A DNA stretch of 64,000 nucleotides from a virus. Both the position numbers and the translations under genes were made by a program. This document shows, one piece after another, positions 1 through 64,000 of the stretch. The DNA is taken from the IMG/VR virus record IMGVR_UViG_3300017991_000049, positions 64,001 to 128,000 of that record, one strand, 5' to 3'. The notes under the pieces were generated by a model. It had not been told where the DNA came from, did not search any database, and saw only the letters and a list, made by a program, of their open reading frames with translations. The first letter of the stretch is position 1; every line of letters starts with the position of its first letter.

Positions 1-178
1 ACGCAGGCGACGACCTCGTGCAGGTTCTGGTGCTGCTGCCGCACCAGCTCGAGATTGGCCTGCGCCATGGCTGCGAGCGGAGCGCTTCCACCGTAGTAGT
101 CCGTCCACAAAGACCCTAGCAGCCCTAAAACTGCATCTGGAGTCGGTAGGTCGAGCGTGTTGGCTAGGTGGTGTGGCA
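1..178 (-). CDS. Partial CDS: N-terminal ~59 codons of a minus-strand gene that continues past the left window edge
   Basis: Reverse-complement frame from the ATG at 176-178 runs stop-free to position 1 (MPHHLANTLDLPTPDAVLGLLGSLWTDYYGGSAPLAAMAQANLELVRQQHQNLHEVVAC). Same strand as all neighbours. Absent from the ORF track because it is truncated. Confidence 0.3.
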
Positions 179-243
179 TGCTTATGTCACTTCTGCATTA
201 TTGTCACGGTGGGGGTAAAAATAGCATTAACTGTCCGGATTCG

Positions 244-270
244 TCGCAAACCCTACGCCTATAGGGGTTT
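244..270. promoter_or_regulatory. Palindromic hairpin element GCAAACCCTACGCCTATAGGGGTTTGC
   Basis: Near-perfect inverted repeat (8-9 bp arms) with an inner CCTATAGG palindrome. Lies between the stop of 366..1865 and the start of the partial gene. Could be a terminator or operator. Confidence 0.4.
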
Positions 271-365
271 GCGTTAGTCACGATGCGCAATTACTGTTTA
301 GTAACGGGTTTGGCCGGGGTCCTTATGTCAGTCCTGGGTCATGCAAAAAGCGCGGTGACTCAACA

Positions 366-1865
366 TTATGCCGATACGATGTGCACATTGCGGAGTGCGA
401 TGAACGCCGCCATGGTCTTGTCGTCAACGGTGTCTCCCTGGATCAGCACGTTAGAGACAGCTGTGGAGTCTGGCAGCGCCCGCGCGAGCGCGAACTGCTT
501 CGGCTGTACGCCGATCGGCAGCCCGTTTATGTACGCGACGGCCGCGCGCTTGAACTCGTCTTCGTCTACCTCGGCGGTCACGTTGATCCGCACGGTGACC
601 AAGGCTGGCTTCACAGCTTTGATCAGCACATCGAGGCCAGGTTGACGGACTGCCGGCTTATCGACTGCAGTCTGAATCGTATCGACGTCAGGCATGACAA
701 GCACGGTCACGATGAAGGCCTTCTTGTCGCCGACACTGAGGCCGAGCGTCTCGATCTCCTCTTTGAACGTGATTGTGGCTTCCTGGTAAGCGCTGTACAG
801 CCCTTCGTCTACCGTCTGGACGTCCGGCACAGCGCCTGCGGTATTCATGCTGCGGACATCGTCCAGGATCGTGCAGCCGTCGGCGGTGTGTGGCAGTCCA
901 GGCGCACGGATGTCACGGACCAGATAGAAACCAGGCGCGTCGTCGCGCGCCAGCGTGACTTCCCAGGTAGCCTCCGTTGGCGTCTTGGACAGCAACGTGG
1001 CGTTCTTGGTGATGCCGCGGCTCTTCGGGAAAGCTCGCGTGCGCACGTAGACGTCCAGCTTGCCGCCGCCAGACACGGTACCACCGCGCCGGTCTCGTAG
1101 CATTTCAGGATCACTCGCACCGATTACGGCCACATCGAGCACGTTGAATGTCAGGCTTTTGATTAGCGCCTTGACGCTCTCAGGACTGCCGAAGCCAGGC
1201 ATCGCGGCGCCGGTCTGCATCTGCTGCACTAGCTCCTCGTTCGACTGCGCTACGTTGCCGCCAGCGAAGTCTTCCGTGGCGTACGCCAGCAGAACACCCG
1301 GCGGGCTCGGTACTATGGTGAGCTTGTCGAACTGCGCCAGTACGGCGTTCTCGTGGATCTCGGCGGCCATGACAGGTACTTGCACGGCGAAGTTGCCGTT
1401 GTCCAGCTCCTCCGAGCGCACATCGTATGTGCCGAGGCTGCTAGTATCAGGCGCTTTCACGCTGACCGGCCGTGTGGCGTAGAACAGTTGCCCGTTGGCG
1501 CGGAACTTCGTGCTCGTGCCAAAGTTGATGCCACTGGCTCTGTCCATTACGACGGTGACGCTACCGGCCGCCTTGGTGGACACACGCCGGGTGATGCGAT
1601 AGTTGGACGCCAACGCGTCGACAGCAGTCGGAACTGCTGCGTCGGGCTCTTGGGCCAGCTCCAGCGCCGACATAGACTTGCGCAGCCGTTCGATCGCCTC
1701 CATGCTTGCGCCCTGCAAGATGGCGTGCAGTTCTGTCACCAAGTCACCGAGGACACCCCTGCGGGCATTCAAGTCCGGACACTGCTCTTCGACCATCTGG
1801 GCGATGATGGCGTAAGCCGCATCGACGCGGTCGTCGTCAATCTCATTCAGTTCGGGCCAGTACAT
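366..1865 (-). CDS. Hypothetical virion structural protein (tail or baseplate-like, 499 aa)
   Basis: Long ORF with non-artifactual composition at the distal end of the structural module. Any baseplate-J resemblance is subjective only. Confidence 0.55.
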   Translation of the reverse strand: MYWPELNEIDDDRVDAAYAIIAQMVEEQCPDLNARRGVLGDLVTELHAILQGASMEAIERLRKSMSALELAQEPDAAVPTAVDALASNYRITRRVSTKAAGSVTVVMDRASGINFGTSTKFRANGQLFYATRPVSVKAPDTSSLGTYDVRSEELDNGNFAVQVPVMAAEIHENAVLAQFDKLTIVPSPPGVLLAYATEDFAGGNVAQSNEELVQQMQTGAAMPGFGSPESVKALIKSLTFNVLDVAVIGASDPEMLRDRRGGTVSGGGKLDVYVRTRAFPKSRGITKNATLLSKTPTEATWEVTLARDDAPGFYLVRDIRAPGLPHTADGCTILDDVRSMNTAGAVPDVQTVDEGLYSAYQEATITFKEEIETLGLSVGDKKAFIVTVLVMPDVDTIQTAVDKPAVRQPGLDVLIKAVKPALVTVRINVTAEVDEDEFKRAAVAYINGLPIGVQPKQFALARALPDSTAVSNVLIQGDTVDDKTMAAFIALRNVHIVSA

Positions 1866-1874
1866 CAGTAACTC

Positions 1875-2300
1875 CTATGTTGGGAGCGGCAGAATGAACT
1901 GCATCGATTCAGCCTCTGTTGTCAGCGTGATCACGAGCTGCATGACGCCTGGTTGGACGATGATGTTGTTCAGCTGTAGGCGTTTGAAGCGCTGCTCAGG
2001 CGGGTCGTCCTCTGTCTCTTCCTCCTGCATTGCCGCAGCGATATGGCGCGCGGCCGATTGGAAGTGCGCCGCCACGTCGGACTCGGTGAACATGTGGCCC
2101 TGCTGCCACAGCGTCATGAATGGGCACGCACGCGGCACCTCGCGGCCGAACGTGTAGCGCTGACTGCCGGTCTCGGTCAGCAGCACGCACAATACGCGTT
2201 GCAGCACGTTGTGGATGCCGGAGGAAACACCGCCGTCATCAAACTGCGAGAGGACGAAACCCTCCTCGTCGACGCTCCAGGCTGTTATGTCTTTGCTCAT
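1875..2300 (-). CDS. Hypothetical protein (~142 aa; start re-picked at internal ATG)
   Basis: The ORF-track N-terminus (Arg-rich) overlaps the upstream gene. An internal ATG at 2298-2300 overlaps the upstream stop as ATGA. Confidence 0.45.
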   Translation of the reverse strand: MSKDITAWSVDEEGFVLSQFDDGGVSSGIHNVLQRVLCVLLTETGSQRYTFGREVPRACPFMTLWQQGHMFTESDVAAHFQSAARHIAAAMQEEETEDDPPEQRFKRLQLNNIIVQPGVMQLVITLTTEAESMQFILPLPT

Positions 2301-2731
2301 GTCGTCAACATCTCCTGGATGAATGCCTCCACAGAGCCCTTGTGTACGCCGTTGGCGGCGTCTCCGTGCGCCTTGCGCCGCCCCGACAGCAACATGCACG
2401 CGCGTGTGGGTGTGCGGTGACGCTCGCGGAACGAGCGTTCCATCATGGCCATGTAGCCGATCTCGATACTGGTACCCGCTGCGATCCTACTCTTGTTCTC
2501 ACCCGCGCCTGTGAACTCGTCGATGTAATCCTGGTTCACGTCCGTACGGTCGAACGGGTCGCCCATATCGGGGATGTCCGTAGGGTCGAACGTCCAGCCG
2601 GGTGTCTTCCCACTTGGGATCATCCACGGCCGCTGCACGGCGTTACCTTCCAGGTACGATCCGATCGACAATGAGTCGGCCGATACGTCGTCCATCAGGC
2701 TCGTAAATTGTGCGTCAACGGCAAGGGTCAT
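2297..2731 (-). CDS. Hypothetical protein (144 aa)
   Basis: Complete ORF, acidic and hydrophilic. Its stop overlaps the next gene's start (ATGA). Confidence 0.5.
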   Translation of the reverse strand: MTLAVDAQFTSLMDDVSADSLSIGSYLEGNAVQRPWMIPSGKTPGWTFDPTDIPDMGDPFDRTDVNQDYIDEFTGAGENKSRIAAGTSIEIGYMAMMERSFRERHRTPTRACMLLSGRRKAHGDAANGVHKGSVEAFIQEMLTT

Positions 2732-3471
2732 TAGAGCATCTCCAGGGTATCGCGCTTATCGAGCTTCTGCTGGATTTGCGCCATCCTGTGGCTGACAGCA
2801 GCCGGGCTGATCTTCAGCTGCGCCGCCACCTGGCTGGGCTTGGTTTGCGGGTGCCCGTGCATGCCCAGCACCCGCTCCATGATGAACTGGTTGGTCTCGT
2901 CTAGGTCATCATAAACTAGTTCGAGCCATACGTCAGGGCGTTCTTGCAGCGAACGTACCCGAGGGTCGTAACCTCCGCTGCCTTCGTCGCCCGGCCGGGT
3001 GATCGTGCTCTCGGCCAGGGGCCTGCCGCTACCACGGATATACTGCAGCCGCTTGAGCGACAGCCCGGTGAAGTCCGACAGCTCCTGGTCCGACGGCGGC
3101 CGGCCCAGCTTGTCTTCCAGCTCGTTGACAGCACGCTCGGAGTGCATCTGGTCCAGCGCGACCTGCTCTGGCACGCGGATGATCTGGCGATGACTGGACG
3201 CCGTACGCCGCAAGCGCTGCAGCCGGGACATCATGTGCGACTTGAGCGGACCACGGGCTGGATCGTACGAGTGCAGGGCTTCCGCGGCCATACGCTTAGC
3301 CTGGGACCTGATCGTCACACTCTTGGCCGACGGGCCGGCGTACGCGCGTACGGCCATGCTGATAACCGGATCGAGCGCCTTGAGCATCTGACCTGTGTTT
3401 GCGCGGGACGGATCGGTAGCCCAAGCCTTGTATGGCTCCTGAAAATCGGGCTCTAGCAGGTTTTTCGACAT
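2731..3471 (-). CDS. Sigma-70 family RNA polymerase sigma factor (~246 aa)
   Basis: C-terminal region 4.2-like HTH (ERVLGMHGHPQTKPSQVAAQLKISPAAVSHRMAQIQQKL) and a region 3/4 stretch (GLSLKRLQYIRGSG). Start re-picked at the ATG at 3469-3471, which is preceded by GGAGGT. The ORF-track N-terminus overlaps the upstream gene and looks artifactual. Confidence 0.75.
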   Translation of the reverse strand: MSKNLLEPDFQEPYKAWATDPSRANTGQMLKALDPVISMAVRAYAGPSAKSVTIRSQAKRMAAEALHSYDPARGPLKSHMMSRLQRLRRTASSHRQIIRVPEQVALDQMHSERAVNELEDKLGRPPSDQELSDFTGLSLKRLQYIRGSGRPLAESTITRPGDEGSGGYDPRVRSLQERPDVWLELVYDDLDETNQFIMERVLGMHGHPQTKPSQVAAQLKISPAAVSHRMAQIQQKLDKRDTLEML

Positions 3472-3479
3472 GATACCTC

Positions 3480-5180
3480 CTACGGCGCCGGCGCCGGTGG
3501 CGCGCCGCCACACGAGTCGCTCAGTGTTGGACACGTCTGACCCGCAGTCAAGTTGTGCGAACCTATCCACGGCGTGGTATACAGCGGATGCGCCGTTACG
3601 GTGTAGTCGTCGCTCGCATGCTCGGTAGCCGTGCGGATATGCGACATGCGGAACGCGGTGTAGCACTTCTGATGCTGCGCATCGAAGAAGTGGCTGACGC
3701 GTACCACCGAGCCGTACCGCTTCTCTCCGGCGATCGGCGGCTGGTTGCTGCCCTCAGTGCCTTCGAACGAGATCGTGGAGCCTGGCGCGATGTCAAAGCG
3801 GACCGGACCCACAATATCGCCCCAGCGGTTCTTGAGTATCTCGTTGACGTAGAAGGCGTGGGCCAACTCGTCCAGGATAGTCTTCTGATCGTCTTTGGAG
3901 TCTACCGGGTCTGGTAGAACGGCGTTCGGCGTACCGACGCCTGGGTGGTTATGGGCGTTGCCGCGTACGGTATTGGCGCCGGCGATGCCTACGGAGTCGG
4001 CTGAGAACCCGGATGGTTGCACGTACTCAGACAGGTACGACGGCGCGCGTTTCAGGATAACGATGCCGTCCTCGCGTCCGACATACATACCGCCGATCGT
4101 ATCCTCGACCGTGTCGTCCGGGCGCATGTTGCCGCCAGATCGCGAGCCGTAGCCAGCGAAGAACCCCACAGCCCGGGTTGCGCGCGGCAGGAAGGCGTTC
4201 ATGTCCTGCTGCGACATGTCACGTGTGAGGATCGACGCGTTGGCGCCTCCCGGATTCCACTCAGCACGCAGGCCCGGAATGAACGGCACGATCGCGGCAT
4301 GCGTTGGGTATGGGATGAGCTTGAAGAAGAACTTGGCTGACAGCTCCCCGATAATCTTGTCCCAGAACGTGGTATGCGCCATCGCGTTGAGCGTATTGGA
4401 CCGGTTGGCCGGCGTCAGCGAGCTGACCGCGATGTCGTTGGCGATCGCCATTGCTGCCACGTCGGCGTCGACGCCGCCAGGCACCTTGAAATCCAGTACC
4501 TCGCCGCTGATATTGATCAACTTGAGCGCGGCAAGCGCCTCGTGGTTCTTGCTGTCGTTCTCTGCGTCGCCGTCAGGGAACAACTGAAACTGCGCTGAGC
4601 CGATGCGCGGCAAGCAGCACAGTTCCTCGAACCATGGCATGATGGCGTCACCCCACAGGTCGCTCTGGATATTGGCTGCCGTGACGACGGACTGCGCAGT
4701 CGTCCGGCCCAGCCAGTGCGTCAGCGCGCCGCCCGACGCGTCGAAGTCGATCGCGCTGTTGAACGTGAAGTGCGAAGGGTTCTGCGGGTGCATCATGGCG
4801 TTGAGCGTCGACGAGAAGCTGAGAGCTGACAGCCAATGAGTCATCTCGAGCGTCATGGCGTAGCCGTCGTAGGTTCGCCGATAACCGATGCCTGTCACCC
4901 AGCCACAGAAGATTCTGTACAAACCTGCCGGCCAGATACCAGGCCCGCCAGCCTTGAGTGTCGATGTGACGTAGACTTGAACCTGCAGCTGCAACGGAGA
5001 ATTCAACCCGCCACCATGGGCGGTCGACGCTACGAGCGTATCGGCCCTGTAGCCGACCGGCAAAACCGCCGTGGCAGTCGGGATCTTGTTCATTTCGTAC
5101 GAACAGCCGAATTGCACCAGCTCGTAGAACGTGCCTCCGATCTGGGCGACTAGTTCGAATTCGATCGCAACGTAACTCAT
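3480..5180 (-). CDS. Large virion structural protein (~566 aa; tail sheath/tubular-like candidate)
   Basis: Long ORF. Start re-picked at MSYVAIEFELV (ATG 5178-5180), which overlaps the upstream stop as ATGA. Function not recognisable by eye. Confidence 0.55.
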   Translation of the reverse strand: MSYVAIEFELVAQIGGTFYELVQFGCSYEMNKIPTATAVLPVGYRADTLVASTAHGGGLNSPLQLQVQVYVTSTLKAGGPGIWPAGLYRIFCGWVTGIGYRRTYDGYAMTLEMTHWLSALSFSSTLNAMMHPQNPSHFTFNSAIDFDASGGALTHWLGRTTAQSVVTAANIQSDLWGDAIMPWFEELCCLPRIGSAQFQLFPDGDAENDSKNHEALAALKLINISGEVLDFKVPGGVDADVAAMAIANDIAVSSLTPANRSNTLNAMAHTTFWDKIIGELSAKFFFKLIPYPTHAAIVPFIPGLRAEWNPGGANASILTRDMSQQDMNAFLPRATRAVGFFAGYGSRSGGNMRPDDTVEDTIGGMYVGREDGIVILKRAPSYLSEYVQPSGFSADSVGIAGANTVRGNAHNHPGVGTPNAVLPDPVDSKDDQKTILDELAHAFYVNEILKNRWGDIVGPVRFDIAPGSTISFEGTEGSNQPPIAGEKRYGSVVRVSHFFDAQHQKCYTAFRMSHIRTATEHASDDYTVTAHPLYTTPWIGSHNLTAGQTCPTLSDSCGGAPPAPAP

Positions 5181-5644
5181 GTGCGTGCGCGCTCCGTGCA
5201 GTCTGCGACGGCCAGCATCAGCCCGCCTAGCTTGTAGGGCAGCTGGTCGTGATTCTTCCACAATTCGAGGAAGGTCTTATTTGGCTCCTGCTCGCCGTCG
5301 CCGAACAGCTCAATATCGTCGTCCACAGTCAAAGTCGTGATTAGCGCTGGCAGCAGTTCTGGAAGGCCGCCATCGGCGGTGTTACCCAGGTGCGCAGCGT
5401 CAAACGGCAGGTACGTGATCCGTGGATCGTATGCCAGCACGTACTCCTCGAGTTCGGTGGCGTGCAGCATCTGCATCACTTGCTGCAGCCGCAGGCCTGT
5501 TACGGGCGGGTTACCGAACACGATGTCGCGCACTTTCTGGACGGCCGCAGGGATTGCCTGCGGGACAAAGTCCTGCGGCACCCACTCGTCGTCGGAGCCG
5601 GTGGCCGCCATGTTGTGCAGTAGGGTTCTTACGTGATTTATCAT
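5177..5644 (-). CDS. Hypothetical protein (~155 aa; start at internal ATG)
   Basis: The ORF-track N-terminus overlaps gene 5641..6111. The ATG at 5642-5644 forms an ATGA overlap with that gene's stop. Confidence 0.45.
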   Translation of the reverse strand: MINHVRTLLHNMAATGSDDEWVPQDFVPQAIPAAVQKVRDIVFGNPPVTGLRLQQVMQMLHATELEEYVLAYDPRITYLPFDAAHLGNTADGGLPELLPALITTLTVDDDIELFGDGEQEPNKTFLELWKNHDQLPYKLGGLMLAVADCTERART

Positions 5645-6111
5645 GGTGGCACGATGGTCTTGAATATGAGCTGGAACTTGGCCAGCCGGGACTTGGGGTT
5701 CATGTAGTCGAACTTGCCGCCGACTAGGAACGCGTCTGCGCTGTACCCGGCGAACACCAACGTAACCGGCGTACCCGTGATCGAGATAGCGTAGGTGTTG
5801 TAGTAGTCCATCGCCGCAGTCAGCCCGTGGCCCGACAGGAAGCATTCCATGCCGCCGATGCCGCTCACGACGACGTCGCCCATCTTCTCGCCGAAGACGT
5901 AGACGTAGGTGTAGTTTCGCAGCGTGAGCAAGAACTGGTAGTTGCCCTGCGTGCGCGCTGACACGCCTGACACCACAGCATGACCTGGTGACGACGGGAT
6001 AGCCGGGTTCAGTGTGAATGTCAACGGAACCGCCGTGCCGGTAGCCACCACGTTCATGATGCCGGTCAGCTCGCCGCTTTTGATGGCATTGGTCCCGAAT
6101 ATGTAGGCCAT
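5641..6111 (-). CDS. Small virion-associated protein (156 aa)
   Basis: Complete ORF with TAATG start/stop overlap to the upstream gene. Composition is beta-rich and structural-like. Confidence 0.5.
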   Translation of the reverse strand: MAYIFGTNAIKSGELTGIMNVVATGTAVPLTFTLNPAIPSSPGHAVVSGVSARTQGNYQFLLTLRNYTYVYVFGEKMGDVVVSGIGGMECFLSGHGLTAAMDYYNTYAISITGTPVTLVFAGYSADAFLVGGKFDYMNPKSRLAKFQLIFKTIVPP

Positions 6112-8174
6112 TATGCGATTCCTCCTGTATCGCCAGGTTGCTCGCTCACACCGTTCATCATGCCTGCTATCGTCTGCGAGTCCCCGTCACCAAACGAGAA
6201 GGACAGCGCATCCGTGTCAACGGCTGTAGCGCCGGCACGCTCTCCTGGCAGGTCTTGTGCGGCATCCGTGCCCGATTCCTGCTCGTCTACCTGTCTTGCT
6301 GCGGCCCTGTCATTCGATACCTCCGTGGCACCCGCAGCAAACGCTGCGGCCTCCTCCGGCGTTTTGACGCCCGATTTGACGGCATGGGCAGCGCGTCCGA
6401 CGAAGTTACGCTGCCCGTCCGCGGCATGCTCGATCTCGTCGTCCACACGTCCCTGGGCCTTGTCTTGCTCCTTATGCGTCTCCTCCAGGGCACGCTTGCT
6501 GTGCATTGCAGCAGCATGGCCTGCGCCACCCCTATAGTTTAAGCTACGAGCCGCTCTTGAGGCAGCGCCAAGTGCCAGTTCTGCCGTGGCCTCGGCGTTT
6601 CTGCCGCCTAAACCCGCCTCTTCAAGGCGCTCAGCGATGGCCTCGATCACTTCCTCGCGGGACGCGCCGGCCATTTCGCGCACGGTGCTGGTCACGATCT
6701 CGCCGGCCTTCCACATCCGCCGGGCTGACGTCCGTTTGCCACGCTGGCGCAACACGCCCGACATCTGGTTAGCCACGGTCCTTCGCATGAGCGGTGCGAT
6801 GTCGGCGTCCCACTGGGTTTCGCGGACAGCGCCGGCCACCTTGTCGCCGTACAGGTCTTTATTCTCGTCGCGCTGATGGATGATCCCGGTGGCCACGGTC
6901 ATGTCGACGCCGCTCTTCTCCAGCGTCTTGCGGAAGGCCGCAGCGTCGTAGAGGTTGAACTCGCCCTCCTCTTTCAGCTTGATATACGCCTTGTGCGCTG
7001 GCGAGCCGTCTCGGAGCATGCCCTTGTCGCCCATCCGGAGTAGCGCTGCTGCGTTGTTGGCAGTCTCGCTGCGTCCGGCCTGCGCCATTAGCTGAGTATC
7101 CTGCTGCATCATCTCGTTAGCGCTGATACCGCCAGCCGCCTGGATGAACCCAGCGCCCTGGCTCTTGGCGTATGCGCCGAAAGCCATACCGTGCTGACCG
7201 GCCATGACGCCCGACATCGCGTCGCCGCCCTTGGCTACCGACGCGGCGCCGCCGAACTGCTGCAGGCCCGCAGCCTCGCCGTAGCTGATGTCGGCCTGAC
7301 GGGACAGCTGCTTGAACATGCGTGTCTGCTGCTCCAGCTGTTCATTGTTGACGCCACGGGAGAACCCACCCATGTTGAGCTGATCGAGCGTCTGCGCCAT
7401 CTGGTCGGCATTCATGGCAGAGTAACCGCCGCCGAGGTCGCGGATAGCGCTCATCGGCTTGGCGAGCCCAGCCTGCCAGTCAGTGAAGTCTTTGCGCCCA
7501 GCTTGGGTCTGGTAGTCGATGTTGCCGGGACCAAGTCCACGCTGCATAGCTGGGGCTACGAACGACGACAGCTGGCCCAGGCCGAAGCCGCGGGTGGCAG
7601 CTAGGCTGCCCTGCGGATGGCTGTACAGATTCTGCTGTGCCGCGCCAGTCAGTTGAGTCGCCGCGCCCGTCAGCTGCCCCGGCGTCATACCTGTGCCAGG
7701 CTGCCCAGGAGTCTGCATCTGGTTACGGAACAGCTCGGAGTAGTTGCCGGCCGCCTGGTTCGCCCCGAGGCCGAGCGCGTCCATCGTACCGCCGGGCATG
7801 AAATTACCAACCAGCGGCGTGATAGCGGCTACCGCCGCGCCGAACTTGTCGCTCTGCAACAGTTCGGACATCTTGTTGCCTTCTTCGGAAGACAACAGCC
7901 CCATGCCGACCAGCCCACCACCCTGCGACCCAGCGTAGCCGTGAATCAGCTCCTGCAGGCTTTGCTGCGCAGCCGCCATGCCGATACCGCTGACGGCGCC
8001 CAGCTGGCCCTGCTCGAACTCGCGGGCGCGCTGGGTGTCCTGCAGGTTCTGCGTAGGCCAGAACTGTCCCAGTGTCATGCCAGACGGAACCATCCCCTGC
8101 CCGAACGTCTGTAGAAACATGTTCAGGAGAGGATTGCTCGAAAAGGCTCCACTAGGGTGCGAAGCGCCTGACAT
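6111..8174 (-). CDS. Gly/Gln/Met/Ala-rich low-complexity virion protein (~687 aa; tape-measure or internal-protein-like)
   Basis: Long biased-composition ORF. Start re-picked at MSGASHPSG (ATG 8172-8174) to avoid a 77-nt overlap with the upstream ORF. Confidence 0.5.
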   Translation of the reverse strand: MSGASHPSGAFSSNPLLNMFLQTFGQGMVPSGMTLGQFWPTQNLQDTQRAREFEQGQLGAVSGIGMAAAQQSLQELIHGYAGSQGGGLVGMGLLSSEEGNKMSELLQSDKFGAAVAAITPLVGNFMPGGTMDALGLGANQAAGNYSELFRNQMQTPGQPGTGMTPGQLTGAATQLTGAAQQNLYSHPQGSLAATRGFGLGQLSSFVAPAMQRGLGPGNIDYQTQAGRKDFTDWQAGLAKPMSAIRDLGGGYSAMNADQMAQTLDQLNMGGFSRGVNNEQLEQQTRMFKQLSRQADISYGEAAGLQQFGGAASVAKGGDAMSGVMAGQHGMAFGAYAKSQGAGFIQAAGGISANEMMQQDTQLMAQAGRSETANNAAALLRMGDKGMLRDGSPAHKAYIKLKEEGEFNLYDAAAFRKTLEKSGVDMTVATGIIHQRDENKDLYGDKVAGAVRETQWDADIAPLMRRTVANQMSGVLRQRGKRTSARRMWKAGEIVTSTVREMAGASREEVIEAIAERLEEAGLGGRNAEATAELALGAASRAARSLNYRGGAGHAAAMHSKRALEETHKEQDKAQGRVDDEIEHAADGQRNFVGRAAHAVKSGVKTPEEAAAFAAGATEVSNDRAAARQVDEQESGTDAAQDLPGERAGATAVDTDALSFSFGDGDSQTIAGMMNGVSEQPGDTGGIA

Positions 8175-8643
8175 AACTCTTTCCCCATTTCGCGAGCTGT
8201 TTACGGATGGCTTCCTTGCCCTTCTCACTTCGAGGATCGCTGAAACGCTTCACATAGGTATTACGCATCTCTTCGTTCGCTATCAGCTGCGCCTGGCGTC
8301 CGGTCGGCACCCACGGCAGTAGCTCGCTGAGAAGCTGGTTGCGCAAAGACTCGGTCTGCTTATGGTGCAGATTGAACGCCATCTGGTCTGCGCCATAGTC
8401 TAGTAGCGCCAGATTGAACTGGTACTGATGCTCCCGCGCCTGAATACGCAGCTTCCGCGCGACATGCTCGACAACGAGGTTGGCTTTACGCCACCATCTT
8501 ATGTCAAGTATATCACCGCCCAGGTCCAACAGCCCCTCGCAATGTGCGTGGAGCAGCAAGCATGTTAGGCGGTTCTGTCGAAAAAATCGGGGTCTTCCGC
8601 CTTCGCTTCCATGTACTGCAGCACCTGGTTGAACTGCACCCAC
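8152..8643 (-). CDS. Hypothetical small protein (start uncertain, probably internal or non-ATG)
   Basis: The C-terminal ~110 aa are hydrophilic and protein-like. The N-terminal part overlaps gene 8565..9761, and no clear ATG follows the overlap. Confidence 0.35.
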   Translation of the reverse strand: MGAVQPGAAVHGSEGGRPRFFRQNRLTCLLLHAHCEGLLDLGGDILDIRWWRKANLVVEHVARKLRIQAREHQYQFNLALLDYGADQMAFNLHHKQTESLRNQLLSELLPWVPTGRQAQLIANEEMRNTYVKRFSDPRSEKGKEAIRKQLAKWGKSYVRRFAP

Positions 8644-9761
8644 TGCGAGCTGATCGCGCGCCGTAGGCTATCGGTGGTGCAGATGTCGTTGTCGATGTAC
8701 TCTTTCAGTGCCAGGATCGGCGACTCGCCCTCATCGACATCGATCGCGTCGACTTCTGGGAGCGTTACAGGGCCTTGACCAGCGCGCGTAACGGACTCGA
8801 CGCCCATGGCCATCTTGTACGTCTCTGCGATGCGCACGTACTGCATGATGTGCTGGATCTTGCCGTTAGCCATCTCCTGGTCGGCCAGCTGCAAAGCCAT
8901 GTCGACCTCCCGCGGCAGCAGCCCGCGGAATACGACCTTGACGCGCCCGCCAAACAGGTTGATCTCCTTACGGAAACGCGCTTCGCCCATGATCGCTGCC
9001 AGGTAGGCCGCGACATCCTCGTTCGTGGGCGTGACCAGTTCGCCGTTCAGGTCGTGGTTGCAGCGCGGGCAGTTGACGGTGGTGCCGGCCAGGTCGCCGC
9101 CAGCGCCTTCGATCGGACCTGCGTCAAACCCGTCCGTCTGCGGTGCTTCGGGTTCCTCGTCGACTGGGTCGGGTCCCTTCTCCTTCAACTTGAACGGTGG
9201 CGCAGGCGGCGCGTCTGCCGCAGCGGGCGGCGCGGGAACGTCGCGCTCGCGCTCGGCCTCAGCTGCGGCCGTGGCTACCGCCACCGCGGCGGCTGCGCCC
9301 GGCTTTGCCATCATGGCCCGCTTGGCGGCCATCCGCTTGTGCTTTGCGGCCTGGCGTTTGGCCGTCATGCTGTCCTGTAGTTCGTCCATTTCCTGGAACA
9401 CGCGCAACGCTTCGGCGCGCTCAGCAGGCGGCAGCGTATCGACGTCCACCGGCTCGGGCGGATCGATAGCTGGCGTGCTAGGATCGATCGGGTTCAGGTG
9501 TGAATGGTCGGCGGCCTTGGCAACCACAGTGGCGACCTGATCCTGCAGGTCGTCGGTGATCTTCACGCTGCTTGGCGCTGCGTCCACAGGCGCTGCCATG
9601 GCCTCCCTAACCAGCACATGCTCCGTTTCGGTCAATTCCTCGGTGCCACGCACCGCATCCAGAGGCACTCTGCCGATTACAGTACCGGGCCGCATCGGGA
9701 GCCCTTGATGGCCCTCGTTGGCGGTCGGGACTGGGAAACGGCCACGTCTTGCCTTACTCAT
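8565..9761 (-). CDS. Ala/Pro-rich protein with a zinc-ribbon motif (398 aa)
   Basis: CPRCNHDL plus an upstream cysteine pair, acidic segments and a poly-Ala tract. Confidence 0.5.
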   Translation of the reverse strand: MSKARRGRFPVPTANEGHQGLPMRPGTVIGRVPLDAVRGTEELTETEHVLVREAMAAPVDAAPSSVKITDDLQDQVATVVAKAADHSHLNPIDPSTPAIDPPEPVDVDTLPPAERAEALRVFQEMDELQDSMTAKRQAAKHKRMAAKRAMMAKPGAAAAVAVATAAAEAERERDVPAPPAAADAPPAPPFKLKEKGPDPVDEEPEAPQTDGFDAGPIEGAGGDLAGTTVNCPRCNHDLNGELVTPTNEDVAAYLAAIMGEARFRKEINLFGGRVKVVFRGLLPREVDMALQLADQEMANGKIQHIMQYVRIAETYKMAMGVESVTRAGQGPVTLPEVDAIDVDEGESPILALKEYIDNDICTTDSLRRAISSQWVQFNQVLQYMEAKAEDPDFFDRTA

Positions 9762-9773
9762 CTTCTTCTCCCT

Positions 9774-12587
9774 TTAGCTTGCGGGATTGTGATAGTAGTT
9801 GCCATCGATCTCAACGAGATTCGGTGCATCTAGTGTAACAGTTGCCTCATAGGTAGCGCCACGGTCTTCTGCCGTGCCGGCTGATACGTCGTACAGCTTA
9901 TTGTCCACGGTCCGGTACGCTGTGCCCGCTGTCAGGCGATCCTTACCCGGGAATGGATACGTATCTTCGCTGGAGTCGTTGCTTTCGACTGCGTTCTCGG
10001 ACCATTTTGGTACTGCGTCGCCGTTCTCACGGACCATCTGCTGCCAGCGCGCCTCGTACATGGTGAAGTATTGGGCCTTCATGTCGGCGGTCAGCCGCAT
10101 GTCAAACCACGCTGATTTCACGACGTCGATGTTGCCGGGGCGCCCGGTAGCGTACCACATCGTGTTGAGGTCGATGCCCCAGCGCGTGGTACTCCACGTA
10201 CGCAGTGTGGCTTCATAGGTATGCCCGCTGTTGATAGCAGTACAAGCAGCACTGGTGCCGGCCTTGGCGACCATGCCGCCCGCCGTGGAGTAATAATGCC
10301 CAGAGCACGAGACCACGTCGTTGCGGACCAGGTGCGAACCATAGTTCAACAGGTCACCGTCGATGAAGACGTCGTTGCACAGTGTTGCACCGTCCTCGGT
10401 GAAGAAGTTGACCTGCCGGGTCGTCGCGTCGTCTGGGAACGCATGCATCACTGCGCACTGGACCCAGTGCTTAACGAACTCGGACCGGGTGATGATGTCG
10501 CCCTTGCCCTTGGTATCGAGGACGATGTCGCCCTCTTTCGGCTGTGACGGCGGCGTCGTGCTGACACCGTCCACCTTACCGAGGGCGTCGCCCATCTTCG
10601 TCATCAGGTAGACGTTTCGTCCCCAGCCGACGATCTCCGAGTTCTTGGCCTTCATCACGATGCCGGTATGATAAGCGTGCTCGCCAACAACGTCCCAGGA
10701 ATATAGCGAGTGGCCCTGTGTGCCGTTGACCGGGCTTTCGGATATATCTGAGCGCGACTCGATGAACACGCCGTACGCGCCGCCGCCGTTCGCGCCGAGC
10801 ATGTTCAAGTTCTGCTCGGCTTTGAGCCGTACGTCCGCCTCACTGGCTGAGATGTCCACACTGTTGTGTGCGCGCAGACAGATGTCGCGGCCACCCCAGG
10901 CGATGACGTTACGGCCAGGAGCTAGGAACACATCGCCGGGGCACTCCAGGAAGATGCAGCCGCCGGCCATGCGGATCTCAGAGCCCCAGCCGTCGCCGAT
11001 ACAGACACCGCCCTCGTCGGTGATGGTGAAGTATGCAGTGTTCTTGTAGACCGTAGCGCTGGTCTCTGGTGTACGATGGTCGTACTGGATAGTTTCGGTG
11101 CCCGGGACGTCCAAATACCACTGGCTAGTGCTGTCGAGGTCGGCCCAGGTCGGAATATCCTGGTTGGAGTCGACGTGCGCGTAATCGCCCTCTTCTGGCA
11201 GGTAGAAGTCGTTCTCGTGGTAATGGAACGGGTGCGAGCCTTCCCAGTTGAACAGGTGCGCATGCAGGTCGGGCACCGAGGAGGCCATGAACAGATGGCG
11301 CTCGTCCGCAAGCACACTGCCGCTGACGCCCGGCGTAGGCTGTACTTTGTGCGATGACCCGCCGCCGTAGTAGCCAGAGGCCATGTAGTTCGTGGAATTG
11401 TCGCCATCTTCGGCTGTGACGATCTGGTTGCGCTTTGGTACCGGGATGATCGGGCGCTTGGCCAGCGTGAATCCCAATGCAGAGCGCACGCCCCAGTGGC
11501 CGGACAGCGCAATCTGCTGTTCGTGCAATCCAACAGGCTCGTAGTACGTGTCGCTGTACAGCAACTCGTTCTCTGAGCTACTGTAGTCAGGCGCACACAG
11601 CAGCTTCTTCTGGCCTTGTCCGAGGTAACCGGCGTACGTGCGGAATCGGTGGAACGGCTGCAGATCGTCGTTGGTCGGTTCGATCCGGCCGTACCACGGA
11701 TATGTGTTCTGAATGTTGTCCGCGGTAAGCTCAGCACTGGAGCCAGAATACGGGCTCTCCAGCATACCCTGGTGCTCCCACGGGTAGACTGAGATGCCGT
11801 GGTAGTAGACGGTCTCGCCTTCGTCGTCGTAGACTTCGCGCTCGGTAGGCCCGGCCCACTCCTGGAACTGTTGGCCGGCAACACGGCATAGGCCGTCCCA
11901 GTAGAAGACCCAGATGCCCGTGTACTCGTCGGCGCGCATGAACGACATGTACGAGTCCAGATGCAGCATCACGCCCAGCTCGGACGCTCTGTTGAACTCG
12001 CCGATCTCCATGCTGTCGATAGGCGTACGGCCGGACCAGTCGGTGATACCGCCGTTGAGATCAACGGAGCCGCTATAGGCAGTGCCGCCTAGGCTGAACG
12101 GATACTGCGGGCCGGATTCGACTTTCAGCCCGGTATTGGAGCCCTGGCTGATGATGTCGCCGTAGCACTTCGTGGGATCCCACATGTACACGGGCTCGAC
12201 ACCGATGATGGTGCCGGATGTGCCGTTCGGAAGCCGCATGAAGCGCACATGCGTGCCTGGTACGAGCGTATCAGCATCGTACGCGCCGATCGGTGTGACG
12301 GACGCGCTCATACACTTCGAGCAGTCTATCGCCATATTGCCGCCGTCCGGCAACACTTTGTAGCAGCGAGCCAGCGGGATGCCGTCGATGATGATGCCGA
12401 ACTCTACGCGGCCGTCGGTAGCGAGGTCATGTTGATGACTTTGCCCCGCGCCCATGCTATCTTCGGCGGGACGCTGATCCCCGGCGTGTCCGGGTGAACT
12501 ACGCGTATTCCAATCGTTCGCACGCGCGAGTCTGCCGAGATTCTCAGCAGCGAACGCGGCGCCATGGGCAAACAGTTGTCCAAACAT
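9774..12587 (-). CDS. Large structural protein (937 aa; tail fibre, spike or baseplate candidate)
   Basis: Longest ORF in the structural block. Rich in Gly, Ser, Thr, Tyr and Trp, typical of fibre or spike proteins. Confidence 0.6.
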   Translation of the reverse strand: MFGQLFAHGAAFAAENLGRLARANDWNTRSSPGHAGDQRPAEDSMGAGQSHQHDLATDGRVEFGIIIDGIPLARCYKVLPDGGNMAIDCSKCMSASVTPIGAYDADTLVPGTHVRFMRLPNGTSGTIIGVEPVYMWDPTKCYGDIISQGSNTGLKVESGPQYPFSLGGTAYSGSVDLNGGITDWSGRTPIDSMEIGEFNRASELGVMLHLDSYMSFMRADEYTGIWVFYWDGLCRVAGQQFQEWAGPTEREVYDDEGETVYYHGISVYPWEHQGMLESPYSGSSAELTADNIQNTYPWYGRIEPTNDDLQPFHRFRTYAGYLGQGQKKLLCAPDYSSSENELLYSDTYYEPVGLHEQQIALSGHWGVRSALGFTLAKRPIIPVPKRNQIVTAEDGDNSTNYMASGYYGGGSSHKVQPTPGVSGSVLADERHLFMASSVPDLHAHLFNWEGSHPFHYHENDFYLPEEGDYAHVDSNQDIPTWADLDSTSQWYLDVPGTETIQYDHRTPETSATVYKNTAYFTITDEGGVCIGDGWGSEIRMAGGCIFLECPGDVFLAPGRNVIAWGGRDICLRAHNSVDISASEADVRLKAEQNLNMLGANGGGAYGVFIESRSDISESPVNGTQGHSLYSWDVVGEHAYHTGIVMKAKNSEIVGWGRNVYLMTKMGDALGKVDGVSTTPPSQPKEGDIVLDTKGKGDIITRSEFVKHWVQCAVMHAFPDDATTRQVNFFTEDGATLCNDVFIDGDLLNYGSHLVRNDVVSCSGHYYSTAGGMVAKAGTSAACTAINSGHTYEATLRTWSTTRWGIDLNTMWYATGRPGNIDVVKSAWFDMRLTADMKAQYFTMYEARWQQMVRENGDAVPKWSENAVESNDSSEDTYPFPGKDRLTAGTAYRTVDNKLYDVSAGTAEDRGATYEATVTLDAPNLVEIDGNYYHNPAS

Positions 12588-12640
12588 ATTCTCACCGACA
12601 TGGTCCTATACCCTAGAGACAATTCTCCGAGCGGGCGACG

Positions 12641-13102
12641 TTACGAAACTGCGTATGTCATCCAGAGGAAGACGAAACCGAGTTGCTCGTTGACGACCAT
12701 GTCCTGCGCTGCGACAGATCCGCCATAACTGTTGATGATCACGTGCTGCATGACCACCGTTACTGTGGCACCAGACGGACCGCCTTGGCATTCCGCGTCC
12801 ATGGCAACCGTCAACGAGTTTCCGTCGCTGTAGCAGACGTTTCCGTATTTCAGGAAGAACGCAGCTGCCAGTGCGGATGGGCCCATCACACGCGACATGG
12901 AGCCTTGGCCCTGTGTACGGCCGCCGACCAGCACAATGTCCGTGGAGGTCACGTCGTAGAGCCGCGTGATGTTCTGGATGTAATTCCACATCAAGTTCTG
13001 GACCAGGAGCCCAGTGTACTTCGAGTCGAACGTAATGGAGGCGCCGTCTGCGCTGAATGCGCCGCCGTACGTGACATCATTTGAAAACATGTCGGTAGCC
13101 AT
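12641..13102 (-). CDS. Hypothetical structural protein (153 aa)
   Basis: Complete ORF in the structural operon. Confidence 0.5.
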   Translation of the reverse strand: MATDMFSNDVTYGGAFSADGASITFDSKYTGLLVQNLMWNYIQNITRLYDVTSTDIVLVGGRTQGQGSMSRVMGPSALAAAFFLKYGNVCYSDGNSLTVAMDAECQGGPSGATVTVVMQHVIINSYGGSVAAQDMVVNEQLGFVFLWMTYAVS

Positions 13103-13187
13103 TAGGGCGACCTCCTATACGCAATGACTTGTTACTACTATCTATCCCCGCCACCAGCCGGACCTTCAAGCGCCGTCCGGCAGAGCG

Positions 13188-13841
13188 CTAACACAAGCCC
13201 GCACCTCCGCAGTCCGGTATGTATGTCTCGAAGATCTGCGACAAACGTACGTCCGTAGGCGCATGCTCGCGGGTTTGCCATGCCTCGTTCCAGCCGTAAG
13301 CGACCGTGACCGGCACGACATAGCTCTTGGTCGTCTCCTCGATCTGGCTCAATGCGCCGACGTCAACCAGCTCGAACTGGAGCAGGTTGAAGCTGCTACG
13401 GAACACCTCGCCGAAATGCATCAGGAAGCGGTACGTCTCGGCTACCAGGATCTCCGCCTCGCCGCCCTCTGGCGATATGCAGAACAGCGTGTGGCTGCCG
13501 CGCCAGAGTTTGACGTACTGCGGATTGCCATCGACGGTACCTGTCTTGCCGCCGAGTGTCAGCCGCTTCATGTGTTTCCATCCGTTACGCTTGACCACGA
13601 TGCCCGGACGATTCTGTGTGCGCGTTGGCGTCCACACATTGGCGTCCTCGATCAGGATGCCTGTCGTGTCCTCGTTGCCCGTAGTCTGCGTGAACAGGCG
13701 CTCCCGGAACACGCCCTGCTCAATGTTGTCCTCCGATGCAAAATGTTCACGTAGGAGCAGCAGGAACAGGCCCGTCATGATCTGCGGGCGCGGCCCTAGC
13801 GTGCACAGGTTGCTTTCGTGGTATGTCCTATCTTCCGGCAT
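13188..13841 (-). CDS. Hypothetical structural protein (217 aa)
   Basis: Complete ORF. GGAGG-type Shine-Dalgarno upstream. Confidence 0.5.
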   Translation of the reverse strand: MPEDRTYHESNLCTLGPRPQIMTGLFLLLLREHFASEDNIEQGVFRERLFTQTTGNEDTTGILIEDANVWTPTRTQNRPGIVVKRNGWKHMKRLTLGGKTGTVDGNPQYVKLWRGSHTLFCISPEGGEAEILVAETYRFLMHFGEVFRSSFNLLQFELVDVGALSQIEETTKSYVVPVTVAYGWNEAWQTREHAPTDVRLSQIFETYIPDCGGAGLC

Positions 13842-13994
13842 TCTTCGGGCCCTTTATCGGCAGGAAGGATGGCTCGCGCATCAGCTCCTGATCGATCAAT
13901 GAGATCGAATCGAGCGGCGGGACCCAGTTATTGATGCTGAGCGTCGGAAGGAGCGGATTGCGCTCCTTCTCCTCTGGTTCCTTAGGCTCAGTCA

Positions 13995-14804
13995 TCAGCT
14001 TCCCTCCTCTGGATCTACAGTGTAGATGATATCACCGAACTCAGCCAGCCGCAGCTCTGCACGCACGATTATGGGCACTCTGCCCAGCTCGGCAAGCGTC
14101 TGCACTTGGCCGATAACATAGCGACGATCGCTATTGGCGTCGATCCACACGTCGTTCCGATGGAGCATCGGCACGCCGACGAACGAACCGGCCAATGTGA
14201 CATCATTGACAGTACCCTTCTCCGAGCGCTTCGTGTCGTTGCCCTCGGGCGTCAGGTCGTACATCGTGTTCTCGGTGGCCTTCCAGTACCCGTCGACCTT
14301 GCCGGTGCCGTGGCAGACGGCGCAGTCGGAGTTCAGGATGCCGCCCGTGATCGGGTCGACGCAGCCGGTCTCAGTACAGGCCGTGCCGTACAGCTTGCGC
14401 TTCATCAGGTAGCCAGGAAGCCGATCAAGGCCGCGTGGCGTAAGTAGTTGCCGGCGGATGATTGCACGCGCTTGAAGCCACTGGCGCTTAGACAGGTTGC
14501 CGAGTACCTGTGCGTTCTCGCTCGTGTATGTCTCCCACGGCGTCGTGAGCACGACCCGGTACGCCGTACGCAGCGACTTGGCGTGCTGGCGCTGGCTGTC
14601 GTCGAGGGCGTAGTACGTGTTGCGCACCGACGAGCCGACGTTGGACCAGGTGCCGCCACCGTCCTGGTTGACCTGGAGCTGGAAGTCCCAAGGCAACGGA
14701 TCGAGCAGATCTTCACGTACCTCCCACGTGATGCGGGCTCCGCCGGTCATGGCGTAGTCCACATAGATCCGCTTGATGCCGTCTTCGCTCTTGGTTAGTG
14801 GCAT
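13995..14804 (-). CDS. Hypothetical protein with a CxxC zinc motif (269 aa)
   Basis: CAVCHGTGK plus an upstream cysteine pair. Its start codon is immediately preceded by the AT-rich palindromic motif. Confidence 0.55.
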   Translation of the reverse strand: MPLTKSEDGIKRIYVDYAMTGGARITWEVREDLLDPLPWDFQLQVNQDGGGTWSNVGSSVRNTYYALDDSQRQHAKSLRTAYRVVLTTPWETYTSENAQVLGNLSKRQWLQARAIIRRQLLTPRGLDRLPGYLMKRKLYGTACTETGCVDPITGGILNSDCAVCHGTGKVDGYWKATENTMYDLTPEGNDTKRSEKGTVNDVTLAGSFVGVPMLHRNDVWIDANSDRRYVIGQVQTLAELGRVPIIVRAELRLAEFGDIIYTVDPEEGS

Positions 14805-14807
14805 TGA

Positions 14808-14829
14808 ATTTTATTCATGAGATCAAAGT
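14808..14829. promoter_or_regulatory. AT-rich near-palindromic motif, site 1 (ATTTTATTCATGAGATCAAAGT), 3 nt from the start codon of 13995..14804
   Basis: A 22-bp AT-rich island in GC-rich DNA. Shares the ATTTTG-N10-CAAAAT architecture and TCATGA centre with sites 2 and 3. Confidence 0.5.
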
Positions 14830-14832
14830 TGA

Positions 14833-15816
14833 CTACCAGCGCCACATGCCGAAGCGCCCGTACCGGCCGCCGAAGGTACCGAAGCCGCGCTGCGCATTCA
14901 TCTGCGCCTTCTGGTGCATGACCATCTTCTTGAACTGCGCGTACTCGTCCTTCCAGGCCGAGTTGTACTCCCGATGCCGGTTCTTGTCGTCGGTCGTGGT
15001 GCCGCCAGCGCTGTGCTTGAAATGGTTACGGCGGTAGTGCTCTTCGGCCATCTGGAACAGGAACAGCTTGGTGCCGGCCGTCCAGATCTCTCTGAACGGG
15101 AACGTGAACGTCGAGTAGTTCGCCGCGTTCATGATCGGCGGCTGCTCGTTCCAGAAGTTGACCGTCCGGATCGCCGCATGGCAGATCTCCACGACACCGA
15201 AGTCGTAGTTCTCCAGCAGCTCGTTCTCGTACGGGCTGTTGTCACGGAGCGCCAGGCGCATGTCGTCGACCAGTGGTGGGCCGTTGTACGTGCTGTCGCC
15301 GCAGCAGGTCCACGCCGAATGCTCCATGTAGATGTAGACCTCGTCGGTGAACAGCAGCTCGCCGTCGGAGTTGATCGCCCCAGCTTCTGCAAACCAAATA
15401 CCAGGCTGCGTCATGACCTGGGACGGTACGACACACATGATGATGCCGTCCGCGGCAGACAGCACCGCGGCCTGGATCTGGTACGTGGTCGGGATCTTCA
15501 TCGACGCCTCGCGGAAGCGCACCATGACATGGCCATAGGTGGGGCTGGCGCTAGAGCTCGAGCTGGAGTCCAGCATCTCGAGCCCGGCGCTGCCTGAAAT
15601 GCCATAGCTGGACAGATTGACGCCGTTGCCGTCGCGATCGCGCATGATCATGCGCAAATAGACGGTCGTACCCTCTCTGGCCTTGCACGCACGCTTCTTG
15701 GTCAGCAGCTGCTCGTCGAACGCCTCGCTGATCTCCGGGATCAGGATGTCGAGGTCGTTGCACGTCTGCAGCTCGTAGGCTGTGCGCAGCCAAATCGGTG
15801 TAGCATTAACAGGCAT
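14833..15816 (-). CDS. Hypothetical structural protein (327 aa)
   Basis: Complete ORF, Trp- and Tyr-rich. Confidence 0.55.
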   Translation of the reverse strand: MPVNATPIWLRTAYELQTCNDLDILIPEISEAFDEQLLTKKRACKAREGTTVYLRMIMRDRDGNGVNLSSYGISGSAGLEMLDSSSSSSASPTYGHVMVRFREASMKIPTTYQIQAAVLSAADGIIMCVVPSQVMTQPGIWFAEAGAINSDGELLFTDEVYIYMEHSAWTCCGDSTYNGPPLVDDMRLALRDNSPYENELLENYDFGVVEICHAAIRTVNFWNEQPPIMNAANYSTFTFPFREIWTAGTKLFLFQMAEEHYRRNHFKHSAGGTTTDDKNRHREYNSAWKDEYAQFKKMVMHQKAQMNAQRGFGTFGGRYGRFGMWRW

Positions 15817-15827
15817 TGGCTAGCTCC

Positions 15828-17672
15828 TTACGAGGAGACGACGACATCTTGTGTATCCGGGCCGTACTCTCCCTGCTTGTAGTAAACGAAGGTGTACGTA
15901 TCGGCGTTGAGTCGGAACTCGTTCTCAAAGCGGCCGTTGGCATCGGTACGCGTCTCAGCGCGCACGTAGTTGCGCGTGCGGTTGCCGGCGTCGTAGTCGG
16001 TCTTGAGGTACGCCTGGACGGTAGCGTCGTCGACGGCCTGACCGCCATCAACGATGTAGGCCAGGTTGTCCGTGCCGCCGTAGTCATGGTCGACCGAAAT
16101 CGAGCCGACGCCACTGAAGCAGATCGATGCCCAGTTGGCGTCGCCGTGGGTAAGGATGTGCTCGTGCGCACAGCAGCAGGGCCACGTACGCGGCAAGCCA
16201 CATGTGAGTGCGGCAGTTGTGCCGTACCAGCAGTTGACGTTGACGCACGGCATACCGATACCGCATGCGGCTGTGCAGTTCCACAGCGACACATCCACTG
16301 CCGGAATACCAAATCCGGAGACCGGTCCCTGGTCCCAGCAGCAAACGTTGACGCTCGGGTATCCTCCGACGCCCTGGGCTGTCTGTGCGTACCACTTACA
16401 AACATCAGTTTGAAGAAGGTAGCAGCCCGGCGTATCTGAGGCAGACGCGCGCACCAGATAGCCAGCACATTCCACGGCGTTCACTACGACACACGGAAAG
16501 CCACCGAGGTCGCCCTCAGCGGTATTGCCGCGCCACTCTTCGACGTTGACGTTGGGCAGTCCTGAAACTGGATCGCCCGCAACGGCGACACCGTCCCAGT
16601 AGCAGACGTCGACGACCGGGACGCCGTTCGTGTTCACGGCATGCAATATCTGGCCGTTCCAGAGGCAGACGTCGGTGCACGGGAAGCCGTTGGCGCCCTT
16701 GGCTGTCGTGCCTTTCCATTCCGCCACGTCGACCTTCGGGAATCCGTTGATATCGATCGTGCCGCATACTTGTGTCGTGCGCCACTCCTTGACATTGACA
16801 TCCACAGTGCCACCGCTGGAAGTCTGCGACATGCTATCGCACTCTTTCCACTTCCATACCTGCATCATCGGCAGGGTTTTACCTGCCGCTGCGCCCGTAG
16901 CGCCGACGCTGGAACAGACATCGCCGCCGAGCCACTCGCAGACGTTGACGTTCGGAATACCGTTTGTATCGGACGCGACGAGTTGGGTCAGCCACTCCCT
17001 GACATTGACATCCACCGTACCGCCGCTGGAAGTCTGCGACATGCTCTCGCAGTTCTTCCACTTGCAGACCTGGATCATCGGCAGCGACTTACCGTTGCCA
17101 ATACCCAGTGTGCCGCACGTAGAGCAGACATCGCGGCCATTCCAGCACTCGACGTTGACCGGGATGTTCGGATTGGCCGCGAGGTTGGAGTAGCACCAGC
17201 ACGTGACGTTCACGCACGGACGGAAGCCGGTGACCAGGTTGTTGCTCTCCCACGCGCACACATTGACCATCGGCATCGCATCGCCGCCGAATGTGTGCGG
17301 CGTCATGACGTCAACACCCTGCCATTGGCAGACATTACCGGCCGGGATTTCGCGCAGCGATGAGATAATACCTATGGCGGTATCGGCGCCGTTGTCCGAC
17401 TGCAAGTGAACCTTGACATTGGTGCCACTTGGGACAGTGAATTGTTCACTGTGCATCTGGCCTTCTGCTGCGCCAAAGCTCGCCGTTGGCTCATGCAGAT
17501 GTAGCGGAACGCCAGCGACGCACACATCCATGGTCATGACATCGCCAGCCGGCGCGAGCGCTAAACAAACGACGGCCTCGTAGATCCCGTCGTCAGTTGG
17601 TGTATAACTGAGCAACTGACACCACGACGAGATATCCTTCGTCCCAGAATTACTGCAGCGTTGGATATACAT
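15828..17672 (-). CDS. Tandem-repeat protein with ~14 copies of a ~20-aa Trp/Cys repeat (614 aa; fibre or adhesin-like)
   Basis: Repeats follow the pattern G-[FIVLM]-P-x-V-[DN]-V-x-x-W-x-G, for example GFPKVDVAEWKG, GLPNVNVEEWRG and GIPAVDVSLWNC. Confidence 0.6.
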   Translation of the reverse strand: MYIQRCSNSGTKDISSWCQLLSYTPTDDGIYEAVVCLALAPAGDVMTMDVCVAGVPLHLHEPTASFGAAEGQMHSEQFTVPSGTNVKVHLQSDNGADTAIGIISSLREIPAGNVCQWQGVDVMTPHTFGGDAMPMVNVCAWESNNLVTGFRPCVNVTCWCYSNLAANPNIPVNVECWNGRDVCSTCGTLGIGNGKSLPMIQVCKWKNCESMSQTSSGGTVDVNVREWLTQLVASDTNGIPNVNVCEWLGGDVCSSVGATGAAAGKTLPMMQVWKWKECDSMSQTSSGGTVDVNVKEWRTTQVCGTIDINGFPKVDVAEWKGTTAKGANGFPCTDVCLWNGQILHAVNTNGVPVVDVCYWDGVAVAGDPVSGLPNVNVEEWRGNTAEGDLGGFPCVVVNAVECAGYLVRASASDTPGCYLLQTDVCKWYAQTAQGVGGYPSVNVCCWDQGPVSGFGIPAVDVSLWNCTAACGIGMPCVNVNCWYGTTAALTCGLPRTWPCCCAHEHILTHGDANWASICFSGVGSISVDHDYGGTDNLAYIVDGGQAVDDATVQAYLKTDYDAGNRTRNYVRAETRTDANGRFENEFRLNADTYTFVYYKQGEYGPDTQDVVVSS

Positions 17673-17704
17673 GGTCTGTCCATCCTTGGACTAAAGTGCG
17701 TTAG

Positions 17705-18697
17705 CTATGGTCCGCCCGACGCTGCTACGCCCTGTGGAATCATGTGCCGATACTGCACCGGCCACATCAAACTCCACCGCTCGGGGCTGTTGTTTACCGG
17801 GAAGATAATGCACGTCTGCATGTGGCCGATGACTCCGACTTGTACAGGCGCAAAACCGGCTTGGCGTGCTGCACTATTGAAATAGGAGCACTCACAATGC
17901 GTCCGCTCCGAACGCGTCGGATCTTTGCCCATGTTCCACCACACGCCACGTGTGACGTTGCCGATCTGCTGCAAGCAGCGTAGCGACACGCGGAAGCACG
18001 CGGCGGCGAAGTTGCCGGGACCACTATGGCCACGGCCGCCTTGCGCACCGACATGGCCGCAGTAAACCAAATCGCCTACGGCTGTCAGCAGGTTCTCAGT
18101 CTCTCCGCACGGTACCATATCTGCGTCGAGCATAATCAGGTACTGCTTGCCGCGCGGCACGTCGTGGGCCAGGAACTCTCGCGTGACTCTGTTCCTAGTT
18201 ACGTCGACGTCGTACGAGTCGTGGGCACGTCGCCAAAGCAGGCCCTTCGTCGACAACCATTGCGCCAGGAACTCGTTTGGGTCGCCTAGGACGACGACCT
18301 GCATCTCTTCCAGCTTAGGCGCTTCCGGCGCCGGCATATTGCACGGATACGGGGGCGCTTCCGGTACCTGCACTGCGCCTTGTGGTGGCTGCGGCTGCTG
18401 TGGCTGCGGCGCTTGGCCCATGGATTGCTCCAACTGCGGCTGCAGATACGGCGCCGGATTCAACGGACCGCGCTGCTGTTGCTGTTGGTTCACCTGGCCG
18501 TAGCCAGGGATGGGTTGCTGCGCTACCATGCCTTGAGGTTGGCCTCCTGTTGCTGGCACCATTACAGGCTGTGGCTGCGCCGGCGCTTCACTGTGAACAG
18601 GACTATCGGTTGCTGGCGTGGCTTTCACGCCGTTGGCTTCTTGCTCTTGCTTCGGACAAGGGCATCCGCCAGGGCTCTCCTGGGGGAGTCCAAGCAT
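17705..18697 (-). CDS. Gln/Pro-rich N-terminus plus globular C-domain with a DxD-like motif (330 aa)
   Basis: QPQPPQ-rich N-terminus. The C-terminal part carries LIMLDADM, a possible GT-A-like DxD motif (weak). Confidence 0.45.
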   Translation of the reverse strand: MLGLPQESPGGCPCPKQEQEANGVKATPATDSPVHSEAPAQPQPVMVPATGGQPQGMVAQQPIPGYGQVNQQQQQRGPLNPAPYLQPQLEQSMGQAPQPQQPQPPQGAVQVPEAPPYPCNMPAPEAPKLEEMQVVVLGDPNEFLAQWLSTKGLLWRRAHDSYDVDVTRNRVTREFLAHDVPRGKQYLIMLDADMVPCGETENLLTAVGDLVYCGHVGAQGGRGHSGPGNFAAACFRVSLRCLQQIGNVTRGVWWNMGKDPTRSERTHCECSYFNSAARQAGFAPVQVGVIGHMQTCIIFPVNNSPERWSLMWPVQYRHMIPQGVAASGGP

Positions 18698-18719
18698 TCT
18701 TCACCTTCCTTTCAACAAG

Positions 18720-18989
18720 TTACTCGGGATCAGGCTCGGGGTCGGTCGCCATCTCTTCGACGTCGATGCCGCCGTATTTCAAGGCCATCGCCTTGATGTC
18801 GCCGTAGAAGTCGCGCAGGTCAGCCGCATCGTCGCCAAACTCAGCCAAAAGCGCAGCGCGCGTGTGCTGCTTGATGAGCCGGTTGATCTGGGCCAATGCG
18901 CCTGTGGCCTGACGGCTCACGCGCGTGACGATCTGGCGGATCTGGTTGGCGCCATCGGCAGCGGAATCTCGGGGGGCTACAAGTGTCAT
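18720..18989 (-). CDS. Small hypothetical protein (89 aa)
   Basis: Complete ORF, hydrophilic. Confidence 0.4.
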   Translation of the reverse strand: MTLVAPRDSAADGANQIRQIVTRVSRQATGALAQINRLIKQHTRAALLAEFGDDAADLRDFYGDIKAMALKYGGIDVEEMATDPEPDPE

Positions 18990-19105
18990 CGAAAGCTCCT
19001 TGTATGTATAGTCAAGCCGTTAGCTGGCTGCTTCCAGTCTATCAAAAAATAAGGCGGCGGCACATGCCGCCGCCTTTGGTAACGACGCTAAGACTCGGAA
19101 AACAC

Positions 19106-19513
19106 TTACTGCGTGGCGAGGCCGGTGCCATCGTCCGTGCAGGCAATGCTTTCGGAGCTGTAAGATCCCCAGCACGGGTCGGCTTGGACAAAGTCGCCGT
19201 CGACCAGCGTGATGATCTTGGTTTCGTCCTGTGTGGCATCGTACAGGTGCACTGCCGGGGTGTTGACAAGTGCCAAGACCTGGGCATACGTGCTATCCCC
19301 TGCGAGCGCCACCTGGAGCGAACGACGAGCGCGGTCATTCGGCGTGAACCGAGTGAGCCAGTGCTGGATGTCGCCCCAGACGGTCATCTCTTCGCCACAT
19401 GCCAGCCTGCGGCCGTGAGGCGGCAGGAAGCCGAAGAATTTCTCCGACGTCGACACGTTTCGGACGGTCGAGTAAAGGCACTCGACAGCCGTTGGGGTTG
19501 CAAGAAGTGCCAT
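19106..19513 (-). CDS. Hypothetical protein (135 aa)
   Basis: Complete ORF. AGGGGA Shine-Dalgarno 7 nt upstream, embedded in the recurring GCAAACCC..TATAGG element. Confidence 0.5.
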   Translation of the reverse strand: MALLATPTAVECLYSTVRNVSTSEKFFGFLPPHGRRLACGEEMTVWGDIQHWLTRFTPNDRARRSLQVALAGDSTYAQVLALVNTPAVHLYDATQDETKIITLVDGDFVQADPCWGSYSSESIACTDDGTGLATQ

Positions 19514-19518
19514 CGTTT

Positions 19519-19536
19519 ATTCCCCTATAAAGGGTT
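19519..19536. promoter_or_regulatory. Second copy of the GCAAACCC..TATAGG element (plus strand CCCCTATAAAGGGTTTGC)
   Basis: Shares GGGTTTGC plus a TATA(A/G)GGG core with the 244-270 element. Immediately upstream of the start of 19106..19513 and embeds its Shine-Dalgarno sequence. Confidence 0.35.
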
Positions 19537-19557
19537 TGCTTGTTGGGTTCCGGCTGG

Positions 19558-19929
19558 CTACTCCGCCAGCTCGCCGCCAGTGTGCTTGTGGGCGTAAACC
19601 AACGCAGCAGTCTTGGCGAGATCACTCTGGCCGACCAGTTCGTCGGCGCTCTTCTTGATCATGGCATCCACATCGGGTTGCGGCTGCAAGCCAGCCAAGA
19701 CATGCGTCAGGAAAGGATTGCTCCCGTCCTCGGCCTGCTTGATCTGACCGTCCGCTTCGGCATGCGCCAGAACAGCACCCAGCTGCAGGAACTGCTGCGC
19801 TTCCGCTTTCGTCCGAGGCTGCAGCCCGTTAGCGGCTAGCTTCTCGAAGAACGCCGGGACGTGAATCTGATCAACCATGAAGGATTCGGACTGTGCAGCC
19901 TGATCCTTTGTTGGAAGTGGGGTACTCAT
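19558..19929 (-). CDS. Hypothetical protein (123 aa)
   Basis: Complete ORF directly downstream of the capsid gene terminator. Confidence 0.5.
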   Translation of the reverse strand: MSTPLPTKDQAAQSESFMVDQIHVPAFFEKLAANGLQPRTKAEAQQFLQLGAVLAHAEADGQIKQAEDGSNPFLTHVLAGLQPQPDVDAMIKKSADELVGQSDLAKTAALVYAHKHTGGELAE

Positions 19930-19984
19930 TTGGGTTACCGTTCCGGTTGTTCAGGTGATTGGTTATGTGATCCACAAAGCCCCA

Positions 19985-20008
19985 GGCACCCGGGCGAACC
20001 CGGGTGCC
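19985..20008 (-). terminator. Stem-loop terminator candidate downstream of the capsid gene
   Basis: Perfect 10-bp stem GGCACCCGGG-cgaa-CCCGGGTGCC, 19 nt after the stop codon. The minus-strand transcript continues with GGGGCUUUGUGG. Confidence 0.45.
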
Positions 20009-20026
20009 AGGACTGTGGATGACAGA

Positions 20027-20956
20027 CTACGCGAAGTCGGCGCGCGCCAGGCCGCCGGTGTGCCCGATCGAACCGCCAAGCGTCTCGTAGGCGAAGAATT
20101 CAATCATGAATGCCTCGCGCTTGATATGCATGGTGGTGTCTTCGAGCAAGTACGACTTGCCGATGAACCGAGGGTCGCCGAAGAAGTACATCGAATCATC
20201 GGGGACCAAGTCGCGCTTGATCGTGATGATCCACTTGCAGCCCATCAGGTCGATCTCGGACCAACCGCTCTTCAGCATGTCGCCGGAGAGCGAGCCACCA
20301 GCCTCGTCGTAACCCCACTTGAGGATTTCGCGAATGGTGACGTTGTTGATCAGGACCGTGTTGACTTCGAGGTGACTCGGAGTCTTGGGCATGATCTTCA
20401 GGGCTTCCTGCACGGTATCGCGCGAAATACCGCCCCAAACGGTCTCCCACTGGGCAACGCCAGAGGTCGGCACGATTGCATTGGCGGCGCCACCGAGAGC
20501 TGTGTTGACGGCGGTGAGGAACTTGCTGTCCTCTTCCGCCAACATGTCCTTGATGGCATTGTCACTGAGCACTTGGCGGATGTCCATCTGCCAAGTGCGC
20601 AGCTCGTCGATGTCCTTGACGAAGCGCGGCGTCACGATCCGGTCGAACTGCACACGGTAGCGCGGGCCACGGATGTACACGTTGATCGGCAACGTGGCGA
20701 ACGGGATGGAGATGGCTGCCGGAGAACCAGGCTCCTTGTCCACAACGATGACCGGCTTGTCGGTGTCGACTTGGCGGTCAAGGTCGTCATTGCTGACCTG
20801 GACAGGCGGGATGATCTTCCGGTAGAAGCCGTCTTCACGCACACGGACACGGGTGAACTCGTTCACGGCGTCCAGAGCGTTTTTCTCCATCCCCGGCGTC
20901 TCGAGCTGGCTAAACAGCTCTTCGTTCAGGACTTGAACGCTTGAGGGGCTGGACAT
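20027..20956 (-). CDS. Major capsid protein candidate (~309 aa)
   Basis: Size and composition fit an HK97-like capsid protein. It follows the scaffold-like acidic protein and is followed by a strong hairpin terminator. The ORF-track start is TTG; the ATG at 20954-20956 has GGAGGTT upstream. The N-terminal motif ALDAVNEFTRVRVREDGFYRKIIP is duplicated at 52.9-53.1 kb. Confidence 0.55.
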   Translation of the reverse strand: MSSPSSVQVLNEELFSQLETPGMEKNALDAVNEFTRVRVREDGFYRKIIPPVQVSNDDLDRQVDTDKPVIVVDKEPGSPAAISIPFATLPINVYIRGPRYRVQFDRIVTPRFVKDIDELRTWQMDIRQVLSDNAIKDMLAEEDSKFLTAVNTALGGAANAIVPTSGVAQWETVWGGISRDTVQEALKIMPKTPSHLEVNTVLINNVTIREILKWGYDEAGGSLSGDMLKSGWSEIDLMGCKWIITIKRDLVPDDSMYFFGDPRFIGKSYLLEDTTMHIKREAFMIEFFAYETLGGSIGHTGGLARADFA

Positions 20957-21036
20957 CTTCAACCTCCTTGATTGGTTTTCACTTCCTATCCGTGGAAGCG
21001 ATCATTATCGGTTTATGCGACGCCTTCCTAACTGCC

Positions 21037-21666
21037 TTATGAGGACAGTGCAGGGAGGAAGTAGCTCCAGAACGTCAGTGTCTCGACTCCGTGGGCATTG
21101 TAGCCCCGTGGACTCGATGCAGCAGCCTGACCGCCGGACACGTCGGTGCCGTCAGCCACGCCTTGCACGTGCCACGATGCAACGCCGCAGACCCACGTGG
21201 TGTAGGCCGTGACGTTAAGGTTGGTAAGGATACCGTCCGTGCCTGCGGTGAGCAGGTCGTTCGGCAGGTAGGTCCGATCGGCGAACTCGGTGGTCTGCAA
21301 TTCGTAGCCACCGGTTGCGACGAGGCCGGACATAACACCGGTAGGCGAAATCGCGTACCAGTGTACAACGGAGCTGCTAGAGCTCGTGCCGTCGTTTTGC
21401 ACGTCGGCGTGGTCAGAGCCGTTCCACAGGAAGATCGGCATCGCGGTGTCGGTATTGGTGATGCTCGTCCGGTCGAGGACGAATTCGCCAACGTCGTTGA
21501 TCACCGCCACGCGGCCTGCCGGAATAACGGTAGACTGACCGAGTAGAGCGCTGGACAGCTTGGCAGAGTGGTCCAAAGCAGCCAGGTGGAACCATCCCTT
21601 GACGGCGTCCAAGGCTTGCTCGAACATCTGAGCGACTTGACCAGGCATCGTTGACCTCCATGTCAA
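21037..21666 (-). CDS. Hypothetical virion protein (209 aa)
   Basis: Complete ORF with beta-rich composition. Confidence 0.5.
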   Translation of the reverse strand: MTWRSTMPGQVAQMFEQALDAVKGWFHLAALDHSAKLSSALLGQSTVIPAGRVAVINDVGEFVLDRTSITNTDTAMPIFLWNGSDHADVQNDGTSSSSSVVHWYAISPTGVMSGLVATGGYELQTTEFADRTYLPNDLLTAGTDGILTNLNVTAYTTWVCGVASWHVQGVADGTDVSGGQAAASSPRGYNAHGVETLTFWSYFLPALSS

Positions 21667-21718
21667 GATTTCAAGGTTATGCTGCAGTTACCCGCAGCGA
21701 ACATTTCGTGTGAGCGCG

Positions 21719-22117
21719 TTATGCGCCCAAAAGGGTGTTGCGAAAGTTTTGGCCGGACTCAGTCGCGTCCCAGTCAGCGACGCCTGCGCCGGTGATTGGG
21801 CTGGCCGCAGCTTTCTTTTCTTGCCCGACCGGACTGCCGATAGCGTCAAGCTCAGCGGCATTCCGATGCTTGGCCAGATCACGGATCAGTTCGATGCAAG
21901 CAGCGTGGCTGGATGCAATCTTCTCCGCGACTGCCTCTTTCTGATGCCCGAAGATGCGCTCGTTGGCTTCCAAAGCTTCGATCGCTTCGGGAACCAGCGC
22001 GTCCACGGCCTCCTTGACCGCAGCGTCCTTCTCCAGGCGATCCTGGAAACGCTTTGAGGTCTCGTTGGCCATGCGAAGTTGCGCAAGTACCTTCGGTGCC
22101 AGTACGTCGGTGGTCAT
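21719..22117 (-). CDS. Hypothetical helical protein (~132 aa)
   Basis: Start re-picked at the second ATG (22115-22117), which is preceded by GGAGGTTACC. Confidence 0.5.
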   Translation of the reverse strand: MTTDVLAPKVLAQLRMANETSKRFQDRLEKDAAVKEAVDALVPEAIEALEANERIFGHQKEAVAEKIASSHAACIELIRDLAKHRNAAELDAIGSPVGQEKKAAASPITGAGVADWDATESGQNFRNTLLGA

Positions 22118-22183
22118 GGTAACCTCCATGTTCCCTAGATTAACCTATTTCACCACAAAGTGAGAACAGGGTTTTTGGTGAAA

Positions 22184-23515
22184 CTACTTGCGGCTCCGGT
22201 TGTACAGCTCCAGGACGAATCCCTTCATGTAGTCGCGGACCTTACGATCGGCACTGCCTTCCTTCGCTTCGGTGAAGGCAGCCTTGCCCGTACGCTGGAA
22301 ATCCTGGACAGCGGATGCGATCTTCTGGCCTTCCGGTTGCGCCATGGCAGCCAGCTGGGCCGGATCGATACCGAGTTCTTGCAGCGCCATGAACAGCTGC
22401 TGTAGCGCAGCCTCGTCGCCCATGCCGCCCATCTCAGGCGGAGGACCGCCCATTTCGCCGCCCATTTCCGGCGCAGGAGCGCCCATCATTTCCGGCGCGG
22501 GCGCGCCCATCTCAGGCGGAGGACCGCCCATTTCGCCGCCCATCTCAGGGGCCATCTCGGGACCTGCGCCTGCTCCCTCAGGGCCGCCGCCACCCATGGC
22601 AGCCAGAAGCTCTTCAGCGCCTGCCGGCGGCTCTTCGCCGCCTACAACGTCTCCTTCTCCTTCGCCTTCTGCGGGTGGCTCGCTACTAGGGTCCGAGCCA
22701 CCGCCTTCCTCGGTTCCGTGATCCTCGCCCTCACCAGCGCCGCTGGTGGGGTCCTCGGCCTCGCCCTCTGCCTGCTTCTTCATGGCGGAGAGTTCCTTGG
22801 CCAAGTGATCAGTGACGAGGTCGGCCTCGTGGTAGGCCTGCTTCACGACCTGCTGAATGACACCAGAAGCGATGTCGTTGAGCTTGTCGCCCAGTTCACC
22901 TGCCTCCTCGGCGGTCTTCTCACCGGCCTCGGCGGCTTCCTTGGTGTTAGGCGCTTCCGCAGGCTTCTCAGCCGGCGCGGAGAAGTGGCCGTTGGCGATG
23001 GCAGCAGTGAGTTCGTTGCCAACGTCGGCCGCACTCTTGAGCAGAGTGTCGTCGTCCATGGCCGCAACGGCGTCGGCGGAATACTTCTCGCCATAGTCGC
23101 CAGTGGCCGGGTGGGTTGTCCCACCTTGGTCGCCCTGCTTCTTGTCTCCTTCGAGCTTACCCTTGTAGTCCTCCTCGGTGGAAGGATCTTCGCCGGTAGG
23201 CTTGGCTTCGTCGACGCCTTGACCCTGCTGGGTGTCCGTGGCCTTGGGCGCGTTGCCCTCGGTGGCCTCGGGCTTCTCGTCGACGGAATCGGGGATCATG
23301 TCCTTGACACGCTTCTCGTTGTCAGCGGACTGTTCTCCCTCGCTCTTGGGCTGCAAATCGTCATCCGTCTTCTTTGACGGGTGCGAAGTGGGGCCCTCCG
23401 CACCGCCAGGATCCGGAATGCCGGTCTCGGCACTCTTCTCCTGAGCAGCGGCTTGCTTCTCGGCACCGATCTCTTCGACGAGACCAGATACGCGATCAAA
23501 AAGGCTGGTAGGCAT
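22184..23515 (-). CDS. Highly acidic Glu/Gly/Pro/Met-repeat protein (443 aa; scaffold-like)
   Basis: Tandem PEMGGEMGGPPPEMGAPAPEMMGAPAPEMGGEMGGPPPEMGG repeats with Asp/Glu-rich flanks. Sits between the 500-aa morphogenesis protein and the capsid gene. Confidence 0.55.
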   Translation of the reverse strand: MPTSLFDRVSGLVEEIGAEKQAAAQEKSAETGIPDPGGAEGPTSHPSKKTDDDLQPKSEGEQSADNEKRVKDMIPDSVDEKPEATEGNAPKATDTQQGQGVDEAKPTGEDPSTEEDYKGKLEGDKKQGDQGGTTHPATGDYGEKYSADAVAAMDDDTLLKSAADVGNELTAAIANGHFSAPAEKPAEAPNTKEAAEAGEKTAEEAGELGDKLNDIASGVIQQVVKQAYHEADLVTDHLAKELSAMKKQAEGEAEDPTSGAGEGEDHGTEEGGGSDPSSEPPAEGEGEGDVVGGEEPPAGAEELLAAMGGGGPEGAGAGPEMAPEMGGEMGGPPPEMGAPAPEMMGAPAPEMGGEMGGPPPEMGGMGDEAALQQLFMALQELGIDPAQLAAMAQPEGQKIASAVQDFQRTGKAAFTEAKEGSADRKVRDYMKGFVLELYNRSRK

Positions 23516-23618
23516 TGGATTCCTCCATGAACTTCGGGTTGCTTTTACACCCGTCGTGGTTCATTGTGAGCCAAATGCAGGTATGGCGTCAACACCTAGT
23601 TAGCGCCACCCCGCTACT

Positions 23619-25121
23619 TTACCGAACAAAATTGGACCGTACGACCAAATCCTGCATGAATTTCGCATCAGGATCGGCCGCATGTGCTTGTAGGAAACCG
23701 AGCTGGTAGAGCGCGTAATGCTTTGCCAACTCGTCTACATTACCGGCTACAGCCACCTTGGTCATAGGCCGGCGACTGCCCAGCGGCGTCGGGTGCCGCA
23801 GCGTCGAAAGCTGCAAGCGCTGGACTACGCTCGGGCGGTCTAGCGACCATTCGGCCGCGTGTTTCAGCACCCAATGGCGCACCCGGCGTGGCGTAGGCCC
23901 GCCCGGGACGTATGGGCTGTTTCTGAGCTCCTCTTCCAGCCGCGGGTCCGTTGCCAGACGATTGTAAACGCCTGGCAGCCGGTCGGCAACTCGATCCGCG
24001 GCGGTCTTGATGCCGATGTCGTTGCCCGTCAGAAGCACTAGGAAGCTGTCTAACGGCAGCAGGCACTTCTCGTCCGACAGCGCGGTGACGACGTGCGCAA
24101 GCTTGAACGGGCCTGTGCGGACGTCTGGGGCGTCTGTACGGAGCGGCTGGACATCCGGCATGAATGACCGGTCCAGCGGCGACGGAACCTCCTCGGCGGA
24201 GATCTCGTCCTCCAGGCTGATCAGATCGCTGGCGACCTTGAGCTGGCCCACGATCTTGGGATCGGCCCAGGGGCCGTCCGCCATCAGCCACAGCGGCGGC
24301 GTCACGCCTAGCTTCTCGGCCAGATAGCCGGAGCTGCGCGTCTCGCCATACGTATCCGCAGCTGCTTTCAGCATGCCTTCGTAGTCGGCAGCGGCCTTGG
24401 CCATGCCGATCGTGTAGGCGATGCGGTCCGCCGGGCGGAAAACGTTCGAGATATCGAAGTACGACGGATTCGGGTTGAACACGCCCAGCGTCGTGCCATC
24501 GTCGAAGGTCTTGGCCAGGTTGTCCTTACAGCCGCCGTACTTGCACATCTCAGGACCGCAGTATTCTGCGCGGCTCTGCGCCTTGTTTCCGCAGCCAGAG
24601 CATTCGTCGTACGCCACACGGCATGCCATCGAAACAGGGATGTCTTCGCCGCGCGCGAGCTTCTCCATCTCTTCGTCGGCGACCAGGCCGCCGTTGCGGT
24701 CAGCAGCTTCTTTCGTACTGTTGAGCGCCACGATCAGCTCGATACGGCGCATGTCGCCGTTGTAGGCCGACGCTTTGACGATGCCACGACCCTTCTTCGG
24801 ATCCTTGTTGTCGTGGTTGCGATACCAGCGCGCGTACTTCTTGAAGGTCGGATGACACTTCTGGCACTCGGCCTCCTTGAAGCCGTCGCCGTTACGGTTG
24901 AAGCCGTAATACTCGTGCGCGCCCACGGCGATCAAATGCACCGGAACTTCACCGGGATTCAGCCGCATCGACGCCACCTTGTCGATGAATTGCACCGAAG
25001 CGCGTTTCACGAAGGCGTCCATATCGGACCCACGCAGCCCGTTACGGGCCAGCTTGATCCGCTGCGCGATCGGCTCGTGGAAGTTTTGGGAGCCGGGCGT
25101 AATGAGTTTGACGTGCGCCAT
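23619..25121 (-). CDS. Virion morphogenesis protein (500 aa; portal or prohead-protease candidate) with a Cys cluster
   Basis: Position immediately upstream of the scaffold-like and capsid genes. Cys cluster CSGCGNKAQSRAEYCGPEMCKYGGC. No family recognisable by eye. Confidence 0.5.
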   Translation of the reverse strand: MAHVKLITPGSQNFHEPIAQRIKLARNGLRGSDMDAFVKRASVQFIDKVASMRLNPGEVPVHLIAVGAHEYYGFNRNGDGFKEAECQKCHPTFKKYARWYRNHDNKDPKKGRGIVKASAYNGDMRRIELIVALNSTKEAADRNGGLVADEEMEKLARGEDIPVSMACRVAYDECSGCGNKAQSRAEYCGPEMCKYGGCKDNLAKTFDDGTTLGVFNPNPSYFDISNVFRPADRIAYTIGMAKAAADYEGMLKAAADTYGETRSSGYLAEKLGVTPPLWLMADGPWADPKIVGQLKVASDLISLEDEISAEEVPSPLDRSFMPDVQPLRTDAPDVRTGPFKLAHVVTALSDEKCLLPLDSFLVLLTGNDIGIKTAADRVADRLPGVYNRLATDPRLEEELRNSPYVPGGPTPRRVRHWVLKHAAEWSLDRPSVVQRLQLSTLRHPTPLGSRRPMTKVAVAGNVDELAKHYALYQLGFLQAHAADPDAKFMQDLVVRSNFVR

Positions 25122-25123
25122 GG

Positions 25124-26383
25124 TTAAGGTCCCAGTTTGTTTTGCTGCGCCCGAACACTATCGAGCTGTTTGAGCAAGTCCTGCGTCTGTGCGTTGTAGT
25201 CGTAGTGCGCGTTGCCGCCGGTTTGGTCGATCATCGAGCGCGTCAGCAGGTCTGCCGCGAGCCCGACCAGTCCAGCACGCCCGAGCTGGCGTGTGCGGTG
25301 TAACGGACGTGTTCCGCCGCCAGGGGCCTGACTACGCGCCCAGTTGCGCCCAGCCTGCCAAGACGATGTCCGTGCGCCGGTCGTGTCGGGCATCAGCTTG
25401 CGGTACTGCGGCGGCTGTGGCTGCGGTGCAGGCAGGATCGGCGGCTTTCCACCGCCCTTCGGAGGCTTGCCAACCGAAGGTTTGGGCGTCGACTGCGGCA
25501 AAGGCTCGCCGACATTTACGCCCTGCGCCGGAATCGGTTTCGCGTTTTGTCCCTTCAACACCTGTGCCTCTACAGGCCCGTGCCGCAATGACCACTTGGC
25601 GCCAAGCTTCTTCTGTGCTTCGATTGTGTCCTTCAGCGATTGCTTAGCGTCTGCGCTCAGCGGGTTGCCGGGCGCATCGCTCAGCATCGACTGGACGTGT
25701 GCCTTGGCCTTGCCCGTGCCGCGATGGCCCTTCTGGAGCGCCCGGTCGGCCAGTGCCGCTACTACGGCGTTGGCTTCTGGCTGCCCATAGTTTAGCGGAA
25801 CATGCTCGCCACTTGTAACACCGCTGATGTCCTCCTTGAGCGAACCCAGGCCAGGAATCAGCGTCTGCAACAAGTCTAGTCGTGATACTGGCACCGTTTG
25901 CGTCTTGCCTGCAGGGTCAGTGTACTCGCGCTCGCCGCCGGTGATTGTCTTCGCCAGCCGTTCGAACCAGTTCATGTCTTCGTAGCCCGCGCCGGCACCT
26001 TCGCCGCGTGCGCCGATCGAGCTTTCGAGGTCTCGCCGCTGGTCAGCAAGGTTACCGCGCTCAGTGTCAGCTTGCGCTTCTGCGAGGCCGCCACTCAGCG
26101 CGTTGTACAGCCCGCCACCAAGGCCGCCGAGCATACCGCCCGTCAGCGTGCGGCCAAGCGCATTGCGCCGATTCTTTGGCTGCCACAGCGACGACAGCGC
26201 ACCAAGACCGGCACCACCAGCAGCGCCGAGACCAATGTCCCAGTACGGCTTGTGCTCGGGGTTAGCCCAGCTGGCTTGCGCTTGCTCGCCCATGTTGGCA
26301 AGCCAGTTCTGCACATCCTCCTGCCAACCGGCAGTCTTGATGGCCAACTTGGCTTCCGCATAGGTCATGTTGTCGTAGTCCAT
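25124..26383 (-). CDS. Gly-rich virion-associated protein (419 aa)
   Basis: Complete ORF with Gly-zipper segments and a basic PKPSVGKPPKGGGKPP tract. Confidence 0.5.
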   Translation of the reverse strand: MDYDNMTYAEAKLAIKTAGWQEDVQNWLANMGEQAQASWANPEHKPYWDIGLGAAGGAGLGALSSLWQPKNRRNALGRTLTGGMLGGLGGGLYNALSGGLAEAQADTERGNLADQRRDLESSIGARGEGAGAGYEDMNWFERLAKTITGGEREYTDPAGKTQTVPVSRLDLLQTLIPGLGSLKEDISGVTSGEHVPLNYGQPEANAVVAALADRALQKGHRGTGKAKAHVQSMLSDAPGNPLSADAKQSLKDTIEAQKKLGAKWSLRHGPVEAQVLKGQNAKPIPAQGVNVGEPLPQSTPKPSVGKPPKGGGKPPILPAPQPQPPQYRKLMPDTTGARTSSWQAGRNWARSQAPGGGTRPLHRTRQLGRAGLVGLAADLLTRSMIDQTGGNAHYDYNAQTQDLLKQLDSVRAQQNKLGP

Positions 26384-26400
26384 TTGTACTTCCCTGTACG

Positions 26401-27867
26401 CTAGGCTGACGGCTTCAGGGCATCATCGACAATGTTCTGCTTATCGGGCTTGCTCTCAGAGATACCGCGCGGCTTGCTCATCGGCGGGCCCAGCTCTCTG
26501 GCCGGGCCAGGCGCCGCGTTTGCCATCAGCTGTTGCGGCATGTCGCGATTGGTCAGCTTGCCCTCGACGTCGAGCATTTGGTCAACGTCGAACGGATCGA
26601 TCGCGGACGCTTGCTCCAGGTACTTCCGCAGCAACGCCTGCGCCATTACGCGCTGCTGCATAGCCTTGGGCGCCACTTCGGAGAGGTGGTTGTATGCTTC
26701 CATGACGGCGGCTGGGTCGTAGCCGCTGATGACCGGGTCACTGGCCATCATTTCGTGCATCATGGTCTGCATACGGATTGCGCGCAACCGATCCTCATGA
26801 TCTGGTGCGCCAAGCTCCTGCAGCTTCTCCTGGATCAGATCCTCTTTGGTCTTCGGCGCCATCTTGTTTGCGAGGCCCCGTGCAGACCCACCAACGGCGC
26901 CAGCCAAACCCAGGCCGAGCAAGCTAACCGCCTGCTTAGTCTGCGATTGATTGTCCCATACTGAGCCGGTGATCACGTCTGTCTCGGGGCTGAGGCCAAA
27001 AGGGGCGAGGGTCTCCGCGCGCTTCTCGGGCAGCTCTTTCTCGAATGCGTCGAGTTCGGCGCGGCGCTTGGCGAAGTCGGCCATGGAGTGGAGCGCTGTT
27101 TTGATCAGGCTGTAGGGCGCTTCGTCCCAGCTGACCGCGTGCGGACCCCGGGCTGGCGGGTACTTGACCGACTTGTTCATGTCGGCGGCGTGCTTAACGA
27201 GCCTACCCGCGCTCGCACCTAGCACCAGCTCGGCGTTCTTGCCAACCTCGTCCGGGTGCTGAGCGTCCGGGCGCCGGAAGTAGTCTCCGACGGCGTTGAC
27301 GTCCTCGGCGACCTTGTAACAGGCGTGCATGGCTGCATCCTTGACCCGCTGATGCTCTCTGCGGAGGTCGTGGAGCTTGGACATGGCTTGCTTGCCGGCG
27401 CGGTGTGGCTCCTCCGGATAACTCGGCATATCTTGCGAGTTATCGGCTGAGGCGACCTTTTCTCGCAACGTAGTACGAGTTATGGCCTCGGCACGGCGGC
27501 GCAGCCAGCCTCGTGGCGACAGCTTGTAATCGTCGGCGATCGCTGCCGCGGCCTTCTGCTGCGCGGGCGTTTCGATCTCAGACGGGAACATGCGCTCGAG
27601 AATCTCGCTGGCGTCAGCCAGTTCGAACGCTGCTGCCTTCTCGGCGAGCGTGTCGTGAGTACGCAGATGGCCGATGCTGCGGCCGTTGTTGAACGCGCGC
27701 ACCATGAGCCGGACCTGGCCAGCAGGGACTTTCCGCGTCGAGGCTACCTTGACGATAGCGTCGTTCGGGGCGTAGCCCTTATTGGTGAGTGCAGCAACCT
27801 CGGAAAGCGCGGCGCTGATCCGCTCCTCGCTCTCTTTGGTTAGTCTAGGAATTTTCGTCATGATCAC
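26401..27867 (-). CDS. Hypothetical protein (488 aa)
   Basis: Complete ORF, helical and charged. Confidence 0.5.
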   Translation of the reverse strand: MIMTKIPRLTKESEERISAALSEVAALTNKGYAPNDAIVKVASTRKVPAGQVRLMVRAFNNGRSIGHLRTHDTLAEKAAAFELADASEILERMFPSEIETPAQQKAAAAIADDYKLSPRGWLRRRAEAITRTTLREKVASADNSQDMPSYPEEPHRAGKQAMSKLHDLRREHQRVKDAAMHACYKVAEDVNAVGDYFRRPDAQHPDEVGKNAELVLGASAGRLVKHAADMNKSVKYPPARGPHAVSWDEAPYSLIKTALHSMADFAKRRAELDAFEKELPEKRAETLAPFGLSPETDVITGSVWDNQSQTKQAVSLLGLGLAGAVGGSARGLANKMAPKTKEDLIQEKLQELGAPDHEDRLRAIRMQTMMHEMMASDPVISGYDPAAVMEAYNHLSEVAPKAMQQRVMAQALLRKYLEQASAIDPFDVDQMLDVEGKLTNRDMPQQLMANAAPGPARELGPPMSKPRGISESKPDKQNIVDDALKPSA

Positions 27868-28804
27868 CTCGCTCTGGGAACGTGGCTGTGCTCATCAATT
27901 GACCGAGACCAGCGGGGAACTCACCCACGCCGATACCAACAAGCTCTGCAGCGCGTAATCGTACGCCCTGGGCCTCCAACTGTGCGATCTGGCCCGTAAG
28001 GCGCGTATCGCCGTCTTCGCGTGTCTTGACCAGCAGACCTTGGAAGGTGTCCACCAGTTGCTGCACGTTCTGCGTGTACGTTTCTGTGCCGATGCCAGCC
28101 TGTCCAGCCTGTGCCTCCAGCGCCAGCATGTCTTTCCATAGCGTAAGGATAAGCTCGCGTGTCTGCCAGTCGGACTTCATCGTGATCATCGTAATCGCGG
28201 CTTTGATGTCGATGGCGTCCTTCGACAAGTCCCGCATCGCGGCCCGTAGGCCGTCATGACCCTCAGTATGCCGCGGGTTGTTGAACTTGTAAGCAAGCGC
28301 GTCCAGGACGGACGGCCCGAGCCAATACCCGAACAGTTTCCACAGACAGTCGTATTCGCGCTCCGCAAGGCCTGTCTGAACCGATTTTCCGATCACCGTG
28401 TGGGTGATCAATCCGGGGGCATCGAGTCGGTCCATCACGTCGAAGAATATCCGCTCGTACAGCATGATGGCATCGATATCAATTCCTAGCTTATCGGAGA
28501 TAGCAGGAAGTGACTCTCTTGCTAGCAAGCGTGCTTCCAACTCCCACTTGTTATTGGTGTGGTCGTCGGTCGCGTCGTACAGCGAATATGCCTCGTACAG
28601 TGCTGGGTGGGCGTCAAGGGCAGCCAGCTTGTCCATATCAGTTTCGCAGCGCTGAATCAGCCGGCGGAACTTACAGGCAGCTCGAACTACCTCGTCATCC
28701 CTACCGCGGACCGGGCGCGCACCTTCGGCCAGTTCGCAGGCACGCTGCCACCGCCAGTCCGGCGGACGTCGCTTGTTATCGGGTCTGTTGACCAGGATAC
28801 TCAT
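27845..28804 (-). CDS. Hypothetical protein (~319 aa; start re-picked at M20)
   Basis: The ATG at 28802-28804 lies 5 nt downstream of the conserved AT-rich palindromic motif. The longer ORF-track start would overlap the upstream gene. Confidence 0.5.
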   Translation of the reverse strand: MSILVNRPDNKRRPPDWRWQRACELAEGARPVRGRDDEVVRAACKFRRLIQRCETDMDKLAALDAHPALYEAYSLYDATDDHTNNKWELEARLLARESLPAISDKLGIDIDAIMLYERIFFDVMDRLDAPGLITHTVIGKSVQTGLAEREYDCLWKLFGYWLGPSVLDALAYKFNNPRHTEGHDGLRAAMRDLSKDAIDIKAAITMITMKSDWQTRELILTLWKDMLALEAQAGQAGIGTETYTQNVQQLVDTFQGLLVKTREDGDTRLTGQIAQLEAQGVRLRAAELVGIGVGEFPAGLGQLMSTATFPERGDHDENS

Positions 28805-28808
28805 TTGG

Positions 28809-28830
28809 ATTTTGATCTCATGAACAAAAT
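28809..28830. promoter_or_regulatory. AT-rich near-palindromic motif, site 2 (ATTTTGATCTCATGAACAAAAT), 5 nt from the ATG at 28802-28804
   Basis: Perfect 6-bp inverted arms ATTTTG/CAAAAT around ATCTCATGAA. Confidence 0.5.
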
Positions 28831-28833
28831 TGG

Positions 28834-29286
28834 CTAGTTCCGCTCGTTGCCGACCTCGCATTCGAGGGCGAGCTCGAACTCCAGCCCGTTGTCGTTAGTG
28901 GGCACGGTAATGTGCAGGTACACAGCGCGTACAGGCACCGTGAATGTACCCTCGCGATTGCGGTAGGACCACGGGCCGTCGTTCTCGAACAGCTCCAGCA
29001 CCACCCCCGCATTGACATTCTGGGTGGGGATGATCTTGGCTAGCGCCTGCGTCATCGGGTCCACGTCTTCAAGCGACGTCGACGAGCCGCTACCTACGTC
29101 GCAGACCTGCCGGTCAAACAGGTTGACCACCAAGGCCACAGCCGGTCCGCTGGACTGCCGCAGCAGCATGCGGGTGATGCGTCCCTCTTGCGGGAAGCCG
29201 ATCTCGAAGCACTGGCTCAACTCTCCGCCAGGCAGGTACAGCTGTGTCCCCTGGGACTCAACAAATTCACGCTTGTAGATATGCAT
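28834..29286 (-). CDS. Hypothetical protein (150 aa)
   Basis: Complete ORF. Confidence 0.45.
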   Translation of the reverse strand: MHIYKREFVESQGTQLYLPGGELSQCFEIGFPQEGRITRMLLRQSSGPAVALVVNLFDRQVCDVGSGSSTSLEDVDPMTQALAKIIPTQNVNAGVVLELFENDGPWSYRNREGTFTVPVRAVYLHITVPTNDNGLEFELALECEVGNERN

Positions 29287-29295
29287 GGTTTACCT

Positions 29296-31704
29296 CTACA
29301 TTTCGCCTTCGCCGAGATCCATATCCACACCTTCGTCTGGGTACGGCTCGACAGTCTTTTGCTTGAGCTCCAGAGTCACGTCGCCCAGGCCCTCGAAGGC
29401 GTTTCGCATGGCGTCGGTCAAGTCCGGAAGGTTATTGCCACCGTACCGGTCCTCGAACTTGTCGTGGTGCCAGTACATGTTGAACAGCAGGCGGCCAAGG
29501 CTGTCGAGACCCTTCATCAGGTTCGACAGGTGCTTGTCGATTAGGGTTTCGTTCTGTGTGCCCTTGAGCAAGTTGGACAGCAAGGACGTGTCCAAGACCT
29601 CTTTCTGGCCGGTCTGGGACGCTTCCATGATCTGCTGCGCCATCATCGGCTCAGGCGGCGGAGACATCAACGGATGCTCTCGCGTCGCGCGCAGGCCATC
29701 GACTGGGACCTCTTGGATGTCCTCGCCGTACGTTGTCGGAACGCCGGAGCCCATGAAATGGTCAGAGCCCATCTCCGGTTCCGGGAACGTCGGAGCCGTC
29801 GGCGGGTAGCCGAGCGCCTCGTACGGCTGCGCCAGCTTGATTCGGCACTTGATACCGCGCTTGAGCGACGCTTCCTTGAGCAGTTCGCGTGCAGCCTTCT
29901 CGCGCAGTCCGTAATCGCGGACCAAGCTGACCATAGCGCCTACTGGCGACATGCGCTTACCGTCGACTACGGCCTCGGTGCCGTTGTTGAAGATCCGCAG
30001 TTCCTCGGAGGTCTTGTAGATTCCGAGCTGCAGGTCGACGTGGCTACCAGGACGCAGCGCAGGCGGATCGCTGGAGTCTTCCATGTCGCAGCACGTTACC
30101 GGGACTGGGCAGCAGCAATCGCCTTCGCAGCCGCAATCGGGCTTCGGGGGATCTTTGATCTTCACGGCTTTGGCGCCGTCCGGCACGTACAAGCAGCACA
30201 GCCGGGAGACGAACCGCGGACCCTTGATCCGATTCAGCATCACTGAGTCTGCCCCCTCGCAATCACTGTCGTACTCATACCGCCGTTCGGCAACAGGGGG
30301 CAGATGGTCAGGACGTCGGCTGCCGTAGCGATTACGCCAGCGGACCTCGTAACATTTTTCGTCGCCCTCGGCCGGCAGAGTATTCTTGACCTTGAAGACG
30401 CTGGTGCCCTGCCCGTTCGGCGCCAGGAGGACGTACATTGCGCCCTCTTCAAGGCTCGTGGTCTCCGGCAGTCCATCAAAGTAGTCGCGGAAGGACTCGC
30501 CGTTGTAGTCGTTAGAGACAAAGATTGCTCCGGGGTGTGTTTCCGTCCATGCCTTCTCGCCATCACCAATCCGGATCAACACGCCGTTGGGCTTTGTGCC
30601 GCGCGCATTGAACGGGGAGTGAATGTAGAGACACTTCTCGAATGAGTCTGGCTTGCACAGCACTTCGTAGATGCCCGTGTCGTCCGGGTTCATCAGTTCG
30701 AGCGGCTCCTGCACGCGGTATGCGTGGGAGACTTCGTCATCGGTACGCTCGTCAGCGATGAATACGCCGTCGCGCTTGAGCTCTTGGGCCTGTTTCTCCG
30801 TGAGGCCATTGCTGCAATTGCGCGCACGCACATCAGTGCTATCATCGTAGCGCCAGATCTTGACTTTTCCTGCAAGCTGCTCTCGAGCCTGTGCAGCTGC
30901 AGACTTCTCGGGGAATAGACTCCCGGTCTTGTAGGTCTTCCCCTTCTTTTTCTTGTGCTTCTGGCCGGTTGGGATGGCCGACTCGGTGGTCTTGGCGCAG
31001 TCGATTGCTTCCTTGACTACGTCCGCGCCGTACATGTCCGTAAGCGGCCGGACCAGCTGTGGATAGGCGTCCAGCAGCGTGATGAACTGCATGGCGGCGT
31101 CGGCGTTCTCCTTGACCAGACCAGGCACCTGGACCTGCAGCTCGACGTGCCGGCCAAGCGCGTGCATCAAGCCGGGCAGCGCGGGTGCAAGCCAGTCCGG
31201 GTAGGCTGACGCGTACTTGTTCCGCGGAGAGTCACGGAAGACGTCCATGTTCGGACGATCGACTCCGAGCGCAGCCAGGTTCGGCTTGGCTTCCTCGCCG
31301 ATGACGTTGGGCTTCCGGTTCAACACGTAGTTGATCCAGTTCTCCTTCATCGGGACGAACGTGTCCGAGTCCTTGAGGTAGAGTAGCTCGTGGCCTTTCA
31401 GCTCACCGTTCAGGAAGAACACGGGAGCGTACAACAGCTGCGACCCGACACGGAAACCGAAGATGCCGACGGCGCGGTCGTTGTCCTCGTTCTTTTCCAG
31501 CAACTGGAAGCCCAGTTCGTGGTCGAGAAGTTGGGGTGCGCGGTCCTTGAGGTACGCGTGGGCCAGGTTTGAAAGGGCCTGCTCGAACGGAACAGATTGG
31601 CCATCACCCCCCAAATCAGCACGCTTGATGTGCTGTGTACGGGCGTGGGACTGACAAACCTGTCTCCAATGTGCAGCGGGCCTCGAGAGCGGCTTGGTGC
31701 TCAT
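29296..31704 (-). CDS. Large virion morphogenesis protein (802 aa; portal candidate)
   Basis: First gene of the structural block after the RNA polymerase genes. Large size and acidic C-terminus (DMDLGEGEM). Specific family not recognisable by eye. Confidence 0.5.
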   Translation of the reverse strand: MSTKPLSRPAAHWRQVCQSHARTQHIKRADLGGDGQSVPFEQALSNLAHAYLKDRAPQLLDHELGFQLLEKNEDNDRAVGIFGFRVGSQLLYAPVFFLNGELKGHELLYLKDSDTFVPMKENWINYVLNRKPNVIGEEAKPNLAALGVDRPNMDVFRDSPRNKYASAYPDWLAPALPGLMHALGRHVELQVQVPGLVKENADAAMQFITLLDAYPQLVRPLTDMYGADVVKEAIDCAKTTESAIPTGQKHKKKKGKTYKTGSLFPEKSAAAQAREQLAGKVKIWRYDDSTDVRARNCSNGLTEKQAQELKRDGVFIADERTDDEVSHAYRVQEPLELMNPDDTGIYEVLCKPDSFEKCLYIHSPFNARGTKPNGVLIRIGDGEKAWTETHPGAIFVSNDYNGESFRDYFDGLPETTSLEEGAMYVLLAPNGQGTSVFKVKNTLPAEGDEKCYEVRWRNRYGSRRPDHLPPVAERRYEYDSDCEGADSVMLNRIKGPRFVSRLCCLYVPDGAKAVKIKDPPKPDCGCEGDCCCPVPVTCCDMEDSSDPPALRPGSHVDLQLGIYKTSEELRIFNNGTEAVVDGKRMSPVGAMVSLVRDYGLREKAARELLKEASLKRGIKCRIKLAQPYEALGYPPTAPTFPEPEMGSDHFMGSGVPTTYGEDIQEVPVDGLRATREHPLMSPPPEPMMAQQIMEASQTGQKEVLDTSLLSNLLKGTQNETLIDKHLSNLMKGLDSLGRLLFNMYWHHDKFEDRYGGNNLPDLTDAMRNAFEGLGDVTLELKQKTVEPYPDEGVDMDLGEGEM

Positions 31705-31793
31705 AGTACCCTCATCCTGTGGGAAATTTGGCGTCCTGCCTGATCAAGAGCATGCTACCTATCGTAGCAGATACGTGGAGATCAGGGCAACGT

Positions 31794-33683
31794 CTAGGTT
31801 TTAGGCGGCCTCAACACGTCCTTCGGCCAATTCCGACCAAACTCAGTGCCCTCGGCCATAGCCGGGACAAAGCTCGTACCCTTGGTGTCGGACACAGCGC
31901 CACGATGCGTCGCGCTGAGTAGGCTTTTCTTCTGATTCGAACCCAGGAATCTGGTCATCCAGTCAGGATCATGACCGATCGAGGCCATGGCCCTGACCAT
32001 GTGCGGGCGAAACGCCGGCTCGGTGTCGTGCGCCTCGACCGACTTCACGCCGAATTCTTCGAATACTGGCAGCATTGATGGCGTTATCCGGGTGCCGATC
32101 GTGTAGTGGAGCACCGGACGCTCCAGATACTTGCCTACAGCGTACTGCGGCTCAAACTGGGCCGAACCGTCGCGTGGCTGGTATCCGCGCTCAAATTGCT
32201 GGTACGGGATGACATCGCCTGGAACGTGGCCGTCATCCTCGTCCACCATCTCTACGTGATCGATCAGTCCTCGGGCGAGCAGCTCGATGTTCCGGCGGTT
32301 GGCGTACATGCCTCCGGCTCTGTACGCGTCTGCGAAGGTGTCGACGAAGTATCTTCGTCCTTCGCCGATTCCCTTATGCTTGACAATCTCTGAAGGATTC
32401 GGGATGCCGTCGCTGATGACGTCACCGGCCTCGACTGTATCTCCTCTCTCAACTTGGAGATCAAACCCCGGGAGCACGAAGTGTCTCTGTCCGCTAATGG
32501 TAACGTACCGACCACCTGCCGGCGCATCTTCGACGGCCGTCACCTTCCCGTCGAGCTGGGCATGGGCTGCGCCTCCTTTGAAGGTTTTTGGCACTTGCAC
32601 GAGCTGGTTGACGTGTTGGAAGCCGGTGACGGACTGCGCTTCTCCTTTGACTCCACCTGAATGCTTTGAGGATAGCTGACCTTGCGTAAGCTTCTCGCTG
32701 AGTGCTTGTGCCGCCGCGACGCCAACCATGTCGCCAACCGGTGATAGGCCACCACGCTCACGTATACCAACATCACGAGAATACACCCCAGAGGCAGGCC
32801 CTCCCACCATTGGACTACGGACAAGAATACGCTTAACACCTTGATTCTCCAGGTCCTTCAAGATCTTCGGGGTAAGGACGGTGTTCCGCTCATAATCACC
32901 AGCTGGGGACGCCAACAGTGCTCCTTCACTGTCAACGTCGGTCACGTCGACTGGCAGGCCCCGTATCGGCGCTCCTTCGCCCGGTTCCTCATCGTCATCA
33001 GAAGCCGTGACGAGTAGTCGGTGTGCCAGCTGGTTAAGTTGCTTCGAGAAGAAGCCCGCATCTTGGGTCGCAAATTTCACGTCGATCAGACCCTTGCGCG
33101 CGCCATACGTAGCGGCCCAGAACTCCGCAGGCCGCAGACCCTCGGCGAAGCTTGTCTGTACTGGAAACGGAATGACGTTCTCGTGGTGATCGACATACAG
33201 CATGTCGCCGCCGATCAGGCGCTTTAGTCCGGTGATACCCTTGCCACCGCCTACAAAGCCGGACACCACCTGGTCAGCCAGCGGGTTCTTGGCCTTCTTG
33301 GCGTCGGCAAGAATCTCCTTCTGTAGCCGTTCGTGCTCGACCGCAGTCGCTTCGACGACCTTCTCTTCCTTCTTCTCCTCACTCCACTTATCGTTGGACA
33401 GGATGTCCCGGATGCGCCTGTTCAGACGCTGGCGAGACATGTGGACAGAAGGCGTTGGGCGCATATGACGCAGGCCAAAAGAACTCCCACCGGTTGTGAA
33501 CGCAACGTCTCGGCCCACGTCAGACAGGCGTTTGGAAACTTCACGGTACTTCTCCGGATGTTCCTCGGCGACTTGGCGAAGCAGCGCGCTGATGCCCTTC
33601 TTGTCCAAGACACGCGTGTAGTCACGCATATCCGACGGTAGCGCCTCGTTCACCATGAGTTGTCCGATGGTCGTACGAATCAC
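31794..33683 (-). CDS. DNA-directed RNA polymerase beta-prime subunit, C-terminal segment (629 aa)
   Basis: ATYGARKGLIDVKFATQDAGFFSKQLNQLAHRLLV matches the beta-prime/RPB1 region around the trigger loop (compare [29 protein letters not shown]). Confidence 0.8.
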   Translation of the reverse strand: MIRTTIGQLMVNEALPSDMRDYTRVLDKKGISALLRQVAEEHPEKYREVSKRLSDVGRDVAFTTGGSSFGLRHMRPTPSVHMSRQRLNRRIRDILSNDKWSEEKKEEKVVEATAVEHERLQKEILADAKKAKNPLADQVVSGFVGGGKGITGLKRLIGGDMLYVDHHENVIPFPVQTSFAEGLRPAEFWAATYGARKGLIDVKFATQDAGFFSKQLNQLAHRLLVTASDDDEEPGEGAPIRGLPVDVTDVDSEGALLASPAGDYERNTVLTPKILKDLENQGVKRILVRSPMVGGPASGVYSRDVGIRERGGLSPVGDMVGVAAAQALSEKLTQGQLSSKHSGGVKGEAQSVTGFQHVNQLVQVPKTFKGGAAHAQLDGKVTAVEDAPAGGRYVTISGQRHFVLPGFDLQVERGDTVEAGDVISDGIPNPSEIVKHKGIGEGRRYFVDTFADAYRAGGMYANRRNIELLARGLIDHVEMVDEDDGHVPGDVIPYQQFERGYQPRDGSAQFEPQYAVGKYLERPVLHYTIGTRITPSMLPVFEEFGVKSVEAHDTEPAFRPHMVRAMASIGHDPDWMTRFLGSNQKKSLLSATHRGAVSDTKGTSFVPAMAEGTEFGRNWPKDVLRPPKT

Positions 33684-33943
33684 GGGTTATCCCCTGGCTT
33701 CCATAACGTGCCTGGAGGCGTCGGCATATCCAGCATATTGCTCATGACCGTCTCGTCGAGACCGACGCCACGCAGCGCACGCTGCATGGCCTCATCACCG
33801 TCACCGCGATGGACGATGAAATAGTTGTCCGGCCCGACCTGCATCGCTACGCATAGCGCCTGTCCGTCAGCTGATCGCAGCACCAATCTGGTAGCCTCGA
33901 TCTGCTCGGGGCTGCCGAGTTTGTTATGCAGCTCGACGATCAT
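33680..33943 (-). CDS. Small hypothetical protein between the RNA polymerase genes (87 aa)
   Basis: Complete ORF with ATGA-type coupling to neighbours. Confidence 0.4.
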   Translation of the reverse strand: MIVELHNKLGSPEQIEATRLVLRSADGQALCVAMQVGPDNYFIVHRGDGDEAMQRALRGVGLDETVMSNMLDMPTPPGTLWKPGDNP

Positions 33944-33944
33944 G

Positions 33945-34637
33945 CTACGCTCCGGTCAGGCCACGAGACAGCGCGGAAAGTGCGTCGATCCGGCGTGCGC
34001 TGTCGTCGAAATCGGGGGCCTCTTCGGGCGCGGCGGGCGCACGGAACAGCGACATAACGCCGTCCGCATCGGCAGCGGGCTTCTCTGTACCGCCAGCGGG
34101 TTCGATCGGGCTGACTGGCGCTTGGCCGCCGATCGCGGGCAGTTGTCCCGCCTGCTCGGACTCACCGCCCTGGCCGATCGGTGCGCTTTGTGGCGGCTGC
34201 CCTTGGGAGAGCATTGCCACAGTACCGTCGTCCAGAATATCCGGAGGCATCTCGATCCCGGTGTGCTTCATCATGTGGGTCAGGAGCTTGCGAACGCGGC
34301 TCAGCTCTTGGTAGATGAAGGTTGGGTCGATCTTGGGCTTTCCGCCTGCAGCGGGGGCGCCTGCCGCGGGCGCTGCCGGAGGAGCTGCAGCTGCAGCCAT
34401 TGGGTCCATTGGAGGCGCCCCACCTGGCGGCATTCCTGCCATCGCCGGATCCATCGGCGGTGCGCCGCCCATTGCTGCGGGGTCCATTGGCGGCGCGCCG
34501 CCTGGCGGCATGCCTCCGCCCATCGCTGCGGCCGGGTCCGTGGCGCCCTGCGGCACAAAGGCTTGCTTTTCTGCCTCACCGCGAAGCCTCCAGTCGGCTA
34601 CGTCGAAGAGCGTCTCGTTCATTTCGTGTCTGGTCAT
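33945..34637 (-). CDS. Met/Pro/Gly-repeat protein between the RNA polymerase genes (230 aa)
   Basis: Three GGAPPMDP repeats and a poly-Ala/Pro tract. Same compositional theme as 22184..23515. Confidence 0.5.
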   Translation of the reverse strand: MTRHEMNETLFDVADWRLRGEAEKQAFVPQGATDPAAAMGGGMPPGGAPPMDPAAMGGAPPMDPAMAGMPPGGAPPMDPMAAAAAPPAAPAAGAPAAGGKPKIDPTFIYQELSRVRKLLTHMMKHTGIEMPPDILDDGTVAMLSQGQPPQSAPIGQGGESEQAGQLPAIGGQAPVSPIEPAGGTEKPAADADGVMSLFRAPAAPEEAPDFDDSARRIDALSALSRGLTGA

Positions 34638-34717
34638 GGCAAAGCGAACTCCAGTGAGGGTTCATGATATCTTACCAGCTTATCGGGGACGCGGTGTTTA
34701 TACAATCCGACTGTCCG

Positions 34718-37700
34718 CTATTCTAGGATCTCCACGCGCTGGCCGGAGCCTATTTCGCCGCGATGGTAAGCGGCAATTGCATCTTTCTTGGTCTTGAACA
34801 CGCGTGCTGGCGTGGGGTCGGCCTTCGCTGTAGCCGCCCACAGCCCGCCGACGTATTCCTTGCTCGGCGTGTAATGGACATCGAAATCGCCGACAGCCAG
34901 CAGGTTCTTGGACGGCATCAGCTTCTCTTTGGCCTCGTCCACGGCGTCGTCACTGGACGGCACGTGGAACTGCATGGCGTCACCATCGAAGTCAGCGCCG
35001 AAGCCGCCAACGGTCAGCGGCGGAATCTCCAGCGTGGATGACGATGTGAGCTGCGGCCAGAACGCCATCACGCCGAACCTGTGCAACACAGGTGCGCGGT
35101 TGATGACCACCGGCCGGGTCTGCATTTCGCTCTGTAGCTCACGCAGCGCCAGCGGGGTGCGCTCCTTAGCCTCCTCCATGGCCTTGATCTTGCCCATGCC
35201 ACGCCGTACGAGGCGGCGCACGATGAACGGCTGGTACAACGTCCACGCCTCGTCGATCGGCAGCCCGACCTGGTCCATGTCGAGGTTCGGGTTAGGCGTG
35301 ATCGTAGCGCGTCCAACGAGGTCGACGGTGCTGCCGAGCAGCTTCCGTTGTACGGTACCGAACTTCGGGCTACTGCCAAAGACATGCTTGAGGATGCCCT
35401 TGATGTCCTGCTCTTGGAACTCCGGCGAGATCGGGTTACCGAGGCCGGTCACGCCCTTGAACGCCTTGTACACGGCCAGGCGCTCGTCAGTGATGTCGTC
35501 GGTGAGCTTAGACAGGTCTTTCAGGTTCTTCGTGGCCTCGAAGACCTCTTTGTACAGGTAGTTTGCGTCGTTCACGAGCTGCGTGTTGGTATCGGCGAAC
35601 AGCGAGACCGGGCGGAACGTAGGCGGCAGCACGGGCACGCGGTCCATCATCCAGTCACCTGGGTGCTGGCCGTTCTCCTTCGCTGACTTGAGATACTGCA
35701 AGCGTCGGATCGCCTTGTCGCGGTAGGTCTTCTTACCGCTGTTCATCTCTGCACGTGCGCGCTCGATCTCCTTGTTGAGGTTGATATCCTCAAGCGCAGA
35801 CTTGATGCCCGCAGGTCCAGTTAGCTGCTCACGCCCAGGCAAGCCTTCGCGGCCAGCCAAGACCGATTCGAACTGCTTCTGCGTCAGCCCTAGGATGCGC
35901 CGGATAGGTTCTTCCATAACCGGGTTTGGCAGCGGCTCGTGCAGCTTGATATGGCTCCAACGGTTACCACCGTGGCCGCCGGTAAGCGACTCGTCGAACA
36001 GGCCGCCCTTGATCGGCGTCAGCTTGCTGATACGCCAGTCGACTGTCTGTGCGTTCTGGATTTCGCGATCGCCGGTGAGATCAACAGCGTCCGGACCGGT
36101 CATGGCCATGACTTGCAGCTGCGTGCCGGTCTTGACTGGGTTGATGCCTGCGCCCTTCAACTGCGCAACGAACTTCTCGAACATGAACGGGACCTTCGGC
36201 TCGGGCGGCGTATAGCCGGACATGAGCATGCGCCAGTAGTCCTCGTTCCGCTGGCCTCGGACGATGCTGGCGTCACGGATGGTCTTGTACGCACCGTGTG
36301 ACAGCAATGCATTCAGTTCGAGCATACCGACGCGCTTCGAGCCTGATGGTCCGCCCTTGGCAGGCTGACCCTCAGCGGTGTAGCCGCCACCGGCCGCGCG
36401 GCCTTGCAGCTTGGCCTCGGCTGTGTGGTGCAGCTTCATGATGAAGCGGTTGCCGGCATCGATGTCCTTGAGCGTGCGCCCGGTCTTCGGGTCGGTCAGG
36501 TCTTCGGTGTCCGGCAACCCGTGCTTGCGCAGTTCGCGTTCGGCGAACTCGCGGAGGTCTTTCAGGCTGCCGAAGTCTTGCAGCTTGTACGGCTTACCAG
36601 TCAGCGCGGCAATCTTACCTAGCTGGGCCTCGATGATCTGCGAGGGATTGCCCCGACCCATGATGCCGCCTGGGTTGAGTAGCACTTCGTATGGCACTTT
36701 GTCGGGACCGTGCGGCATGTCTTCGTCCGGGACGATGGCGGCCACAACGCCCTTATCGCCGTAACGTCCGGCGAACTTGTCACCAACTTGCGTGGGATGT
36801 AGGGACTTAACGACAACGGAGATACCCTTCTTTCCTTTGTGAACGTCGGTTACGGTTCCTGGCGAGTGGTGATCCCACATGATCGATGCGTTCGACCACG
36901 ACGCCTTGCGACGACCAAGCCGCGGACCCGTCTTACGCTCTTTCACGGCCAAAATCAACGGCTCGTCCATGTTCACCGTCTCGCCGACGCGCACTACGCC
37001 GTCGTCATCGTACTTCTCCAGCAGCTTCCGGTCGTATTCGCCCGGATAGATCGACATGAATGTGTTCTTGGACGCCTTGGTGCCTTCGGCAATATCAAGC
37101 TCGTGCTGGTACATGTGTTCCGAGCTAGCGCGCTTAGCGAACGACTCCGAGATTACGATGGCGTCTTCGAAGTTGTAGCCTTTGTACGGGAGGTACGCGA
37201 CGCGTGCATTTTTGCCAAGGGCAGTTGTCCCGCCTTGATCAGTGAAGTTTGAGGAGGCAAGAAGCTGGCCGGAGCGAACTTTGTCACCAGGTCGGACCAC
37301 AGGGCGATTGTGGACGAAGGTCTTTCTGTTGTAGGGGTGGTTGTCATAGAGCTCCTCGTAATGAACCTTCCGGTCCTTACCCCTGATCTTGATAGCGCTC
37401 GGCGTGACTTCCAGCACCGTACCGTCGACCTGGCTCTTCACCGCGCCCATGTCACTGCCGAGCAAGTCCTCGAACGATGTGCCTTCCATGCCCGGGACAC
37501 CAGACTGTACCAATGGCGCCTCTGCGTCCGCCATCGGCAGCGCTTGCGAAAGCATGCGGCTGCCCATAGAAACGCGCTGTGGGAACGCAGCGCCTTTCAA
37601 CGGGACCATGGATGCCAACGGGCCGAACGCCTCGGTCATGTCGGCTAGCTGGTAGTCGACGTCCTTGGCGGCGACGTACTTGAGCTTGCCTTTGTGCTGT

Positions 37701-39088
37701 GCGCGGACGTGCGGCTGCCCCGATTCAAGCTCTCCTGGAAAAGCGACGACAGCATCTGCAACATCCTGTGGTGACTTCCAGACGGTCTTGCCTGTCTTCG
37801 GATGAAGGAATCGCGAGTATATGCGTCCGTCAGGGCCTTTAAGCGTTCGGATTGATAGGCGGGAATCGATACCGATCTTGCCCGACTCTGGGGTGTGGAC
37901 AGGATCAATGAATCCAAGGTGGCTAGGTTGAACATTACGCGCCTCGTCGGGAACCGAATCGGACGACGGGATGCCGCCCTCGCCCATACGCGTTACGCGC
38001 ACGCGCTGGTCGTACAGTTCCGCTGGGTTGATTTCTTCTAGTGGATTGCCAAGCCCGGTCTCGAGGATAGCGCCTCGCACCATCTTTTGGAAGATGTTGG
38101 GCTGCAATCTGCTGAGATTACCGGGCAGCGTGGCCTTCCACAGCGCCTTACGCGCTTCGATCGCAGCCTTGTTGATGCGCTCGGCGAATAGATCCTCCGG
38201 CCCGACAGTGCGCTGGAACGCCATGGCGTCGCGGTCGTCGGCATCTTCCTCGCCCTTGTGTACGCGCAGTAGCTTCTGTGTCGACGACAGGATGACCTCG
38301 GGATCAACCTTAGCATAAGGTTTGCCGAGCGTACGCTTAGTGACCTCTGGGTCCAGTTCCATCTCGTCGAAAGCTGCACGGATAGCCTCGAACATCTCCT
38401 GGTCGTCGCCAGCAGTGCCTCTGCGGACCAGTTTCTTGTACAGCTTCTTGATCGTGCCTGGGTCGCTCTTCTGCGCATTCGCAACGAACAACTCGTTACC
38501 CCAGGCATCGCGTATCTGTCTGTCCGTGGCACCCAATGCTTTAAGCACCGGCATCAACGGCATGCGAGCTTGTCCGAACTGAATTCGAAAGATACCTGTC
38601 TCTGGGTCCAGGAAGTAGCGGTGACCAAATCCCCGTGCAACATTGACATGGGACTCTAACTCGCCGGACTCCTTGATACGAGTGAAGATCCCAGGTCGTA
38701 ACCGCATCTGGTGAGACAAGCTGTACTCGTTGCCGTTGAGGATGAACGTACCACGGGGAGTCATGTGCGGAATGCTGGCCAAGGTGACCCGCTTCTCGTC
38801 CACGACTTGCTGGGCGTCATCGTTTGTGCGCAGCTGGTATGTACCGCGCAAACGGCGGCCGAGCGAGCGGCCCTCTAGGACAGCGCGCTTCTCATCGGCC
38901 TTTGTGTATGTTTCTGGTCCGTCGTAGCCAACATTAGACAGGCCCAGTATGTATTTCTGGTTGGAGACGGGCGCCTGGTTCTGCGCCGCCGTAAGCGCAT
39001 TCTGGTAGACAGCGGCACGCGTGGCATTCACGTCACCGAATGCGCGGGCCTCTGGTGGCCCGCCTTGCATATCCAGCAGAGGATTCAT
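34718..39088 (-). CDS. RNA polymerase fusion protein: beta-like subunit fused to the N-terminal catalytic part of beta-prime (1456 aa)
   Basis: Beta motifs RGTFILNGNEYSLSHQMRLRPGIFTR, NFEDAIVISE and GDKFAGRYGDKGVVAAIVPDEDMPHGPDKVPYEVLLNPGGIMGRGNPSQIIEAQLGK. Beta-prime active-site motif GGFGADFDGDAMQFHVP near the C-terminus. Confidence 0.85.
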   Translation of the reverse strand: MNPLLDMQGGPPEARAFGDVNATRAAVYQNALTAAQNQAPVSNQKYILGLSNVGYDGPETYTKADEKRAVLEGRSLGRRLRGTYQLRTNDDAQQVVDEKRVTLASIPHMTPRGTFILNGNEYSLSHQMRLRPGIFTRIKESGELESHVNVARGFGHRYFLDPETGIFRIQFGQARMPLMPVLKALGATDRQIRDAWGNELFVANAQKSDPGTIKKLYKKLVRRGTAGDDQEMFEAIRAAFDEMELDPEVTKRTLGKPYAKVDPEVILSSTQKLLRVHKGEEDADDRDAMAFQRTVGPEDLFAERINKAAIEARKALWKATLPGNLSRLQPNIFQKMVRGAILETGLGNPLEEINPAELYDQRVRVTRMGEGGIPSSDSVPDEARNVQPSHLGFIDPVHTPESGKIGIDSRLSIRTLKGPDGRIYSRFLHPKTGKTVWKSPQDVADAVVAFPGELESGQPHVRAQHKGKLKYVAAKDVDYQLADMTEAFGPLASMVPLKGAAFPQRVSMGSRMLSQALPMADAEAPLVQSGVPGMEGTSFEDLLGSDMGAVKSQVDGTVLEVTPSAIKIRGKDRKVHYEELYDNHPYNRKTFVHNRPVVRPGDKVRSGQLLASSNFTDQGGTTALGKNARVAYLPYKGYNFEDAIVISESFAKRASSEHMYQHELDIAEGTKASKNTFMSIYPGEYDRKLLEKYDDDGVVRVGETVNMDEPLILAVKERKTGPRLGRRKASWSNASIMWDHHSPGTVTDVHKGKKGISVVVKSLHPTQVGDKFAGRYGDKGVVAAIVPDEDMPHGPDKVPYEVLLNPGGIMGRGNPSQIIEAQLGKIAALTGKPYKLQDFGSLKDLREFAERELRKHGLPDTEDLTDPKTGRTLKDIDAGNRFIMKLHHTAEAKLQGRAAGGGYTAEGQPAKGGPSGSKRVGMLELNALLSHGAYKTIRDASIVRGQRNEDYWRMLMSGYTPPEPKVPFMFEKFVAQLKGAGINPVKTGTQLQVMAMTGPDAVDLTGDREIQNAQTVDWRISKLTPIKGGLFDESLTGGHGGNRWSHIKLHEPLPNPVMEEPIRRILGLTQKQFESVLAGREGLPGREQLTGPAGIKSALEDINLNKEIERARAEMNSGKKTYRDKAIRRLQYLKSAKENGQHPGDWMMDRVPVLPPTFRPVSLFADTNTQLVNDANYLYKEVFEATKNLKDLSKLTDDITDERLAVYKAFKGVTGLGNPISPEFQEQDIKGILKHVFGSSPKFGTVQRKLLGSTVDLVGRATITPNPNLDMDQVGLPIDEAWTLYQPFIVRRLVRRGMGKIKAMEEAKERTPLALRELQSEMQTRPVVINRAPVLHRFGVMAFWPQLTSSSTLEIPPLTVGGFGADFDGDAMQFHVPSSDDAVDEAKEKLMPSKNLLAVGDFDVHYTPSKEYVGGLWAATAKADPTPARVFKTKKDAIAAYHRGEIGSGQRVEILE

Positions 39089-39960
39089 TAGGCAAGCTCA
39101 GTAGAAGGCTTCAATTGGATGGGGGTCGTTCCGCCAAAGCGCTCCTTGGCGCGCCGCTTCAACGCTTCCTCGGCGATGAGGCGCTCGTTGCGCTTCTTGA
39201 AGTAGTCGTAGCTGAGTTTGCCGCTGGCAAGCGCGGACAGCATGGCGTAGCTCAACAGCATGCCGAGGCCTTGGCTCGGTATATCGCTGATCGCAGCCTG
39301 CTTCTCGACGGGCTCTGTGACAATCTCAGCCAGGTCGTCGAGCTCTTGCTCGATGGAGGTGTCGTCGGCGCTCTGCTTAGCCAGCGTGGCGTTCAACAGC
39401 TGTTCGTATTCGTCCTTGGCACCCTCAAGCTCGCTGTCCAGCTCCTGTCGGCGGCGCCAGTCCAGGATCTTGTCGACTAGCTTCCAGCCGCCGTAACCGC
39501 TGACCATGGCCGCCGGCAGTCCGAGTGTCCACAGCGCAGGGTTCGAGTACGGCGACGAGGCTTGCCGGCCCCAGAACGTGGACTCGCCCCACGGCAGGTC
39601 CTCAGTCGCGCCCTTGAGCTTGTCATAGAGCCATGCGCCTGGGTTCGGTACCGCTTCTTTGTCCATGCCCGTTTTCTCTGCCTCTTCCTCTTCCTCCGGC
39701 ATCATAATGCCGATCGACTGGAAACTGGGCGTAGGTGAGAAGCCGGACTCTTGACGACCTAGACGCAATGCACCAAGACCGGTACGGCCAAGCGCGCCCA
39801 GCCCCGCGGCAGCAAGAATCCACTTCCACATCTCAGCATTAGCGCGCTGCCCCGCCGATGCAGCGTCGGCTGGGCTAGGTTGCAAGATGTTGTCCCAGAT
39901 CGACGGATCGGCGCTAAGCTTAACTAGGTCGTCGTAGCGCGAATTGGGTTGAGCTTCCAT
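39088..39960 (-). CDS. Hypothetical protein (~290 aa; start re-picked)
   Basis: ATG at 39958-39960 preceded by GGAGGGAG. The ORF-track N-terminal 72 aa are Ser/Thr/Arg-rich artifact overlapping the upstream gene. Contains a Gly-zipper hydrophobic segment. Confidence 0.45.
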   Translation of the reverse strand: MEAQPNSRYDDLVKLSADPSIWDNILQPSPADAASAGQRANAEMWKWILAAAGLGALGRTGLGALRLGRQESGFSPTPSFQSIGIMMPEEEEEAEKTGMDKEAVPNPGAWLYDKLKGATEDLPWGESTFWGRQASSPYSNPALWTLGLPAAMVSGYGGWKLVDKILDWRRRQELDSELEGAKDEYEQLLNATLAKQSADDTSIEQELDDLAEIVTEPVEKQAAISDIPSQGLGMLLSYAMLSALASGKLSYDYFKKRNERLIAEEALKRRAKERFGGTTPIQLKPSTELA

Positions 39961-40315
39961 GCCCTGTACTCCCTCCGGATGGTTGGCTTGGTGACAGTAC
40001 GTAACACTGTGTCCATTCGAGGTAGATGATCGGCCACTCTTTGTCTTCCGGCCAGTTACGCGACTCGTGGTCTCTGATGAACAGGCCGTTGCGGATACGA
40101 TCACGCACCCAGTTGTAGTATTCTCGGTCCTCCTGCTTGTTGAGGTCGAACACGTGCTCGTGCGCCTGGCCGACAACAGGCAGCGCTTCGACCTCCTTCT
40201 GTTTCAGTGACGGCGCCGTCTCCCCTTGGAAAGGAAAGCCGTTGGCACCTGGCCACTGCAACGCTCCGTCGTATCGGTCGTCTTGTTCGCCGTGATACTT
40301 ACTCTGCGTGTGCAT
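39920..40315 (-). CDS. Hypothetical Trp-rich protein (131 aa)
   Basis: Complete ORF with protein-like composition. Confidence 0.4.
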   Translation of the reverse strand: MHTQSKYHGEQDDRYDGALQWPGANGFPFQGETAPSLKQKEVEALPVVGQAHEHVFDLNKQEDREYYNWVRDRIRNGLFIRDHESRNWPEDKEWPIIYLEWTQCYVLSPSQPSGGSTGHGSSTQFALRRPS

Positions 40316-40318
40316 CCT

Positions 40319-40672
40319 TTAACCCGCTCCCATGCCAGCCTGCTGACGTGCCTGCAGCCGCTGTAGCTGCTCGACGGCCCGCTGGTACTCGCTGATCTCT
40401 TCGCGCTTGTACGCCTCGTTCTTGTCGAACGTGTCGTTCTGCGCCTTGGCGAGCATAGCGCCGCCACCAACGCCGACAAGTGGCGGAGCCAGCAGGGCTA
40501 GTGGCCAAGCCGCGCCGAACATGGAACGGAGAGTATCCCAAGCGCCACGGGCAATACCGGACTTGAGCATGAACTTTGCCTGGCGGATACGCAGGAGCGT
40601 TTCGTCCTCTGACAAACCGTCTTTGGCGCACTTCTCCAGGAATCCGATCTTGAATGCTTCCTTGGGGGTCAT
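40319..40672 (-). CDS. Small membrane protein (117 aa; holin-like candidate)
   Basis: One hydrophobic Gly-rich span (AWPLALLAPPLVGVGGGAML) and a charged C-terminus. Confidence 0.4.
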   Translation of the reverse strand: MTPKEAFKIGFLEKCAKDGLSEDETLLRIRQAKFMLKSGIARGAWDTLRSMFGAAWPLALLAPPLVGVGGGAMLAKAQNDTFDKNEAYKREEISEYQRAVEQLQRLQARQQAGMGAG

Positions 40673-40675
40673 TTC

Positions 40676-41191
40676 CTACCTCCGGTTAGCACGTGCGCGC
40701 TGTATCGCGGTGGCGCGCTGTGGTGTGATCATGTTCGACGCCCCGAGCGTCAGGTCGGGCGTTACGGTGACTCCGGCCGAGAGCGTATCGGCTGGCGTAC
40801 GTCCTTTTCCCTTTATCTTGAGCGGCGCTTGGCCAGGCATCGCCGGAAGCTCGTGCGGCATCACGATTGTGCGCTTACGCTGATGCCTGACGACATGGTC
40901 CAGAACCGACGGATCGGTAGGATCGCCCTGCATCTTCGCCAGCTTGCACGCCTCCTTGGCATCGTTGACCATTTTGCGCAGTTCAGCCGCTTTGCTGGCA
41001 TACAGCTCGGGGTCCTGCATGAGCGCAGCAATTGCGCGCTTCATGAACTCGCCCGGCGGTATACGCCAATGACTCTGCTTGGTACTAGCGCTATCCGCAG
41101 CGATTTCTGTGTCGACAAGGCTGATCATGCCTGTCTCGGCCCAGAACTCGAGATGCTGGAAACGGTAGTGTCGGCCCTCTCCTCGTGACAT
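40676..41191 (-). CDS. Hypothetical protein (171 aa)
   Basis: Complete ORF. Confidence 0.45.
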   Translation of the reverse strand: MSRGEGRHYRFQHLEFWAETGMISLVDTEIAADSASTKQSHWRIPPGEFMKRAIAALMQDPELYASKAAELRKMVNDAKEACKLAKMQGDPTDPSVLDHVVRHQRKRTIVMPHELPAMPGQAPLKIKGKGRTPADTLSAGVTVTPDLTLGASNMITPQRATAIQRARANRR

Positions 41192-41243
41192 TTTTGGTCC
41201 TCCAAACTGCGCTTACTCATAATAACTGATCCTGGCACAGCTG

Positions 41244-41765
41244 TCATGGCAGATACAGTCCTGCATGGCCAGCAGTAACCATCAGCTTGTTCAAATTGAC
41301 TCGTTGCACCATCTGGCGTGTGGGGCCGTCAGCCTCGGAGCCGATCAGCTCCACCAGCCAACGGCCGAACTTTCCGCGGCAGGCGCGCGGCCGGTAGTCG
41401 TTCTTCGGCCGCAGCTTCTTATGGGTGCGTACGCCGATCCACCAGCCGTTGCCGGGCCAATCGCCCGCTTCAGCGCGATAACTGTAGTAGCGCTGGATCA
41501 ACTCCCGCAGGTAGTCTCTGGCAGCAGTGCCAGCTTTACGCGTGGACAGCGGCCTAATCTCCGGCGCCTGGATGCCGTAAAGGCGGTAGTGCAGCGGACC
41601 AACCCACTGCTCCATGCCCAGATCGATAATCAGCGTGACGGTATCTCCGTCGTAGATCGCGGGTTCGCCATCCTCATTCTCGGGGATCAGTCCGAAGTAC
41701 GTGTAGTCCTGCAGGCTGAGCGGGGCATCTTCGGATAGTGTTTCGATAGGGCGGGCCATTGACAA
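41244..41765 (-). CDS. Staphylococcal-nuclease (SNase/thermonuclease)-like nuclease (173 aa)
   Basis: IYDGDTVTLIID...HYRLYGIQAPE matches the SNase core DGDT...R(L/I)xGID(A/T)PE. Confidence 0.65.
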   Translation of the reverse strand: MSMARPIETLSEDAPLSLQDYTYFGLIPENEDGEPAIYDGDTVTLIIDLGMEQWVGPLHYRLYGIQAPEIRPLSTRKAGTAARDYLRELIQRYYSYRAEAGDWPGNGWWIGVRTHKKLRPKNDYRPRACRGKFGRWLVELIGSEADGPTRQMVQRVNLNKLMVTAGHAGLYLP

Positions 41766-41767
41766 CC

Positions 41768-42331
41768 TCAGTTAGCAAGCATGACAGCAAAAGCAGAATC
41801 ACCTGCACGGGACAGTACGTGCATCTCACGATTATTGTCGTCTGCCCAGGTGTAAAAGTCCACTAGCAAGCTGTCAACTACTATGACGGTTGTCCCGCAC
41901 ACCAGTCGGTGGGCCAGCCGATCGAGCAGGTCGGGCACCTCGTCCTGCAGGTAGAGCAACGAGATGTGGCTGCCCTGCTTACGACGGAACGTCGTGACCT
42001 CGTCGGCGTTGGTCAGGCAGAAGATGTGCTGCTGCGGCATCGTATCGTTGAGGACGCGGCGTACAACCGCCTCCTCGTCCAACGCGCCCGCAAAGACTAC
42101 CAGGCCATCCGTGGTCGCCTGGGTGCCCATCAGCGCTACAAACCGCTCGTGTACAGCGAAATGCTCCTTTGCAGCACGGAGGTCGTCGATCGACGTGGCT
42201 GTGTCTGTAGGCAGATCGAACTTCACAGTGGACGCTTGGCGCGCTGCATGGCTTTTTCGTCTACGGTTACGCGCTGGCCCCGTAGGCCGACGACGCCCCT
42301 TCTTACGTAATCGCTTACGCCGCATTGGCAA
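41768..42331 (-). CDS. Hypothetical protein with a very basic N-terminus (187 aa)
   Basis: Complete ORF. The N-terminus (MPMRRKRLRKKGRRRPTGPARNRRRK) is extremely basic. Confidence 0.4.
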   Translation of the reverse strand: MPMRRKRLRKKGRRRPTGPARNRRRKSHAARQASTVKFDLPTDTATSIDDLRAAKEHFAVHERFVALMGTQATTDGLVVFAGALDEEAVVRRVLNDTMPQQHIFCLTNADEVTTFRRKQGSHISLLYLQDEVPDLLDRLAHRLVCGTTVIVVDSLLVDFYTWADDNNREMHVLSRAGDSAFAVMLAN

Positions 42332-42343
42332 TACCTCCGCATG

Positions 42344-43003
42344 CTACGAAGGTACGCCCAACGTAAACATGTAGTGCAGCAACGGCGAGCGTGCGAGCGC
42401 GCCTGGTGATGTGTAATGGTCGGGCATGTTGCGCACGACGTCCGTGAATGCGCGGCGCAGCGCACAAGATACTGCCTCGCTGCAATACGGCGGCCGTCCG
42501 CGGTCTTCGAGATCGTCGTCCGTCGGCGGCCGGAAGAAGAAACGCACGCCAGGAAGGTGGATCAGCGATGTCCACAGGATGTGCATCTTGCCGTACTCGC
42601 CGGGGCGACAGAAGTCACGTGCAGTCATCACGGCCTTCTTGCGATCCAGCACCTTCGTCTCGCCTTGCTGCGACTGCGTACCGTCGTCCCACCAGTATTC
42701 AGTGTGCGTGTCAGCGCAGCGATAGACGTCGATCATGCCGGGCCACTTCTCAACATGCGCCGCTAGCGTTGTACTCTGTCCGCCGCGCCAAAGCATCTCG
42801 TAGGCCATCAGGCGGTTGTACTCACTGTCGGGATCGCCGTTGGTCCAGCCGGCCATACCCACGTGCGAATAGATCGACAGCCCGGCGATGGCAACGCACT
42901 TCGGGATGAATCCGCGCCGACGATATAGCAACACATCAGCGTCGAGGATGTGCTGACGTGCCTCATCGTACGGGAGGAAAACTTTTTCTGAATCGGATGG
43001 CAT
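42344..43003 (-). CDS. Hypothetical protein (219 aa; possible Cys/His hydrolase)
   Basis: Complete ORF with Cys then His in CVAIAGLSIYSHVGMAGW. Peptidase-like, but weak. Confidence 0.4.
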   Translation of the reverse strand: MPSDSEKVFLPYDEARQHILDADVLLYRRRGFIPKCVAIAGLSIYSHVGMAGWTNGDPDSEYNRLMAYEMLWRGGQSTTLAAHVEKWPGMIDVYRCADTHTEYWWDDGTQSQQGETKVLDRKKAVMTARDFCRPGEYGKMHILWTSLIHLPGVRFFFRPPTDDDLEDRGRPPYCSEAVSCALRRAFTDVVRNMPDHYTSPGALARSPLLHYMFTLGVPS

Positions 43004-43514
43004 TCTCTTGCTCCTTGGTCAGCTTATGCGCCGTGAATTTCCCCATCACGTCCAGTTGTGGTTCGTATGCCGGCGTCATACGTGCGCGGTGACCCTCCAG
43101 TGTTGGATACGTCCCGGTGTCTTGCACTTCGCGGAATACCTCGGTTGCGCTGTGATGCCCGGGCACGTACTCCGGGGCGCAGCGTGCGCGTGTTGGTAAG
43201 TGATGTACGCCGGTAATTACAATGTCCGGCTCGCCAGGGTGGTATGTCTGCTCCGAGCGCTCGAACACCGCTGGGATCTTACCGGCCGCGGCCTTGTAGT
43301 CGAGCACGATCCGGTCAGCTTCTAGCGCACCGGGCTTTACACGCCGCTGAAACTCTGCCAAGAATTCTTCCATTGAGATCCTCGCTGCAGATGCTTCCAG
43401 TTGACGATAGTTACCGAGCACGGCGCGCTCGCGCTCCAGCTCGTCCTGTTTCTTTGTCAGCTCTGCAGAACGCCGCAGGTATTCTTCTGCCGACATACTT
43501 CCACCATCGCTCAT
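42963..43514 (-). CDS. Hypothetical protein (183 aa)
   Basis: Complete ORF. Confidence 0.4.
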   Translation of the reverse strand: MSDGGSMSAEEYLRRSAELTKKQDELERERAVLGNYRQLEASAARISMEEFLAEFQRRVKPGALEADRIVLDYKAAAGKIPAVFERSEQTYHPGEPDIVITGVHHLPTRARCAPEYVPGHHSATEVFREVQDTGTYPTLEGHRARMTPAYEPQLDVMGKFTAHKLTKEQENAIRFRKSFPPVR

Positions 43515-43524
43515 CGGTCATCCT

Positions 43525-44670
43525 TTACAACATGCCGGTGATACCACGAATGGCTCCGGCGAGCAGACCAGCCCGTTGAATGCCCTTCTGCACTGGCGGG
43601 GTCAGTCCAAGGAACTTGCCGGCCAACGATCCAAGGTAACCGTAACCGTAGCCAAGGCCGGCATTGACGGCGACGGACGCTACGTCACGCGGCGACACCA
43701 AGTTTGAGCCGCGCATAGCGCCTGCTGCAGCAGGAACGCCAGCAGCAATCGCCTTCTCTGGATTGTCTAGGAACGGGTCGCGCATTACAACCTCTCCCCA
43801 CTCATTCGTGCTGAATTTCGGCAGCATGCCGCCGGAGAGGTCCGCACACTTCGTGAATGCGTCTTCGTCGATCGTGACGTTGAGTTCGCTCGTCAGCCTG
43901 TCTAGCACGTCGGCGAGTACGCTCGATGCGCCCTTCACGCGCTCGTAGTGCTGTGGGTCTGGGATCGGCCCGTACTGACCTGTGCGCACATCGTTGGCGC
44001 CGAACTCGTAACCAGCGGCGCCCGGCTTGGGCAGGTTCTCTGTGCCACGCGGATAGGCCCACTGCTTAGTCTTGCCGTCCCACTTGCCGCCAGCAGTCAA
44101 CCGGGCGACATTGGCACCAGGAGCCATGTCAGCGGCAGGGACGTTGGGTGCGTTGGCATACGCAGGGCCACCCTGTAGCGGCTGCTGTGTCCACAGGCCA
44201 CTAATACCCTGATTGCGCAACGCAGGCAGACCATGGATGAACCCAGGCACAGCTGCGCCGCCGAGCGCCCCGATCGCGCCGAACGCGGTTGGCGTGCGCT
44301 TGTTGAACCACTGCGGGAACAGCTTGTTGAGAATCCACCCGCTGCCATAGCCTAGTCCGCCAGTCAGCGCGCCGGTCAGCAGCATCGACGTGAGCGGATT
44401 GGGTCCACCGATGTACTCCTGCACCTTGCCGTGCGCATCGCCCATCTGCTTGAAACTGGGAATCATCCCGCGGAGCTTGTCCATCCAGGTAGGATCCGGA
44501 GCAGCGGCCCACTTCACCATGACCGGCCCGACCTCTTCGGTGTCGAGCACCCAGCCAGCGTCGTGATTCTGCTCGCCCTGCGTCAGCTCGTACGCTGCGC
44601 CAGCGTATTTCACGTACAGATCCTTCACGCGGAAGGGTACAGACGCCCAGTTTTGGTTGCTGTCAGTCAT
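43525..44670 (-). CDS. Gly-rich virion or membrane-associated protein (381 aa)
   Basis: Gly-zipper segments. Its start codon lies 3 nt downstream of the conserved AT-rich palindromic motif. Confidence 0.5.
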   Translation of the reverse strand: MTDSNQNWASVPFRVKDLYVKYAGAAYELTQGEQNHDAGWVLDTEEVGPVMVKWAAAPDPTWMDKLRGMIPSFKQMGDAHGKVQEYIGGPNPLTSMLLTGALTGGLGYGSGWILNKLFPQWFNKRTPTAFGAIGALGGAAVPGFIHGLPALRNQGISGLWTQQPLQGGPAYANAPNVPAADMAPGANVARLTAGGKWDGKTKQWAYPRGTENLPKPGAAGYEFGANDVRTGQYGPIPDPQHYERVKGASSVLADVLDRLTSELNVTIDEDAFTKCADLSGGMLPKFSTNEWGEVVMRDPFLDNPEKAIAAGVPAAAGAMRGSNLVSPRDVASVAVNAGLGYGYGYLGSLAGKFLGLTPPVQKGIQRAGLLAGAIRGITGML

Positions 44671-44673
44671 AGC

Positions 44674-44695
44674 ATTTTGATCTCATGAACAAGAT
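44674..44695. promoter_or_regulatory. AT-rich near-palindromic motif, site 3 (ATTTTGATCTCATGAACAAGAT), 3 nt from the start of 43525..44670
   Basis: 20 of 22 positions are identical to site 2. Intergenic. Confidence 0.5.
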
Positions 44696-44724
44696 TCAAC
44701 GGTTCTGATAGCTAAAAAACGGGT

Positions 44725-45399
44725 CTATGTAGGCGTTCGGCGCTTCAACCACCGCTCATAATCTCGAGGACGGTCGAAGTCCTCTGTCTCGTCGACAATC
44801 TCCGTGAAGCATGCAGGTGTAGGTGCCGGCGATCTACGGTACTGAAATGGCAGTCCGTGCAGTTGGCAATATGTCTCCCACGCCTTGCATTTCCGCAGCC
44901 GCCCTTCGTCGAGCAGTCTCTTCACAGCCATCGCCGCGTGCATAAGCTCCGGACACCGGCTCGCTGGAAACGTCAGCCCAAATATCTCACCGCAGTGTTT
45001 ACCTGTTACGGCATTGGCGCCGGCGTGGCCAAACCACTCTATCTCATTCGAGTTTATTCCTAGGATGGTTTCCACAGCTGCGTCGGTGCAGCATACGTCG
45101 CCAAACACTATGATCGTTCTATCTTCAACGTCCCAAATCGGCAAGGACGACAACAGCTTCGTGCTGTCGTCGTAGTCTGCGTCGGCCGGTAATACGTACA
45201 ACTCTGCGCCCGGCACGGCCATATGTTGGCACTCCTGGCGCACTACAACGTAAGGCTGACAGCCCGGCGCACGCGCCAAAAACTGCCGCACCGTTCTGTG
45301 CACAAGCGGCTCGCCGTTCACCGGCACCCATTGCTTCTGTATACCCAGATACCCTCTCCAGCGAATTTGCGTCCCGGCACATGGTAATATCAGTCGCAT
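44725..45399 (-). CDS. Nucleotidyltransferase-fold protein (224 aa; sugar-phosphate nucleotidyltransferase-like)
   Basis: N-terminal LILPCAGTQIRW resembles the (L/I)xPAAGxGxR loop of sugar nucleotidyltransferases and MobA-like enzymes. Confidence 0.45.
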   Translation of the reverse strand: MRLILPCAGTQIRWRGYLGIQKQWVPVNGEPLVHRTVRQFLARAPGCQPYVVVRQECQHMAVPGAELYVLPADADYDDSTKLLSSLPIWDVEDRTIIVFGDVCCTDAAVETILGINSNEIEWFGHAGANAVTGKHCGEIFGLTFPASRCPELMHAAMAVKRLLDEGRLRKCKAWETYCQLHGLPFQYRRSPAPTPACFTEIVDETEDFDRPRDYERWLKRRTPT

Positions 45400-45403
45400 G
45401 GCA

Positions 45404-48400
45404 CTAGTAGTCCTCGTGCATCGCGATCAACGCTGGTGCTCTCCAGGCCCCTGAGGGGTACTGTTCTTGCGAGCGGATTCTTGCAACGCGGCCAATATAT
45501 GCTGCAGGGTCCGCGAGCAGCTGCGCGCGCAGCTCGTCTGACAGGCCCGTGCCGACTTCACCAGCGCGCGGACCTCCCGGCGCAAGCGCGTAGCCGAAAC
45601 CTCCAGCACCTGTTCCTTGGTATTTGCCTCCTCCTGGGAAGACGTCGGTGATGTGGACATCGGATTCCTCCAGTCGCTTTGCCTTGGTGGGTTTGCCTAC
45701 AGGTGGTTGGAATACGATACCTTCACGCGTTAATGGGTGCTTGCCTGCGATAATGCTGTGCCACAGTTGCTTAGCCTCTTCGGGGTCGGTTGTCTCCTCT
45801 GCTAGCTGAAACTTGTCTGGCGGCAGATACGGTAGGATTTCCTCGATCATCTTGCGTCGTTCTGCATAAGGCGTCACGTTTGGATCTATCGGCGTCTTAC
45901 CCAGCTGCTGGATATCGAAGAGCATGTTCTTTATGTCGAGCCCTTGCTCGCGCTGTTTGTCTCTGGAGTGTTCGACGGTTGCGTGGAGGAGCCCGCCAAG
46001 ACGTTGCGGCTCCACAGCTCGAAGGACTTGCGCAGCTTCGTCAGCCTGAGCTGCCACGCCTGCTCCTTCTTCCACTCCTGCATCGTCACTGGTAGGCCTG
46101 GAAACGTCGTCAGGCCGTATCTTTTCGGCATAGAGTTCTCCTTTCAGAACTGACCCCTCGTACTTCTTCGGAATATCCAGTTGTGGCCGCCCGCCGAACA
46201 TGCGCTCGGTATGGACGATAGGATGCCCAGTCCGCTTGGCAGTCCTGTAGCTAAGCACTTCTGCGCCACCGCGCATCAACTTGACGAGCGATGACGCGCC
46301 ATCCAACTTGGCCGACACTGACGTGCCTTCCTTCATCTGTTCAATGTAAGGCTCCACGTCTTCTGGCGCCAGTTTCTTATAGCGCACTTTGTCGTAAGGC
46401 ACTGCTTTCTTCGGCGTGACGTTGATCATCAGCCAGTCACGATCGCCCCATTTCTCGGGCTTCATCAGCACGTAGCGTTCTGGCGTGCCAGTTGTGGCTA
46501 CCGTGTACTCGATCTTTGTGGGCGTGGCCTTGGTGATCATCACCTTTCCGCGCCGCTCCTGCCGAACCTCACCCTTGCCGTAGCCGGAGCCGATACTGCC
46601 CTGAAACGCGCCATACTGGTGCGAATGCACAGGTTGCTGCTTCATGAACTTCTTCTCGCCCGGAGCGGGGATGTGTGTCGGCTTCGTCGCCCAGGAGAGC
46701 AAGCCGGTCTCCGGCGTGCCGAGCCTGTAGTCGAAGTGCTCGCCGGCGCGCTGTGCGCGGTGTCGCTGCACGAATAGATCAACAAGCTCATCGGTATCGA
46801 GCTTCGACGGGTCGCCGAAGTCGGTTCGATCTGGAATGCCACGCGCGGCCGTCTTATCCATGGCCATCTTGGAGATGTCGTCCACACCCTTGGACGTGAT
46901 GCCGACGATCTGCATGAGCTGGCGCAGCAGCACATCCTTCTCTCTAGGATTCTCCATCAACGGCTTGTGAACTGCGTCAAGGATTTGCTCATGCTCACCC
47001 TTGTGCTGCCGGAAGAACCAGTTGAGCGCCTTCTCCGCCTCCTGCGGTGTAGACACATGCTTTCCAGTAGCCTGGACGTATTCGCGCTTGACCGTCGCCA
47101 GATAGGCTTTCAGCTCCTCTGGCGTCGTCGCGTACTCCCATGTCTTCCGTGGAACCGTGCGCGTCTTCCGGCTGCCCCAGAAGGTCTTGCCCATGTCTTG
47201 AACACGCGGCCGATCATCGTAGTGCAACACCCGCGGATGGCGGGTGCCCGGATTCTGCGCCGGACCAGGCGCACGCAGCCGTGCGTGTGTCAGCTCGTGC
47301 TCAATATTGCTTGTGACGTCATCGGTCATCGCGTGGCCTGGCGCTGCTGCCCACAAAGTCTCGTCGTTGGGGTCGTATACGCCCTTCACGCCGAAATTGG
47401 CAGCCTGGCCCGGCAACGGCGGCAGATACTCTCTGTCGACCGTGGACACGGTTGTCTCTGTGTCCAGCTCTGCCGGATCCCAGCGGTGGATCCCGTACGG
47501 GTCATTGTCGTTGGCCATCGACTCTTGGGCGCGCCGCACGGCCTCGTCCAGCCCGCCAGGCGCGTCCTTGTAATACTTGTCCAACTGGTCGCGCAGCGTC
47601 AGCTTGTGCTCTTTGACGTCAGCGCCGCCCGTCGGATCGTACGGGCCGAAATTGCTGCGCCTGCGTTCCATCTCCTGACGCACGGCGTCCCAGTAGACTT
47701 TGCCGGCCAACCCGAGCGCGCCACCGACGCCTGCGCCCATCAAGCCGCTCTCCAAGACACGCCGCCAAGTGGGGCGCTCATCGTCCGGATACGGGTCGTC
47801 TACGAATTCGGAAAGTGCGCTTATCCCCCCGCCGAGGGCTGCGCCTCCTAAGCCCCATTTTGCCCAGCTATTCAACGCGGTCTTCTCAAACCATTCACGA
47901 AAACCTACATGTTTTCGTGAATCGTCAGCGGCCATTTTCAGTGGGCCTGGCAGCTTCGCGGGCGTACGGACGCCACCGAGGACGCCAGCAGCGAATTCTG
48001 CTGGGCCCTGCGTGCCGCGCTGGACCTCATGTACGAATCGACGGACTGGCCCTTTCTGCCCTAAATGCGCCATCTGCTGCTCGACACGGGCCTGGTTCTC
48101 CGCCTGGGAGTAGACGTTACCGATCTGTGCAGCAGCGCCGCCTTGTAGCTGATCGTAGTGTTGCCGGTTCCGGTAGCCCCACTGCTTAGCCAGGCGCGAC
48201 TTCTCGCCTTGCATCAGCATGTCACGGCCAGGGCCTTGCCCAAAACGGCGACCAGCGAGCGCTAGCTGGCGATTGTGATCGAACGCCGGCTGTGTCATCC
48301 GTACGGTACGGATGAGGTTCTTGTAATTGGGATTCTGCGCCAGGAACAGCTGATTCTCGGCAGACTGCCCGGCCAGCATCGCAGCCATGGCCGGGCTTGC

Positions 48401-49456
48401 GCCAGAGCGCGCCATCATCTGCCGCCACTGGCTTGGGTCGATGTACGACAATTCGCCGGCCTGGATCTTGTCGAGCCAGCGCTTGGCTTCTGAGTTCTCG
48501 TTGATAGCCCCCGACTGTGCAGCACGCGCCGTAGCGAGCACCAGGTTGCCTGTGTGGCTCTTGGCTGCCTGCTGTGTCAGGATCTCGTTCTGGGCGTTCA
48601 ACTCTGCCAGACTGGCACCGCCCTCTGGGATAGTCTCTCCGGCGGCGTCCATCGCAGCGCCCATGATGCCGCCGCGCTGCTGGAAATAGCGCCCGACCCG
48701 GATGTTCTTGTCGGCCTGATCGAAGTTGTAATGCGCATTTGGTGCGATCTTATCGAGCGCCTGGAACATGCCGGCCATGTCGCTGGTGTCGTACCCTTCC
48801 GGGCCGAGCGCGTCACGGACGGCGGACGTGGCGCCGAGAATCGGCGTTAGGTCTTTGATCTGGGTCTCAGTATCTGTACCTGTGCCGACCCAGCCACGCT
48901 TGGTGGCTTCCCTGTACGCGCCGCCGATTTCCTGCAGAGACATACCACGATGCTTCATCGGGTCGCTGAGGATGTCCTCGGCCATCTCCTCGGCCATCTG
49001 GACAGCCTTCTCCGCGGTCATGTCGTCATCGTACTTGTGCGCATCAGCGATAGCCGAAGCCAACGAGGCCACCGAACCCTCGCCGCCGTGCATGGCATCC
49101 CACCAGTTGGGTGCCCAGCGCATCAGATACGGCGAGATCTCGCTCAGATTGTCCCGGATGGTCTCAGCCTGCTGCTGCTTGCCCTCGTCCCAGTCTTGGC
49201 CCAGCATCGTGCTGTAGCCTTTGAGGATCTTGATGGGCGCCTTGTCGCGAGACGTGGCAGACCGCATGATCTCGGTCTGCATATCACGCATCTCCTGCTC
49301 ACGCAGGTGATCCATGATATTGCCACCGGGCTTCCACGGACCCAGCTCGAAGTCAGGGTTGACGCTCTTGACCCACTGACGGAGCTTGGGTTCGCCCAGT
49401 GTGTCCCAGATGGACTGGATGAAGCCTTGAGAGTCAGCTAGCGCGTATTTGTCCAT
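45404..49456 (-). CDS. LigD-like 3-prime phosphoesterase plus ATP-dependent DNA ligase with a ~880-aa N-terminal extension bearing an HExxH motif (1350 aa)
   Basis: Phosphoesterase-domain motifs HFDYRL...GLLSWATKP...YGAFQGSIGSGYGKGEV. Ligase motif I SAKLDG, then VLKGELYA, EGIVFQ and the OB-domain tail VGTGLSDELRAQL...IGRVARIRSQEQYPSGAWRAPALIAMHEDY. The N-terminal region carries IEHELTH. Confidence 0.75.
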   Translation of the reverse strand: MDKYALADSQGFIQSIWDTLGEPKLRQWVKSVNPDFELGPWKPGGNIMDHLREQEMRDMQTEIMRSATSRDKAPIKILKGYSTMLGQDWDEGKQQQAETIRDNLSEISPYLMRWAPNWWDAMHGGEGSVASLASAIADAHKYDDDMTAEKAVQMAEEMAEDILSDPMKHRGMSLQEIGGAYREATKRGWVGTGTDTETQIKDLTPILGATSAVRDALGPEGYDTSDMAGMFQALDKIAPNAHYNFDQADKNIRVGRYFQQRGGIMGAAMDAAGETIPEGGASLAELNAQNEILTQQAAKSHTGNLVLATARAAQSGAINENSEAKRWLDKIQAGELSYIDPSQWRQMMARSGASPAMAAMLAGQSAENQLFLAQNPNYKNLIRTVRMTQPAFDHNRQLALAGRRFGQGPGRDMLMQGEKSRLAKQWGYRNRQHYDQLQGGAAAQIGNVYSQAENQARVEQQMAHLGQKGPVRRFVHEVQRGTQGPAEFAAGVLGGVRTPAKLPGPLKMAADDSRKHVGFREWFEKTALNSWAKWGLGGAALGGGISALSEFVDDPYPDDERPTWRRVLESGLMGAGVGGALGLAGKVYWDAVRQEMERRRSNFGPYDPTGGADVKEHKLTLRDQLDKYYKDAPGGLDEAVRRAQESMANDNDPYGIHRWDPAELDTETTVSTVDREYLPPLPGQAANFGVKGVYDPNDETLWAAAPGHAMTDDVTSNIEHELTHARLRAPGPAQNPGTRHPRVLHYDDRPRVQDMGKTFWGSRKTRTVPRKTWEYATTPEELKAYLATVKREYVQATGKHVSTPQEAEKALNWFFRQHKGEHEQILDAVHKPLMENPREKDVLLRQLMQIVGITSKGVDDISKMAMDKTAARGIPDRTDFGDPSKLDTDELVDLFVQRHRAQRAGEHFDYRLGTPETGLLSWATKPTHIPAPGEKKFMKQQPVHSHQYGAFQGSIGSGYGKGEVRQERRGKVMITKATPTKIEYTVATTGTPERYVLMKPEKWGDRDWLMINVTPKKAVPYDKVRYKKLAPEDVEPYIEQMKEGTSVSAKLDGASSLVKLMRGGAEVLSYRTAKRTGHPIVHTERMFGGRPQLDIPKKYEGSVLKGELYAEKIRPDDVSRPTSDDAGVEEGAGVAAQADEAAQVLRAVEPQRLGGLLHATVEHSRDKQREQGLDIKNMLFDIQQLGKTPIDPNVTPYAERRKMIEEILPYLPPDKFQLAEETTDPEEAKQLWHSIIAGKHPLTREGIVFQPPVGKPTKAKRLEESDVHITDVFPGGGKYQGTGAGGFGYALAPGGPRAGEVGTGLSDELRAQLLADPAAYIGRVARIRSQEQYPSGAWRAPALIAMHEDY

Positions 49457-49608
49457 TTCGATCCCGCTTACGTCAATTAGTCACAACGGGCCATTCCGAA
49501 ATGGAATGGCCGTAACTCCAAGGCTGACAATGGCTTCCTATTTAAGCGCAAACCTGCAGGCCTGCAAACACGCCGCGCTTACGTCAAATGTGAGGACCTC
49601 GCTGCGAG

Positions 49609-50277
49609 TTACTTCGTGTACTCCTCATCGCTGCCCAGCCCGTCGATCTGGTAGTGGAAGTCGATGTACTTGGCTAGCACGTCCTCCTGCGGGCCTTCGG
49701 CTGACGCGTTGCGGTAGAACCGCAGATCGAGGTTGCTGGATATTGTCTCATTGGCCGGCGGGGCAATCTCTGCGAAGGTGGCGATCTGTAGCATATCGCC
49801 CGACGTGTATGTGAAGACGCCCTGATTACCTTGTAGGGTGGCAATGGTTGTCCAGCTGCCCGGTACTGCTGCGCCGTTGTTGTACCACCGATAGTCCGCC
49901 TTCCAGATCGGTTTGACCACGTCCGACTGGATGTAGTGGACATGCAGCCTGATCGCAGTATCCAGCTTCTTCTGGTGCTGCATCTGCATGGTCAGGTAGA
50001 CTATTTCCGCCTCGTCGTCATACGGGAACAGCAGACCGTTATTGGTGAAGTCGTAGTCGGGCTTGCTGTTCTGGCCCTGCTTGTCGCGTGTAAGCGGAAC
50101 GGAGAAGTCATCCCAGGCAACACCGTCATCGCCGCCGCCGAGTGTATGCAGACGGTCGGCGATGTAGCGCCAGTTCAGGTGACTGTGGTGACCGCCGATC
50201 ATATCGGGGCTCGTCCACAGTCCCTTATATAGGCTAGGCGGAATGTACTTTCCCATTTGCCTCCTCCTTGAGGTCAA
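49609..50277 (-). CDS. Hypothetical protein (222 aa)
   Basis: Complete ORF. No Ku-like features seen. Confidence 0.45.
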   Translation of the reverse strand: MTSRRRQMGKYIPPSLYKGLWTSPDMIGGHHSHLNWRYIADRLHTLGGGDDGVAWDDFSVPLTRDKQGQNSKPDYDFTNNGLLFPYDDEAEIVYLTMQMQHQKKLDTAIRLHVHYIQSDVVKPIWKADYRWYNNGAAVPGSWTTIATLQGNQGVFTYTSGDMLQIATFAEIAPPANETISSNLDLRFYRNASAEGPQEDVLAKYIDFHYQIDGLGSDEEYTK

Positions 50278-51607
50278 ACTGCTCCAGTAGCTTCTCGAAC
50301 TCGTCCTCCATCGACTTCAAGGTCTCCTCGCGCTCGTCCTCGTTCTTGACCTCCGGCGGCACAAAGCGGATGGTCGTCGAGCGCTGTAGCACGAGAATAC
50401 CTGGCGCATCGTCGCTGTCGTCCTGCTTCTCAGCCGCAGCCTTCTTCATCTTAAAGGTTTGCGTGGAGACCGGTCTAGTCTGGCTGCCGTCCTTCAACCA
50501 CTCCTTGAACTGCTGCATGGTCAACGGGGTTATTTTTCCTAGGCCTTTCCAGCCTTTTTCGTAATTGGCAAGGTAGGCGTCTTTTGCTTCGCGCAGGCTC
50601 GAAAAGCCGAGCATGACCTTGTGCTCGTCGAACCGCTTGGTCTCGGGGTCAATCTGATCGACGACAAAAGCCAGTTCGGTATCCGGGGATCCGCCAAGGA
50701 ATACGTCGACGGAATCGCCGTCAGCGTCGGTTGTGCGTCTGATGTAACCATAGTGGTGCTGCAACGCCGGCCAGGCCGGATCGCGCTTGTCTCCCTTCTT
50801 CGTCTCGATCGAGATGTCTAGGCCGTGCATACGGACATGGCCCTTACGGTAGTTGCCAGCCTCGGCCTGGGCGGGCGATGGCTGCGCAGCCTTGCGCGCT
50901 GCGCGGGCAATCGACTGTCCGAGCGTGACTGTGTCGGCGGCTTCCTTCGGCTTGCCGTATCGCTCACAGATCTCACACATAGTGACGTCGGGGTACGGCT
51001 CGTCCTTCTTGAACTTCCTGCCGCAGCCCGGGCACTTGTCGGCGGCCACCTTCAAGCTCTGGACGCCGGGCTTGTCCCACGGTAGCTGCGCCTTTTGGGC
51101 CTTTCTTGCGCCATTTGTGCCATTAGCCTTGCTGGTCTCATTGGCGCCCAGCACGCCGCTCTTACGCACGGCGAAGGTCACATGGAACTCCATCGCCTTG
51201 TCGGTCTTCGGGTGCACTGGCAGCGGCGTGAGCCCGTAGGTCTGCCGCAGCTTCTTGAGTTCTGGGCTCTTGACCTCGAACACCCAGCAGCGGTTCATCT
51301 CTTCCCAACCGGCCGGGTTGAAGTCCTTGATCTTGCCCAGGGAGTAGCCGAACTCGTGTCCGCGTTCGGTAATTTTGTCAGGGCCGCCAAACGACTCGAT
51401 TTCCTCGGGCCGCATGACGGAGACGTGCGCGTTGTAGCGCAGTTCCGATTCGGACATCGGCAGTTCGGTGCCGGGCTCGTTCAGCGCATCGAACGCACCG
51501 CGGCCAATAGCATTAGGTACGGACATCAAGAGCCAGCCCGACTGTGAGAGGTAGAGCTTGCCCTTGAGTGGCGCAGCCGCCGTCTTGAACAATTCGAGTA
51601 CGGACAT
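50234..51607 (-). CDS. Multidomain protein: 2H phosphoesterase-like, Zn ribbon and family-I inorganic-pyrophosphatase-like domains (457 aa)
   Basis: Two HxT/S motifs (NAHVSVM, EFHVTFA). CPGCGRK...CEIC zinc ribbon. HHYGYIRRTTDADGDSVDVFL closely matches PPase NYGYIPHTLSLDGDPVDVLV. Confidence 0.65.
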   Translation of the reverse strand: MSVLELFKTAAAPLKGKLYLSQSGWLLMSVPNAIGRGAFDALNEPGTELPMSESELRYNAHVSVMRPEEIESFGGPDKITERGHEFGYSLGKIKDFNPAGWEEMNRCWVFEVKSPELKKLRQTYGLTPLPVHPKTDKAMEFHVTFAVRKSGVLGANETSKANGTNGARKAQKAQLPWDKPGVQSLKVAADKCPGCGRKFKKDEPYPDVTMCEICERYGKPKEAADTVTLGQSIARAARKAAQPSPAQAEAGNYRKGHVRMHGLDISIETKKGDKRDPAWPALQHHYGYIRRTTDADGDSVDVFLGGSPDTELAFVVDQIDPETKRFDEHKVMLGFSSLREAKDAYLANYEKGWKGLGKITPLTMQQFKEWLKDGSQTRPVSTQTFKMKKAAAEKQDDSDDAPGILVLQRSTTIRFVPPEVKNEDEREETLKSMEDEFEKLLEQFDLKEEANGKVHSA

Positions 51608-51609
51608 AA

Positions 51610-52518
51610 CTATCGCTCTGTATGGTTTGCGCCGGTCCCGTGATCGCGGATGAACGTCTCAAGTGCCTGGATGCGCTCCTCGTGTGCTTTCCCCTGATTT
51701 CCGGTAAAGCGGTCAGCAGACTTGGCATCGATGGTGCTAAGCAGCGTGTCGTATGATTTACGCAGGCTGCCGACCATTTGCTCTAGCTTTCCGCGCGCTT
51801 CGGCCCCCGCGATGAATTGTGGCCAACGGCGATCCTGCTGCTTCTCCGAAGCGCGCATGCGCGCAGAGAGTTGCGCACGGTCTGCGCGGCAATCGGCAAT
51901 ATCTTCGATTAACGCGTCCGTTGTCCTATGCAGCTTCTCGATCTCGAAGTGGTGGTCGGCCAGGCGGTCTTCTTGTCGATTGTGCCGTTCCGCGCTGACG
52001 TCGTCCAGCATACGCATCTCGCGCTGTAGCTGTGTATCGAGCCCGGCAATCTCCATCTTGCGCGTGTCGTCAATCAGGCGCATCTCGCGTTGCAGCATAG
52101 TATCGAGCTGCACGATCTCGCCCTCCATGAATTCGGCTTTCACCTGGGCGACAGCCACCTGCGTGGCCTGGGACATGCCCCAGGTGACGACGGCGATGAC
52201 AACCACCCAGATCAGTGAACAGAGTGCGACAGCGACGCCCCAGTTGATCTTTCCGCGCTCAGAAGATTTCTCGGCCTGTCTGTCGAGTCGCTGGTGTAGT
52301 TCAGAAGTGCGCTCGTCCTGGCGCCGAGCCGCTGACGCCATCATTTCGCGCGTCTCGGCGAAGCCTGTCTTGACCGTGTCAGTCAATGACGCAACTGCCT
52401 GGGACATGTTTTGCATGTCCCGTTCCAGCCCAGTGACGCGTCCTTCGAGCTTCTGCTGTTGCTGCTGTTGCTGCTCTAGCTCCGTGGTCATCGCTGCGCC
52501 TCCGTGCTGTTGATCCAT
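51610..52518 (-). CDS. Coiled-coil membrane-anchored protein with a poly-Q tract (~302 aa)
   Basis: The ORF-track start is GTG. The ATG at 52516-52518 is preceded by AGGTGAG. Single transmembrane helix (VAVALCSLIWVVVIAVVTW) and the internal repeat LDTMLQREMRLIDD / LDTQLQREMRMLDD. Confidence 0.5.
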   Translation of the reverse strand: MDQQHGGAAMTTELEQQQQQQQKLEGRVTGLERDMQNMSQAVASLTDTVKTGFAETREMMASAARRQDERTSELHQRLDRQAEKSSERGKINWGVAVALCSLIWVVVIAVVTWGMSQATQVAVAQVKAEFMEGEIVQLDTMLQREMRLIDDTRKMEIAGLDTQLQREMRMLDDVSAERHNRQEDRLADHHFEIEKLHRTTDALIEDIADCRADRAQLSARMRASEKQQDRRWPQFIAGAEARGKLEQMVGSLRKSYDTLLSTIDAKSADRFTGNQGKAHEERIQALETFIRDHGTGANHTER

Positions 52519-52533
52519 GATTCTCACCTACTT

Positions 52534-52556
52534 ACTTCCGGATCCCCTACCCGGAA
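52534..52556 (-). promoter_or_regulatory. Hairpin (CTTCCGG-N9-CCGGAAG) just upstream of the RBS of 51610..52518, at the edge of a 320-bp noncoding gap
   Basis: 7-bp inverted repeat followed on the minus strand by UAAGUAGGUGAGAAUC-AUG. Confidence 0.3.
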
Positions 52557-52847
52557 GCACCGACGGACACGCAAGTGCCGTTTCGCAGTAGACCGAAGGC
52601 CACGTCTAACTGCTCCTCCCCCACACCTCAGTAAATCTATGGCATGGTTCCGGATTCCGCTGCGCCGTCCATGACGAATTGGAATCTCCTAACCGATCAG
52701 TGGCTTGACCTGGGGCGCTACGCCGCGCCCTAAGCGGTGAGAATATGGCGGCATCGTGCCGAACTGGTGCGTCCATGCAAACCTCTGACACCAGTGTACC
52801 AAAGCGACAGCAAAGATGGGAATGTCTTTCAATGACAGCAACGGTAG

Positions 52848-53318
52848 CTAGTCCCTGAGCCGGACACGCCGCGGGCGCCGATTGTCGTTAGATTTGATGC
52901 GCTCTCCGCACAATTTTTCTGGCGTCAATTCGGCCTCGCCGGAAAGTCCATGGACGAGATGGGACGTGATTCGCGTCTCGGGCGCCTCAACCGTAGGCGG
53001 CGCCACCTGCGGAATAATGCTGCGGTAGAAGCCATCCTCGCGCACACGCGTACGTGTGAACTCGTTCACAGCGTCGACGGCCTGCTGGGTCATCTCCGGC
53101 CTGTTCAGCAGCGACCGCAGATTCGCAGCGATTACATCGGTATCGACGTCAGCTGAAGGCATATCGGTATCGATGTCAGCTGGAGGCATTGCGGATTCGG
53201 ACCTTTCGTGGGCGGCGGGATTCGACGGCTGTGAGTGGGCCGAGGTGGCCCAATGATCCCAGATTTGCCGCGCGTTTGAGTTTCTCATAGGTCTTGACCG
53301 GGATCGTGATCTGGTCAC
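52848..53318 (-). CDS. Capsid-protein N-terminal paralog or remnant (156-aa ORF; start uncertain)
   Basis: AVDAVNEFTRTRVREDGFYRSIIPQV is near-identical to the N-terminus of the 20027..20956 protein. The 27-nt tandem repeat encodes MPPADIDTD / MPSADVDTD. Confidence 0.35.
   Translation of the reverse strand: MTRSRSRSRPMRNSNARQIWDHWATSAHSQPSNPAAHERSESAMPPADIDTDMPSADVDTDVIAANLRSLLNRPEMTQQAVDAVNEFTRTRVREDGFYRSIIPQVAPPTVEAPETRITSHLVHGLSGEAELTPEKLCGERIKSNDNRRPRRVRLRD
53136..53189. repeat. 27-nt tandem direct repeat (2 copies)
   Basis: ATCGGTATCGACGTCAGCTGAAGGCAT / ATCGGTATCGATGTCAGCTGGAGGCAT. Encodes MPPADIDTD / MPSADVDTD in the 52848..53318 ORF. Confidence 0.55.
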
Positions 53319-53412
53319 CAGCGGCCGCTTCCGCGGCTAACCGCTTCTCTCGGTCCAGCTGCTCGCGACAGCAGTTGGCCATCACCACGTCTAGTCGATC
53401 TTCGTACGGCAT
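53176..53412 (-). CDS. Small hypothetical protein (78 aa)
   Basis: Complete ORF directly downstream of the RHH gene. Overlaps the upstream end of the 52848..53318 ORF, so only one of the two may be real there. Confidence 0.3.
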   Translation of the reverse strand: MPYEDRLDVVMANCCREQLDREKRLAAEAAAGDQITIPVKTYEKLKRAANLGSLGHLGPLTAVESRRPRKVRIRNASS

Positions 53413-53416
53413 ATCG

Positions 53417-53641
53417 TCACTTAGCGCCAGCAGCGACGACCTTGTCCAGGATCTCGCTCTTGATTGCCAGCTTGGCGACCGCGAGCTTGTTGGCTGACGT
53501 CTTCCGTGTCCGGGCCTCGTCCTTGAGCGCCTCGTGCAGCTTGGCCGGCATGCGTACGGTCATAACCCGAATGTCCTCGGGCTTGCCGTTTGAGCTCTCG
53601 CCAGGCAATTCGTGGATGATTTCTTTCAGTATGTCCTGCAT
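53417..53641 (-). CDS. Ribbon-helix-helix (CopG/Arc-like) DNA-binding protein (74 aa)
   Basis: RVMTVRMPAKLHEALKDEAR matches the beta-strand-plus-helix N-terminus of the RHH family. Confidence 0.5.
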   Translation of the reverse strand: MQDILKEIIHELPGESSNGKPEDIRVMTVRMPAKLHEALKDEARTRKTSANKLAVAKLAIKSEILDKVVAAGAK

Positions 53642-53662
53642 CGTCCCCTCCTTTAGGGCAAC

Positions 53663-54319
53663 TTATGCGCTGGCAACCTGCGCTGCGCGAGCCTCTTCGA
53701 TGACCTGGTAGATCTCGTCGTGCAGGTGTTCTCTTGTCTTGTCATAGCCTTCATCGTCCACACAGTCTACCACATGCCAGCGGCGGTAGGTACGGGCCTG
53801 TTCCAGGTAAACGTCCCGGACGCGTGCCATATAGGATAGAGAGTCTTGATGAAGGTCTTTCGTGTCGTCGCGGGTATGGGTACGCCGATACGACGCCTCA
53901 GCAGTCAGATCCAGCAGAATGACCAGATCCGGCCTGGGCAGGCCAAATATCTCGTACTCGGTCTGCTCGATACGGTAGATCAGCGCAGCGCGGCTGTCCA
54001 CGGGCTCGTTGGCAGCCTGATGCGCGATGTTGGACGGCACGTAGCGGTCGCAAATGACCGTAAGGCCGCCGGCCAGCGCAGCTTGCAGGTCGGGCAAAGC
54101 CTCGTAGCGATTGATCGCGTACAGCATCGCGACCAAGAACGGGTCGTTCTGGCCTAGTTCGCCAAACTCTCCACGGAGGTAGCGCCGCACGTGCGGCCCG
54201 AAGACCGACGTGTCATAGGTTGGAAAGCTGAACAACTCAGATCCGTTCAGCCTTTGGTGTAGCATCCGTGCCTGTGTCGCTTTACCGCTTCCATCAATTC
54301 CTTCAAACGCAATCAGCAT
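53663..54319 (-). CDS. tmk: Thymidylate kinase (dTMP kinase)
   Basis: P-loop MLIAFEGIDGSGKATQ and a DRY-like DRYVPS motif. Start re-picked at the ATG of MLIAFEG (54317-54319). Confidence 0.8.
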   Translation of the reverse strand: MLIAFEGIDGSGKATQARMLHQRLNGSELFSFPTYDTSVFGPHVRRYLRGEFGELGQNDPFLVAMLYAINRYEALPDLQAALAGGLTVICDRYVPSNIAHQAANEPVDSRAALIYRIEQTEYEIFGLPRPDLVILLDLTAEASYRRTHTRDDTKDLHQDSLSYMARVRDVYLEQARTYRRWHVVDCVDDEGYDKTREHLHDEIYQVIEEARAAQVASA

Positions 54320-54527
54320 GCTCTGGCTCCAAACGAATAGCGGCAAGCGGCACATCCAGGATGACCGTACCGTCCTTCAATTCAAAATCTTGGTGCGTGC
54401 GCGCTTCCAGCGTCAGGCAGCCCATGTTGATAGGCTCGATGACTTCGTTAGCGCCAAACACCATGGTGGTCATGTCGCCATCCGGCATGACAGCACCTAC
54501 GTGACAGACGTAGTTGAAGGCGAATCG
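54303..54527 (-). CDS. Small hypothetical protein (~75 aa; internal start)
   Basis: MRFAFNYVCHVGAVMPDGD... fills the gap between the thymidylate kinase and the phosphatase. The longer ORF-track version would overlap the phosphatase gene. Confidence 0.3.
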   Translation of the reverse strand, partial: RFAFNYVCHVGAVMPDGDMTTMVFGANEVIEPINMGCLTLEARTHQDFELKDGTVILDVPLAAIRLEPEHADCV

Positions 54528-55180
54528 CATTGTTCTTCCTCCTCTTCCGTGGGTTCGAAGCTTCCGGTGTAGTTCACCGTTTGTAACTCCATAACCCCCC
54601 GAAAGACACGAATCACATTCACGCATCCAGGGTCCTGGTCGATCTCCCTTGCGCGGTGCATGGGCAACGCCATGAGATGCGCTAGAACCGCCCGGTTCAC
54701 ACATCTGTGGGAGATAACTACCACACGCTGGTCCGGATGCTTAATGGCGAGCTTCTCGATGAAGGCCAGGGCTCGACGGCAAATCTGGGAGAGGTTCTCT
54801 CCATCAGGAAAGCCGTATGTCCCTGGGTCCGCCAAGAAGGCGCCATAGTTCTCGTCGTCTTCCCGCATTATACGGTCCCACGACAAACCTTCCCAGCTCC
54901 CCATGTCGGCTTCTACGAGGGACGTGCAGAAAGTCACAGGTCCATCCACCGACGTGTTGACGATGCGAGCCGTCTGAACCGCCCGACCCAGGGGGCTCGC
55001 GTAAATCGCATCAATGCCCTTACCCTCGAAATACTCGGCCAGGGCGTTAGCCTGCGCAACTCCACGATCGGACAGGCAGATGCCAGTGGCCATCCGCTGT
55101 CCCATCAGGATAGGGTAGTTCTGATCATTGTTGCTCGTGGCACAATGACGCATCAGATAAATGATGCCCGAACCGTCCAT
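54497..55180 (-). CDS. Histidine phosphatase superfamily protein (phosphoglycerate-mutase-like, 227 aa)
   Basis: IYLMRHCAT is an RHG-type catalytic motif. The second His lies in VVVISHRCV. Confidence 0.6.
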   Translation of the reverse strand: MDGSGIIYLMRHCATSNNDQNYPILMGQRMATGICLSDRGVAQANALAEYFEGKGIDAIYASPLGRAVQTARIVNTSVDGPVTFCTSLVEADMGSWEGLSWDRIMREDDENYGAFLADPGTYGFPDGENLSQICRRALAFIEKLAIKHPDQRVVVISHRCVNRAVLAHLMALPMHRAREIDQDPGCVNVIRVFRGVMELQTVNYTGSFEPTEEEEEQCDSPSTTSVT

Positions 55181-55182
55181 TT

Positions 55183-55941
55183 CTACCTCCTAGTAGCTTC
55201 CAGCTCCTTGTTGACCATGTCGGCCGCCCATTCGACGTTGGTGCGGCGAAGCATATCCGAATCGAGGATGACGTGGCTGCCACCGACCTTCATGATCTCG
55301 GTGATGCCGGCGAGCTTACGTTCGTCCTCGTTGGGTGTCTCCATATAGTTGTACGCGCGGCGTTGGGCGAATATCAGGAGCGGGATCTTCTTGCCGGCCT
55401 TGCGCACAGCGCGCACGTCGTCGTACTCAATGAGGATGCCGTCGGCACCAGCAGCGACTAGCTGCTTGGCTGCCTGCGTGACATGCCCGGCACGGCGTAC
55501 GCGCAACTGCAGGTCGTCTACCATCTCTGCGTCAGTGATACAGTGGGGCAACGCGCTGACGAATATCCGCGGGCGCTTGATCTTGTGCGTCAGTGCTTTG
55601 CTCGCTTCGGCTGCCTCCACTGCAAGTTGTATGCTTTGTGCCCCGGCCAGCGCGCTGACGGTGATCGCCTTGATGCCCTGCTTGGCGGCTTCCGTCACGC
55701 ATTGCCATAGTTCAGCCCGGCTGCTCAGCAGCCGCATGTCCAGGACGACGTCGGTGATGCCCAGCTCGTAGAAGCAGCGCACCCCAGAAGGTCCATGGGC
55801 TAAGAAAAAGTTAGGCGTTATGACAACAGTTCGGGTACAAGACCGCATGTCTCGAGCCACCATAATGGCGGCTTCGAGACTAGCGGTATTAAGCCAGAGT
55901 GCCACTGTGTCTCGCAGTAGCTGCTTTGGCAGTTTTTTCAT
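55183..55941 (-). CDS. TIM-barrel protein (orotidine-5-phosphate decarboxylase-like fold; 252 aa)
   Basis: ITDVVLDMRLL and KVGGSHVILDSD resemble the OMP-decarboxylase / KGPDC barrel motifs. Weak. Confidence 0.35.
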   Translation of the reverse strand: MKKLPKQLLRDTVALWLNTASLEAAIMVARDMRSCTRTVVITPNFFLAHGPSGVRCFYELGITDVVLDMRLLSSRAELWQCVTEAAKQGIKAITVSALAGAQSIQLAVEAAEASKALTHKIKRPRIFVSALPHCITDAEMVDDLQLRVRRAGHVTQAAKQLVAAGADGILIEYDDVRAVRKAGKKIPLLIFAQRRAYNYMETPNEDERKLAGITEIMKVGGSHVILDSDMLRRTNVEWAADMVNKELEATRR

Positions 55942-55961
55942 TGGGCTCTCCTGGGAGCTTA

Positions 55962-56849
55962 CTACGGGTGTTCACCGTATCCGCGGCAGTTGGCCTCTTC
56001 GAGGGAAGCGACCAGCTGCTGTGCGCCGTCCTCGCCGACGGAGTCTACAAGCGCTTGGCACTGCATACGCGACAGTGTCGTCGTGGCGACGAGCATATCG
56101 ACCGTGCTCGGCGCCGTGTACTTGTACGCTTCCGGACGCGATTCCGCAATCGCCTTCAACTGCATTGTGACGAAGACGGTTGCATTGATACCCAGGCCGG
56201 CATGCAGCGCGTTGACTGTACTCGACCTAACCCACGGACACAAGTCGCGCAACACGTCATAAAGCGCCTTCGACGCTAGTGCAGGCTGCGGCGCTGCTTC
56301 GCGCATGGCTTCGCTGGCCGCAGCCATATCGTCGACGCCGATGTCCTGTCCGCAGACGTTTACCGTTGCCTTGCACTCAGGCGCCTTACGGGCGCCGGTA
56401 TCAATAGCGGCCAACTCCATCGCAGCGTCCTCGACCTCCTGGGCCAAGTGCCCGTCGGGCCAATCGGACGCAAAGTCGCCCTCGATGACCCTGGCCGGGG
56501 TAACGCCAGTACGCTTCACACGGATCTGCGTCGGATAGTCGGTAGCCGGGTCCTTGAAGAACTCCACCGTGATCCCGCTATCCCGCAGCGTGAAGTCCGT
56601 ACCCCTGCGGAGACCCGTATCGATGGTCTCCCGCAGCACGCGAACGGCTGCCTTTACGTGCTCGTCGATCGCTGCGCGCAGCAGGTCCGGATCGTGGAAC
56701 CACACAGGCTCTTTCGGCAGACGTTCCCACAGGTACGCGGTGTAAAACCCGCGGCCCATCTTGTCGGGATCGTCCTCCGTCACGACAATGACCCATTGGT
56801 CGCGACTGTAGTGACCGCTCGGGCCTCTCTTCAACTCTCGGTCCATCAT
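55962..56849 (-). CDS. Hypothetical protein (295 aa)
   Basis: Complete ORF. Confidence 0.45.
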   Translation of the reverse strand: MMDRELKRGPSGHYSRDQWVIVVTEDDPDKMGRGFYTAYLWERLPKEPVWFHDPDLLRAAIDEHVKAAVRVLRETIDTGLRRGTDFTLRDSGITVEFFKDPATDYPTQIRVKRTGVTPARVIEGDFASDWPDGHLAQEVEDAAMELAAIDTGARKAPECKATVNVCGQDIGVDDMAAASEAMREAAPQPALASKALYDVLRDLCPWVRSSTVNALHAGLGINATVFVTMQLKAIAESRPEAYKYTAPSTVDMLVATTTLSRMQCQALVDSVGEDGAQQLVASLEEANCRGYGEHP

Positions 56850-57247
56850 TCACTTCCTTTCAGTAACAGGTAGATGACGCCCACGTGGAGCGTCGTTTGG
56901 ACAAACGAACTACCGAAATACTTCCGGTGCTTGAAGAACCGGTCTCGCTGGTGTCCTTGCCAAAAGGACCCCAGCTGAGAAGTTCTTTTGGCACCACCGT
57001 ACTGCTTCAACATATCGCGCACACGCGCTCGAGAATGACCAGCTTCCAGCAATGCTGCGGCGCAGGTAAGCACCGTAGCGTCGAACAGTGACAGTAATCT
57101 TGCGCTGCCTCGACCAGCCCGTGAGGCCCGCAGGCCCTCTACGAGGTCGTGGTCGAGTGCGTAGCGCAATGTTCGCAAAGGTAGATCTGTACGTTCGGCG
57201 ATCGCCGCTAGGTCTAGCTTTTTGATCACATGATCAACTTTGGTCAC
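56846..57247 (-). CDS. Putative HTH DNA-binding protein (133 aa)
   Basis: LDLAAIAERTDLPLRTLRYALDH resembles a MerR or excisionase-like HTH. Confidence 0.4.
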   Translation of the reverse strand: MTKVDHVIKKLDLAAIAERTDLPLRTLRYALDHDLVEGLRASRAGRGSARLLSLFDATVLTCAAALLEAGHSRARVRDMLKQYGGAKRTSQLGSFWQGHQRDRFFKHRKYFGSSFVQTTLHVGVIYLLLKGSE

Positions 57248-57277
57248 CGGTATCCTCCTGCAAGTATGATAGCACTA

Positions 57278-58285
57278 TCAGCTATCTTGAACAACCCCCT
57301 CTTGAGAAGATTCGTCATTTTCGGCGTCTTTTAGCCGAATGTTCCGCGGAGCCCGGTTCTCAATGGGGGGTAGGTCAGGGCCGGCCGCGGTAACGATCTC
57401 ATTGTCCGCCATCACGGCGTCGTAGCTGTCGGACGACCAGTTGCCAAACATCCGTTGCTCAGCCCGACGCCGGTTCGCCAGCTGTTGATACGCTGATTCG
57501 TACGTAGCGCACGCTGGACTGTAGGATGGCTGCGGGTCTTCCAGCCGATGCGCGCCGCCAACCAGCCGTCCCATGCTCGTAACGTAGGGTTCATGCCCTG
57601 CAGCGTATTCGACAACTACGATGTTATCGAGGCGCTGCAGCACACGGCACATACCCCAAGCGACAGCGTCTCTGGAACGAAACTCCGCAGCGTTTATGGC
57701 CTGATGCCTGTCGTCGTAGATGAGATCCGTGTCTTGCCAGTCCTCGTCCTGATGACGGTTCTGCACCATGTAGGACACACGCGGCGATACAGGTGGGTTA
57801 CTCGGAAGGGCGCCCATAGCTACCTCCAGATCAGAACGGCCATCCGGATAGCGCCGGTTGGCTATGTCGTCGTCCGAACGCACCATCGTCACAGAGTCGT
57901 CGTAATGGCCGAGTCGGCGCGCAGTCTCGGCGGCCGCCACCATCCCTTCCGTCGGTATTGGCTCTACGGTCTCGTAGTGATCCAACAAGCCACCAGGCGC
58001 AGGCACGCCAGTGATCGTTTCGACCGGCTCTACGTTCACCACCTTGTTATTGGCGATGACCATACGATAGCGCGGATGGCCGGCAGGAAACTCGACCAGG
58101 ACCCGCGCATCGCGATCGATCACGCGGCAAGCAATACGCTCATCACGCGAGCGCCATTCGGCGTCGCGCGCTGCGTTACCCAGGTCAGCATATTCCACAC
58201 CACTGCCCCAATCGTTCCCATCGCGGGCACGGTGCTGCACCCAAAACTTATTGGGCTTCTCCCGCCTACGAAACGGCCATACCAT
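57278..58285 (-). CDS. Hypothetical protein (335 aa)
   Basis: Complete ORF. Confidence 0.45.
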   Translation of the reverse strand: MVWPFRRREKPNKFWVQHRARDGNDWGSGVEYADLGNAARDAEWRSRDERIACRVIDRDARVLVEFPAGHPRYRMVIANNKVVNVEPVETITGVPAPGGLLDHYETVEPIPTEGMVAAAETARRLGHYDDSVTMVRSDDDIANRRYPDGRSDLEVAMGALPSNPPVSPRVSYMVQNRHQDEDWQDTDLIYDDRHQAINAAEFRSRDAVAWGMCRVLQRLDNIVVVEYAAGHEPYVTSMGRLVGGAHRLEDPQPSYSPACATYESAYQQLANRRRAEQRMFGNWSSDSYDAVMADNEIVTAAGPDLPPIENRAPRNIRLKDAENDESSQEGVVQDS

Positions 58286-58937
58286 CGAAGCGTTCCTCTG
58301 GTCGCGCTATGTCCACGTGCTCCAAGCAGATGCGGGACCACAGCTCGAAATCGTCCATCGCGGCTACCAGCAAGTCCTTCGTACGCCAGTCCAGCTCGAC
58401 GATGTCGTCTTCGTTGGATTGACAGTCGGTAGCGGCGCCAAGGTGCAGCACATGCACCACGCCCAGATGTACCTGCCCTACGGGCGTTTGGTCCTCGTGG
58501 ACAAGCCCGACAGTGCGCATGGTCCAGACAGGCGGCTGGGGCTTGAATTGCAGCTCCTCCGTCAGCTCGCGCAGCATGCCGCGGATATACATGTCGGACA
58601 TGAACTCGTTGCGCTCAGCGAGACGGCCCAGCTGCGAATACGCGAGATCGCACGGGTTGATGTGCCCGCCGATGCCGATCGAGCGCTTGCCGTGCAGCCG
58701 CTTCTCGCCTTGCCCGCCGCCGCGCCAGTAATTCATGAGGCGCTGGCCGCGTTCCACGATGATGTAGGGGATCAGCTGCTTGAAGCTGGAATCCTCTTCT
58801 ACTGCGTCGCGCGGTTGGAACGACTGGTTGCTCTCTGCGAACAGCGGCGTGTAGTTGCTGCTGAGCGGCATGAAGCCGTTGAAGTAACCGCACTCACGAA
58901 ACAGGGGTGTGCCTACGCACAGAACTTCTTCACTCAT
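58266..58937 (-). CDS. Hypothetical hydrolase-like protein with a Nudix-box-like segment (~223 aa)
   Basis: Start re-picked at the ATG at 58935-58937, which has a strong AAGGAG upstream. RELTEELQF resembles the Nudix REUxEExGU box, imperfectly. Confidence 0.4.
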   Translation of the reverse strand: MSEEVLCVGTPLFRECGYFNGFMPLSSNYTPLFAESNQSFQPRDAVEEDSSFKQLIPYIIVERGQRLMNYWRGGGQGEKRLHGKRSIGIGGHINPCDLAYSQLGRLAERNEFMSDMYIRGMLRELTEELQFKPQPPVWTMRTVGLVHEDQTPVGQVHLGVVHVLHLGAATDCQSNEDDIVELDWRTKDLLVAAMDDFELWSRICLEHVDIARPEERFDGMAVS

Positions 58938-58984
58938 TGTGACTCCTTTCACAGAAATATAGCGACTCTGCCCAGACGGGTCAA

Positions 58985-59716
58985 CTAGAACGTCCGGAGC
59001 GGAATGCCACCCATCAGGGCAGCGTGTGTTGAGAATGACGACCAATAAGTCCCTATCAACTCCTTGGTGCGTGCTAACGAGAATAGATCGATTGCCGAGT
59101 CGGCCACAGATGTATGCCGGCCACGTCGTGCGCGCTGCGGGCGCATAGTCTGTTCGCGCCAGATAATACGATCGCCGTAGAGCCGCCGCAGCCACTTCAC
59201 GCTGTCGAAGTTGTCCGAACAGAGCAGGAACTGCGCGTCGGCGTCTTCAGCGACTACGCGATCAAGCTCCTTCTTCAACAGCGGGTCGGACTGACGACAG
59301 TTTGGTAGGTCGGTACGCCGGACATGCAGGCCAATGGCGTCGGCCGGCACGGTCTCCATGAACGCCTCCAGCGTGTCCTCGAACTCTGGCTGCAGCCGTA
59401 GCGCACGCGCCCGTGCTGTGGCAATAGTCATGAATTCGTCGTGGGGGATCTCCAGTTGCGTCCTGTTGTACCATTCGACGATGTGCGTCGAGCGTTCTCC
59501 TACGAACTCGCGGATGCGCTTGTACTTACGCCCATCACGCCGAGACGGCATGATCGCGCAGGTGTCTGGCACGAATACGTCAGCGAACGTGGAGCTACAC
59601 GCCGCATGTCGGTTCCAGTGCACCAGAAACGACAAGCCGTAGTAGTCGGCAATCGCCCCAATGCCGGTCCAACCACGCAGCCTGTTGCACAGGCCGCTCT
59701 GCGTGCAGTGCTGCAT
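58985..59716 (-). CDS. GT11-like alpha-1,2-fucosyltransferase family glycosyltransferase (~243 aa; internal start)
   Basis: IGLHVRRTDL matches the GT11 HxRRGD motif. YWSSFSTHAALMGG matches the C-terminal SxFSxxAA motif. The ORF-track N-terminus is Arg-rich artifact overlapping the upstream gene. Confidence 0.55.
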   Translation of the reverse strand: MQHCTQSGLCNRLRGWTGIGAIADYYGLSFLVHWNRHAACSSTFADVFVPDTCAIMPSRRDGRKYKRIREFVGERSTHIVEWYNRTQLEIPHDEFMTIATARARALRLQPEFEDTLEAFMETVPADAIGLHVRRTDLPNCRQSDPLLKKELDRVVAEDADAQFLLCSDNFDSVKWLRRLYGDRIIWREQTMRPQRARRGRHTSVADSAIDLFSLARTKELIGTYWSSFSTHAALMGGIPLRTF

Positions 59717-59757
59717 GATAACCGGGAACGTGTGGCGCGTACGTCCAGGCGCCGGAA

Positions 59758-60303
59758 TTATGCCGGTCCTTCGCGGGATAGCTTTTCTGCAAAGCGCCTC
59801 AGCCTGCTTTTTCCAGTTCTGTTTACCCACGGAAATGTCCGATCTGGGACGGGCAGATTTAGAAACGCGCATAGCGGCTCCCATCCGTCGCCGCCGCATA
59901 CGTCGTACACCAGCAGGTCGTCCTGCCGTTCCGCAAAGTGCTTGTAGACAGCTGCTGTGTGCTCGTCCCATTTTCGTCTATGCAGCGCAGGACTGCCTCC
60001 AAATTGCGACATGCGGCTGATGATCCACGGGTCCATGTCTCGGACAGTCAGGATGAACTTGCTGCCCGGGTACGCCGCGTCCAGCTCGCGGAACATGTAG
60101 TTGATCGGCGAGTCACAGAAAGCATTGTACTCCTCGTCGAGAGAGTGCAAAGGCGGCTTTCCGTGTCGCTTGTTCTGCCTGGCAACCGTCTTGACCTTGC
60201 GAGCCCAGTGCAGGCAATTGAAGCCGAGGATGTTCAAGGCCTTCTGCAGCGATGCAGTGCCGGTCTTGTTCATCCCTATACCAAGTATGAGTGATTTGGC
60301 CAC
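59758..60303 (-). CDS. Sulfotransferase-family protein, paralog 1 (181 aa; GTG start)
   Basis: PAPS 5-prime-phosphosulfate-loop-like GIGMNKTGTAS and 3-prime-phosphate motif TVRDMDPWIISRM. The GTG at 60301-60303 overlaps the upstream TAG as TAGTG, giving exactly the same length as the paralog. Confidence 0.6.
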   Translation of the reverse strand: MAKSLILGIGMNKTGTASLQKALNILGFNCLHWARKVKTVARQNKRHGKPPLHSLDEEYNAFCDSPINYMFRELDAAYPGSKFILTVRDMDPWIISRMSQFGGSPALHRRKWDEHTAAVYKHFAERQDDLLVYDVCGGDGWEPLCAFLNLPVPDRTFPWVNRTGKSRLRRFAEKLSREGPA

Positions 60304-60848
60304 TAGGCTAATCCCCTTCTTTTTAGCGCTCGGCGACGGCGACGGCGTAGGTACGGCGTCGTCTTGTTCTTCCACGGGAACGGCTGATCGGGCACAGGCA
60401 CGCCTAAGAACTCGCACAGCGGCACCCAGCCCACGCCGTCGCATAGATGGTACACAAGGATGTCGTCTTCACGGCCCTTGAAGTAGCGTGCCACCGCCTC
60501 GCAGTGGTCGTCCCAGCAGCGAGAGTGGTACTGTCGCGTATCACCGAATTGGATCATACGGCTCTTGATCCAGGCTTCCTTGCTCCGCATCGTGAAGATG
60601 AAACGGCTACCCGGATATGTGATGTCCAATACCTCAAAATGCAGGGGTATGGGGCAGTCGCAGAACGCGCGGTACTCGTCGGTGAGCGAATGCAGTATCG
60701 GCCGCTTGCGCAGCTGATTCTCCTCGATGACCTTGCTGACACGTACTGAGTCGTGTAGGCAAGGAAACCCAAGCACGTCCAGGGCGCGCGTCAGTGACAC
60801 CGTCCCGGTCTTGTTCATCCCTATGCCAAATATGAATGGCTCATCCAT
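60303..60848 (-). CDS. Sulfotransferase-family protein, paralog 2 (181 aa)
   Basis: GIGMNKTGTVS and TMRSKEAWIKSRM, colinear with paralog 1. Confidence 0.65.
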   Translation of the reverse strand: MDEPFIFGIGMNKTGTVSLTRALDVLGFPCLHDSVRVSKVIEENQLRKRPILHSLTDEYRAFCDCPIPLHFEVLDITYPGSRFIFTMRSKEAWIKSRMIQFGDTRQYHSRCWDDHCEAVARYFKGREDDILVYHLCDGVGWVPLCEFLGVPVPDQPFPWKNKTTPYLRRRRRRALKRRGLA

Positions 60849-61584
60849 GATGCTTCCTCGCTGCTTCTTCTAGCGCCGCAGACTCAGCTGGTGATACACG
60901 CCAGCGTTCTGTCTTACGACCTTTCCAGTTACGTCCCAAATGTCCCAAATGCAGCACTGCATAATCAACCCACGGCAGCAGCAGGCGTTTCTCGTCAGCC
61001 CACTCGAGCCCCAGGGCCACATCATACTTGGCCGCAGTGCGGTTTTCACTTATGCCGATTGGACGTGTCGGGTAGTGCCAGAGTTGAAAGTAGCCTTCGA
61101 TACCGATCGGGTTGGATGTTGGGCGCTTGCCCCACACCTTGTTCTTACGCACAGCAGGTAGCGGATCAAGCCCTAGAGAATACCAGGACTTCTTGCGTTT
61201 GCACCGCTTCCACTGCGCCTCGGTCTTACAGCTACGACGACGCGCGCTGTAGAGGCACGTCTTGTCCAACTCGTTGAGTCCGACCCTGTCCGGTGGCGGC
61301 GGCATCATCAGGATGTCGGAATCCATAAACAGCAGCCAGCCGTCCGGCTTAGCATAAGCCAGTGCCTCGTTGAGAGCTGCCCCCTTGTTAAACGGCGCGT
61401 TGTATTTGTTCCAAGCGCATGTCTTGAAGCACTCAGCGCCGCACCGCTTTGCCACCGCTTCCGTCGATCCGTCCGTCAGGCTCGTAGCCACTACCACGCG
61501 CCCGTAACGTACCGCCTCCGGCAGCGTCAACGCTAGGAAGTCGCTGTAGTCGACGCTCGTCATTATGATGGTGAGCTGTGGCAT
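60841..61584 (-). CDS. GT-A fold glycosyltransferase (247 aa)
   Basis: N-terminal LTIIMTSVDY is a Rossmann beta-strand. LLFMDSDILM is a DxD motif. Confidence 0.5.
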   Translation of the reverse strand: MPQLTIIMTSVDYSDFLALTLPEAVRYGRVVVATSLTDGSTEAVAKRCGAECFKTCAWNKYNAPFNKGAALNEALAYAKPDGWLLFMDSDILMMPPPPDRVGLNELDKTCLYSARRRSCKTEAQWKRCKRKKSWYSLGLDPLPAVRKNKVWGKRPTSNPIGIEGYFQLWHYPTRPIGISENRTAAKYDVALGLEWADEKRLLLPWVDYAVLHLGHLGRNWKGRKTERWRVSPAESAALEEAARKHHG

Positions 61585-61587
61585 ACG

Positions 61588-62241
61588 TCATTTGGCTTTA
61601 CGGATCATCTTCTTGTGCCAGCCGCTCATGAAGGACCGACGCCGGTACTTCCCGCGCAGCTCGGAAAAGCCGTCTTGCTGACCTACGATCATCTTCTTGG
61701 CCACCAGGCACAGCGACTTGGGCTGCACCTTGTAAGCGTACCAGCGATCGATCGGCTGGGTCGCCACGCAGTACGCCGGGAACAGCGAACGGTGTACAGC
61801 ATAGGCGTGCCCGCACAGGTAGCCGCCGCGTAGCTGACACAGGTGTTTGCTGAAATCGCGCGCACCCGTGGGTATGTTCACGCGGCGCTGTGACGGATAG
61901 CCGCCCATGTAGAACAGCCGCCAATCCGTCTGCGACAGCTCATGGATAACGCCGGCCATCTCGGAGGTATCGAGCACCTTGATATCGTCCTCGAAGATAA
62001 GGACGTTGTCCAGATCTTCTTCCATCGCCCAGTTAGCGCAGGCGACGTGGGACCGGTAACACCCGCGTTCGGGGTCTTCCGGGTCTTCGATTGCAGAGAA
62101 GCGCTCCACGCGGTGCGCTATACCCATCTTCTCGAACTCGGCCTGGGCCTGCTCCCAGCGATCGGTGTGGCTGTCCAGGTTGATACAGAGAATACGATCG
62201 AAGTATCCGCACGGGTTCAGCCCGTCGAATTCCTTAGTCAT
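61588..62241 (-). CDS. Glycosyltransferase family 25-like protein (217 aa)
   Basis: ILCINLDSHTDRWE matches the GT25 (LPS beta-1,4-galactosyltransferase-like) N-terminal xVINLxRRxDR motif. DDIKV is a DxD motif. Confidence 0.55.
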   Translation of the reverse strand: MTKEFDGLNPCGYFDRILCINLDSHTDRWEQAQAEFEKMGIAHRVERFSAIEDPEDPERGCYRSHVACANWAMEEDLDNVLIFEDDIKVLDTSEMAGVIHELSQTDWRLFYMGGYPSQRRVNIPTGARDFSKHLCQLRGGYLCGHAYAVHRSLFPAYCVATQPIDRWYAYKVQPKSLCLVAKKMIVGQQDGFSELRGKYRRRSFMSGWHKKMIRKAK

Positions 62242-63056
62242 TTGAAGCTCCTAACGGTTGCGGCCAGTGGAAACGGGCCTCTGGCAGAGAAGTCGACTCT
62301 GCCCTTTGAGTGCCACCGTGTCCAGCGCCACGACGGCCGAACTAGTGAAGCTAGGCCGATGTGCTGGCACACCGCTGGGTGCATCCGATAGATGTCGCAC
62401 GCGCTACGGACGTGCGCGCAGAACTTGTTGTCGAAGCCCATACGCATGTTATGGCGTCGACTGGCCCAAGGGAGCACTGCTTTGATGCCTTCGGGCGTGA
62501 CGTAGTAGCACTGCGCCGTGACGCCACCATGCGGCACGTACGTCATCGGGCTGCGCTTCTGCGAATTCTTCTTGTTGATCCAACATCCGGCAACAAGACC
62601 GACAGGACGTCGATTTGGTTCAGGCTCTTGCGCTGCAGTCGTCATACGCGCCATCCAGTCCGCGTTGAACACTACGTCGTCCTGCATAATTATAATGCCG
62701 TGATCACGCCCGAAACTTTCGACCATCCGGCAGAACGCCTGACAGGATGCGTTCACCACGCCGGACGGGCCACGGCCCAGGCGGATGACCCGGACCTTGC
62801 CGTCCAAACCCGGGCTCTTGTTCCGCGAACGCACCTGATCTAGGTCCATATCGCGCCACCGCTGCGACCTCGGCCACGATGCGCCTACAAACACCGGCTT
62901 GTCCGTGTACAGGTAATCCTTTGTGGACTGCTGGTTGCTGGCATCGTCAAAGACAACTACCTGCTGGTCAGCAGGTAGGTCAGATGCGCTAAGCGAACGC
63001 AGCGTCACATCGAGCATGGTGTGACGGTTACGTGTTACAATCCCGATCGGAATCAT
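62238..63056 (-). CDS. Glycosyltransferase family 2-like protein (272 aa)
   Basis: IGIVTRNRHTML...VVVFDDASN is the classic GT2 N-terminus. MQDD is a DxD motif. Confidence 0.55.
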   Translation of the reverse strand: MIPIGIVTRNRHTMLDVTLRSLSASDLPADQQVVVFDDASNQQSTKDYLYTDKPVFVGASWPRSQRWRDMDLDQVRSRNKSPGLDGKVRVIRLGRGPSGVVNASCQAFCRMVESFGRDHGIIIMQDDVVFNADWMARMTTAAQEPEPNRRPVGLVAGCWINKKNSQKRSPMTYVPHGGVTAQCYYVTPEGIKAVLPWASRRHNMRMGFDNKFCAHVRSACDIYRMHPAVCQHIGLASLVRPSWRWTRWHSKGRVDFSARGPFPLAATVRSFK

Positions 63057-64000
63057 GCCCAGTCCTTGATATACGGCTCGACGGCTATCAGATCAGGCCG
63101 CTGTTCGACAGCCTGGTCGCGTGATGCCTTATCATAGAAGATTCGCAGCACGTAACCACCCCAACCAGAGCCACAGTATCGATGGCAGATCTGTCCAGGC
63201 ATAGACGTCAGTGGCGCCATCCCTTCGTCCAGTTGCATCTCGTGCGTGAGCGCAACGCCCTCCGCTAGTAGATGCAAATTGTTGTCAGCTACGCCTGCAT
63301 GGGCACGCGCGCCGGCTTCAACTAGCTTGTCGTAGTCTCGTGGCGTATCCACGAGGTCAACCGTGCAATGCGGCTTGCCTGTCCATTCCAGCAGCATTCT
63401 GCCGTTCAGCATCTCCGGATTGCGTTTGAGCACCAGCACGGGATATGCACCGGAGCGCCAGCTGCACAGCCCTGTCTCTTTGATGACAGCAGGGTCTTGC
63501 CAGCCAACACCGCTACGCAGCTCCGCGGCCACCGGGTCTTTACCCTGCAACAGCGCCCAGGCCGCAGAGCCGCCCACACCGCCTCCAGGCTTGTACACAG
63601 GCTTATCCAGGCTCATCATCGGCGTGATCGCGCAGTTCACGATGCAGCCGTCGTCGCGCGCCAACCGAGGCACGTCGAGCCAGCCGCCGGCCAGGTCCAC
63701 CCGCGCGGGACAGCGATCGGGCGCAGCCATTTTGATGCGCAGGTCCGTGGAGCTAACGCTGTCGGGCACCGGTGTCTTCGGAATCTGTACGTACTTGACG
63801 CCGAGCTTGGCGCACAGCTCCTTCTTCTGCGAGACGTACTTGTCATCGACCGTTGCGGCGAGGATGTCGAAGTCGCCCGAGCGCATCGTCAGCTCGAAGT
63901 TCGTCTCAGGCGCCCAGTCGCTGCCGCCGATTACTACGGAGTCGACGAAGTCTATCGAGAGTAGGATGAGCTTCTTGTGCGACGCAGGCAGACAGGGTTC
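63053..64000 (-). CDS. GHMP-family sugar kinase; the reading frame is open upstream to the window edge, so the N-terminus probably lies outside the window
   Basis: GHMP motif KPGGGVGGSAAWA and PARVDLAGGWLDVP. The frame continues stop-free from the ORF-track ATG (63884-63886) up to 64000 (…KKLILLSIDFVDSVVIGGSDWAPETNFELT-MRSG…), suggesting a longer, possibly bifunctional protein. Confidence 0.55.
   Translation of the reverse strand, partial: EPCLPASHKKLILLSIDFVDSVVIGGSDWAPETNFELTMRSGDFDILAATVDDKYVSQKKELCAKLGVKYVQIPKTPVPDSVSSTDLRIKMAAPDRCPARVDLAGGWLDVPRLARDDGCIVNCAITPMMSLDKPVYKPGGGVGGSAAWALLQGKDPVAAELRSGVGWQDPAVIKETGLCSWRSGAYPVLVLKRNPEMLNGRMLLEWTGKPHCTVDLVDTPRDYDKLVEAGARAHAGVADNNLHLLAEGVALTHEMQLDEGMAPLTSMPGQICHRYCGSGWGGYVLRIFYDKASRDQAVEQRPDLIAVEPYIKDWA

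Follow-up and report, generated by a model that had tools for sequence, protein, structure and literature searches.

Which RNA polymerase (RNAP) is served by a sigma-70-family factor whose gene lies among the baseplate genes of a phage that also encodes a multisubunit RNAP of its own? According to reviews from 2021 and 2026, phage multisubunit RNAPs are devoid of sigma homologues, and phage sigma factors occur in large phages that have no such polymerase and use them to take over the host enzyme (PMC7824862; PMC13282480). The phage lineage considered here possesses both and is an unanalysed exception to this division.

The locus was analysed within a 64-kb stretch of DNA (hereafter the window), which has a GC content of approximately 60% and carries nearly all of its genes on the minus strand. 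Megablast of positions 1–12000 against 50,697 phage genomes gave no match, and neither tRNAs nor Rfam families were found in the 64 kb. The sigma protein is present in identical form on 10 public contigs, the longest of which, ENA ERZ27256796 k141_2629452, measures 226,517 bp, and one of the polymerase subunits, beta'C, is identical to a protein on a contig of 226,656 bp. The DNA therefore comes from an uncultured jumbo phage of about 226 kb and of the myovirus type.

A divergent three-domain sigma factor

The sigma gene extends over positions 2731–3471 on the minus strand, from an ATG at 3471–3469 to a TAA stop at 2733–2731, and encodes 246 amino acids. Its assignment to the sigma-70 family had been proposed in an earlier note made from the sequence alone, and is sound. 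HMM searches had been suggested in that note as a check. With the single sequence, the Pfam model Sigma70_r3 scored 25.9 bits against a cutoff of 25.3 (residues 113–143), and weak helix-turn-helix (HTH) matches were obtained at residues 208–238. Sigma70_r3 was matched by 35 of 35 aligned relatives (best E 1.6e-10) and Sigma70_r4 by six of them; Sigma70_r2 was matched by none of the 35. The NCBIfam models of SigB/SigF/SigG, FliA/WhiG and RpoD gave weak collinear matches, all far under their cutoffs (approximately 17–19 bits for SigB/SigF/SigG and FliA/WhiG, against family cutoffs of 190–234 bits), and TIGR02937 scored 13.7 bits against a cutoff of 42.9.

Stronger similarity was obtained when a profile of the whole family was compared with the sequences of the PDB, in which it matched SigB (9e-8), SigA (4e-7), RpoS (9e-7) and FliA (4e-4). 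These alignments are collinear; they begin at residue 42 or 63 and end at approximately residue 240, and thereby span regions 2.1/2.2 through 4.2. A profile of the N-terminal 100 residues alone found no sigma factor among the PDB sequences. Relatives of the protein fall into 70 clusters in a set of 5.8 billion proteins, with 729 representatives at E<1e-30 in an exhaustive search.

The AlphaFold2 model of the protein (mean pLDDT 79) is composed of three helical domains and a linker, and the top matches of this model in Foldseek were all sigma factors (E 2e-7). The predicted sigma2 domain comprises residues 1–100 (regions 1.2/2.1–2.4; 3172–3471, minus strand) and is modelled as a helical domain at residues 8–95, with a pLDDT of 82–95. 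The sigma3 domain (residues 101–148, regions 3.0–3.1; 3028–3171, minus strand) opens with a conserved I-R-x-P-E motif; it is the part recognized by the Pfam r3 model, and three helices are predicted at residues 102–147. A linker of 31 residues (149–179; 2935–3027, minus strand) lies at the position of region 3.2, the sigma finger; it is devoid of secondary structure in the model (pLDDT 35–41) and variable in the alignment. The C-terminal sigma4 domain (residues 180–246; 2734–2934, minus strand) contains the region 4.2 HTH ISPAAVSHRMAQIQ and is modelled with four helices at residues 180–243. Region 3 and the region 4.2 HTH, both reported in the earlier note, are thus present in the protein. Region 2 is not entirely absent either: it has no Pfam Sigma70_r2 match but is present as a predicted fold, and appears to exist at the structural level only, being too divergent for sequence models.

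In the HMM alignment, residues Y69, D70, R73, H79, Q85 and R89 correspond to F419, E420, R423, Y430, Q437 and R441 of sigma70, which are positions of DNA melting and -10 contact. H79 and R89 are invariant across the alignment, and the other positions aligned with the -10 pocket are conserved or invariant. The W433/W434 pair is replaced by S82-R83. Among alternative sigma factors, those of groups 3 and 4 are also without this pair.

In architecture the protein is group-3-like: a divergent factor of three domains (sigma2–sigma3–linker–sigma4), without region 1.1. It is not a primary sigma factor (group 1, RpoD-like), since region 1.1 and the long region 1.2 with its non-conserved insert are missing, sigma2 begins at approximately residue 8 of only 246, and S82-R83 stands in place of the tryptophan pair. 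The presence of sigma3 sets it apart from the ECF factors (group 4), and that of both sigma3 and sigma4 from the T4 gp55 type. T4 gp55, a minimal protein resembling sigma2, depends on gp33 and on the sliding clamp, whereas the factor in the window has sigma3 and sigma4 domains. Bacterial group 3 factors (SigB/SigF/SigG, FliA/WhiG) differ from it in the recognition-helix residues of region 4.2; in addition, the phage factor is phage-encoded, is linked to a phage RNAP and has no Pfam r2 match. With it, the sigma-70 family gains a new and highly divergent member, whose sole described relative is gp10 of phage Arash, which is annotated but unstudied.

A fixed position in the baseplate operon

The strong ribosome-binding site attributed to the gene in the earlier note is indeed found: a GGAGG Shine-Dalgarno sequence at 3480–3476 (minus strand), 4 nt before the ATG. 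It shares a G with the TAG stop codon (3482–3480) of the upstream gene, which encodes 566 amino acids and is separated from the sigma gene by an 8-nt spacing. At the other end, the sequence TAATG (approximately 2733–2729) contains both the stop codon of the sigma gene and, overlapping with it, the start codon of the gene that follows. This tight packing on both sides indicates an operon with translational coupling upstream and downstream of the sigma gene. The GC content at the three codon positions (0.66/0.44/0.78) equals that of the neighbouring genes, which argues for a native, resident gene and against a recent import. The closest upstream gap of more than 50 bp lies 9 kb from the sigma gene.

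The boundaries of the surrounding genes, all on the minus strand, were taken from homology and public gene calls. The 566-aa gene is placed at 3480–5180; its reading frame is open to 5261, and both its homologues and the public call (566 aa) begin near 5180. Its product might be the baseplate hub, which is only a guess from its position. Downstream, the gene coupled to sigma by the TAATG overlap encodes 144 amino acids (2297–2731; found downstream of sigma in 20 loci) and overlaps by 4 nt a gene of 141 amino acids (1875–2300; conserved in 17 loci). The last gene of the operon (366–1865) encodes a 499-aa baseplate wedge protein of the T4 gp6 type (PHROG 6 baseplate wedge subunit, E 1.5e-8), homologous to gp13 of Arash, which was detected by mass spectrometry (MS) in the Arash virion preparation. 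Together with a homologue of the major capsid protein at 20027–20962 (minus strand; 30% identical to Arash gp226 over 305 aa, E 1e-37), this wedge protein bears out the structural setting described in the earlier note. No PHROG, Pfam or PDB match was found for the 566-, 144-, 141- and 705-aa proteins and nine others. The wedge gene is followed by a gap of 186 bp that contains a GC-rich hairpin, CGCAAACCCCTATAGGCGTAGGGTTTGCG (245–273, minus strand), a possible operon end that may function as a minus-strand terminator; the terminator-like match of the scan in this gap (251–266) is on the plus strand, opposite to the baseplate operon.

This gene order is conserved. The homologue of the 566-aa gene ends directly before the sigma gene in 45 of 50 related loci, and the wedge homologue begins 1–2 kb past it in 46 of the 50. 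The succession of 566-aa protein, sigma and wedge is kept down to approximately 30% identity between sigma proteins. Among the 50,697 phage records, full-length relatives of the sigma protein were found only in Arash and in the Vibrio phages D69, D181 and D148. These relatives are isolates, whereas the phage of the window (approximately 60% GC and 226 kb) is known from metagenomes only. Papers on the moraphage and on PaBG, which were also considered, concern other lineages, with sigma factors but without an RNAP core.

Arash gp10, annotated as "RNA polymerase sigma factor RpoS" (OQ632216), is the positional orthologue of the sigma factor in the window: in both phages a tape-measure-like gene, the sigma gene and the baseplate genes succeed one another. 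It is of similar length (234 vs 246 aa), but only 25% identical, over residues 12–143 (54% of the length). In Arash, gp10 sits between the 1165-aa gp8 ("cell wall hydrolase, structural protein") and the structural proteins gp11–gp17. Local tblastn placed it in a collinear block in which the two polymerase proteins of the window, beta-beta'N and beta'C, correspond to gp206 and gp216, the 802-aa protein to gp218, the 500-aa protein to gp222, the product of 20027–20962 to gp226 (the major capsid protein), sigma to gp10 and the 499-aa protein to gp13. The unannotated homologues in D69, D181 and D148 have the same placement.

Co-inheritance with the phage polymerase and detection in Arash virion preparations

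The polymerase of the phage is encoded by two genes on the minus strand. One (34718–39088) encodes a 1456-aa fusion of beta with the N-terminal half of beta' (beta-beta'N; Rpb2_6 at 1e-56, with Rpb2_3, Rpb1_1 and Rpb1_2), and the other (31794–33683; an open reading frame of 629 aa, 620 aa in the public call) the C-terminal half of beta' (beta'C; Pfam Rpb1_5 at 2e-20). The fusion protein aligns with Arash gp206 over 97% of its length, at 33% identity; its clamp helices are bacterial-like, and the catalytic motif ADFDGD is present. Both beta and beta' resemble their bacterial counterparts closely enough to give E values of 1e-45 to 1e-50. The beta' part aligns with residues 150–538 of Bacillus subtilis beta' (E 1e-50), coiled-coil included, and its stretch DINLNKEIERARAEMNSGKKTYRDKAIRRLQYLKSAKENGQHP pairs with the clamp-helix segment of B. 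subtilis. In Escherichia coli, the clamp helices on which sigma2 docks are formed by residues 260–309 of beta'. The flap-tip segment of beta, where sigma4 docks, was not aligned with bacterial beta by phmmer.

The earlier note had placed the sigma gene far from the polymerase subunits. The distance is indeed 28–36 kb, but the RNAP, capsid, tail and sigma genes belong to one and the same unidirectional block, in which the RNAP genes are neighbours of the capsid genes.

The sigma factor and the phage RNAP are co-inherited. Arash, D69, D181 and D148, which share the RNAP made of a beta-beta'N fusion and beta'C, are the only isolates that match beta-beta'N over more than 90% of its length. Both genes were also found on eight metagenomic contigs, paired through their same size in bp (116156, 220266, 198719, 43981, 103397, 226073, 94413 and 37713), and five IMG/VR contigs are common to the sigma list and an RNAP list. 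Every genome with the sigma family that could be checked has the phage RNAP. Along the series of relatives, the identities of sigma and beta'C fall together, with sigma falling faster (81/83, 68/72, 50/63 and 39/58%).

In Arash, the association extends to the virion preparation. Virions purified on a sucrose gradient and analysed by MS yielded 467 spectra of gp10, with 24 unique peptides and 100% coverage; beta gp206 was the top protein with 3516 spectra, and beta' gp216 gave 1210 (PMC10585845). Per residue, the counts of gp10, gp206 and gp216 are approximately 2.0, 2.3 and 2.0 (for lengths of 234, 1525 and 606 aa), which is roughly equimolar. The same preparation contained 116 proteins, including ribonucleotide reductases and kinases, and its authors allow for the carry-over of abundant proteins (PMC10585845). 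Virion association has been observed by MS on the sucrose-gradient preparation of Arash only (PMC10585845).

Arash and D69 have a second, canonical sigma factor (gp196 and VPHD69_0246, respectively), with Pfam r2/r4 matches and a "TYAGWW" region 2.3. Arash gp196 is mentioned neither in the text nor in the table of PMC10585845. A factor of this type was not found within the 64-kb window. In hhalign, the family of the sigma factor and that of gp196 are collinear from region 2.2 to region 4.2, with a probability of only 41% and an E value of 3e-4.

Proposed role, competing explanations and candidate promoters

The reading that we favour, at a probability of about 0.5, is that the sigma factor confers promoter specificity on the RNAP of the phage itself, as a subunit made late and probably packaged. 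It would bind the core of the phage (beta-beta'N/beta'C) rather than that of the host, with its sigma2 domain docked on the conserved clamp helices of beta', and sigma2, sigma3 and sigma4 would read a phage-specific promoter. Since its gene is embedded and translationally coupled in the baseplate operon, the factor is expected to be made late, with the virion proteins. By analogy with the Arash orthologue, sigma and polymerase would then be packaged, probably also in the phage of the window. After injection into the next host they would start the transcription of early genes, and another factor would take over later. A self-contained phage transcription system, as put forward in the earlier note, remains the best-supported reading that we infer; co-occurrence, the beta' clamp helices and the MS data of Arash favour it circumstantially. 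More tentatively, this large, mostly uncultured lineage of phages of approximately 180–230 kb might as a whole pack a pre-assembled bacterial-type holoenzyme (beta-beta'N, beta'C and sigma), injected for early transcription, with the second canonical sigma factor acting later; this is plausible, but we would not yet bet on it.

The same evidence of pairing with the phage RNAP applies if the protein is a sigma subunit of this polymerase that stays out of the virion and acts as a middle or late factor in the infected cell, for example through positive feedback on the structural block, its detection in Arash being due to carry-over. Carry-over was raised by the authors of the Arash study themselves, whose preparation holds many non-structural enzymes (PMC10585845), and the second sigma factor of Arash and D69 could start such a cascade. 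However, a switch for late genes would be oddly placed deep in a late operon, with no promoter-sized gap near it, and the near-equal per-residue counts of sigma, beta and beta', together with the absence of gp196, fit specific co-packaging better than random carry-over. We regard this explanation as a minority prospect, to be kept in mind behind that of a packaged subunit. To our knowledge, all characterised phage sigma-70-family factors redirect the host RNAP, which lends some weight to another explanation: the protein may be a classic phage sigma factor of the type of T4 gp55, SPO1 gp28/gp34 or phiEco32 gp36, which binds the host core and redirects it to phage promoters, while the phage RNAP uses some other specificity factor. 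A bacterial core could in principle accommodate its sigma2 and sigma4 folds, and the view of the reviews that phage multisubunit RNAPs are without sigma homologues points in the same direction (PMC7824862; PMC13282480). Yet the phages of these classic factors are not known to have a multisubunit RNAP of their own, whereas among isolates and checkable contigs no genome was found to have the present family without the beta-beta'N RNAP. Moreover, the phage beta' retains the docking helices for sigma2, and the divergence of sigma parallels that of the phage beta'C even though the hosts span Salmonella, Vibrio and high-GC bacteria. Recruitment of the host core is therefore unlikely.

A protein derived from a sigma factor that no longer initiates transcription, either a structural or ejected component of the tail and baseplate or a decoy for the host core or an anti-sigma factor, would account for the fixed place of the gene in the baseplate module. 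The strong divergence of the family (no Pfam r2 match, r4 in only 6 of 35 relatives) and the loss of the tryptophan pair of region 2.3 would also be in line with such a function. It is, however, very improbable in view of the retention of all three sigma domains and the linker at typical lengths, and of invariant residues that align with the DNA-melting and -10-contact positions of sigma70 and with the I-R-x-P-E motif.

A specificity subunit of a phage-encoded polymerase has precedents. The role proposed here is that of gp68 of the phiKZ nvRNAP and gp226 of the AR9 nvRNAP, which belong to beta/beta'-like phage enzymes but have no sequence similarity to sigma factors (PMC13282480). These RNAPs consist of four to five highly diverged pieces, whereas that of the window is close to bacterial beta/beta' and its sigma factor is recognisable. 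The proposed logic of an enzyme made late, packaged and used early in the next cell is shared with the phiKZ vRNAP, the N4 vRNAP and the poxvirus RNAP with VETF, none of which is known to use a sigma-70-family factor; in the phage of the window, packaging is a proposal. A bacterial-type phage RNAP with a dedicated sigma factor, which is encoded at a constant place in a virion operon and is likely to be packaged, represents a variation, new in this combination, on transcription strategies already known from phages. Should the lineage indeed pack a pre-assembled holoenzyme, its polymerase would be the first viral multisubunit RNAP to depend on a sigma factor, and its sigma factor the first to be a virion component; the generalisation that phage multisubunit RNAPs are without sigma would then be contradicted. 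A real pairing would also provide a compact holoenzyme of apparently three polypeptides (judging from the genes found in 64 of approximately 226 kb, among which none for alpha or omega was identified), with a recognisable sigma factor that is testable in the culturable relatives Arash and Vibrio phage D69, and would bear on the evolution of the recognition between sigma and core and on the independence of phages from host transcription. Without such a pairing, the protein is simply one more divergent phage sigma factor.

As cognate sites of the sigma factor, the earlier note had suggested AT-rich palindromic motifs that might resemble -35/-10 elements. This suggestion did not hold. The 16-bp AT-rich palindrome TTGWTCAYRWGATCAA has four copies in the window (14811, 28812, 44677 and 57222) and none in 209 related loci. 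It is dyad-symmetric and occurs in both orientations: the copies at 28812 and 44677 point one way and that at 14811 the other. Such symmetry is operator-like and unlike an asymmetric promoter, and from their sequence the palindromes resemble operators to which a dimeric regulator would bind. Three of the copies each occupy a short gap just ahead of a start codon that has no Shine-Dalgarno sequence, and the best copy lies in codons 4–9 of a 133-aa open reading frame with a weak match to a MerR-type HTH.

The window yielded no further motif that is both shared and promoter-like. A scan of positions 1–14000 for sigma70-type promoters gave 5 sites against 3.7 expected, and the terminator scan run alongside it gave 8 against 8.9 expected. 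The palindrome TTGWTCAYRWGATCAA is the sole conspicuous AT-rich intergenic motif of the window. The sequence ATAGG, which is 20-fold enriched in intergenic DNA, was discarded as a candidate: it corresponds to TAG stop codons followed by Shine-Dalgarno sequences.

RNA polymerase genes and second sigma factors

In the window phage, the RNA polymerase beta subunit and the N-terminal half of beta' form one fused protein (34718-39088, minus strand), and beta' is split between this gene and that of its C-terminal part (31794-33683) shortly past the catalytic ADFDGD motif. The break lies close to the point at which cyanobacterial and plastid beta' is divided into gamma (rpoC1) and beta' (rpoC2), and cyanobacterial gamma subunits rank among the best PDB matches. 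Some homologues of the C-terminal part (P0224, P0281, and P0302) reach about 1000 aa and contain LAGLIDADG/Hom_end_hint domains, a sign that inteins or homing endonucleases have inserted into the phage RNA polymerase gene. A homing endonuclease also breaks up the RNA polymerase genes of Vibrio phages D181 and D148.

Two isolates with an orthologue of the window sigma factor, Salmonella phage Arash and Vibrio phage D69, encode a second, canonical sigma factor, gp196 (L052, 2468-3505) and D69_0246 (L053, 1798-2574), respectively. Both proteins match Pfam r2 and r4, and their genes are surrounded by helicase genes. The family to which they belong has 566 or more members at E<=1e-5, and several of these are encoded on contigs of 165-202 kb; no second sigma factor of this type was found within the 64-kb window.

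A palindromic repeat and its candidate regulator

The 16-bp dyad-symmetric palindrome TTGWTCAYRWGATCAA occurs four times in the window (14811-14826, 28812-28827, 44677-44692, and 57222-57237), compared with 0.22 expected occurrences. Three of the four copies occupy short gaps directly 5' of start codons without a Shine-Dalgarno sequence, and the most perfect copy is located inside codons 4-9 of a 133-aa ORF (56846-57247). This ORF has a weak MerR-type HTH match (E 0.017), and it may encode an autoregulated repressor, with the palindromes as its operators.

Four relatives (L001, L007, L009, and L013) have a conserved intergenic element upstream of the homologue of the 937-aa gene, which consists of GGTATTGG, a hairpin, and CTAGGGC...TAACCGG, in that order. 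The stem sequence varies between genomes while pairing is kept; the window version (12588-12640) is shortened to GAGAATTGTCTC-TAGGG. A classic terminator was ruled out because the element has no U-run.

Gene boundaries and other coding regions

The ORF upstream of the sigma gene (3480-5261) is open over 593 codons. Its homologues have stop codons where its first 5-16 codons align, and the public gene call is 566 aa, which together suggest that translation actually begins further downstream than 5261, probably around position 5180. A 222-aa ORF (5177-5845) overlaps this ORF.

The adjacent, overlapping ORFs at 59758-60444 and 60303-60848 have in common a near-identical stretch, …TTGG(C/T)ATAGGGATGAACAAGACCGG…, and this sequence likeness suggests that they are tandem paralogues.

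In a 1350-aa ligase-like protein (45404-49456), a LigD 3'-phosphoesterase domain at residues 897-982 is followed by an ATP-dependent DNA ligase region at residues 1009-1349; the 900 aa at the N-terminus belong to no recognisable family. Two copies of TTGACGTAAGCG are found within a single 152-bp intergenic region (49457-49608), the second being 13 nt 5' of the start codon of this gene.

Follow-up and report, generated by a model that had tools for sequence, protein, structure and literature searches.

Classical MerR activators (MerR, CueR, BmrR) are winged-helix proteins that bind between the -35 and -10 elements, in a spacer that is over-long at 19-20 bp, and the mer operator is laid out as a 7-4-7 dyad. 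GlnR and TnrA of the Bacillota are small MerR-type regulators without a long coiled coil, which dimerise on the palindrome TGTNA-N7-TNACA (partly via PMC12266134). Among phages, Gp36 of the lytic mycobacteriophage D29 is a MerR-like/excisionase-like repressor that lowers the expression of genes downstream of its sites (PMC12266134). The stoperators of L5-type mycobacteriophages occupy short intergenic spaces and are proposed to halt elongating RNA polymerase, thereby silencing downstream genes (PMC9283540).

The window, that is, the whole 64,000-nucleotide stretch of viral DNA analysed here, carries three near-identical copies of an AT-rich 22-bp dyad that had been singled out in an initial annotation: site 1 (14808-14829), site 2 (28809-28830) and site 3 (44674-44695). 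A search of the window allowing up to three mismatches recovered exactly these three sites, with 2, 0 and 1 mismatches, respectively, and gave no match in 100 dinucleotide-preserving shuffles used as a control. In a second scan with a symmetrised position matrix, the three sites scored 30.8, 36.1 and 33.7 bits, and a looser, intragenic site 4 was found at 57219-57240 (TTTTTGATCACATGATCAACTT, 28.3 bits). Matrix scores were bimodal: true sites scored at least 24.8 bits, and the window and the close-relative loci first scanned gave no score from 15 to 24 bits; a single weak coding match (19.2 bits) appeared later in L171/L181. The same scan of 2.63 Mb of distant relatives gave no match of at least 24 bits, which establishes the specificity of the motif. 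Two additional sites of the same phage lie just beyond the window edges, and the density in this uncultured phage of about 226 kb is about one dyad per 8-19 kb.

As reported initially, sites 1 to 3 end a short distance before a minus-strand ATG (3, 4 and 3 nt for the ATGs at 14804, 28804 and 44670, respectively). Site 1 reads ATTTTATTCATGAGATCAAAGT on the plus strand and ACTTTGATC-TCAT-GAATAAAAT on the gene strand; the stop codon of gene 14833-15816 ends 3 nt before it, and the ATG that follows opens gene 13995-14804 (minus strand, 269 aa), whose product has a CxxCxGxG zinc-finger-like motif. Site 2 reads ATTTTGATCTCATGAACAAAAT on the plus strand and ATTTTGTTC-ATGA-GATCAAAAT on the gene strand; 3 nt separate it from the stop codon of gene 28834-29286, and it precedes gene 27845-28804 (minus strand, 319 aa), which is located where the RNA polymerase block joins that of the head genes. 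Site 3 reads ATTTTGATCTCATGAACAAGAT on the plus strand and ATCTTGTTC-ATGA-GATCAAAAT on the gene strand, ahead of gene 43525-44670 (minus strand, 381 aa), the product of which is Gly-rich with hydrophobic segments. No family assignment was obtained for the products of 13995-14804, 27845-28804 and 43525-44670. Non-coding DNA, about 4.9% of the window, holds three of the four window sites, and in two of the three originally reported sites the dyad nearly fills a 28-29-nt spacer.

About 10 related uncultured phages carry the dyad at orthologous gene boundaries. Site 1 has orthologues at L019:1413, 1 nt before the ATG, and at L031/L032:16045; the N-terminus MPLT of the 13995-14804 product is kept in L019 despite synonymous changes. 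Orthologues of site 2 are found at L108:1870 (centre AGCT) and at L031:1425, where half-sites TTATTC/GAATAA are followed by a Shine-Dalgarno sequence, and those of site 3 at L111:3043, L162:19095 and L171:19908, each 1-4 nt ahead of the ATG of the same 'MTDS...' gene. Nearly all dyads sit where two gene blocks meet and directly adjoin the stop codon of the preceding gene as well as the start codon of the following one, and in most a stop codon falls within -1 to +3 nt of the start of the site. The distance to the start codon varies, from overlap (L182:16337) through 1-4 nt and 11 nt with the Shine-Dalgarno sequence in between (L031:1425) to about 110 nt for a dyad located at a stop codon (L167:192). 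In L019, a good dyad (position 9097, 28.9 bits) occurs mid-way through a coding sequence, which counts against an operator reading. Transcription of the phage genome is almost wholly unidirectional, with very few intrinsic terminators.

The consensus of the dyad is A-W-T-T-T-G-W-T-C-N4-G-A-W-C-A-A-A-W-T, with half-sites TTG[A/T]TC placed 10 bp apart, centre to centre. The symmetry axis lies between positions 11 and 12; therefore TCATGA, given as the centre in the initial annotation, is not the centre of the dyad. The arms are kept and the central 4 nt are free (15 different tetranucleotides across 27 sites). At position 7 each arm has A or T, irrespective of the other arm: of the 54 half-sites 25 are TTGATC and 22 TTGTTC, and the arms are complementary at this position in only 12 of the 27 sites. 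Orientation is free as well. Site 1 is inverted relative to sites 2 and 3, as first noted, and its L019 orthologue is the reverse complement of the window copy. These properties, together with the dyad found inside a MerR-type helix-turn-helix gene in 10 of 10 orthologues (see below), support the earlier suggestion of a dyad-symmetric binding site for a helix-turn-helix protein. The ribbon-helix-helix protein proposed as another binder was not found among the encoded products by Pfam. The half-site noted earlier at 23624-23635 (GAACAAAATTGG), in the final four codons of gene 23619-25121, is indeed an exact 12-nt copy of the site 2 arm with its flank, but it has no partner arm and no full-site matrix match; it may be a decayed site.

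The same symmetry could act in RNA, as an intercistronic AU-rich hairpin serving processing, stability or stop-start re-initiation without a Shine-Dalgarno sequence. We consider this very unlikely. Most dyads are bracketed by an upstream stop and a downstream start, each within 0-4 nt, and copies that are perfect palindromes form good folds (-9 to -13.7 kcal/mol, z down to -3.4); however, folding of the three sites reported initially is no better than that of shuffles (-3.7 to -5.2 kcal/mol, z -0.8 to +0.25). Covariation was absent: 15 of the 27 sites have a mismatch at arm pair 7/16, and the core arms are fully complementary in only 11 of 27. Inversion of a site alters the RNA sequence, L167:192 and the copies in regulator coding sequences do not fit a stop-start bridge, and Rfam gave no match for the dyad. 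As read from the sequence, the central ATG of sites 1-3 opens a mini-ORF of 6-7 codons that ends on or just past the downstream start, but this mini-ORF is not conserved because dyad centres vary.

Shine-Dalgarno sequences are strong in most window genes and missing from all three genes behind sites 1-3. The initial remark that the dyad leaves little room for a leader is true but misleading, as the same genes already lack a Shine-Dalgarno sequence in distant relatives devoid of the motif, where they are TAATG-coupled or lie 5-7 nt behind TATAAT; the absence of a Shine-Dalgarno sequence is therefore ancestral and not caused by the motif. Relatives share a family-wide element made of a GC hairpin, a T-run and AGCTATCAG, often followed by N8-11 and TATAAT. 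AGCTATCAG occurs there in 51 distinct contexts, mostly after a T-run, and the element marks transcription-unit boundaries. Its sole copy in the window, with a T-run, is at 44705-44719 (minus strand), 9 nt upstream of site 3, and sites 1 and 3 match the positions of this terminator/promoter module in relatives.

The dyads had also been proposed to be promoters for the phage's own transcription machinery, of which the window encodes a fused beta-beta'N RNA polymerase subunit (34718-39088), a beta'C subunit (31794-33683) and a sigma-like factor (2731-3471); in the related phage Arash, an RNA polymerase and a sigma factor are packaged in the virion (PMC10585845). Compact promoters of this kind would yield leaderless or near-leaderless mRNAs, and the ATGs that the dyads adjoin do belong to genes lacking a Shine-Dalgarno sequence. 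For the 13995-14804 orthologue, distant relatives show a leaderless-type arrangement upstream, AGCTATCAG-N8-11-TATAAT-N5-7-ATG, so that the family does have promoters at this place. The only sigma-70-like reading of the motif is TAGTCA-16-TAAAAT, which overlaps site 1. However, the -10-like CAAAAT/TAAAAT would put the transcription start past the ATG, and sigma-70-like matches in the region do not depart from the shuffle expectation by more than about two standard deviations. Furthermore, the dyad is symmetric and used in either orientation at orthologous positions, its distance to the ATG ranges from overlap to about 110 nt, one conserved copy is intragenic, and at the place of site 2 relatives have translationally coupled genes and no promoter whatever. 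This reading is thus unsupported and, in our view, highly improbable. The close tie to start codons without a Shine-Dalgarno sequence counts against an operator reading, as it could instead reflect a role at the level of RNA or of initiation.

The intragenic site 4 reads AAGTTGATC-ATGT-GATCAAAAA on the gene strand and lies within codons 3-9 of gene 56846-57247 (minus strand), which encodes a 133-aa MerR/GlnR-TnrA-type winged-helix protein, our candidate dyad binder. The gene has a GTG start and a Shine-Dalgarno sequence (AGGAGG, 57254-57259). The protein matched MerR_1 in Pfam (E=0.017) and GlnR among PDB profiles (E=0.022), its orthologue P0005 matched TnrA in NCBIfam (E=0.005), and JGI gives one orthologue the name 'DNA-binding transcriptional MerR regulator'; as these similarities are weak (E about 0.005-0.02), they indicate a match at the superfamily level only. 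An AlphaFold2 model (pLDDT 71, with a poorly modelled C-terminal half) establishes the MerR-type fold: nearly all of the 50 Foldseek PDB matches listed are MerR-superfamily DNA-binding domains, and many of the listed structures contain bound palindromic promoter DNA of about 22 bp. A dimerisation element was not recognised in the 133-aa protein.

A dyad is found at codons 2/3-9 in 10 of the 10 distinct orthologues with DNA to inspect, eight of which were aligned and share 52-76% pairwise amino-acid identity. Third codon positions are invariant in five of five arm codons, versus 9 of 120 elsewhere, and the centre codon varies, which reveals selection at the nucleotide level. The dyad is missing from two distant homologues whose sequence begins 'MDL...', without the 9-aa N-terminal extension. 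The extension encoding the dyad is therefore limited to dyad-bearing orthologues, suggesting that gene and site have co-evolved. Every sufficiently long regulator-bearing contig also has intergenic dyads (L162, L169, L170, L171). Conversely, peptide-pattern scans of IMG/VR, with patterns that were possibly too strict, did not find the regulator for the motif-bearing contigs behind L031/L032, L108/L019 and L111. In the 30-nt spacer upstream of the gene, an extended -10-like element, TGcTATCAT (57266-57274, minus strand), is conserved in orthologues as TGnTAnnAT and is probably the promoter element of the regulator gene. Site 4 would then follow the likely transcription start at a distance of about 45-65 nt; we propose it as a candidate autoregulatory operator, with the counter-point that a location 45-65 nt downstream of a promoter is unlike that of classical MerR sites.

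The co-occurrence of dyad and MerR-like gene is also expected if the gene is merely a conserved target of a different binder, the leading candidate being a host LexA-type repressor and another being some other phage factor. The dyad has the same spacing as the Verrucomicrobia LexA box TGTTC-N4-GAACA, and the cores of the best palindromic copies, L031:16045 (TGTTC-CTAA-GAACA) and L108:1870 (TGTTC-AGCT-GAACA), are identical to that motif, which was defined by experiment (PMC4951493); the GC content of about 60% is compatible with Verrucomicrobia-type hosts. However, about half of the half-sites (25 of 54) have TGATC in place of TGTTC, each of the three reported sites has at least one non-canonical arm, and single substitutions in either arm abolish binding of Verrucomicrobium spinosum LexA (PMC4951493). 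Conservation also reaches 4 nt past the 14-bp LexA box on both sides (A-W-T-T ... A-A-W-T), no S24/LexA-like gene was found within the window, and the restriction of the N-terminal extension to dyad-bearing orthologues suggests co-evolution of gene and site. Moreover, the LexA consensus is that of Verrucomicrobia and may not be that of the host, as contigs of relatives misbinned in metagenome-assembled genomes indicate many different phyla. We therefore regard a binder other than the MerR-like protein as unlikely.

The explanation we favour, which is probable rather than certain, is that the dyads serve as operators for a MerR-like dimer, encoded by the phage and autoregulated, which gates transcription where modules meet, in a stoperator-like manner. 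The 133-aa product of 56846-57247 would be the binder and would presumably act as a dimer, one monomer on each arm. The bound dimer would probably repress rather than activate, as a repressor or roadblock that keeps transcription from initiating at the downstream block or from reading through into it. Site 4, inside the N-terminal extension of the regulator, would provide negative feedback on its own gene, and the outcome would be to time or limit the expression of a small regulon. Most likely, the dyads represent an ordinary kind of phage gene regulation in a new phage lineage.

The roadblock activity is put forward by analogy with the stoperators of cluster A mycobacteriophages (L5 gp71-type), which likewise consist of many copies of one short site in short intergenic spaces and promoters (PMC9283540). 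Stoperators are 13-bp, asymmetric, used in one orientation and bound by a monomer with two DNA-binding domains, whereas here a 22-bp dyad in free orientation has a candidate MerR-type binder and far fewer sites (about one per 8-19 kb); unlike for stoperator phages, we found no evidence for a temperate lifestyle of this phage. D29 Gp36 is also a small phage-encoded MerR-superfamily protein with specific sites in its own genome (PMC12266134), the binding being putative here, but it oligomerises weakly and recognises GC-rich direct repeats instead of an AT-rich inverted repeat. With classical MerR activators the 133-aa protein shares the winged-helix fold and, in its putative operators, a comparable dyad layout, and the structure of BmrR, a Foldseek match, was solved on a 22-bp promoter site; in contrast, no promoter frame with the over-long spacer fits the dyads, whether checked by eye or by the sigma-70-like search, and no effector domain or coiled coil was recognised in the 133-aa protein. 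Although the sequence and spacing of the half-sites differ, the C-terminal half is unrelated and the setting is a phage, not nitrogen regulation, GlnR and TnrA are the proteins that the 133-aa protein matches best in sequence and structure.

With site 2 of the initial annotation as query and up to three mismatches allowed, the 22-bp motif was found at exactly three places in the window, 14808-14829 (site 1, two mismatches), 28809-28830 (site 2, no mismatch) and 44674-44695 (site 3, one mismatch), and at none in 100 dinucleotide-preserving shuffles. Site 1 was matched on the opposite strand and is thus inverted relative to sites 2 and 3, as had been proposed. The surrounding DNA is indeed GC-rich (about 60% GC over the window), only about 4.9% of it is non-coding, and almost all genes are carried by the minus strand. 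The ATG codons at 14804, 28804 and 44670 come 3-4 nt after the motif, in agreement with the reported proximity to gene starts, and sites 1 and 2 nearly fill intergenic gaps of 28-29 nt. The three genes that begin there (13995-14804, 27845-28804 and 43525-44670, all minus strand) have no Shine-Dalgarno sequence; most genes of the window have a strong one. No match to their products was found in Pfam, PHROG, NCBIfam or cultured phages, and the three are not paralogous. The half-site described at 23624-23635 does repeat a site 2 arm and its flank exactly over 12 nt, and lacks a second arm. A fourth site, at 57219-57240, surfaced from a scan for AT-rich islands combined with relaxed patterns. The original observation of a recurring motif is therefore confirmed and extended. 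The motif has the features of an operator: its two inverted half-sites are conserved and spaced by one helical turn, its centre is free, and it is over-represented in non-coding DNA.

Close relatives have the dyad at orthologous gene junctions. In locus L019 of a related phage, the site 1 orthologue (position 1413) is the reverse complement of the window copy, with a single nucleotide between it and the ATG, and in loci L031/L032 (position 16045) it reads AATTTGTTC-CTAA-GAACAAAAT. Orthologues of site 2 were found at L108:1870, with AGCT as centre, and at L031:1425, with the half-sites TTATTC/GAATAA followed by a Shine-Dalgarno sequence; orthologues of site 3 are present at L111:3043, L162:19095 and L171:19908. 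Two loci of the same phage as the window provided extra sites. The first (L182:16337), found about 4.5 kb ahead of the window, starts at a stop codon and reaches into the start called for a glycosyltransferase gene; the second (L167:192), about 8 kb past the window end, sits at the stop codon where a cold-shock-domain gene ends, with the following gene about 110 nt away. At most sites the distance from the upstream stop codon to the start of the dyad is -1 to +3 nt.

A symmetrised scoring matrix was made from 14 sites. In the window and the close-relative loci, which were scanned first, all dyad sites scored at least 24.8 bits and nothing scored 15-24 bits; one weak coding match of 19.2 bits was seen later, in L171/L181. 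No match of at least 24 bits was detected by this matrix in 2.63 Mb of more distant relatives, and an exact-pattern scan of IMG/VR with a 17-mer returned 28 single matches, all due to chance except the one in L019. A comparison of 27 non-redundant sites shows almost no variation at arm positions 4-6 and 8-9, either A or T at position 7 (TTGATC in 25 and TTGTTC in 22 of the 54 half-sites), and 15 different central tetranucleotides, so that TCATGA cannot be kept as a conserved centre.

Dyad sites have been lost and gained between close relatives. The only mid-gene dyad found (L019:9097-9118, 28.9 bits) lies in the orthologue of window gene 8565-9761, and the window copy of this gene is without it. 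Window 19514-19557 (minus strand) and L108:11395-11470 share the element CCCT(T/C)(T/A)TATAGGGGA(T)AA ahead of orthologues of gene 19106-19513, and in the phage of L108 an additional dyad is inserted directly upstream of this element. Around L166:843-866, on the upstream side of the gene for the MerR-like protein described below, a perfect 20-bp palindrome, TTGTTCCCGATCGGGAACAA, combines the half-sites TTGTTC/GAACAA with an 8-nt GC-rich centre, and a second palindrome, GCCCGATCGGGC, is found nearby.

The composition of the arms bears on two other ways in which the dyad could act. First, as an RNA hairpin, it should keep its arms paired; the variable arm pair is mismatched at 15 of the 27 sites, therefore pairing is not maintained. 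The folding energies of sites 1-3, -3.7 to -5.2 kcal/mol, do not surpass those of shuffled sequences, and Rfam gave no match at gathering score over the whole window, which makes an RNA hairpin highly improbable. Second, the dyad could be bound by the LexA protein of the host, as some relatives' sites match exactly the LexA box of Verrucomicrobia, the 14-bp palindrome TGTTC-N4-GAACA, which is no longer bound once any one arm base is replaced (PMC4951493). However, about half of the half-sites have TGATC, each of sites 1-3 deviates from the box in at least one arm, and conservation reaches past its 14 bp; furthermore, this box is that of Verrucomicrobia and may not be that of the host. So weakened, binding by LexA appears unlikely.

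Several other candidates were rejected: the spacing is wrong for an FNR/CRP-type box, the half-sites of parS-type centromeres are one base longer, no match to a Fur box was found, and a MITE or homing-endonuclease footprint would not fit, as neither internal sequence nor target-site duplication is present. A mini-ORF of 6-7 codons opens at the central ATG of sites 1-3 (minus strand, 14819-14796, 28819-28799 and 44685-44662) and ends on the downstream start codon at site 2, in an ATGA-type overlap, or a few nucleotides past the start at the two others. Because the centre varies, this ATG is not conserved, which rules against a conserved leader mini-ORF, and the mini-ORF is probably incidental.

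Site 4 occupies codons 3-9 of a minus-strand gene (56846-57247) that encodes a 133-aa MerR-like protein, hereafter the regulator. This gene begins at a GTG codon behind an AGGAGG Shine-Dalgarno sequence, with an extended -10-like sequence, TGcTATCAT, further upstream; given the transcription start predicted from the latter, the intragenic site would lie about 45-65 nt inside the transcript. Searches of protein collections yielded 11 close orthologues and three distant homologues. The dyad is present at the same codons, with differing centres, in all 10 distinct orthologues for which DNA was available. When eight orthologues with 52-76% pairwise amino-acid identity were aligned by codon, 5/5 arm codons kept an unchanged third position compared with 9/120 others, and the centre codon was variable; selection therefore acts on the nucleotides themselves and not on the peptide alone. 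The two distant homologues with DNA start with MDL and have neither the dyad nor the 9-residue extension that encodes it. Intergenic dyads are also present on the longer contigs that carry the regulator gene. The occurrence of the dyad in the regulator gene of all orthologues, together with these intergenic sites, is characteristic of an autoregulated factor with its regulon. The initial suggestion of an operator for a helix-turn-helix protein encoded in the window is thus strengthened, and genetic linkage (10/10 orthologues with the site) designates the regulator as the candidate binder. IMG/VR scans with gene 43525-44670, with the small gene 41768-42325 (a poor query), and with the regulator and His-phosphatase alignments gave no match; the patterns of the last two may have been too strict, and the phages of L031, L108/L019 and L111 may still encode the regulator.

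Sequence matches of the regulator are weak but consistent: Pfam MerR_1 over residues 15-82 (E=0.017, below the gathering score), GlnR over residues 11-80 in a PDB profile search (E=0.022), and NCBIfam TnrA for one orthologue (E=0.005); JGI names one orthologue MerR regulator. The AlphaFold2 model based on 11 orthologues, which was the one used, had a pLDDT of 71 overall and of 85-91 over residues 11-40 and 54-82; with three sequences pLDDT was 52. Nearly all of the 50 PDB matches listed by Foldseek for this model are MerR-superfamily domains, the best being GlnR-DNA complexes (TM-score 0.62-0.71, normalised to GlnR). The predicted N-terminus is accordingly modelled as a MerR-type winged helix-turn-helix. 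The classical long antiparallel coiled coil and C-terminal effector domain were not seen in the model, which has, at low confidence, short helices and a beta-hairpin after residue 85, and no Pfam or NCBIfam domain was detected in the C-terminal half. The regulator thus resembles minimal 'MerR-like' members of the GlnR/TnrA/BldC kind more than classical MerR.

Two further features of the regulator gene were observed. The 5'UTR of several relatives (L166:~990-1015, L169:~9960-9985, L170, L171, L175 and L177) contains a hairpin directly upstream of the Shine-Dalgarno sequence, with apparent compensatory changes (for example CAGGCAGT-CATA-ACTGCCTG versus CAGCCA-CAGT-TGGCTG); it is missing in L162 and in the window's copy. 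In addition, a start codon immediately follows the intragenic dyad in L162 (ATG, 10026-10031) and in L166 (TTG, about 1054), at the start position of the distant homologues. Perhaps the gene was formerly arranged like those at sites 1-3, with the start codon behind the dyad, or it may have two translation starts.

It had also been proposed that the motif is a promoter for the phage's own polymerase and sigma factor. The window does encode a multisubunit RNA polymerase, as a beta-beta'N fusion (34718-39088, minus strand, 1456 aa) and a beta'C subunit (31794-33683, minus strand, 629 aa), as well as a weak, divergent sigma-70-like protein (2731-3471, minus strand) of which only regions 3-4 are detectable, 30 kb from the polymerase genes. 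Nevertheless, the dyad is symmetric, it is inverted between orthologues, one copy lies within coding sequence, and its distance to the start codon varies from overlap to about 110 nt. The sole sigma-70-like match, at site 1 with a 16-bp spacer, would place the transcription start beyond the ATG. A promoter function is consequently most unlikely. An N4-like hairpin promoter was rejected as well, since the arms are imperfect and the N4 system uses a single-subunit RNA polymerase. Distant relatives devoid of the motif have a site 2 gene that overlaps the preceding stop codon (TAATG), and their version of the site 1 gene has a TATAAT 5-7 nt ahead of its start; these genes have no Shine-Dalgarno sequence there either, therefore its absence predates the motif. 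This calls for caution, as a motif abutting starts of this type looked promoter-like and the relatives show that the absence came first.

A different element, found family-wide, consists of a GC hairpin, a T-run and the invariant AGCTATCAG. Its only copy in the window is at 44705-44719 (minus strand), and relatives have it at, for example, L069:16709, L070:17244, L088:8360 and L111:3002. In 51 distinct contexts, most with a preceding T-run, AGCTATCAG is often followed by 8-11 nt (or 18-19 nt), a TATAAT-like hexamer, 5-7 nt and an ATG without Shine-Dalgarno sequence. It looks like a terminator-promoter cassette giving leaderless mRNAs, and is perhaps the promoter of the phage sigma factor. The sole strong intrinsic terminator in 40 kb scanned (19051-19076, minus strand; 11-bp GC stem and T-run) has GATAGACTG behind it and then, in front of gene 18720-18989, a promoter-like TTGACT...TATACA. 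Transcription units in this phage seem to be very long.

This phage has a genome of about 226.6 kb and is a member of a large uncultured family whose genomes span 150-235 kb; 99 IMG/VR stretches encode relatives of its capsid protein, and 80 loci, from contigs up to about 235 kb, were kept. Megablast of 19 kb against GenBank phages gave no nucleotide match, and the only cultured relatives, Salmonella phage Arash and Vibrio phages D69, D148 and D181, are detected at the protein level only (about 30% identity). The Arash virion contains RNA polymerase subunits and a sigma factor, and promoters are not described in that work (PMC10585845). No tRNA gene was found in the window, and a scan of genome contigs led only to misbinned contigs of metagenome-assembled genomes from many unrelated phyla, which pointed to no particular host. 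Serglycin matches were artefacts of the Gly-Ser linkers that joined concatenated protein queries. The window also encodes a capsid-like protein, nucleotide-metabolism enzymes, sulfotransferases and glycosyltransferases. A cluster at 58266-63886 (minus strand) comprises two tandem Sulfotransfer_4 paralogues, glycosyltransferases of families 2 and 25 and more transferase-like genes, to which the relatives' counterpart adds CTP-transferase, epimerase and heptosyltransferase genes; its gene content suggests elaborate glycan or sulfate modification of the virion, the DNA or the host surface. A 1350-aa protein (45404-49456, minus strand) has LigD-type 3'-phosphoesterase and ATP-dependent DNA ligase domains, and near it a 457-aa protein (50234-51607) has 2H-phosphoesterase and inorganic pyrophosphatase domains.

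Taken together, these data support the dyad as a DNA operator that would be bound by a dimeric MerR-like protein. A sigma-70-like scan and inspection revealed no -35/-10 pair with a 19-20-bp spacer framing the dyads; as this layout occurs at no site, the classical MerR mode does not fit. We infer that the regulator represses, rather than activates or acts architecturally: the bound dimer would block RNA polymerase at the junctions of gene blocks. Such a roadblock fits the positions better, because the sites directly adjoin stop and start codons of a one-way genome with few terminators, because two of them coincide with relatives' transcription-unit boundaries, and because site 4 would lie within the transcript of the regulator gene itself. 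The most complete version of this model, which we regard as speculative and rather doubtful as a whole, is that of a jumbo phage with its own multisubunit RNA polymerase in which symmetric MerR-type 'stoperator' dimers on stop/start junctions would split a nearly terminator-free, one-strand genome of about 226 kb into temporal blocks, the regulator's own operator being housed in a dedicated 9-codon N-terminal extension, so that a binding site partly dictates protein sequence. In a bolder variant, dyad and AUG would form a protein-gated start for translation without Shine-Dalgarno sequence.

In conclusion, the regulator and its dyads form a putative new regulator-operator pair; the kind is familiar, the phage family unexplored, and the one unusual detail is a predicted autoregulatory operator embedded in an N-terminal coding extension. 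Almost no gene of the family has an assigned function. The pair would give a starting point for understanding how a genome transcribed in one direction is divided up, and the dyads single out a few genes as candidates for joint regulation. With 133 aa and 22 bp, the pair would also be a compact, orthogonal repressor/operator part directly testable in E. coli. By analogy, the proposed system would resemble the stoperators of mycobacteriophages, the model for such roadblock sites (PMC9283540): here too, sites lie in short intergenic spaces along co-directional operons, most of them beginning within 3 nt of a stop codon. Stoperators are asymmetric, with an orientation tied to the direction of transcription, and are bound by a monomeric two-domain repressor, whereas the present site is a symmetric dyad, inverted at an orthologous position, and its candidate binder is of the MerR type. 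A repressor role has been shown for a MerR-like protein, Gp36 of the lytic phage D29 (PMC12266134), with which the role proposed here for the regulator would be in keeping.

Follow-up and report, generated by a model that had tools for sequence, protein, structure and literature searches.

Organization of the polymerase locus

The window, a stretch of 64,000 nucleotides (positions 64,001 to 128,000 of IMG/VR record IMGVR_UViG_3300017991_000049), contains a bacterial-type RNA polymerase core on two open reading frames, whose positions and lengths had been correctly given in a preliminary description (Table 1). We found that in the 1456-aa protein a complete beta subunit (residues 1 to ~990) runs straight into the N-terminal ~40% of beta-prime (residues ~991-1456), the latter spanning ~18-550 in E. 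coli numbering when aligned by MAFFT with E. coli rpoB and rpoC. Pfam matches above the gathering cut-offs were obtained for RNA_pol_Rpb2_3 (350-413), Rpb2_6 (572-912, 193 bits) and Rpb1_2 (1318-1388, 83 bits), together with Rpb1_1 (1102-1194) below its cut-off. In phmmer searches of the PDB, residues 95-1007 correspond to cyanobacterial beta 92-1079 and residues 1068-1453 to B. subtilis beta-prime 150-538. Only segments 225-265, 320-353, 379-419, 936-1047 and 1167-1195 of E. coli beta are missing, and the beta portion ends in GINPVKTG, the counterpart of GINIELED at the E. coli beta C-terminus.

Table 1. Features of the window and the basis on which each was assigned.
Feature	Position (nt)	Strand	Basis or remarks
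Baseplate wedge protein (T4 gp6-like), homolog of Arash gp13	366..1865	-	phrog_6 E = 1.5e-8; tblastn
Sigma-70-family factor, 246 aa, sigma2 + sigma3 + sigma4	2731..3471	-	start internal to 311-aa ORF
500-aa protein, homolog of Arash gp222	23619..25121	-	tblastn 36% identity, E = 1e-33
802-aa protein	29296..31704	-	directly downstream of beta-prime-C; tblastn; weak homolog of Arash gp218 and D69 0266
Beta-prime C-terminal gene (beta-prime-C), 629 aa, GTG start	31794..33683	-	Pfam Rpb1_5, TIGR02386, PDB alignment, MAFFT
C-terminal conserved region of beta-prime-C	31836-31964		
Trigger loop, ...LTQGQLSSKHSGG	32652-32717		residues 323-344 of 629-aa protein
Bridge helix, ATYGARKGLIDVKFATQDAGFFSKQL	33036-33113		residues 191-216 of 629-aa protein
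87-aa protein, five beta-strands and one helix	33680..33943	-	always directly upstream of beta-prime-C
Met/Pro-repeat protein, 230 aa, Ala/Pro/Gly/Met-rich	33945..34637	-	companion gene, conserved position
Fusion gene, 1456 aa	34718..39088	-	Pfam, PDB phmmer, MAFFT, 245 homologs
Beta-prime N-terminal portion of fusion	34721..36118	-	junction alignment, TIGR02386 162-533, motif census
Catalytic motif G-ADFDGD	34979-34999		fusion residues 1364-1370
Zn-ribbon deletion site, LTGGHGGNRW	35957-35986		
Beta portion of fusion	36119..39088	-	alignment to E. coli beta
End of beta portion, GINPVKTG	36125-36148		
Beta double-psi barrel motif, GDKFAGRYGDKGV	36746-36784		fusion residues 769-781
Rifampicin-pocket region	37973-38029		

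The beta and beta-prime motifs quoted in the preliminary description, GDKFAGRYGDKGV and G-ADFDGD, are present, and mapping of the domain boundaries with HMMs indicated that the 1456-aa protein contains each double-psi beta-barrel in full, as read from the lysine motif GDK...KG in beta and from DFDGD in beta-prime. The beta-prime part retains the clamp-helix region and has lost the Zn-ribbon. The Asn of NADFDGD is Gly in the window phage and varies (G/N/A) across the family; judged by alignment and motif census, this variability and the loss of the Zn-ribbon are derived traits that the family holds in common.

The 629-aa protein begins at about E. coli beta-prime residue 569 and lacks SI3 (MAFFT), matches Pfam Rpb1_5 (73.6 bits) and aligns to C. 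difficile beta-prime 577-1099 in the PDB. Fusion residues 1090-1454 match positions 162-533 of the NCBIfam rpoC profile TIGR02386, and residues 2-498 of the 629-aa protein match positions 548-1065 of 1147; since these ranges adjoin, the end of the fusion and the 629-aa gene are contiguous pieces of one beta-prime. Both the Pfam and the TIGR02386 mapping agree with the beta-beta'(N) fusion and separate beta'(C) proposed earlier. One label changed: ATYGARKGLIDVKFATQDAGFFSKQL, previously taken for the trigger loop, aligns with the E. coli bridge helix, and the trigger loop, with its catalytic His kept, is a separate element of the same protein. Furthermore, the description of the enzyme as strongly minimised against ~2750 aa was overstated, as that comparator is E. 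coli and the shortfall is mostly absent E. coli lineage-specific insertions.

The 1035 nt that separate the fusion stop from the start of beta-prime-C (previously given as 1 kb) contain the two small genes already reported there, both conserved within the environmental subfamily. The 230-aa protein has, besides its GGAPPMDPxMM repeats, a helix at the N-terminus, a conserved one in the centre and a short basic one at the C-terminus; it has no match in Pfam, PHROG or NCBIfam, and its position is taken by an ORF of this type in 12/12 related loci examined. The TGA stop of the 87-aa gene overlaps the GTG start of beta-prime-C (GTGA), and its product is a candidate accessory subunit. A profile search found no homolog of either gene in Salmonella phage Arash (GenBank OQ632216) or Vibrio phage D69.

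Conservation and spread of the layout

Two errors in assembly or sequencing, a frameshift or chimera joining rpoB to rpoC and a second one cutting rpoC, could in principle create such a layout, a caveat of the preliminary description for which we found nothing in favour. The identical 1456-aa protein occurs on 7 contigs of various sources (JGI and ENA assemblies; up to 226 kb), and start, junction and end are unchanged in more than 240 homologs of 46-84% identity. Beta and beta-prime-N are both covered in 222/245 fusion homologs, one split point is shared by each of the 243 homologs that extend to the end, and the best representatives of 50%-identity clusters finish there as well (150/150). 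Many homologs hold frame through in-frame insertions, some contain intein Pfam domains, and the joint of the beta C-terminus to the beta-prime N-terminus is clean and kept from the window phage to Arash, in which peptides cover 100% of the fusion protein (128 unique peptides). The identical contigs, the shared end point and the Arash peptides rule against a frameshift product, and we give an artefact virtually no credence.

A cellular origin was also considered, either a bacterium or symbiont with fused rpoBC in the style of Helicobacter or Wolbachia or a recent capture of host genes. One 54%-identical homolog is named 'MAG: Betaproteobacteria bacterium' in NCBI, and the top NCBIfam match is the Helicobacter-type beta/beta-prime model, but the match reaches 360 bits where that model's cut-off is 5372, and identity to E. 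coli beta is just 26.6% over 966 columns. Ribosomal-protein or nus genes are absent from the context, where the neighbours are nearly all ORFans besides a baseplate wedge protein and synteny with Arash, and 44 of the relatives come from viral contigs in IMG/VR that are ~180-220 kb long. This origin is highly improbable, and the baseplate wedge gene identifies the element as a contractile-tailed phage. The order fusion, small genes, beta-prime-C, 802-aa gene is conserved in the 44 IMG/VR loci, with the 802-aa gene found beside the polymerase at 31-39% identity (tblastn) in 36 of them.

Among cultured phages, Arash (fusion gp206, 1525 aa; beta-prime-C gp216, 606 aa) and the Vibrio phages D69, D148 and D181 have the same layout. 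They share the junction, the split point and the Zn-ribbon deletion with the window phage, at ~32% identity for the fusion and ~26-30% for beta-prime-C; the NADFDGD Asn is replaced in both, by Ala in these relatives and by Gly in the window phage. Their flap tip is longer, they lack the 230-aa and 87-aa genes, and in Arash nine unrelated genes separate the two polymerase genes. The layout is confirmed as real, and besides a few cultured phages hundreds of uncultured ones have it; the rarity first implied does not hold, the family being very common in metagenomes.

Comparison with known polymerases

As noted earlier, the enzyme is much nearer to cellular polymerases than to those of phiKZ-like phages: the fusion matches a solved bacterial beta at E = 2e-66 and cellular beta/beta-prime HMMs at E = 1e-57, against 1e-21 to 4e-4 for phiKZ-type PHROG families (best PHROG family, 2e-63). 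The cellular fusions of Helicobacter and Wolbachia (NCBIfam PRK09603, PRK14844) and the engineered E. coli tether likewise join the beta C-terminus to the beta-prime N-terminus, but the Helicobacter/Wolbachia type has a whole beta-prime (~2840-2890 model positions) and keeps alpha and omega, whereas in the window phage beta-prime is cut again past the catalytic barrel. In cyanobacteria and plastids, as here, beta-prime is cut after the Mg-binding barrel and before the bridge helix, the pieces being gamma (RpoC1) and beta-prime (RpoC2); the beta-prime part of the fusion aligns to cyanobacterial gamma residues ~172-550, and the phage split sits ~20-65 residues upstream of the gamma C-terminus. 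Unlike the window phage, cyanobacteria encode beta on a gene of its own and have alpha and omega.

Phage enzymes of the phiKZ/AR9 type are also two-barrel, with a split beta-prime and without alpha or omega, and one of their polymerase sets is packaged in the virion (PMC7598289, PMC7824862, PMC13282480). However, their beta is split too (4-5 subunits) and never fused to beta-prime, and their polymerase genes form two paralogous sets, with no homolog of sigma-70. The crAss-like gp66, YonO and P23-45 enzymes carry both barrels on one polypeptide, as the fusion does, and some such polymerases are delivered by the virion (PMC7481178, PMC10770324), but they have no recognisable similarity to cellular beta/beta-prime HMMs.

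The multisubunit-RNAP-encoding Caudovirales (mReC; Weinheimer & Aylward 2020, PMC7481178), whose isolates include Rhizobium Kleczkowskaviridae and Cobetia phage Carin-5, resemble the window phage in being tailed and in having a compact polymerase with clear homology to cellular beta and beta-prime. Their beta (~900-1560 aa) and beta-prime (~900-1300 aa) are encoded apart, neither of them split, and the Zn-ribbon is present in Y65 and Carin-5. Summed beta-prime bit scores from the window are 367 for Arash, 277 for E. coli, 186 for Y65 and 108 for Carin-5. Because the mReC screen accepted only a beta-prime that had NADxDGD and was no shorter than 800 aa (PMC7481178), it would have missed the present type, with its 629-aa beta-prime-C and G/A active-site variants. 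The Arash paper (Yousefi et al. 2023, PMC10585845) labels the proteins 'beta' and 'beta-prime' and mentions neither fusion nor split, and our literature search found no paper describing a beta::beta-prime-N fusion with a separate beta-prime-C.

Proposed function in the phage

The sequence comparisons establish the architecture, its conservation and the retention of all universal catalytic elements. The best explanation, to which we assign a probability of about 0.8, is a large tailed phage with its own bacterial-type two-polypeptide core, working by the steps proposed below. The first polypeptide supplies the whole of beta and the N-terminal part of beta-prime, with a clamp that lacks the Zn-ribbon, the clamp helices and the Mg-binding DFDGD barrel. 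The second brings in the bridge helix, the trigger loop and the C-terminal region, and the two would do duty for the cellular four.

In keeping with the earlier description, alpha and omega are not recognisable: a Pfam scan of ~65 window ORFs (HMM-detectable domains; 64 kb of ~226 kb) found no domain of either, nor was either found in the annotated Arash genome. Because neither was found, the covalent beta/beta-prime tether would stand in for the alpha-dimer assembly platform and omega. A tethered beta::beta-prime works in E. coli and occurs naturally in Helicobacter and Wolbachia.

The sigma factor announced earlier is real, although placed 31 kb from the polymerase. It matches Sigma70_r3 (E = 2e-5) and has 64 homologs of similar length (~246 aa), of which most contain PF04539 and several are called sigma by their source; with its AF2 model (pLDDT 79), the top 50 Foldseek matches in the PDB are all sigma factors (best E = 2e-6). 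Profile comparison (E = 1.6e-23) marks it as an ortholog of the Arash sigma factor gp10. Longest contigs of 220266 and 43981 are common to the sigma, fusion and 87-aa homolog sets, and one of 198719 to the sigma and fusion sets. No shared promoter motif was found in a search for one.

Phage sigma factors could instead redirect the host polymerase, as T4 gp55 and SPO1 gp28 do, leaving the 87-aa or Met/Pro-repeat protein as possible specificity factor of the phage enzyme, like phiKZ gp68 or AR9 gp226. In line with this, the flap-tip helix, the dock of sigma region 4, seems shortened in the window phage's subfamily, the two small genes, and not the sigma gene, are tightly linked to the polymerase genes, and known phage multisubunit polymerases use non-sigma factors (PMC13282480). 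Yet the beta-prime clamp-helix region, the main sigma2 dock, is kept, the sigma ortholog accompanies the polymerase in Arash virion mass spectrometry (MS), Arash and D69 have the same polymerase without the small genes, and in Carin-5, of the mReC type, a sigma gene adjoins the polymerase genes. We consider host redirection unlikely and favour promoter recognition by the phage's own sigma-70-family factors, to which the gp10 ortholog would belong. The 87-aa and Met/Pro-repeat proteins would then be candidate lineage-specific accessory subunits. The apparently shortened flap tip, the Gly at the NADFDGD Asn, the lack of a shared promoter motif in our search and the chance that the phage sigma might redirect the host polymerase weigh against the best explanation.

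Virion carriage is plausible by analogy with Arash, where gp206 had the highest spectral count (3516, against 1333 for the major capsid protein; coverage 100%), gp216 had 1210 and gp10 was covered to 100% (PMC10585845). The polymerase genes stand among structural genes in Arash and D69 as in the window, flanked in all three by homologs of MS-detected structural genes: gp218, related to the 802-aa protein, was seen in the Arash virion (PMC10585845), and gp222 is annotated as structural and MS-detected. The same enzyme could, however, be made after infection for middle and late transcription only, with the host polymerase reading early genes and the Arash signal being carry-over of a highly abundant intracellular protein. 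The virion preparation also held clearly non-structural enzymes (ribonucleotide reductases, RNA ligases), its authors themselves caution that abundant infection proteins could carry over (PMC10585845), and Arash has only one polymerase set, at a single matching place in the record, where phiKZ-type phages have separate virion and non-virion enzymes (PMC7598289, PMC13282480). Against carry-over stand the excess of gp206 over the capsid protein, the joint detection of gp10 and gp216 and the gene neighbourhood; we hold the non-virion scheme to be possible but doubtful. The packaging step is carried over from a relative with just ~33% identity, which also weighs against the best explanation.

Under the two-polypeptide phage polymerase that we favour, the core and its gp10-type sigma may travel in the virion and be delivered at infection, as Arash proteomics and the location among virion-protein genes suggest. 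Replacement of key residues of the pocket (Q513N, F514P, D516E, H526Q, S531T, L533M, I572D) would probably make the enzyme insensitive to rifampicin. Fused and re-split phage RNA polymerases are widespread and already in sequence deposits, though undescribed as an architecture, and such an enzyme would free phage transcription from the host RNA polymerase.

Architecture and catalytic core of the polymerase

We found that the window encodes a multisubunit RNA polymerase (msRNAP) in which the whole of beta and the N-terminal part of beta-prime form one 1456-aa protein, while the remainder of beta-prime is a separate 629-aa protein. The two polymerase genes, the two small genes between them and this fused and split layout had all been proposed in the preliminary description, and they were borne out, the layout by Pfam, NCBIfam, solved structures and a MAFFT alignment. 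Pfam places Rpb2_3, Rpb2_6, Rpb1_1 and Rpb1_2 on the fusion and Rpb1_5 on the 629-aa protein. Furthermore, residues 1090-1454 of the fusion match positions 162-533 of the NCBIfam rpoC profile, and residues 2-498 of the 629-aa protein match positions 548-1065 of 1147; because the profile positions run on from one protein to the other, the two genes encode successive parts of a single beta-prime. Aligned with solved structures, residues 95-1007 of the fusion cover almost the whole of a cyanobacterial beta (92-1079 of 1104), and residues 1068-1453 correspond to beta-prime 150-538 and, just as well, to gamma 172-549 of cyanobacteria; the 629-aa protein aligns with C. difficile beta-prime 577-1099.

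The MAFFT alignment took in the window protein, seven homologs, the proteins of Salmonella phage Arash and Vibrio phage D69, and E. coli RpoB and RpoC. The beta part, 26.6% identical to E. coli beta, reaches its natural C-terminus, where GINPVKTG (residues 981-988) corresponds to E. coli GINIELED. Beta-prime begins at most about 6 residues further on, at about E. coli residue 18, which rules out a reading of the HMM coordinates in which ~150 N-terminal beta-prime residues were swapped for a linker. The fusion stops at about E. coli beta-prime residue 550 and the sequence resumes in the 629-aa protein near residue 569, giving beta-prime pieces of 466 and 629 aa. Only the E. coli segments 225-265, 320-353, 379-419, 936-1047 and 1167-1195 are absent from the beta part, and these we take to be largely lineage-specific insertions. 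The enzyme had been called strongly minimised, which holds in a relative sense only: beta comes to ~990 aa and beta-prime to ~1095 aa, as against 1070-1100 aa in the shortest solved beta chains.

Features of the window, with positions in nucleotides
Feature	Position	Strand	Description
Baseplate wedge gene	366-1865		T4 gp6-like
Sigma-70-family gene	2731-3471		lies within ORF 2731-3666
Beta-prime-C gene	31794-33683	-	629 aa, GTG start
Second small gene	33680-33943		87 aa; TGA stop overlaps the beta-prime-C start (GTGA)
First small gene	33945-34637		230 aa; ends one base before the 87-aa ATG
Fusion gene	34718-39088	-	1456 aa, beta and beta-prime-N
G-ADFDGD motif	34979-34999		beta-prime active site
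1350-aa gene	45404-49456	-	LigD-type 3'-phosphoesterase (~893-1012) and ATP-dependent DNA ligase (1009-1349); N-terminal ~890 residues unannotated
Spacer upstream of the 1350-aa gene	49457-49608		coding strand holds TTGACGTAAGCG twice, in exact copies 111 nt apart
Nucleotide-metabolism cluster	50234-51607, 53663-54355, 54497-55180	-	2H-phosphoesterase ('Swiss Army Knife') and InPase fusion, thymidylate kinase, histidine phosphatase
Sulfotransferase and glycosyltransferase run	59758-63056	-	two Sulfotransfer_4 and three glycosyltransferase-like genes

Both catalytic barrels are represented. The beta double-psi barrel (Rpb2_6, 193 bits against a cut-off of 23.4) carries the family-conserved GDKFAGRYGDKGV at residues 769-781 and keeps the GDK...KG motif with the two conserved lysines (E. 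coli K1065 and K1073). The beta-prime barrel (Rpb1_2, 83 bits against 25.3) has the Asp triad DFDGD, as ADFDGD at residues 1365-1370. The 629-aa protein contributes the bridge helix (residues 191-216), which the preliminary description had mislabelled as the trigger loop, the trigger loop itself (323-344) and the C-terminal conserved region; its trigger loop retains the His equivalent to H936 and has Ser for R933, and SI3 is missing. At the level of sequence, the two polypeptides hold a complete two-barrel catalytic core, which selection has kept throughout a very large phage family.

In the universal NADFDGD motif it is the Asn that touches the ribose of the incoming NTP. At the position of this invariant residue (N458 in E. 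coli) the window has Gly; of 120 close homologs, ~70 have Gly, 32 Asn and 9 Ala, and Arash and D69 have Ala. Because of this contact and this variation, sugar discrimination may differ in the polymerase family with the replaced Asn.

The main loss is the N-terminal Zn-ribbon of beta-prime with its four Cys, present in E. coli and in phages Y65 and Carin-5 and deleted in every aligned member of the family, that is in the window, the seven homologs, Arash and D69. In the window's subfamily, though not in Arash or D69, the flap-tip helix looks shortened. The rifampicin pocket carries the substitutions Q513N, F514P, D516E, H526Q, S531T, L533M and I572D, from which rifampicin insensitivity is predicted by analogy with known resistance positions. 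As already reported, alpha and omega are not recognisable: none of the ~65 ORFs of the 64-kb window matches RNA_pol_A_bac, RNA_pol_L or an Rpb6-type domain, and neither subunit is annotated anywhere in the Arash genome.

Spread of the arrangement and comparison with known polymerases

A sequencing frameshift merging rpoB and rpoC had been raised as a caveat. Such an artefact is ruled out by identical copies of the 1456-aa protein on 7 contigs from JGI and ENA data, four of them >200 kb, and by a constant junction and end across homologs: the stop lies at most 25 residues from the window's in all 243 members that reach the end, and 222 of the 245 collected members span both beta and beta-prime-N. 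The best 120 matches in a 5.8-billion-protein collection are all of the fusion type, at ~1450-1490 aa, or 1800-1920 aa for those with intein Pfam domains. When the beta-prime-N part was searched against 1.84 billion cluster representatives, the best 150 representatives of 50%-identity clusters (1442-3350 aa) all had the same C-terminal end point. The gene order of fusion, short spacer, beta-prime-C and a homolog of the window's 802-aa gene recurs at 44 IMG/VR loci on contigs up to 219 kb, the last gene having a tblastn match at 36 of them.

More than half of the 245 family members (proteins P0003-P0268 of our set) carry large in-frame insertions, with proteins of up to 3350 aa. These cluster at residue ~400, at 770-780 (the beta GDK barrel), at ~1240 and at ~1370 (the DFDGD site), corresponding to window nucleotides ~37890, ~36780, ~35370 and ~34980, and intein and LAGLIDADG Pfam domains occur in several of them; the copy in the window is without such an insertion. 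Beta-prime-C also reaches 1208-1453 aa in some relatives (loci L026:15898-19524, L028:18585-22694 and L046:16811-21172), through a C-terminal Ala/Gly/Pro/Gln-rich low-complexity extension followed by a coiled-coil-like region, both absent from the window's 629 aa.

Among 50,697 phage records, full-length single-piece tblastn matches were found only in Arash and in Vibrio phages D69, D148 and D181. The fusion, the split and the missing Zn-ribbon of the window recur in Arash (gp206, 1525 aa, with gp216, 606 aa) and in D69 (0261 with 0264). The Arash paper names its proteins beta and beta-prime, and the rearrangement goes unmentioned (Yousefi et al. 2023, PMC10585845).

Next we compared the family with known systems. 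In the multisubunit-RNAP-encoding Caudovirales (mReC) beta and beta-prime are separate and unsplit, the supplementary tables list only such pairs, and the screen called for beta and beta-prime of at least 800 aa each, with NADxDGD in beta-prime (Weinheimer & Aylward 2020, PMC7481178). The window has a fused beta, a split beta-prime and the motif GADFDGD, and its family fails that screen because beta-prime is split below 800 aa and the Asn is G, N or A; we reject mReC membership, since the tables list separate pairs only and the criteria leave out a fused or split layout. Two cultured phages of mReC type, Rhizobium phage Y65 (locus L053, 7980-11363) and Cobetia phage Carin-5 (locus L054, PV155638, 3131-9956), have unfused polymerases, the latter in a cluster of sigma, beta-prime and beta with the active-site motif NLDYDGD. 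By bit score only, both are farther from the window than E. coli is, the summed beta-prime scores being 367 for Arash, 277 for E. coli, 186 for Y65 and 108 for Carin-5.

The phiKZ/AR9-type enzymes, with beta in two or three polypeptides, beta-prime in two and no sigma homolog, have only the split beta-prime in common with the window, which differs in its unbroken, fused beta and in having a sigma-70-family factor. The Helicobacter/Wolbachia type joins full-length beta and full-length beta-prime in one polypeptide, a fusion like the window's; the latter, however, stops at ~550 of E. coli beta-prime and scores 360 bits against a PRK09603 cut-off of 5372. In cyanobacteria and plastids, gamma and beta-prime are split after the catalytic barrel and beta is separate, whereas the window's beta is not, and its split falls in the same inter-domain region ~20-65 aa upstream. 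We found no description of a phage enzyme made of a beta::beta-prime-N fusion plus beta-prime-C in the open-access literature, an absence that is not proof. The preliminary finding is real and its reading was essentially right: this is a new architectural variant of phage msRNAP, already in databases and in cultured phages.

Sigma factor, candidate accessory genes and virion context

The claim that the element carries its own sigma factor also held. The ORF gives a weak Sigma70_r3 match (24.9 bits, just below the 25.3 cut-off), and as its 64 homologs are ~246 aa long, most with PF04539 and several named sigma by their source, we place the true start at nt 3471. The AF2 model (pLDDT 79) has helical blocks at 8-95, 102-147 and 181-243, and its top 50 Foldseek PDB matches are all sigma-70-family proteins, over ~240-260 columns (full length); the modelled protein thus has predicted sigma2, sigma3 and sigma4 helical domains. 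Furthermore, an HMM of the window's sigma family matches Arash gp10 (E = 1.6e-23).

Initiation by the phage polymerase would be directed by this factor, the main alternative being that phage sigma factors act on host RNAP instead of the phage enzyme. Homologs of the sigma, fusion and 87-aa genes have the longest-contig values 220266 and 43981 in common, and sigma and fusion also 198719, which points to co-occurrence of the three genes in the same genomes. Known phage msRNAPs have been described as lacking sigma homologs (2026 review, PMC13282480). The sigma gene of Carin-5 adjoins its polymerase genes, so that the pairing of phage msRNAP and sigma is not unique to the window's family. K-mer enrichment in 22 intergenic regions gave no shared promoter motif above chance, and neither did a sigma-70 consensus scan, with 1 site against 3.1 expected. 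The repeated TTGACGTAAGCG had no further exact copies elsewhere in the window.

By ORF inspection at 12 related loci, both small genes between the polymerase genes are conserved in position and type, although BLAST barely picks them up. The first encodes, in relatives, an Ala/Pro/Gly/Met-rich protein of 200-300 aa. This Met/Pro-repeat protein consists of an N-terminal helix (NPELL..LA...EKSAFVP), GGAPPMDPxMM repeats in variable number, a central helix and a basic C-terminal helix, the N-terminal and central helices being conserved. The second, directly upstream of beta-prime-C, encodes 75-90 aa in relatives; the model of the window's 87-aa protein (pLDDT 74) has five strands and a helix, for which no fold match was found. 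HMM searches gave no counterpart of either protein in Arash or the D69 locus, and we regard the two as candidate lineage-specific accessory factors.

The T4 gp6-like baseplate wedge protein indicates a contractile-tailed phage. Almost all window genes are on the minus strand, GC is uniform (58-64%), no tRNAs were found in the window and terminators were at chance level. With about 50 of the ~65 ORFs matching nothing in Pfam or PHROG, it was not possible to locate portal, capsid and terminase in the window. The run of Sulfotransfer_4 and glycosyltransferase-like genes may be a glycan or DNA/protein modification module.

In our model core and sigma would, less certainly than its other steps, be packaged in the virion for early transcription. 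The main alternative is a polymerase that is intracellular only and no virion component, in line with a warning from the Arash authors that proteins abundant during infection may end up in the virion preparation. Their mass spectrometry (MS) ranked gp206 first in abundance, with 3516 spectra, 128 unique peptides and 100% coverage, and also detected gp216 (1210 spectra) and sigma factor gp10 at 100% coverage (PMC10585845). The window's baseplate wedge, 802-aa and 500-aa proteins have counterparts in Arash gp13, gp218 and gp222, each detected by MS and classed as 'structural', so that the polymerase genes sit among virion-protein genes, as in Arash and D69.

Proposed mode of action and implications

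In the model that we propose, covalent tethering of beta to beta-prime would substitute for the alpha platform, phage transcription would be independent of host RNAP and the polymerase would be insensitive to rifampicin. A more far-reaching reading, which we consider unlikely, is that of a large and overlooked lineage of ~180-230 kb phages whose virions would deliver a ready-made two-polypeptide holoenzyme, sigma-70-dependent and free of alpha and omega. In this reading the tether would take the place of the alpha scaffold, sugar discrimination would be altered by the variable Asn, and the 87-aa and Met/Pro-repeat proteins would be new subunits, with the Met/Pro-repeat protein serving in trans as a disordered repeat tail.

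Members of the family are common: at 50% identity they form at least 150 clusters, and their contigs come from many metagenomes. The fusion gene is a useful marker for the phage lineage. As the sole systematic survey of cellular-like phage RNAPs would miss the family by design, phage RNAP diversity and deep RNAP phylogenies are incomplete without it. In-frame insertions at catalytic motifs are unusually frequent in the fusion gene, and several contain intein domains; the gene is therefore a possible resource for intein biology. Arash grows on a standard host (S. Typhimurium ATCC 14028), so that independence from rifampicin, delivery by the virion, dependence on sigma and the effect of the replaced Asn can all be tested directly. 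Collectively, a Helicobacter-like fusion with a split near the cyanobacterial site is a third way to cut the universal beta/beta-prime core, and with its Zn-ribbon lost and alpha and omega not found, this core is a naturally minimal system in which the roles of the alpha platform and of omega can be studied.
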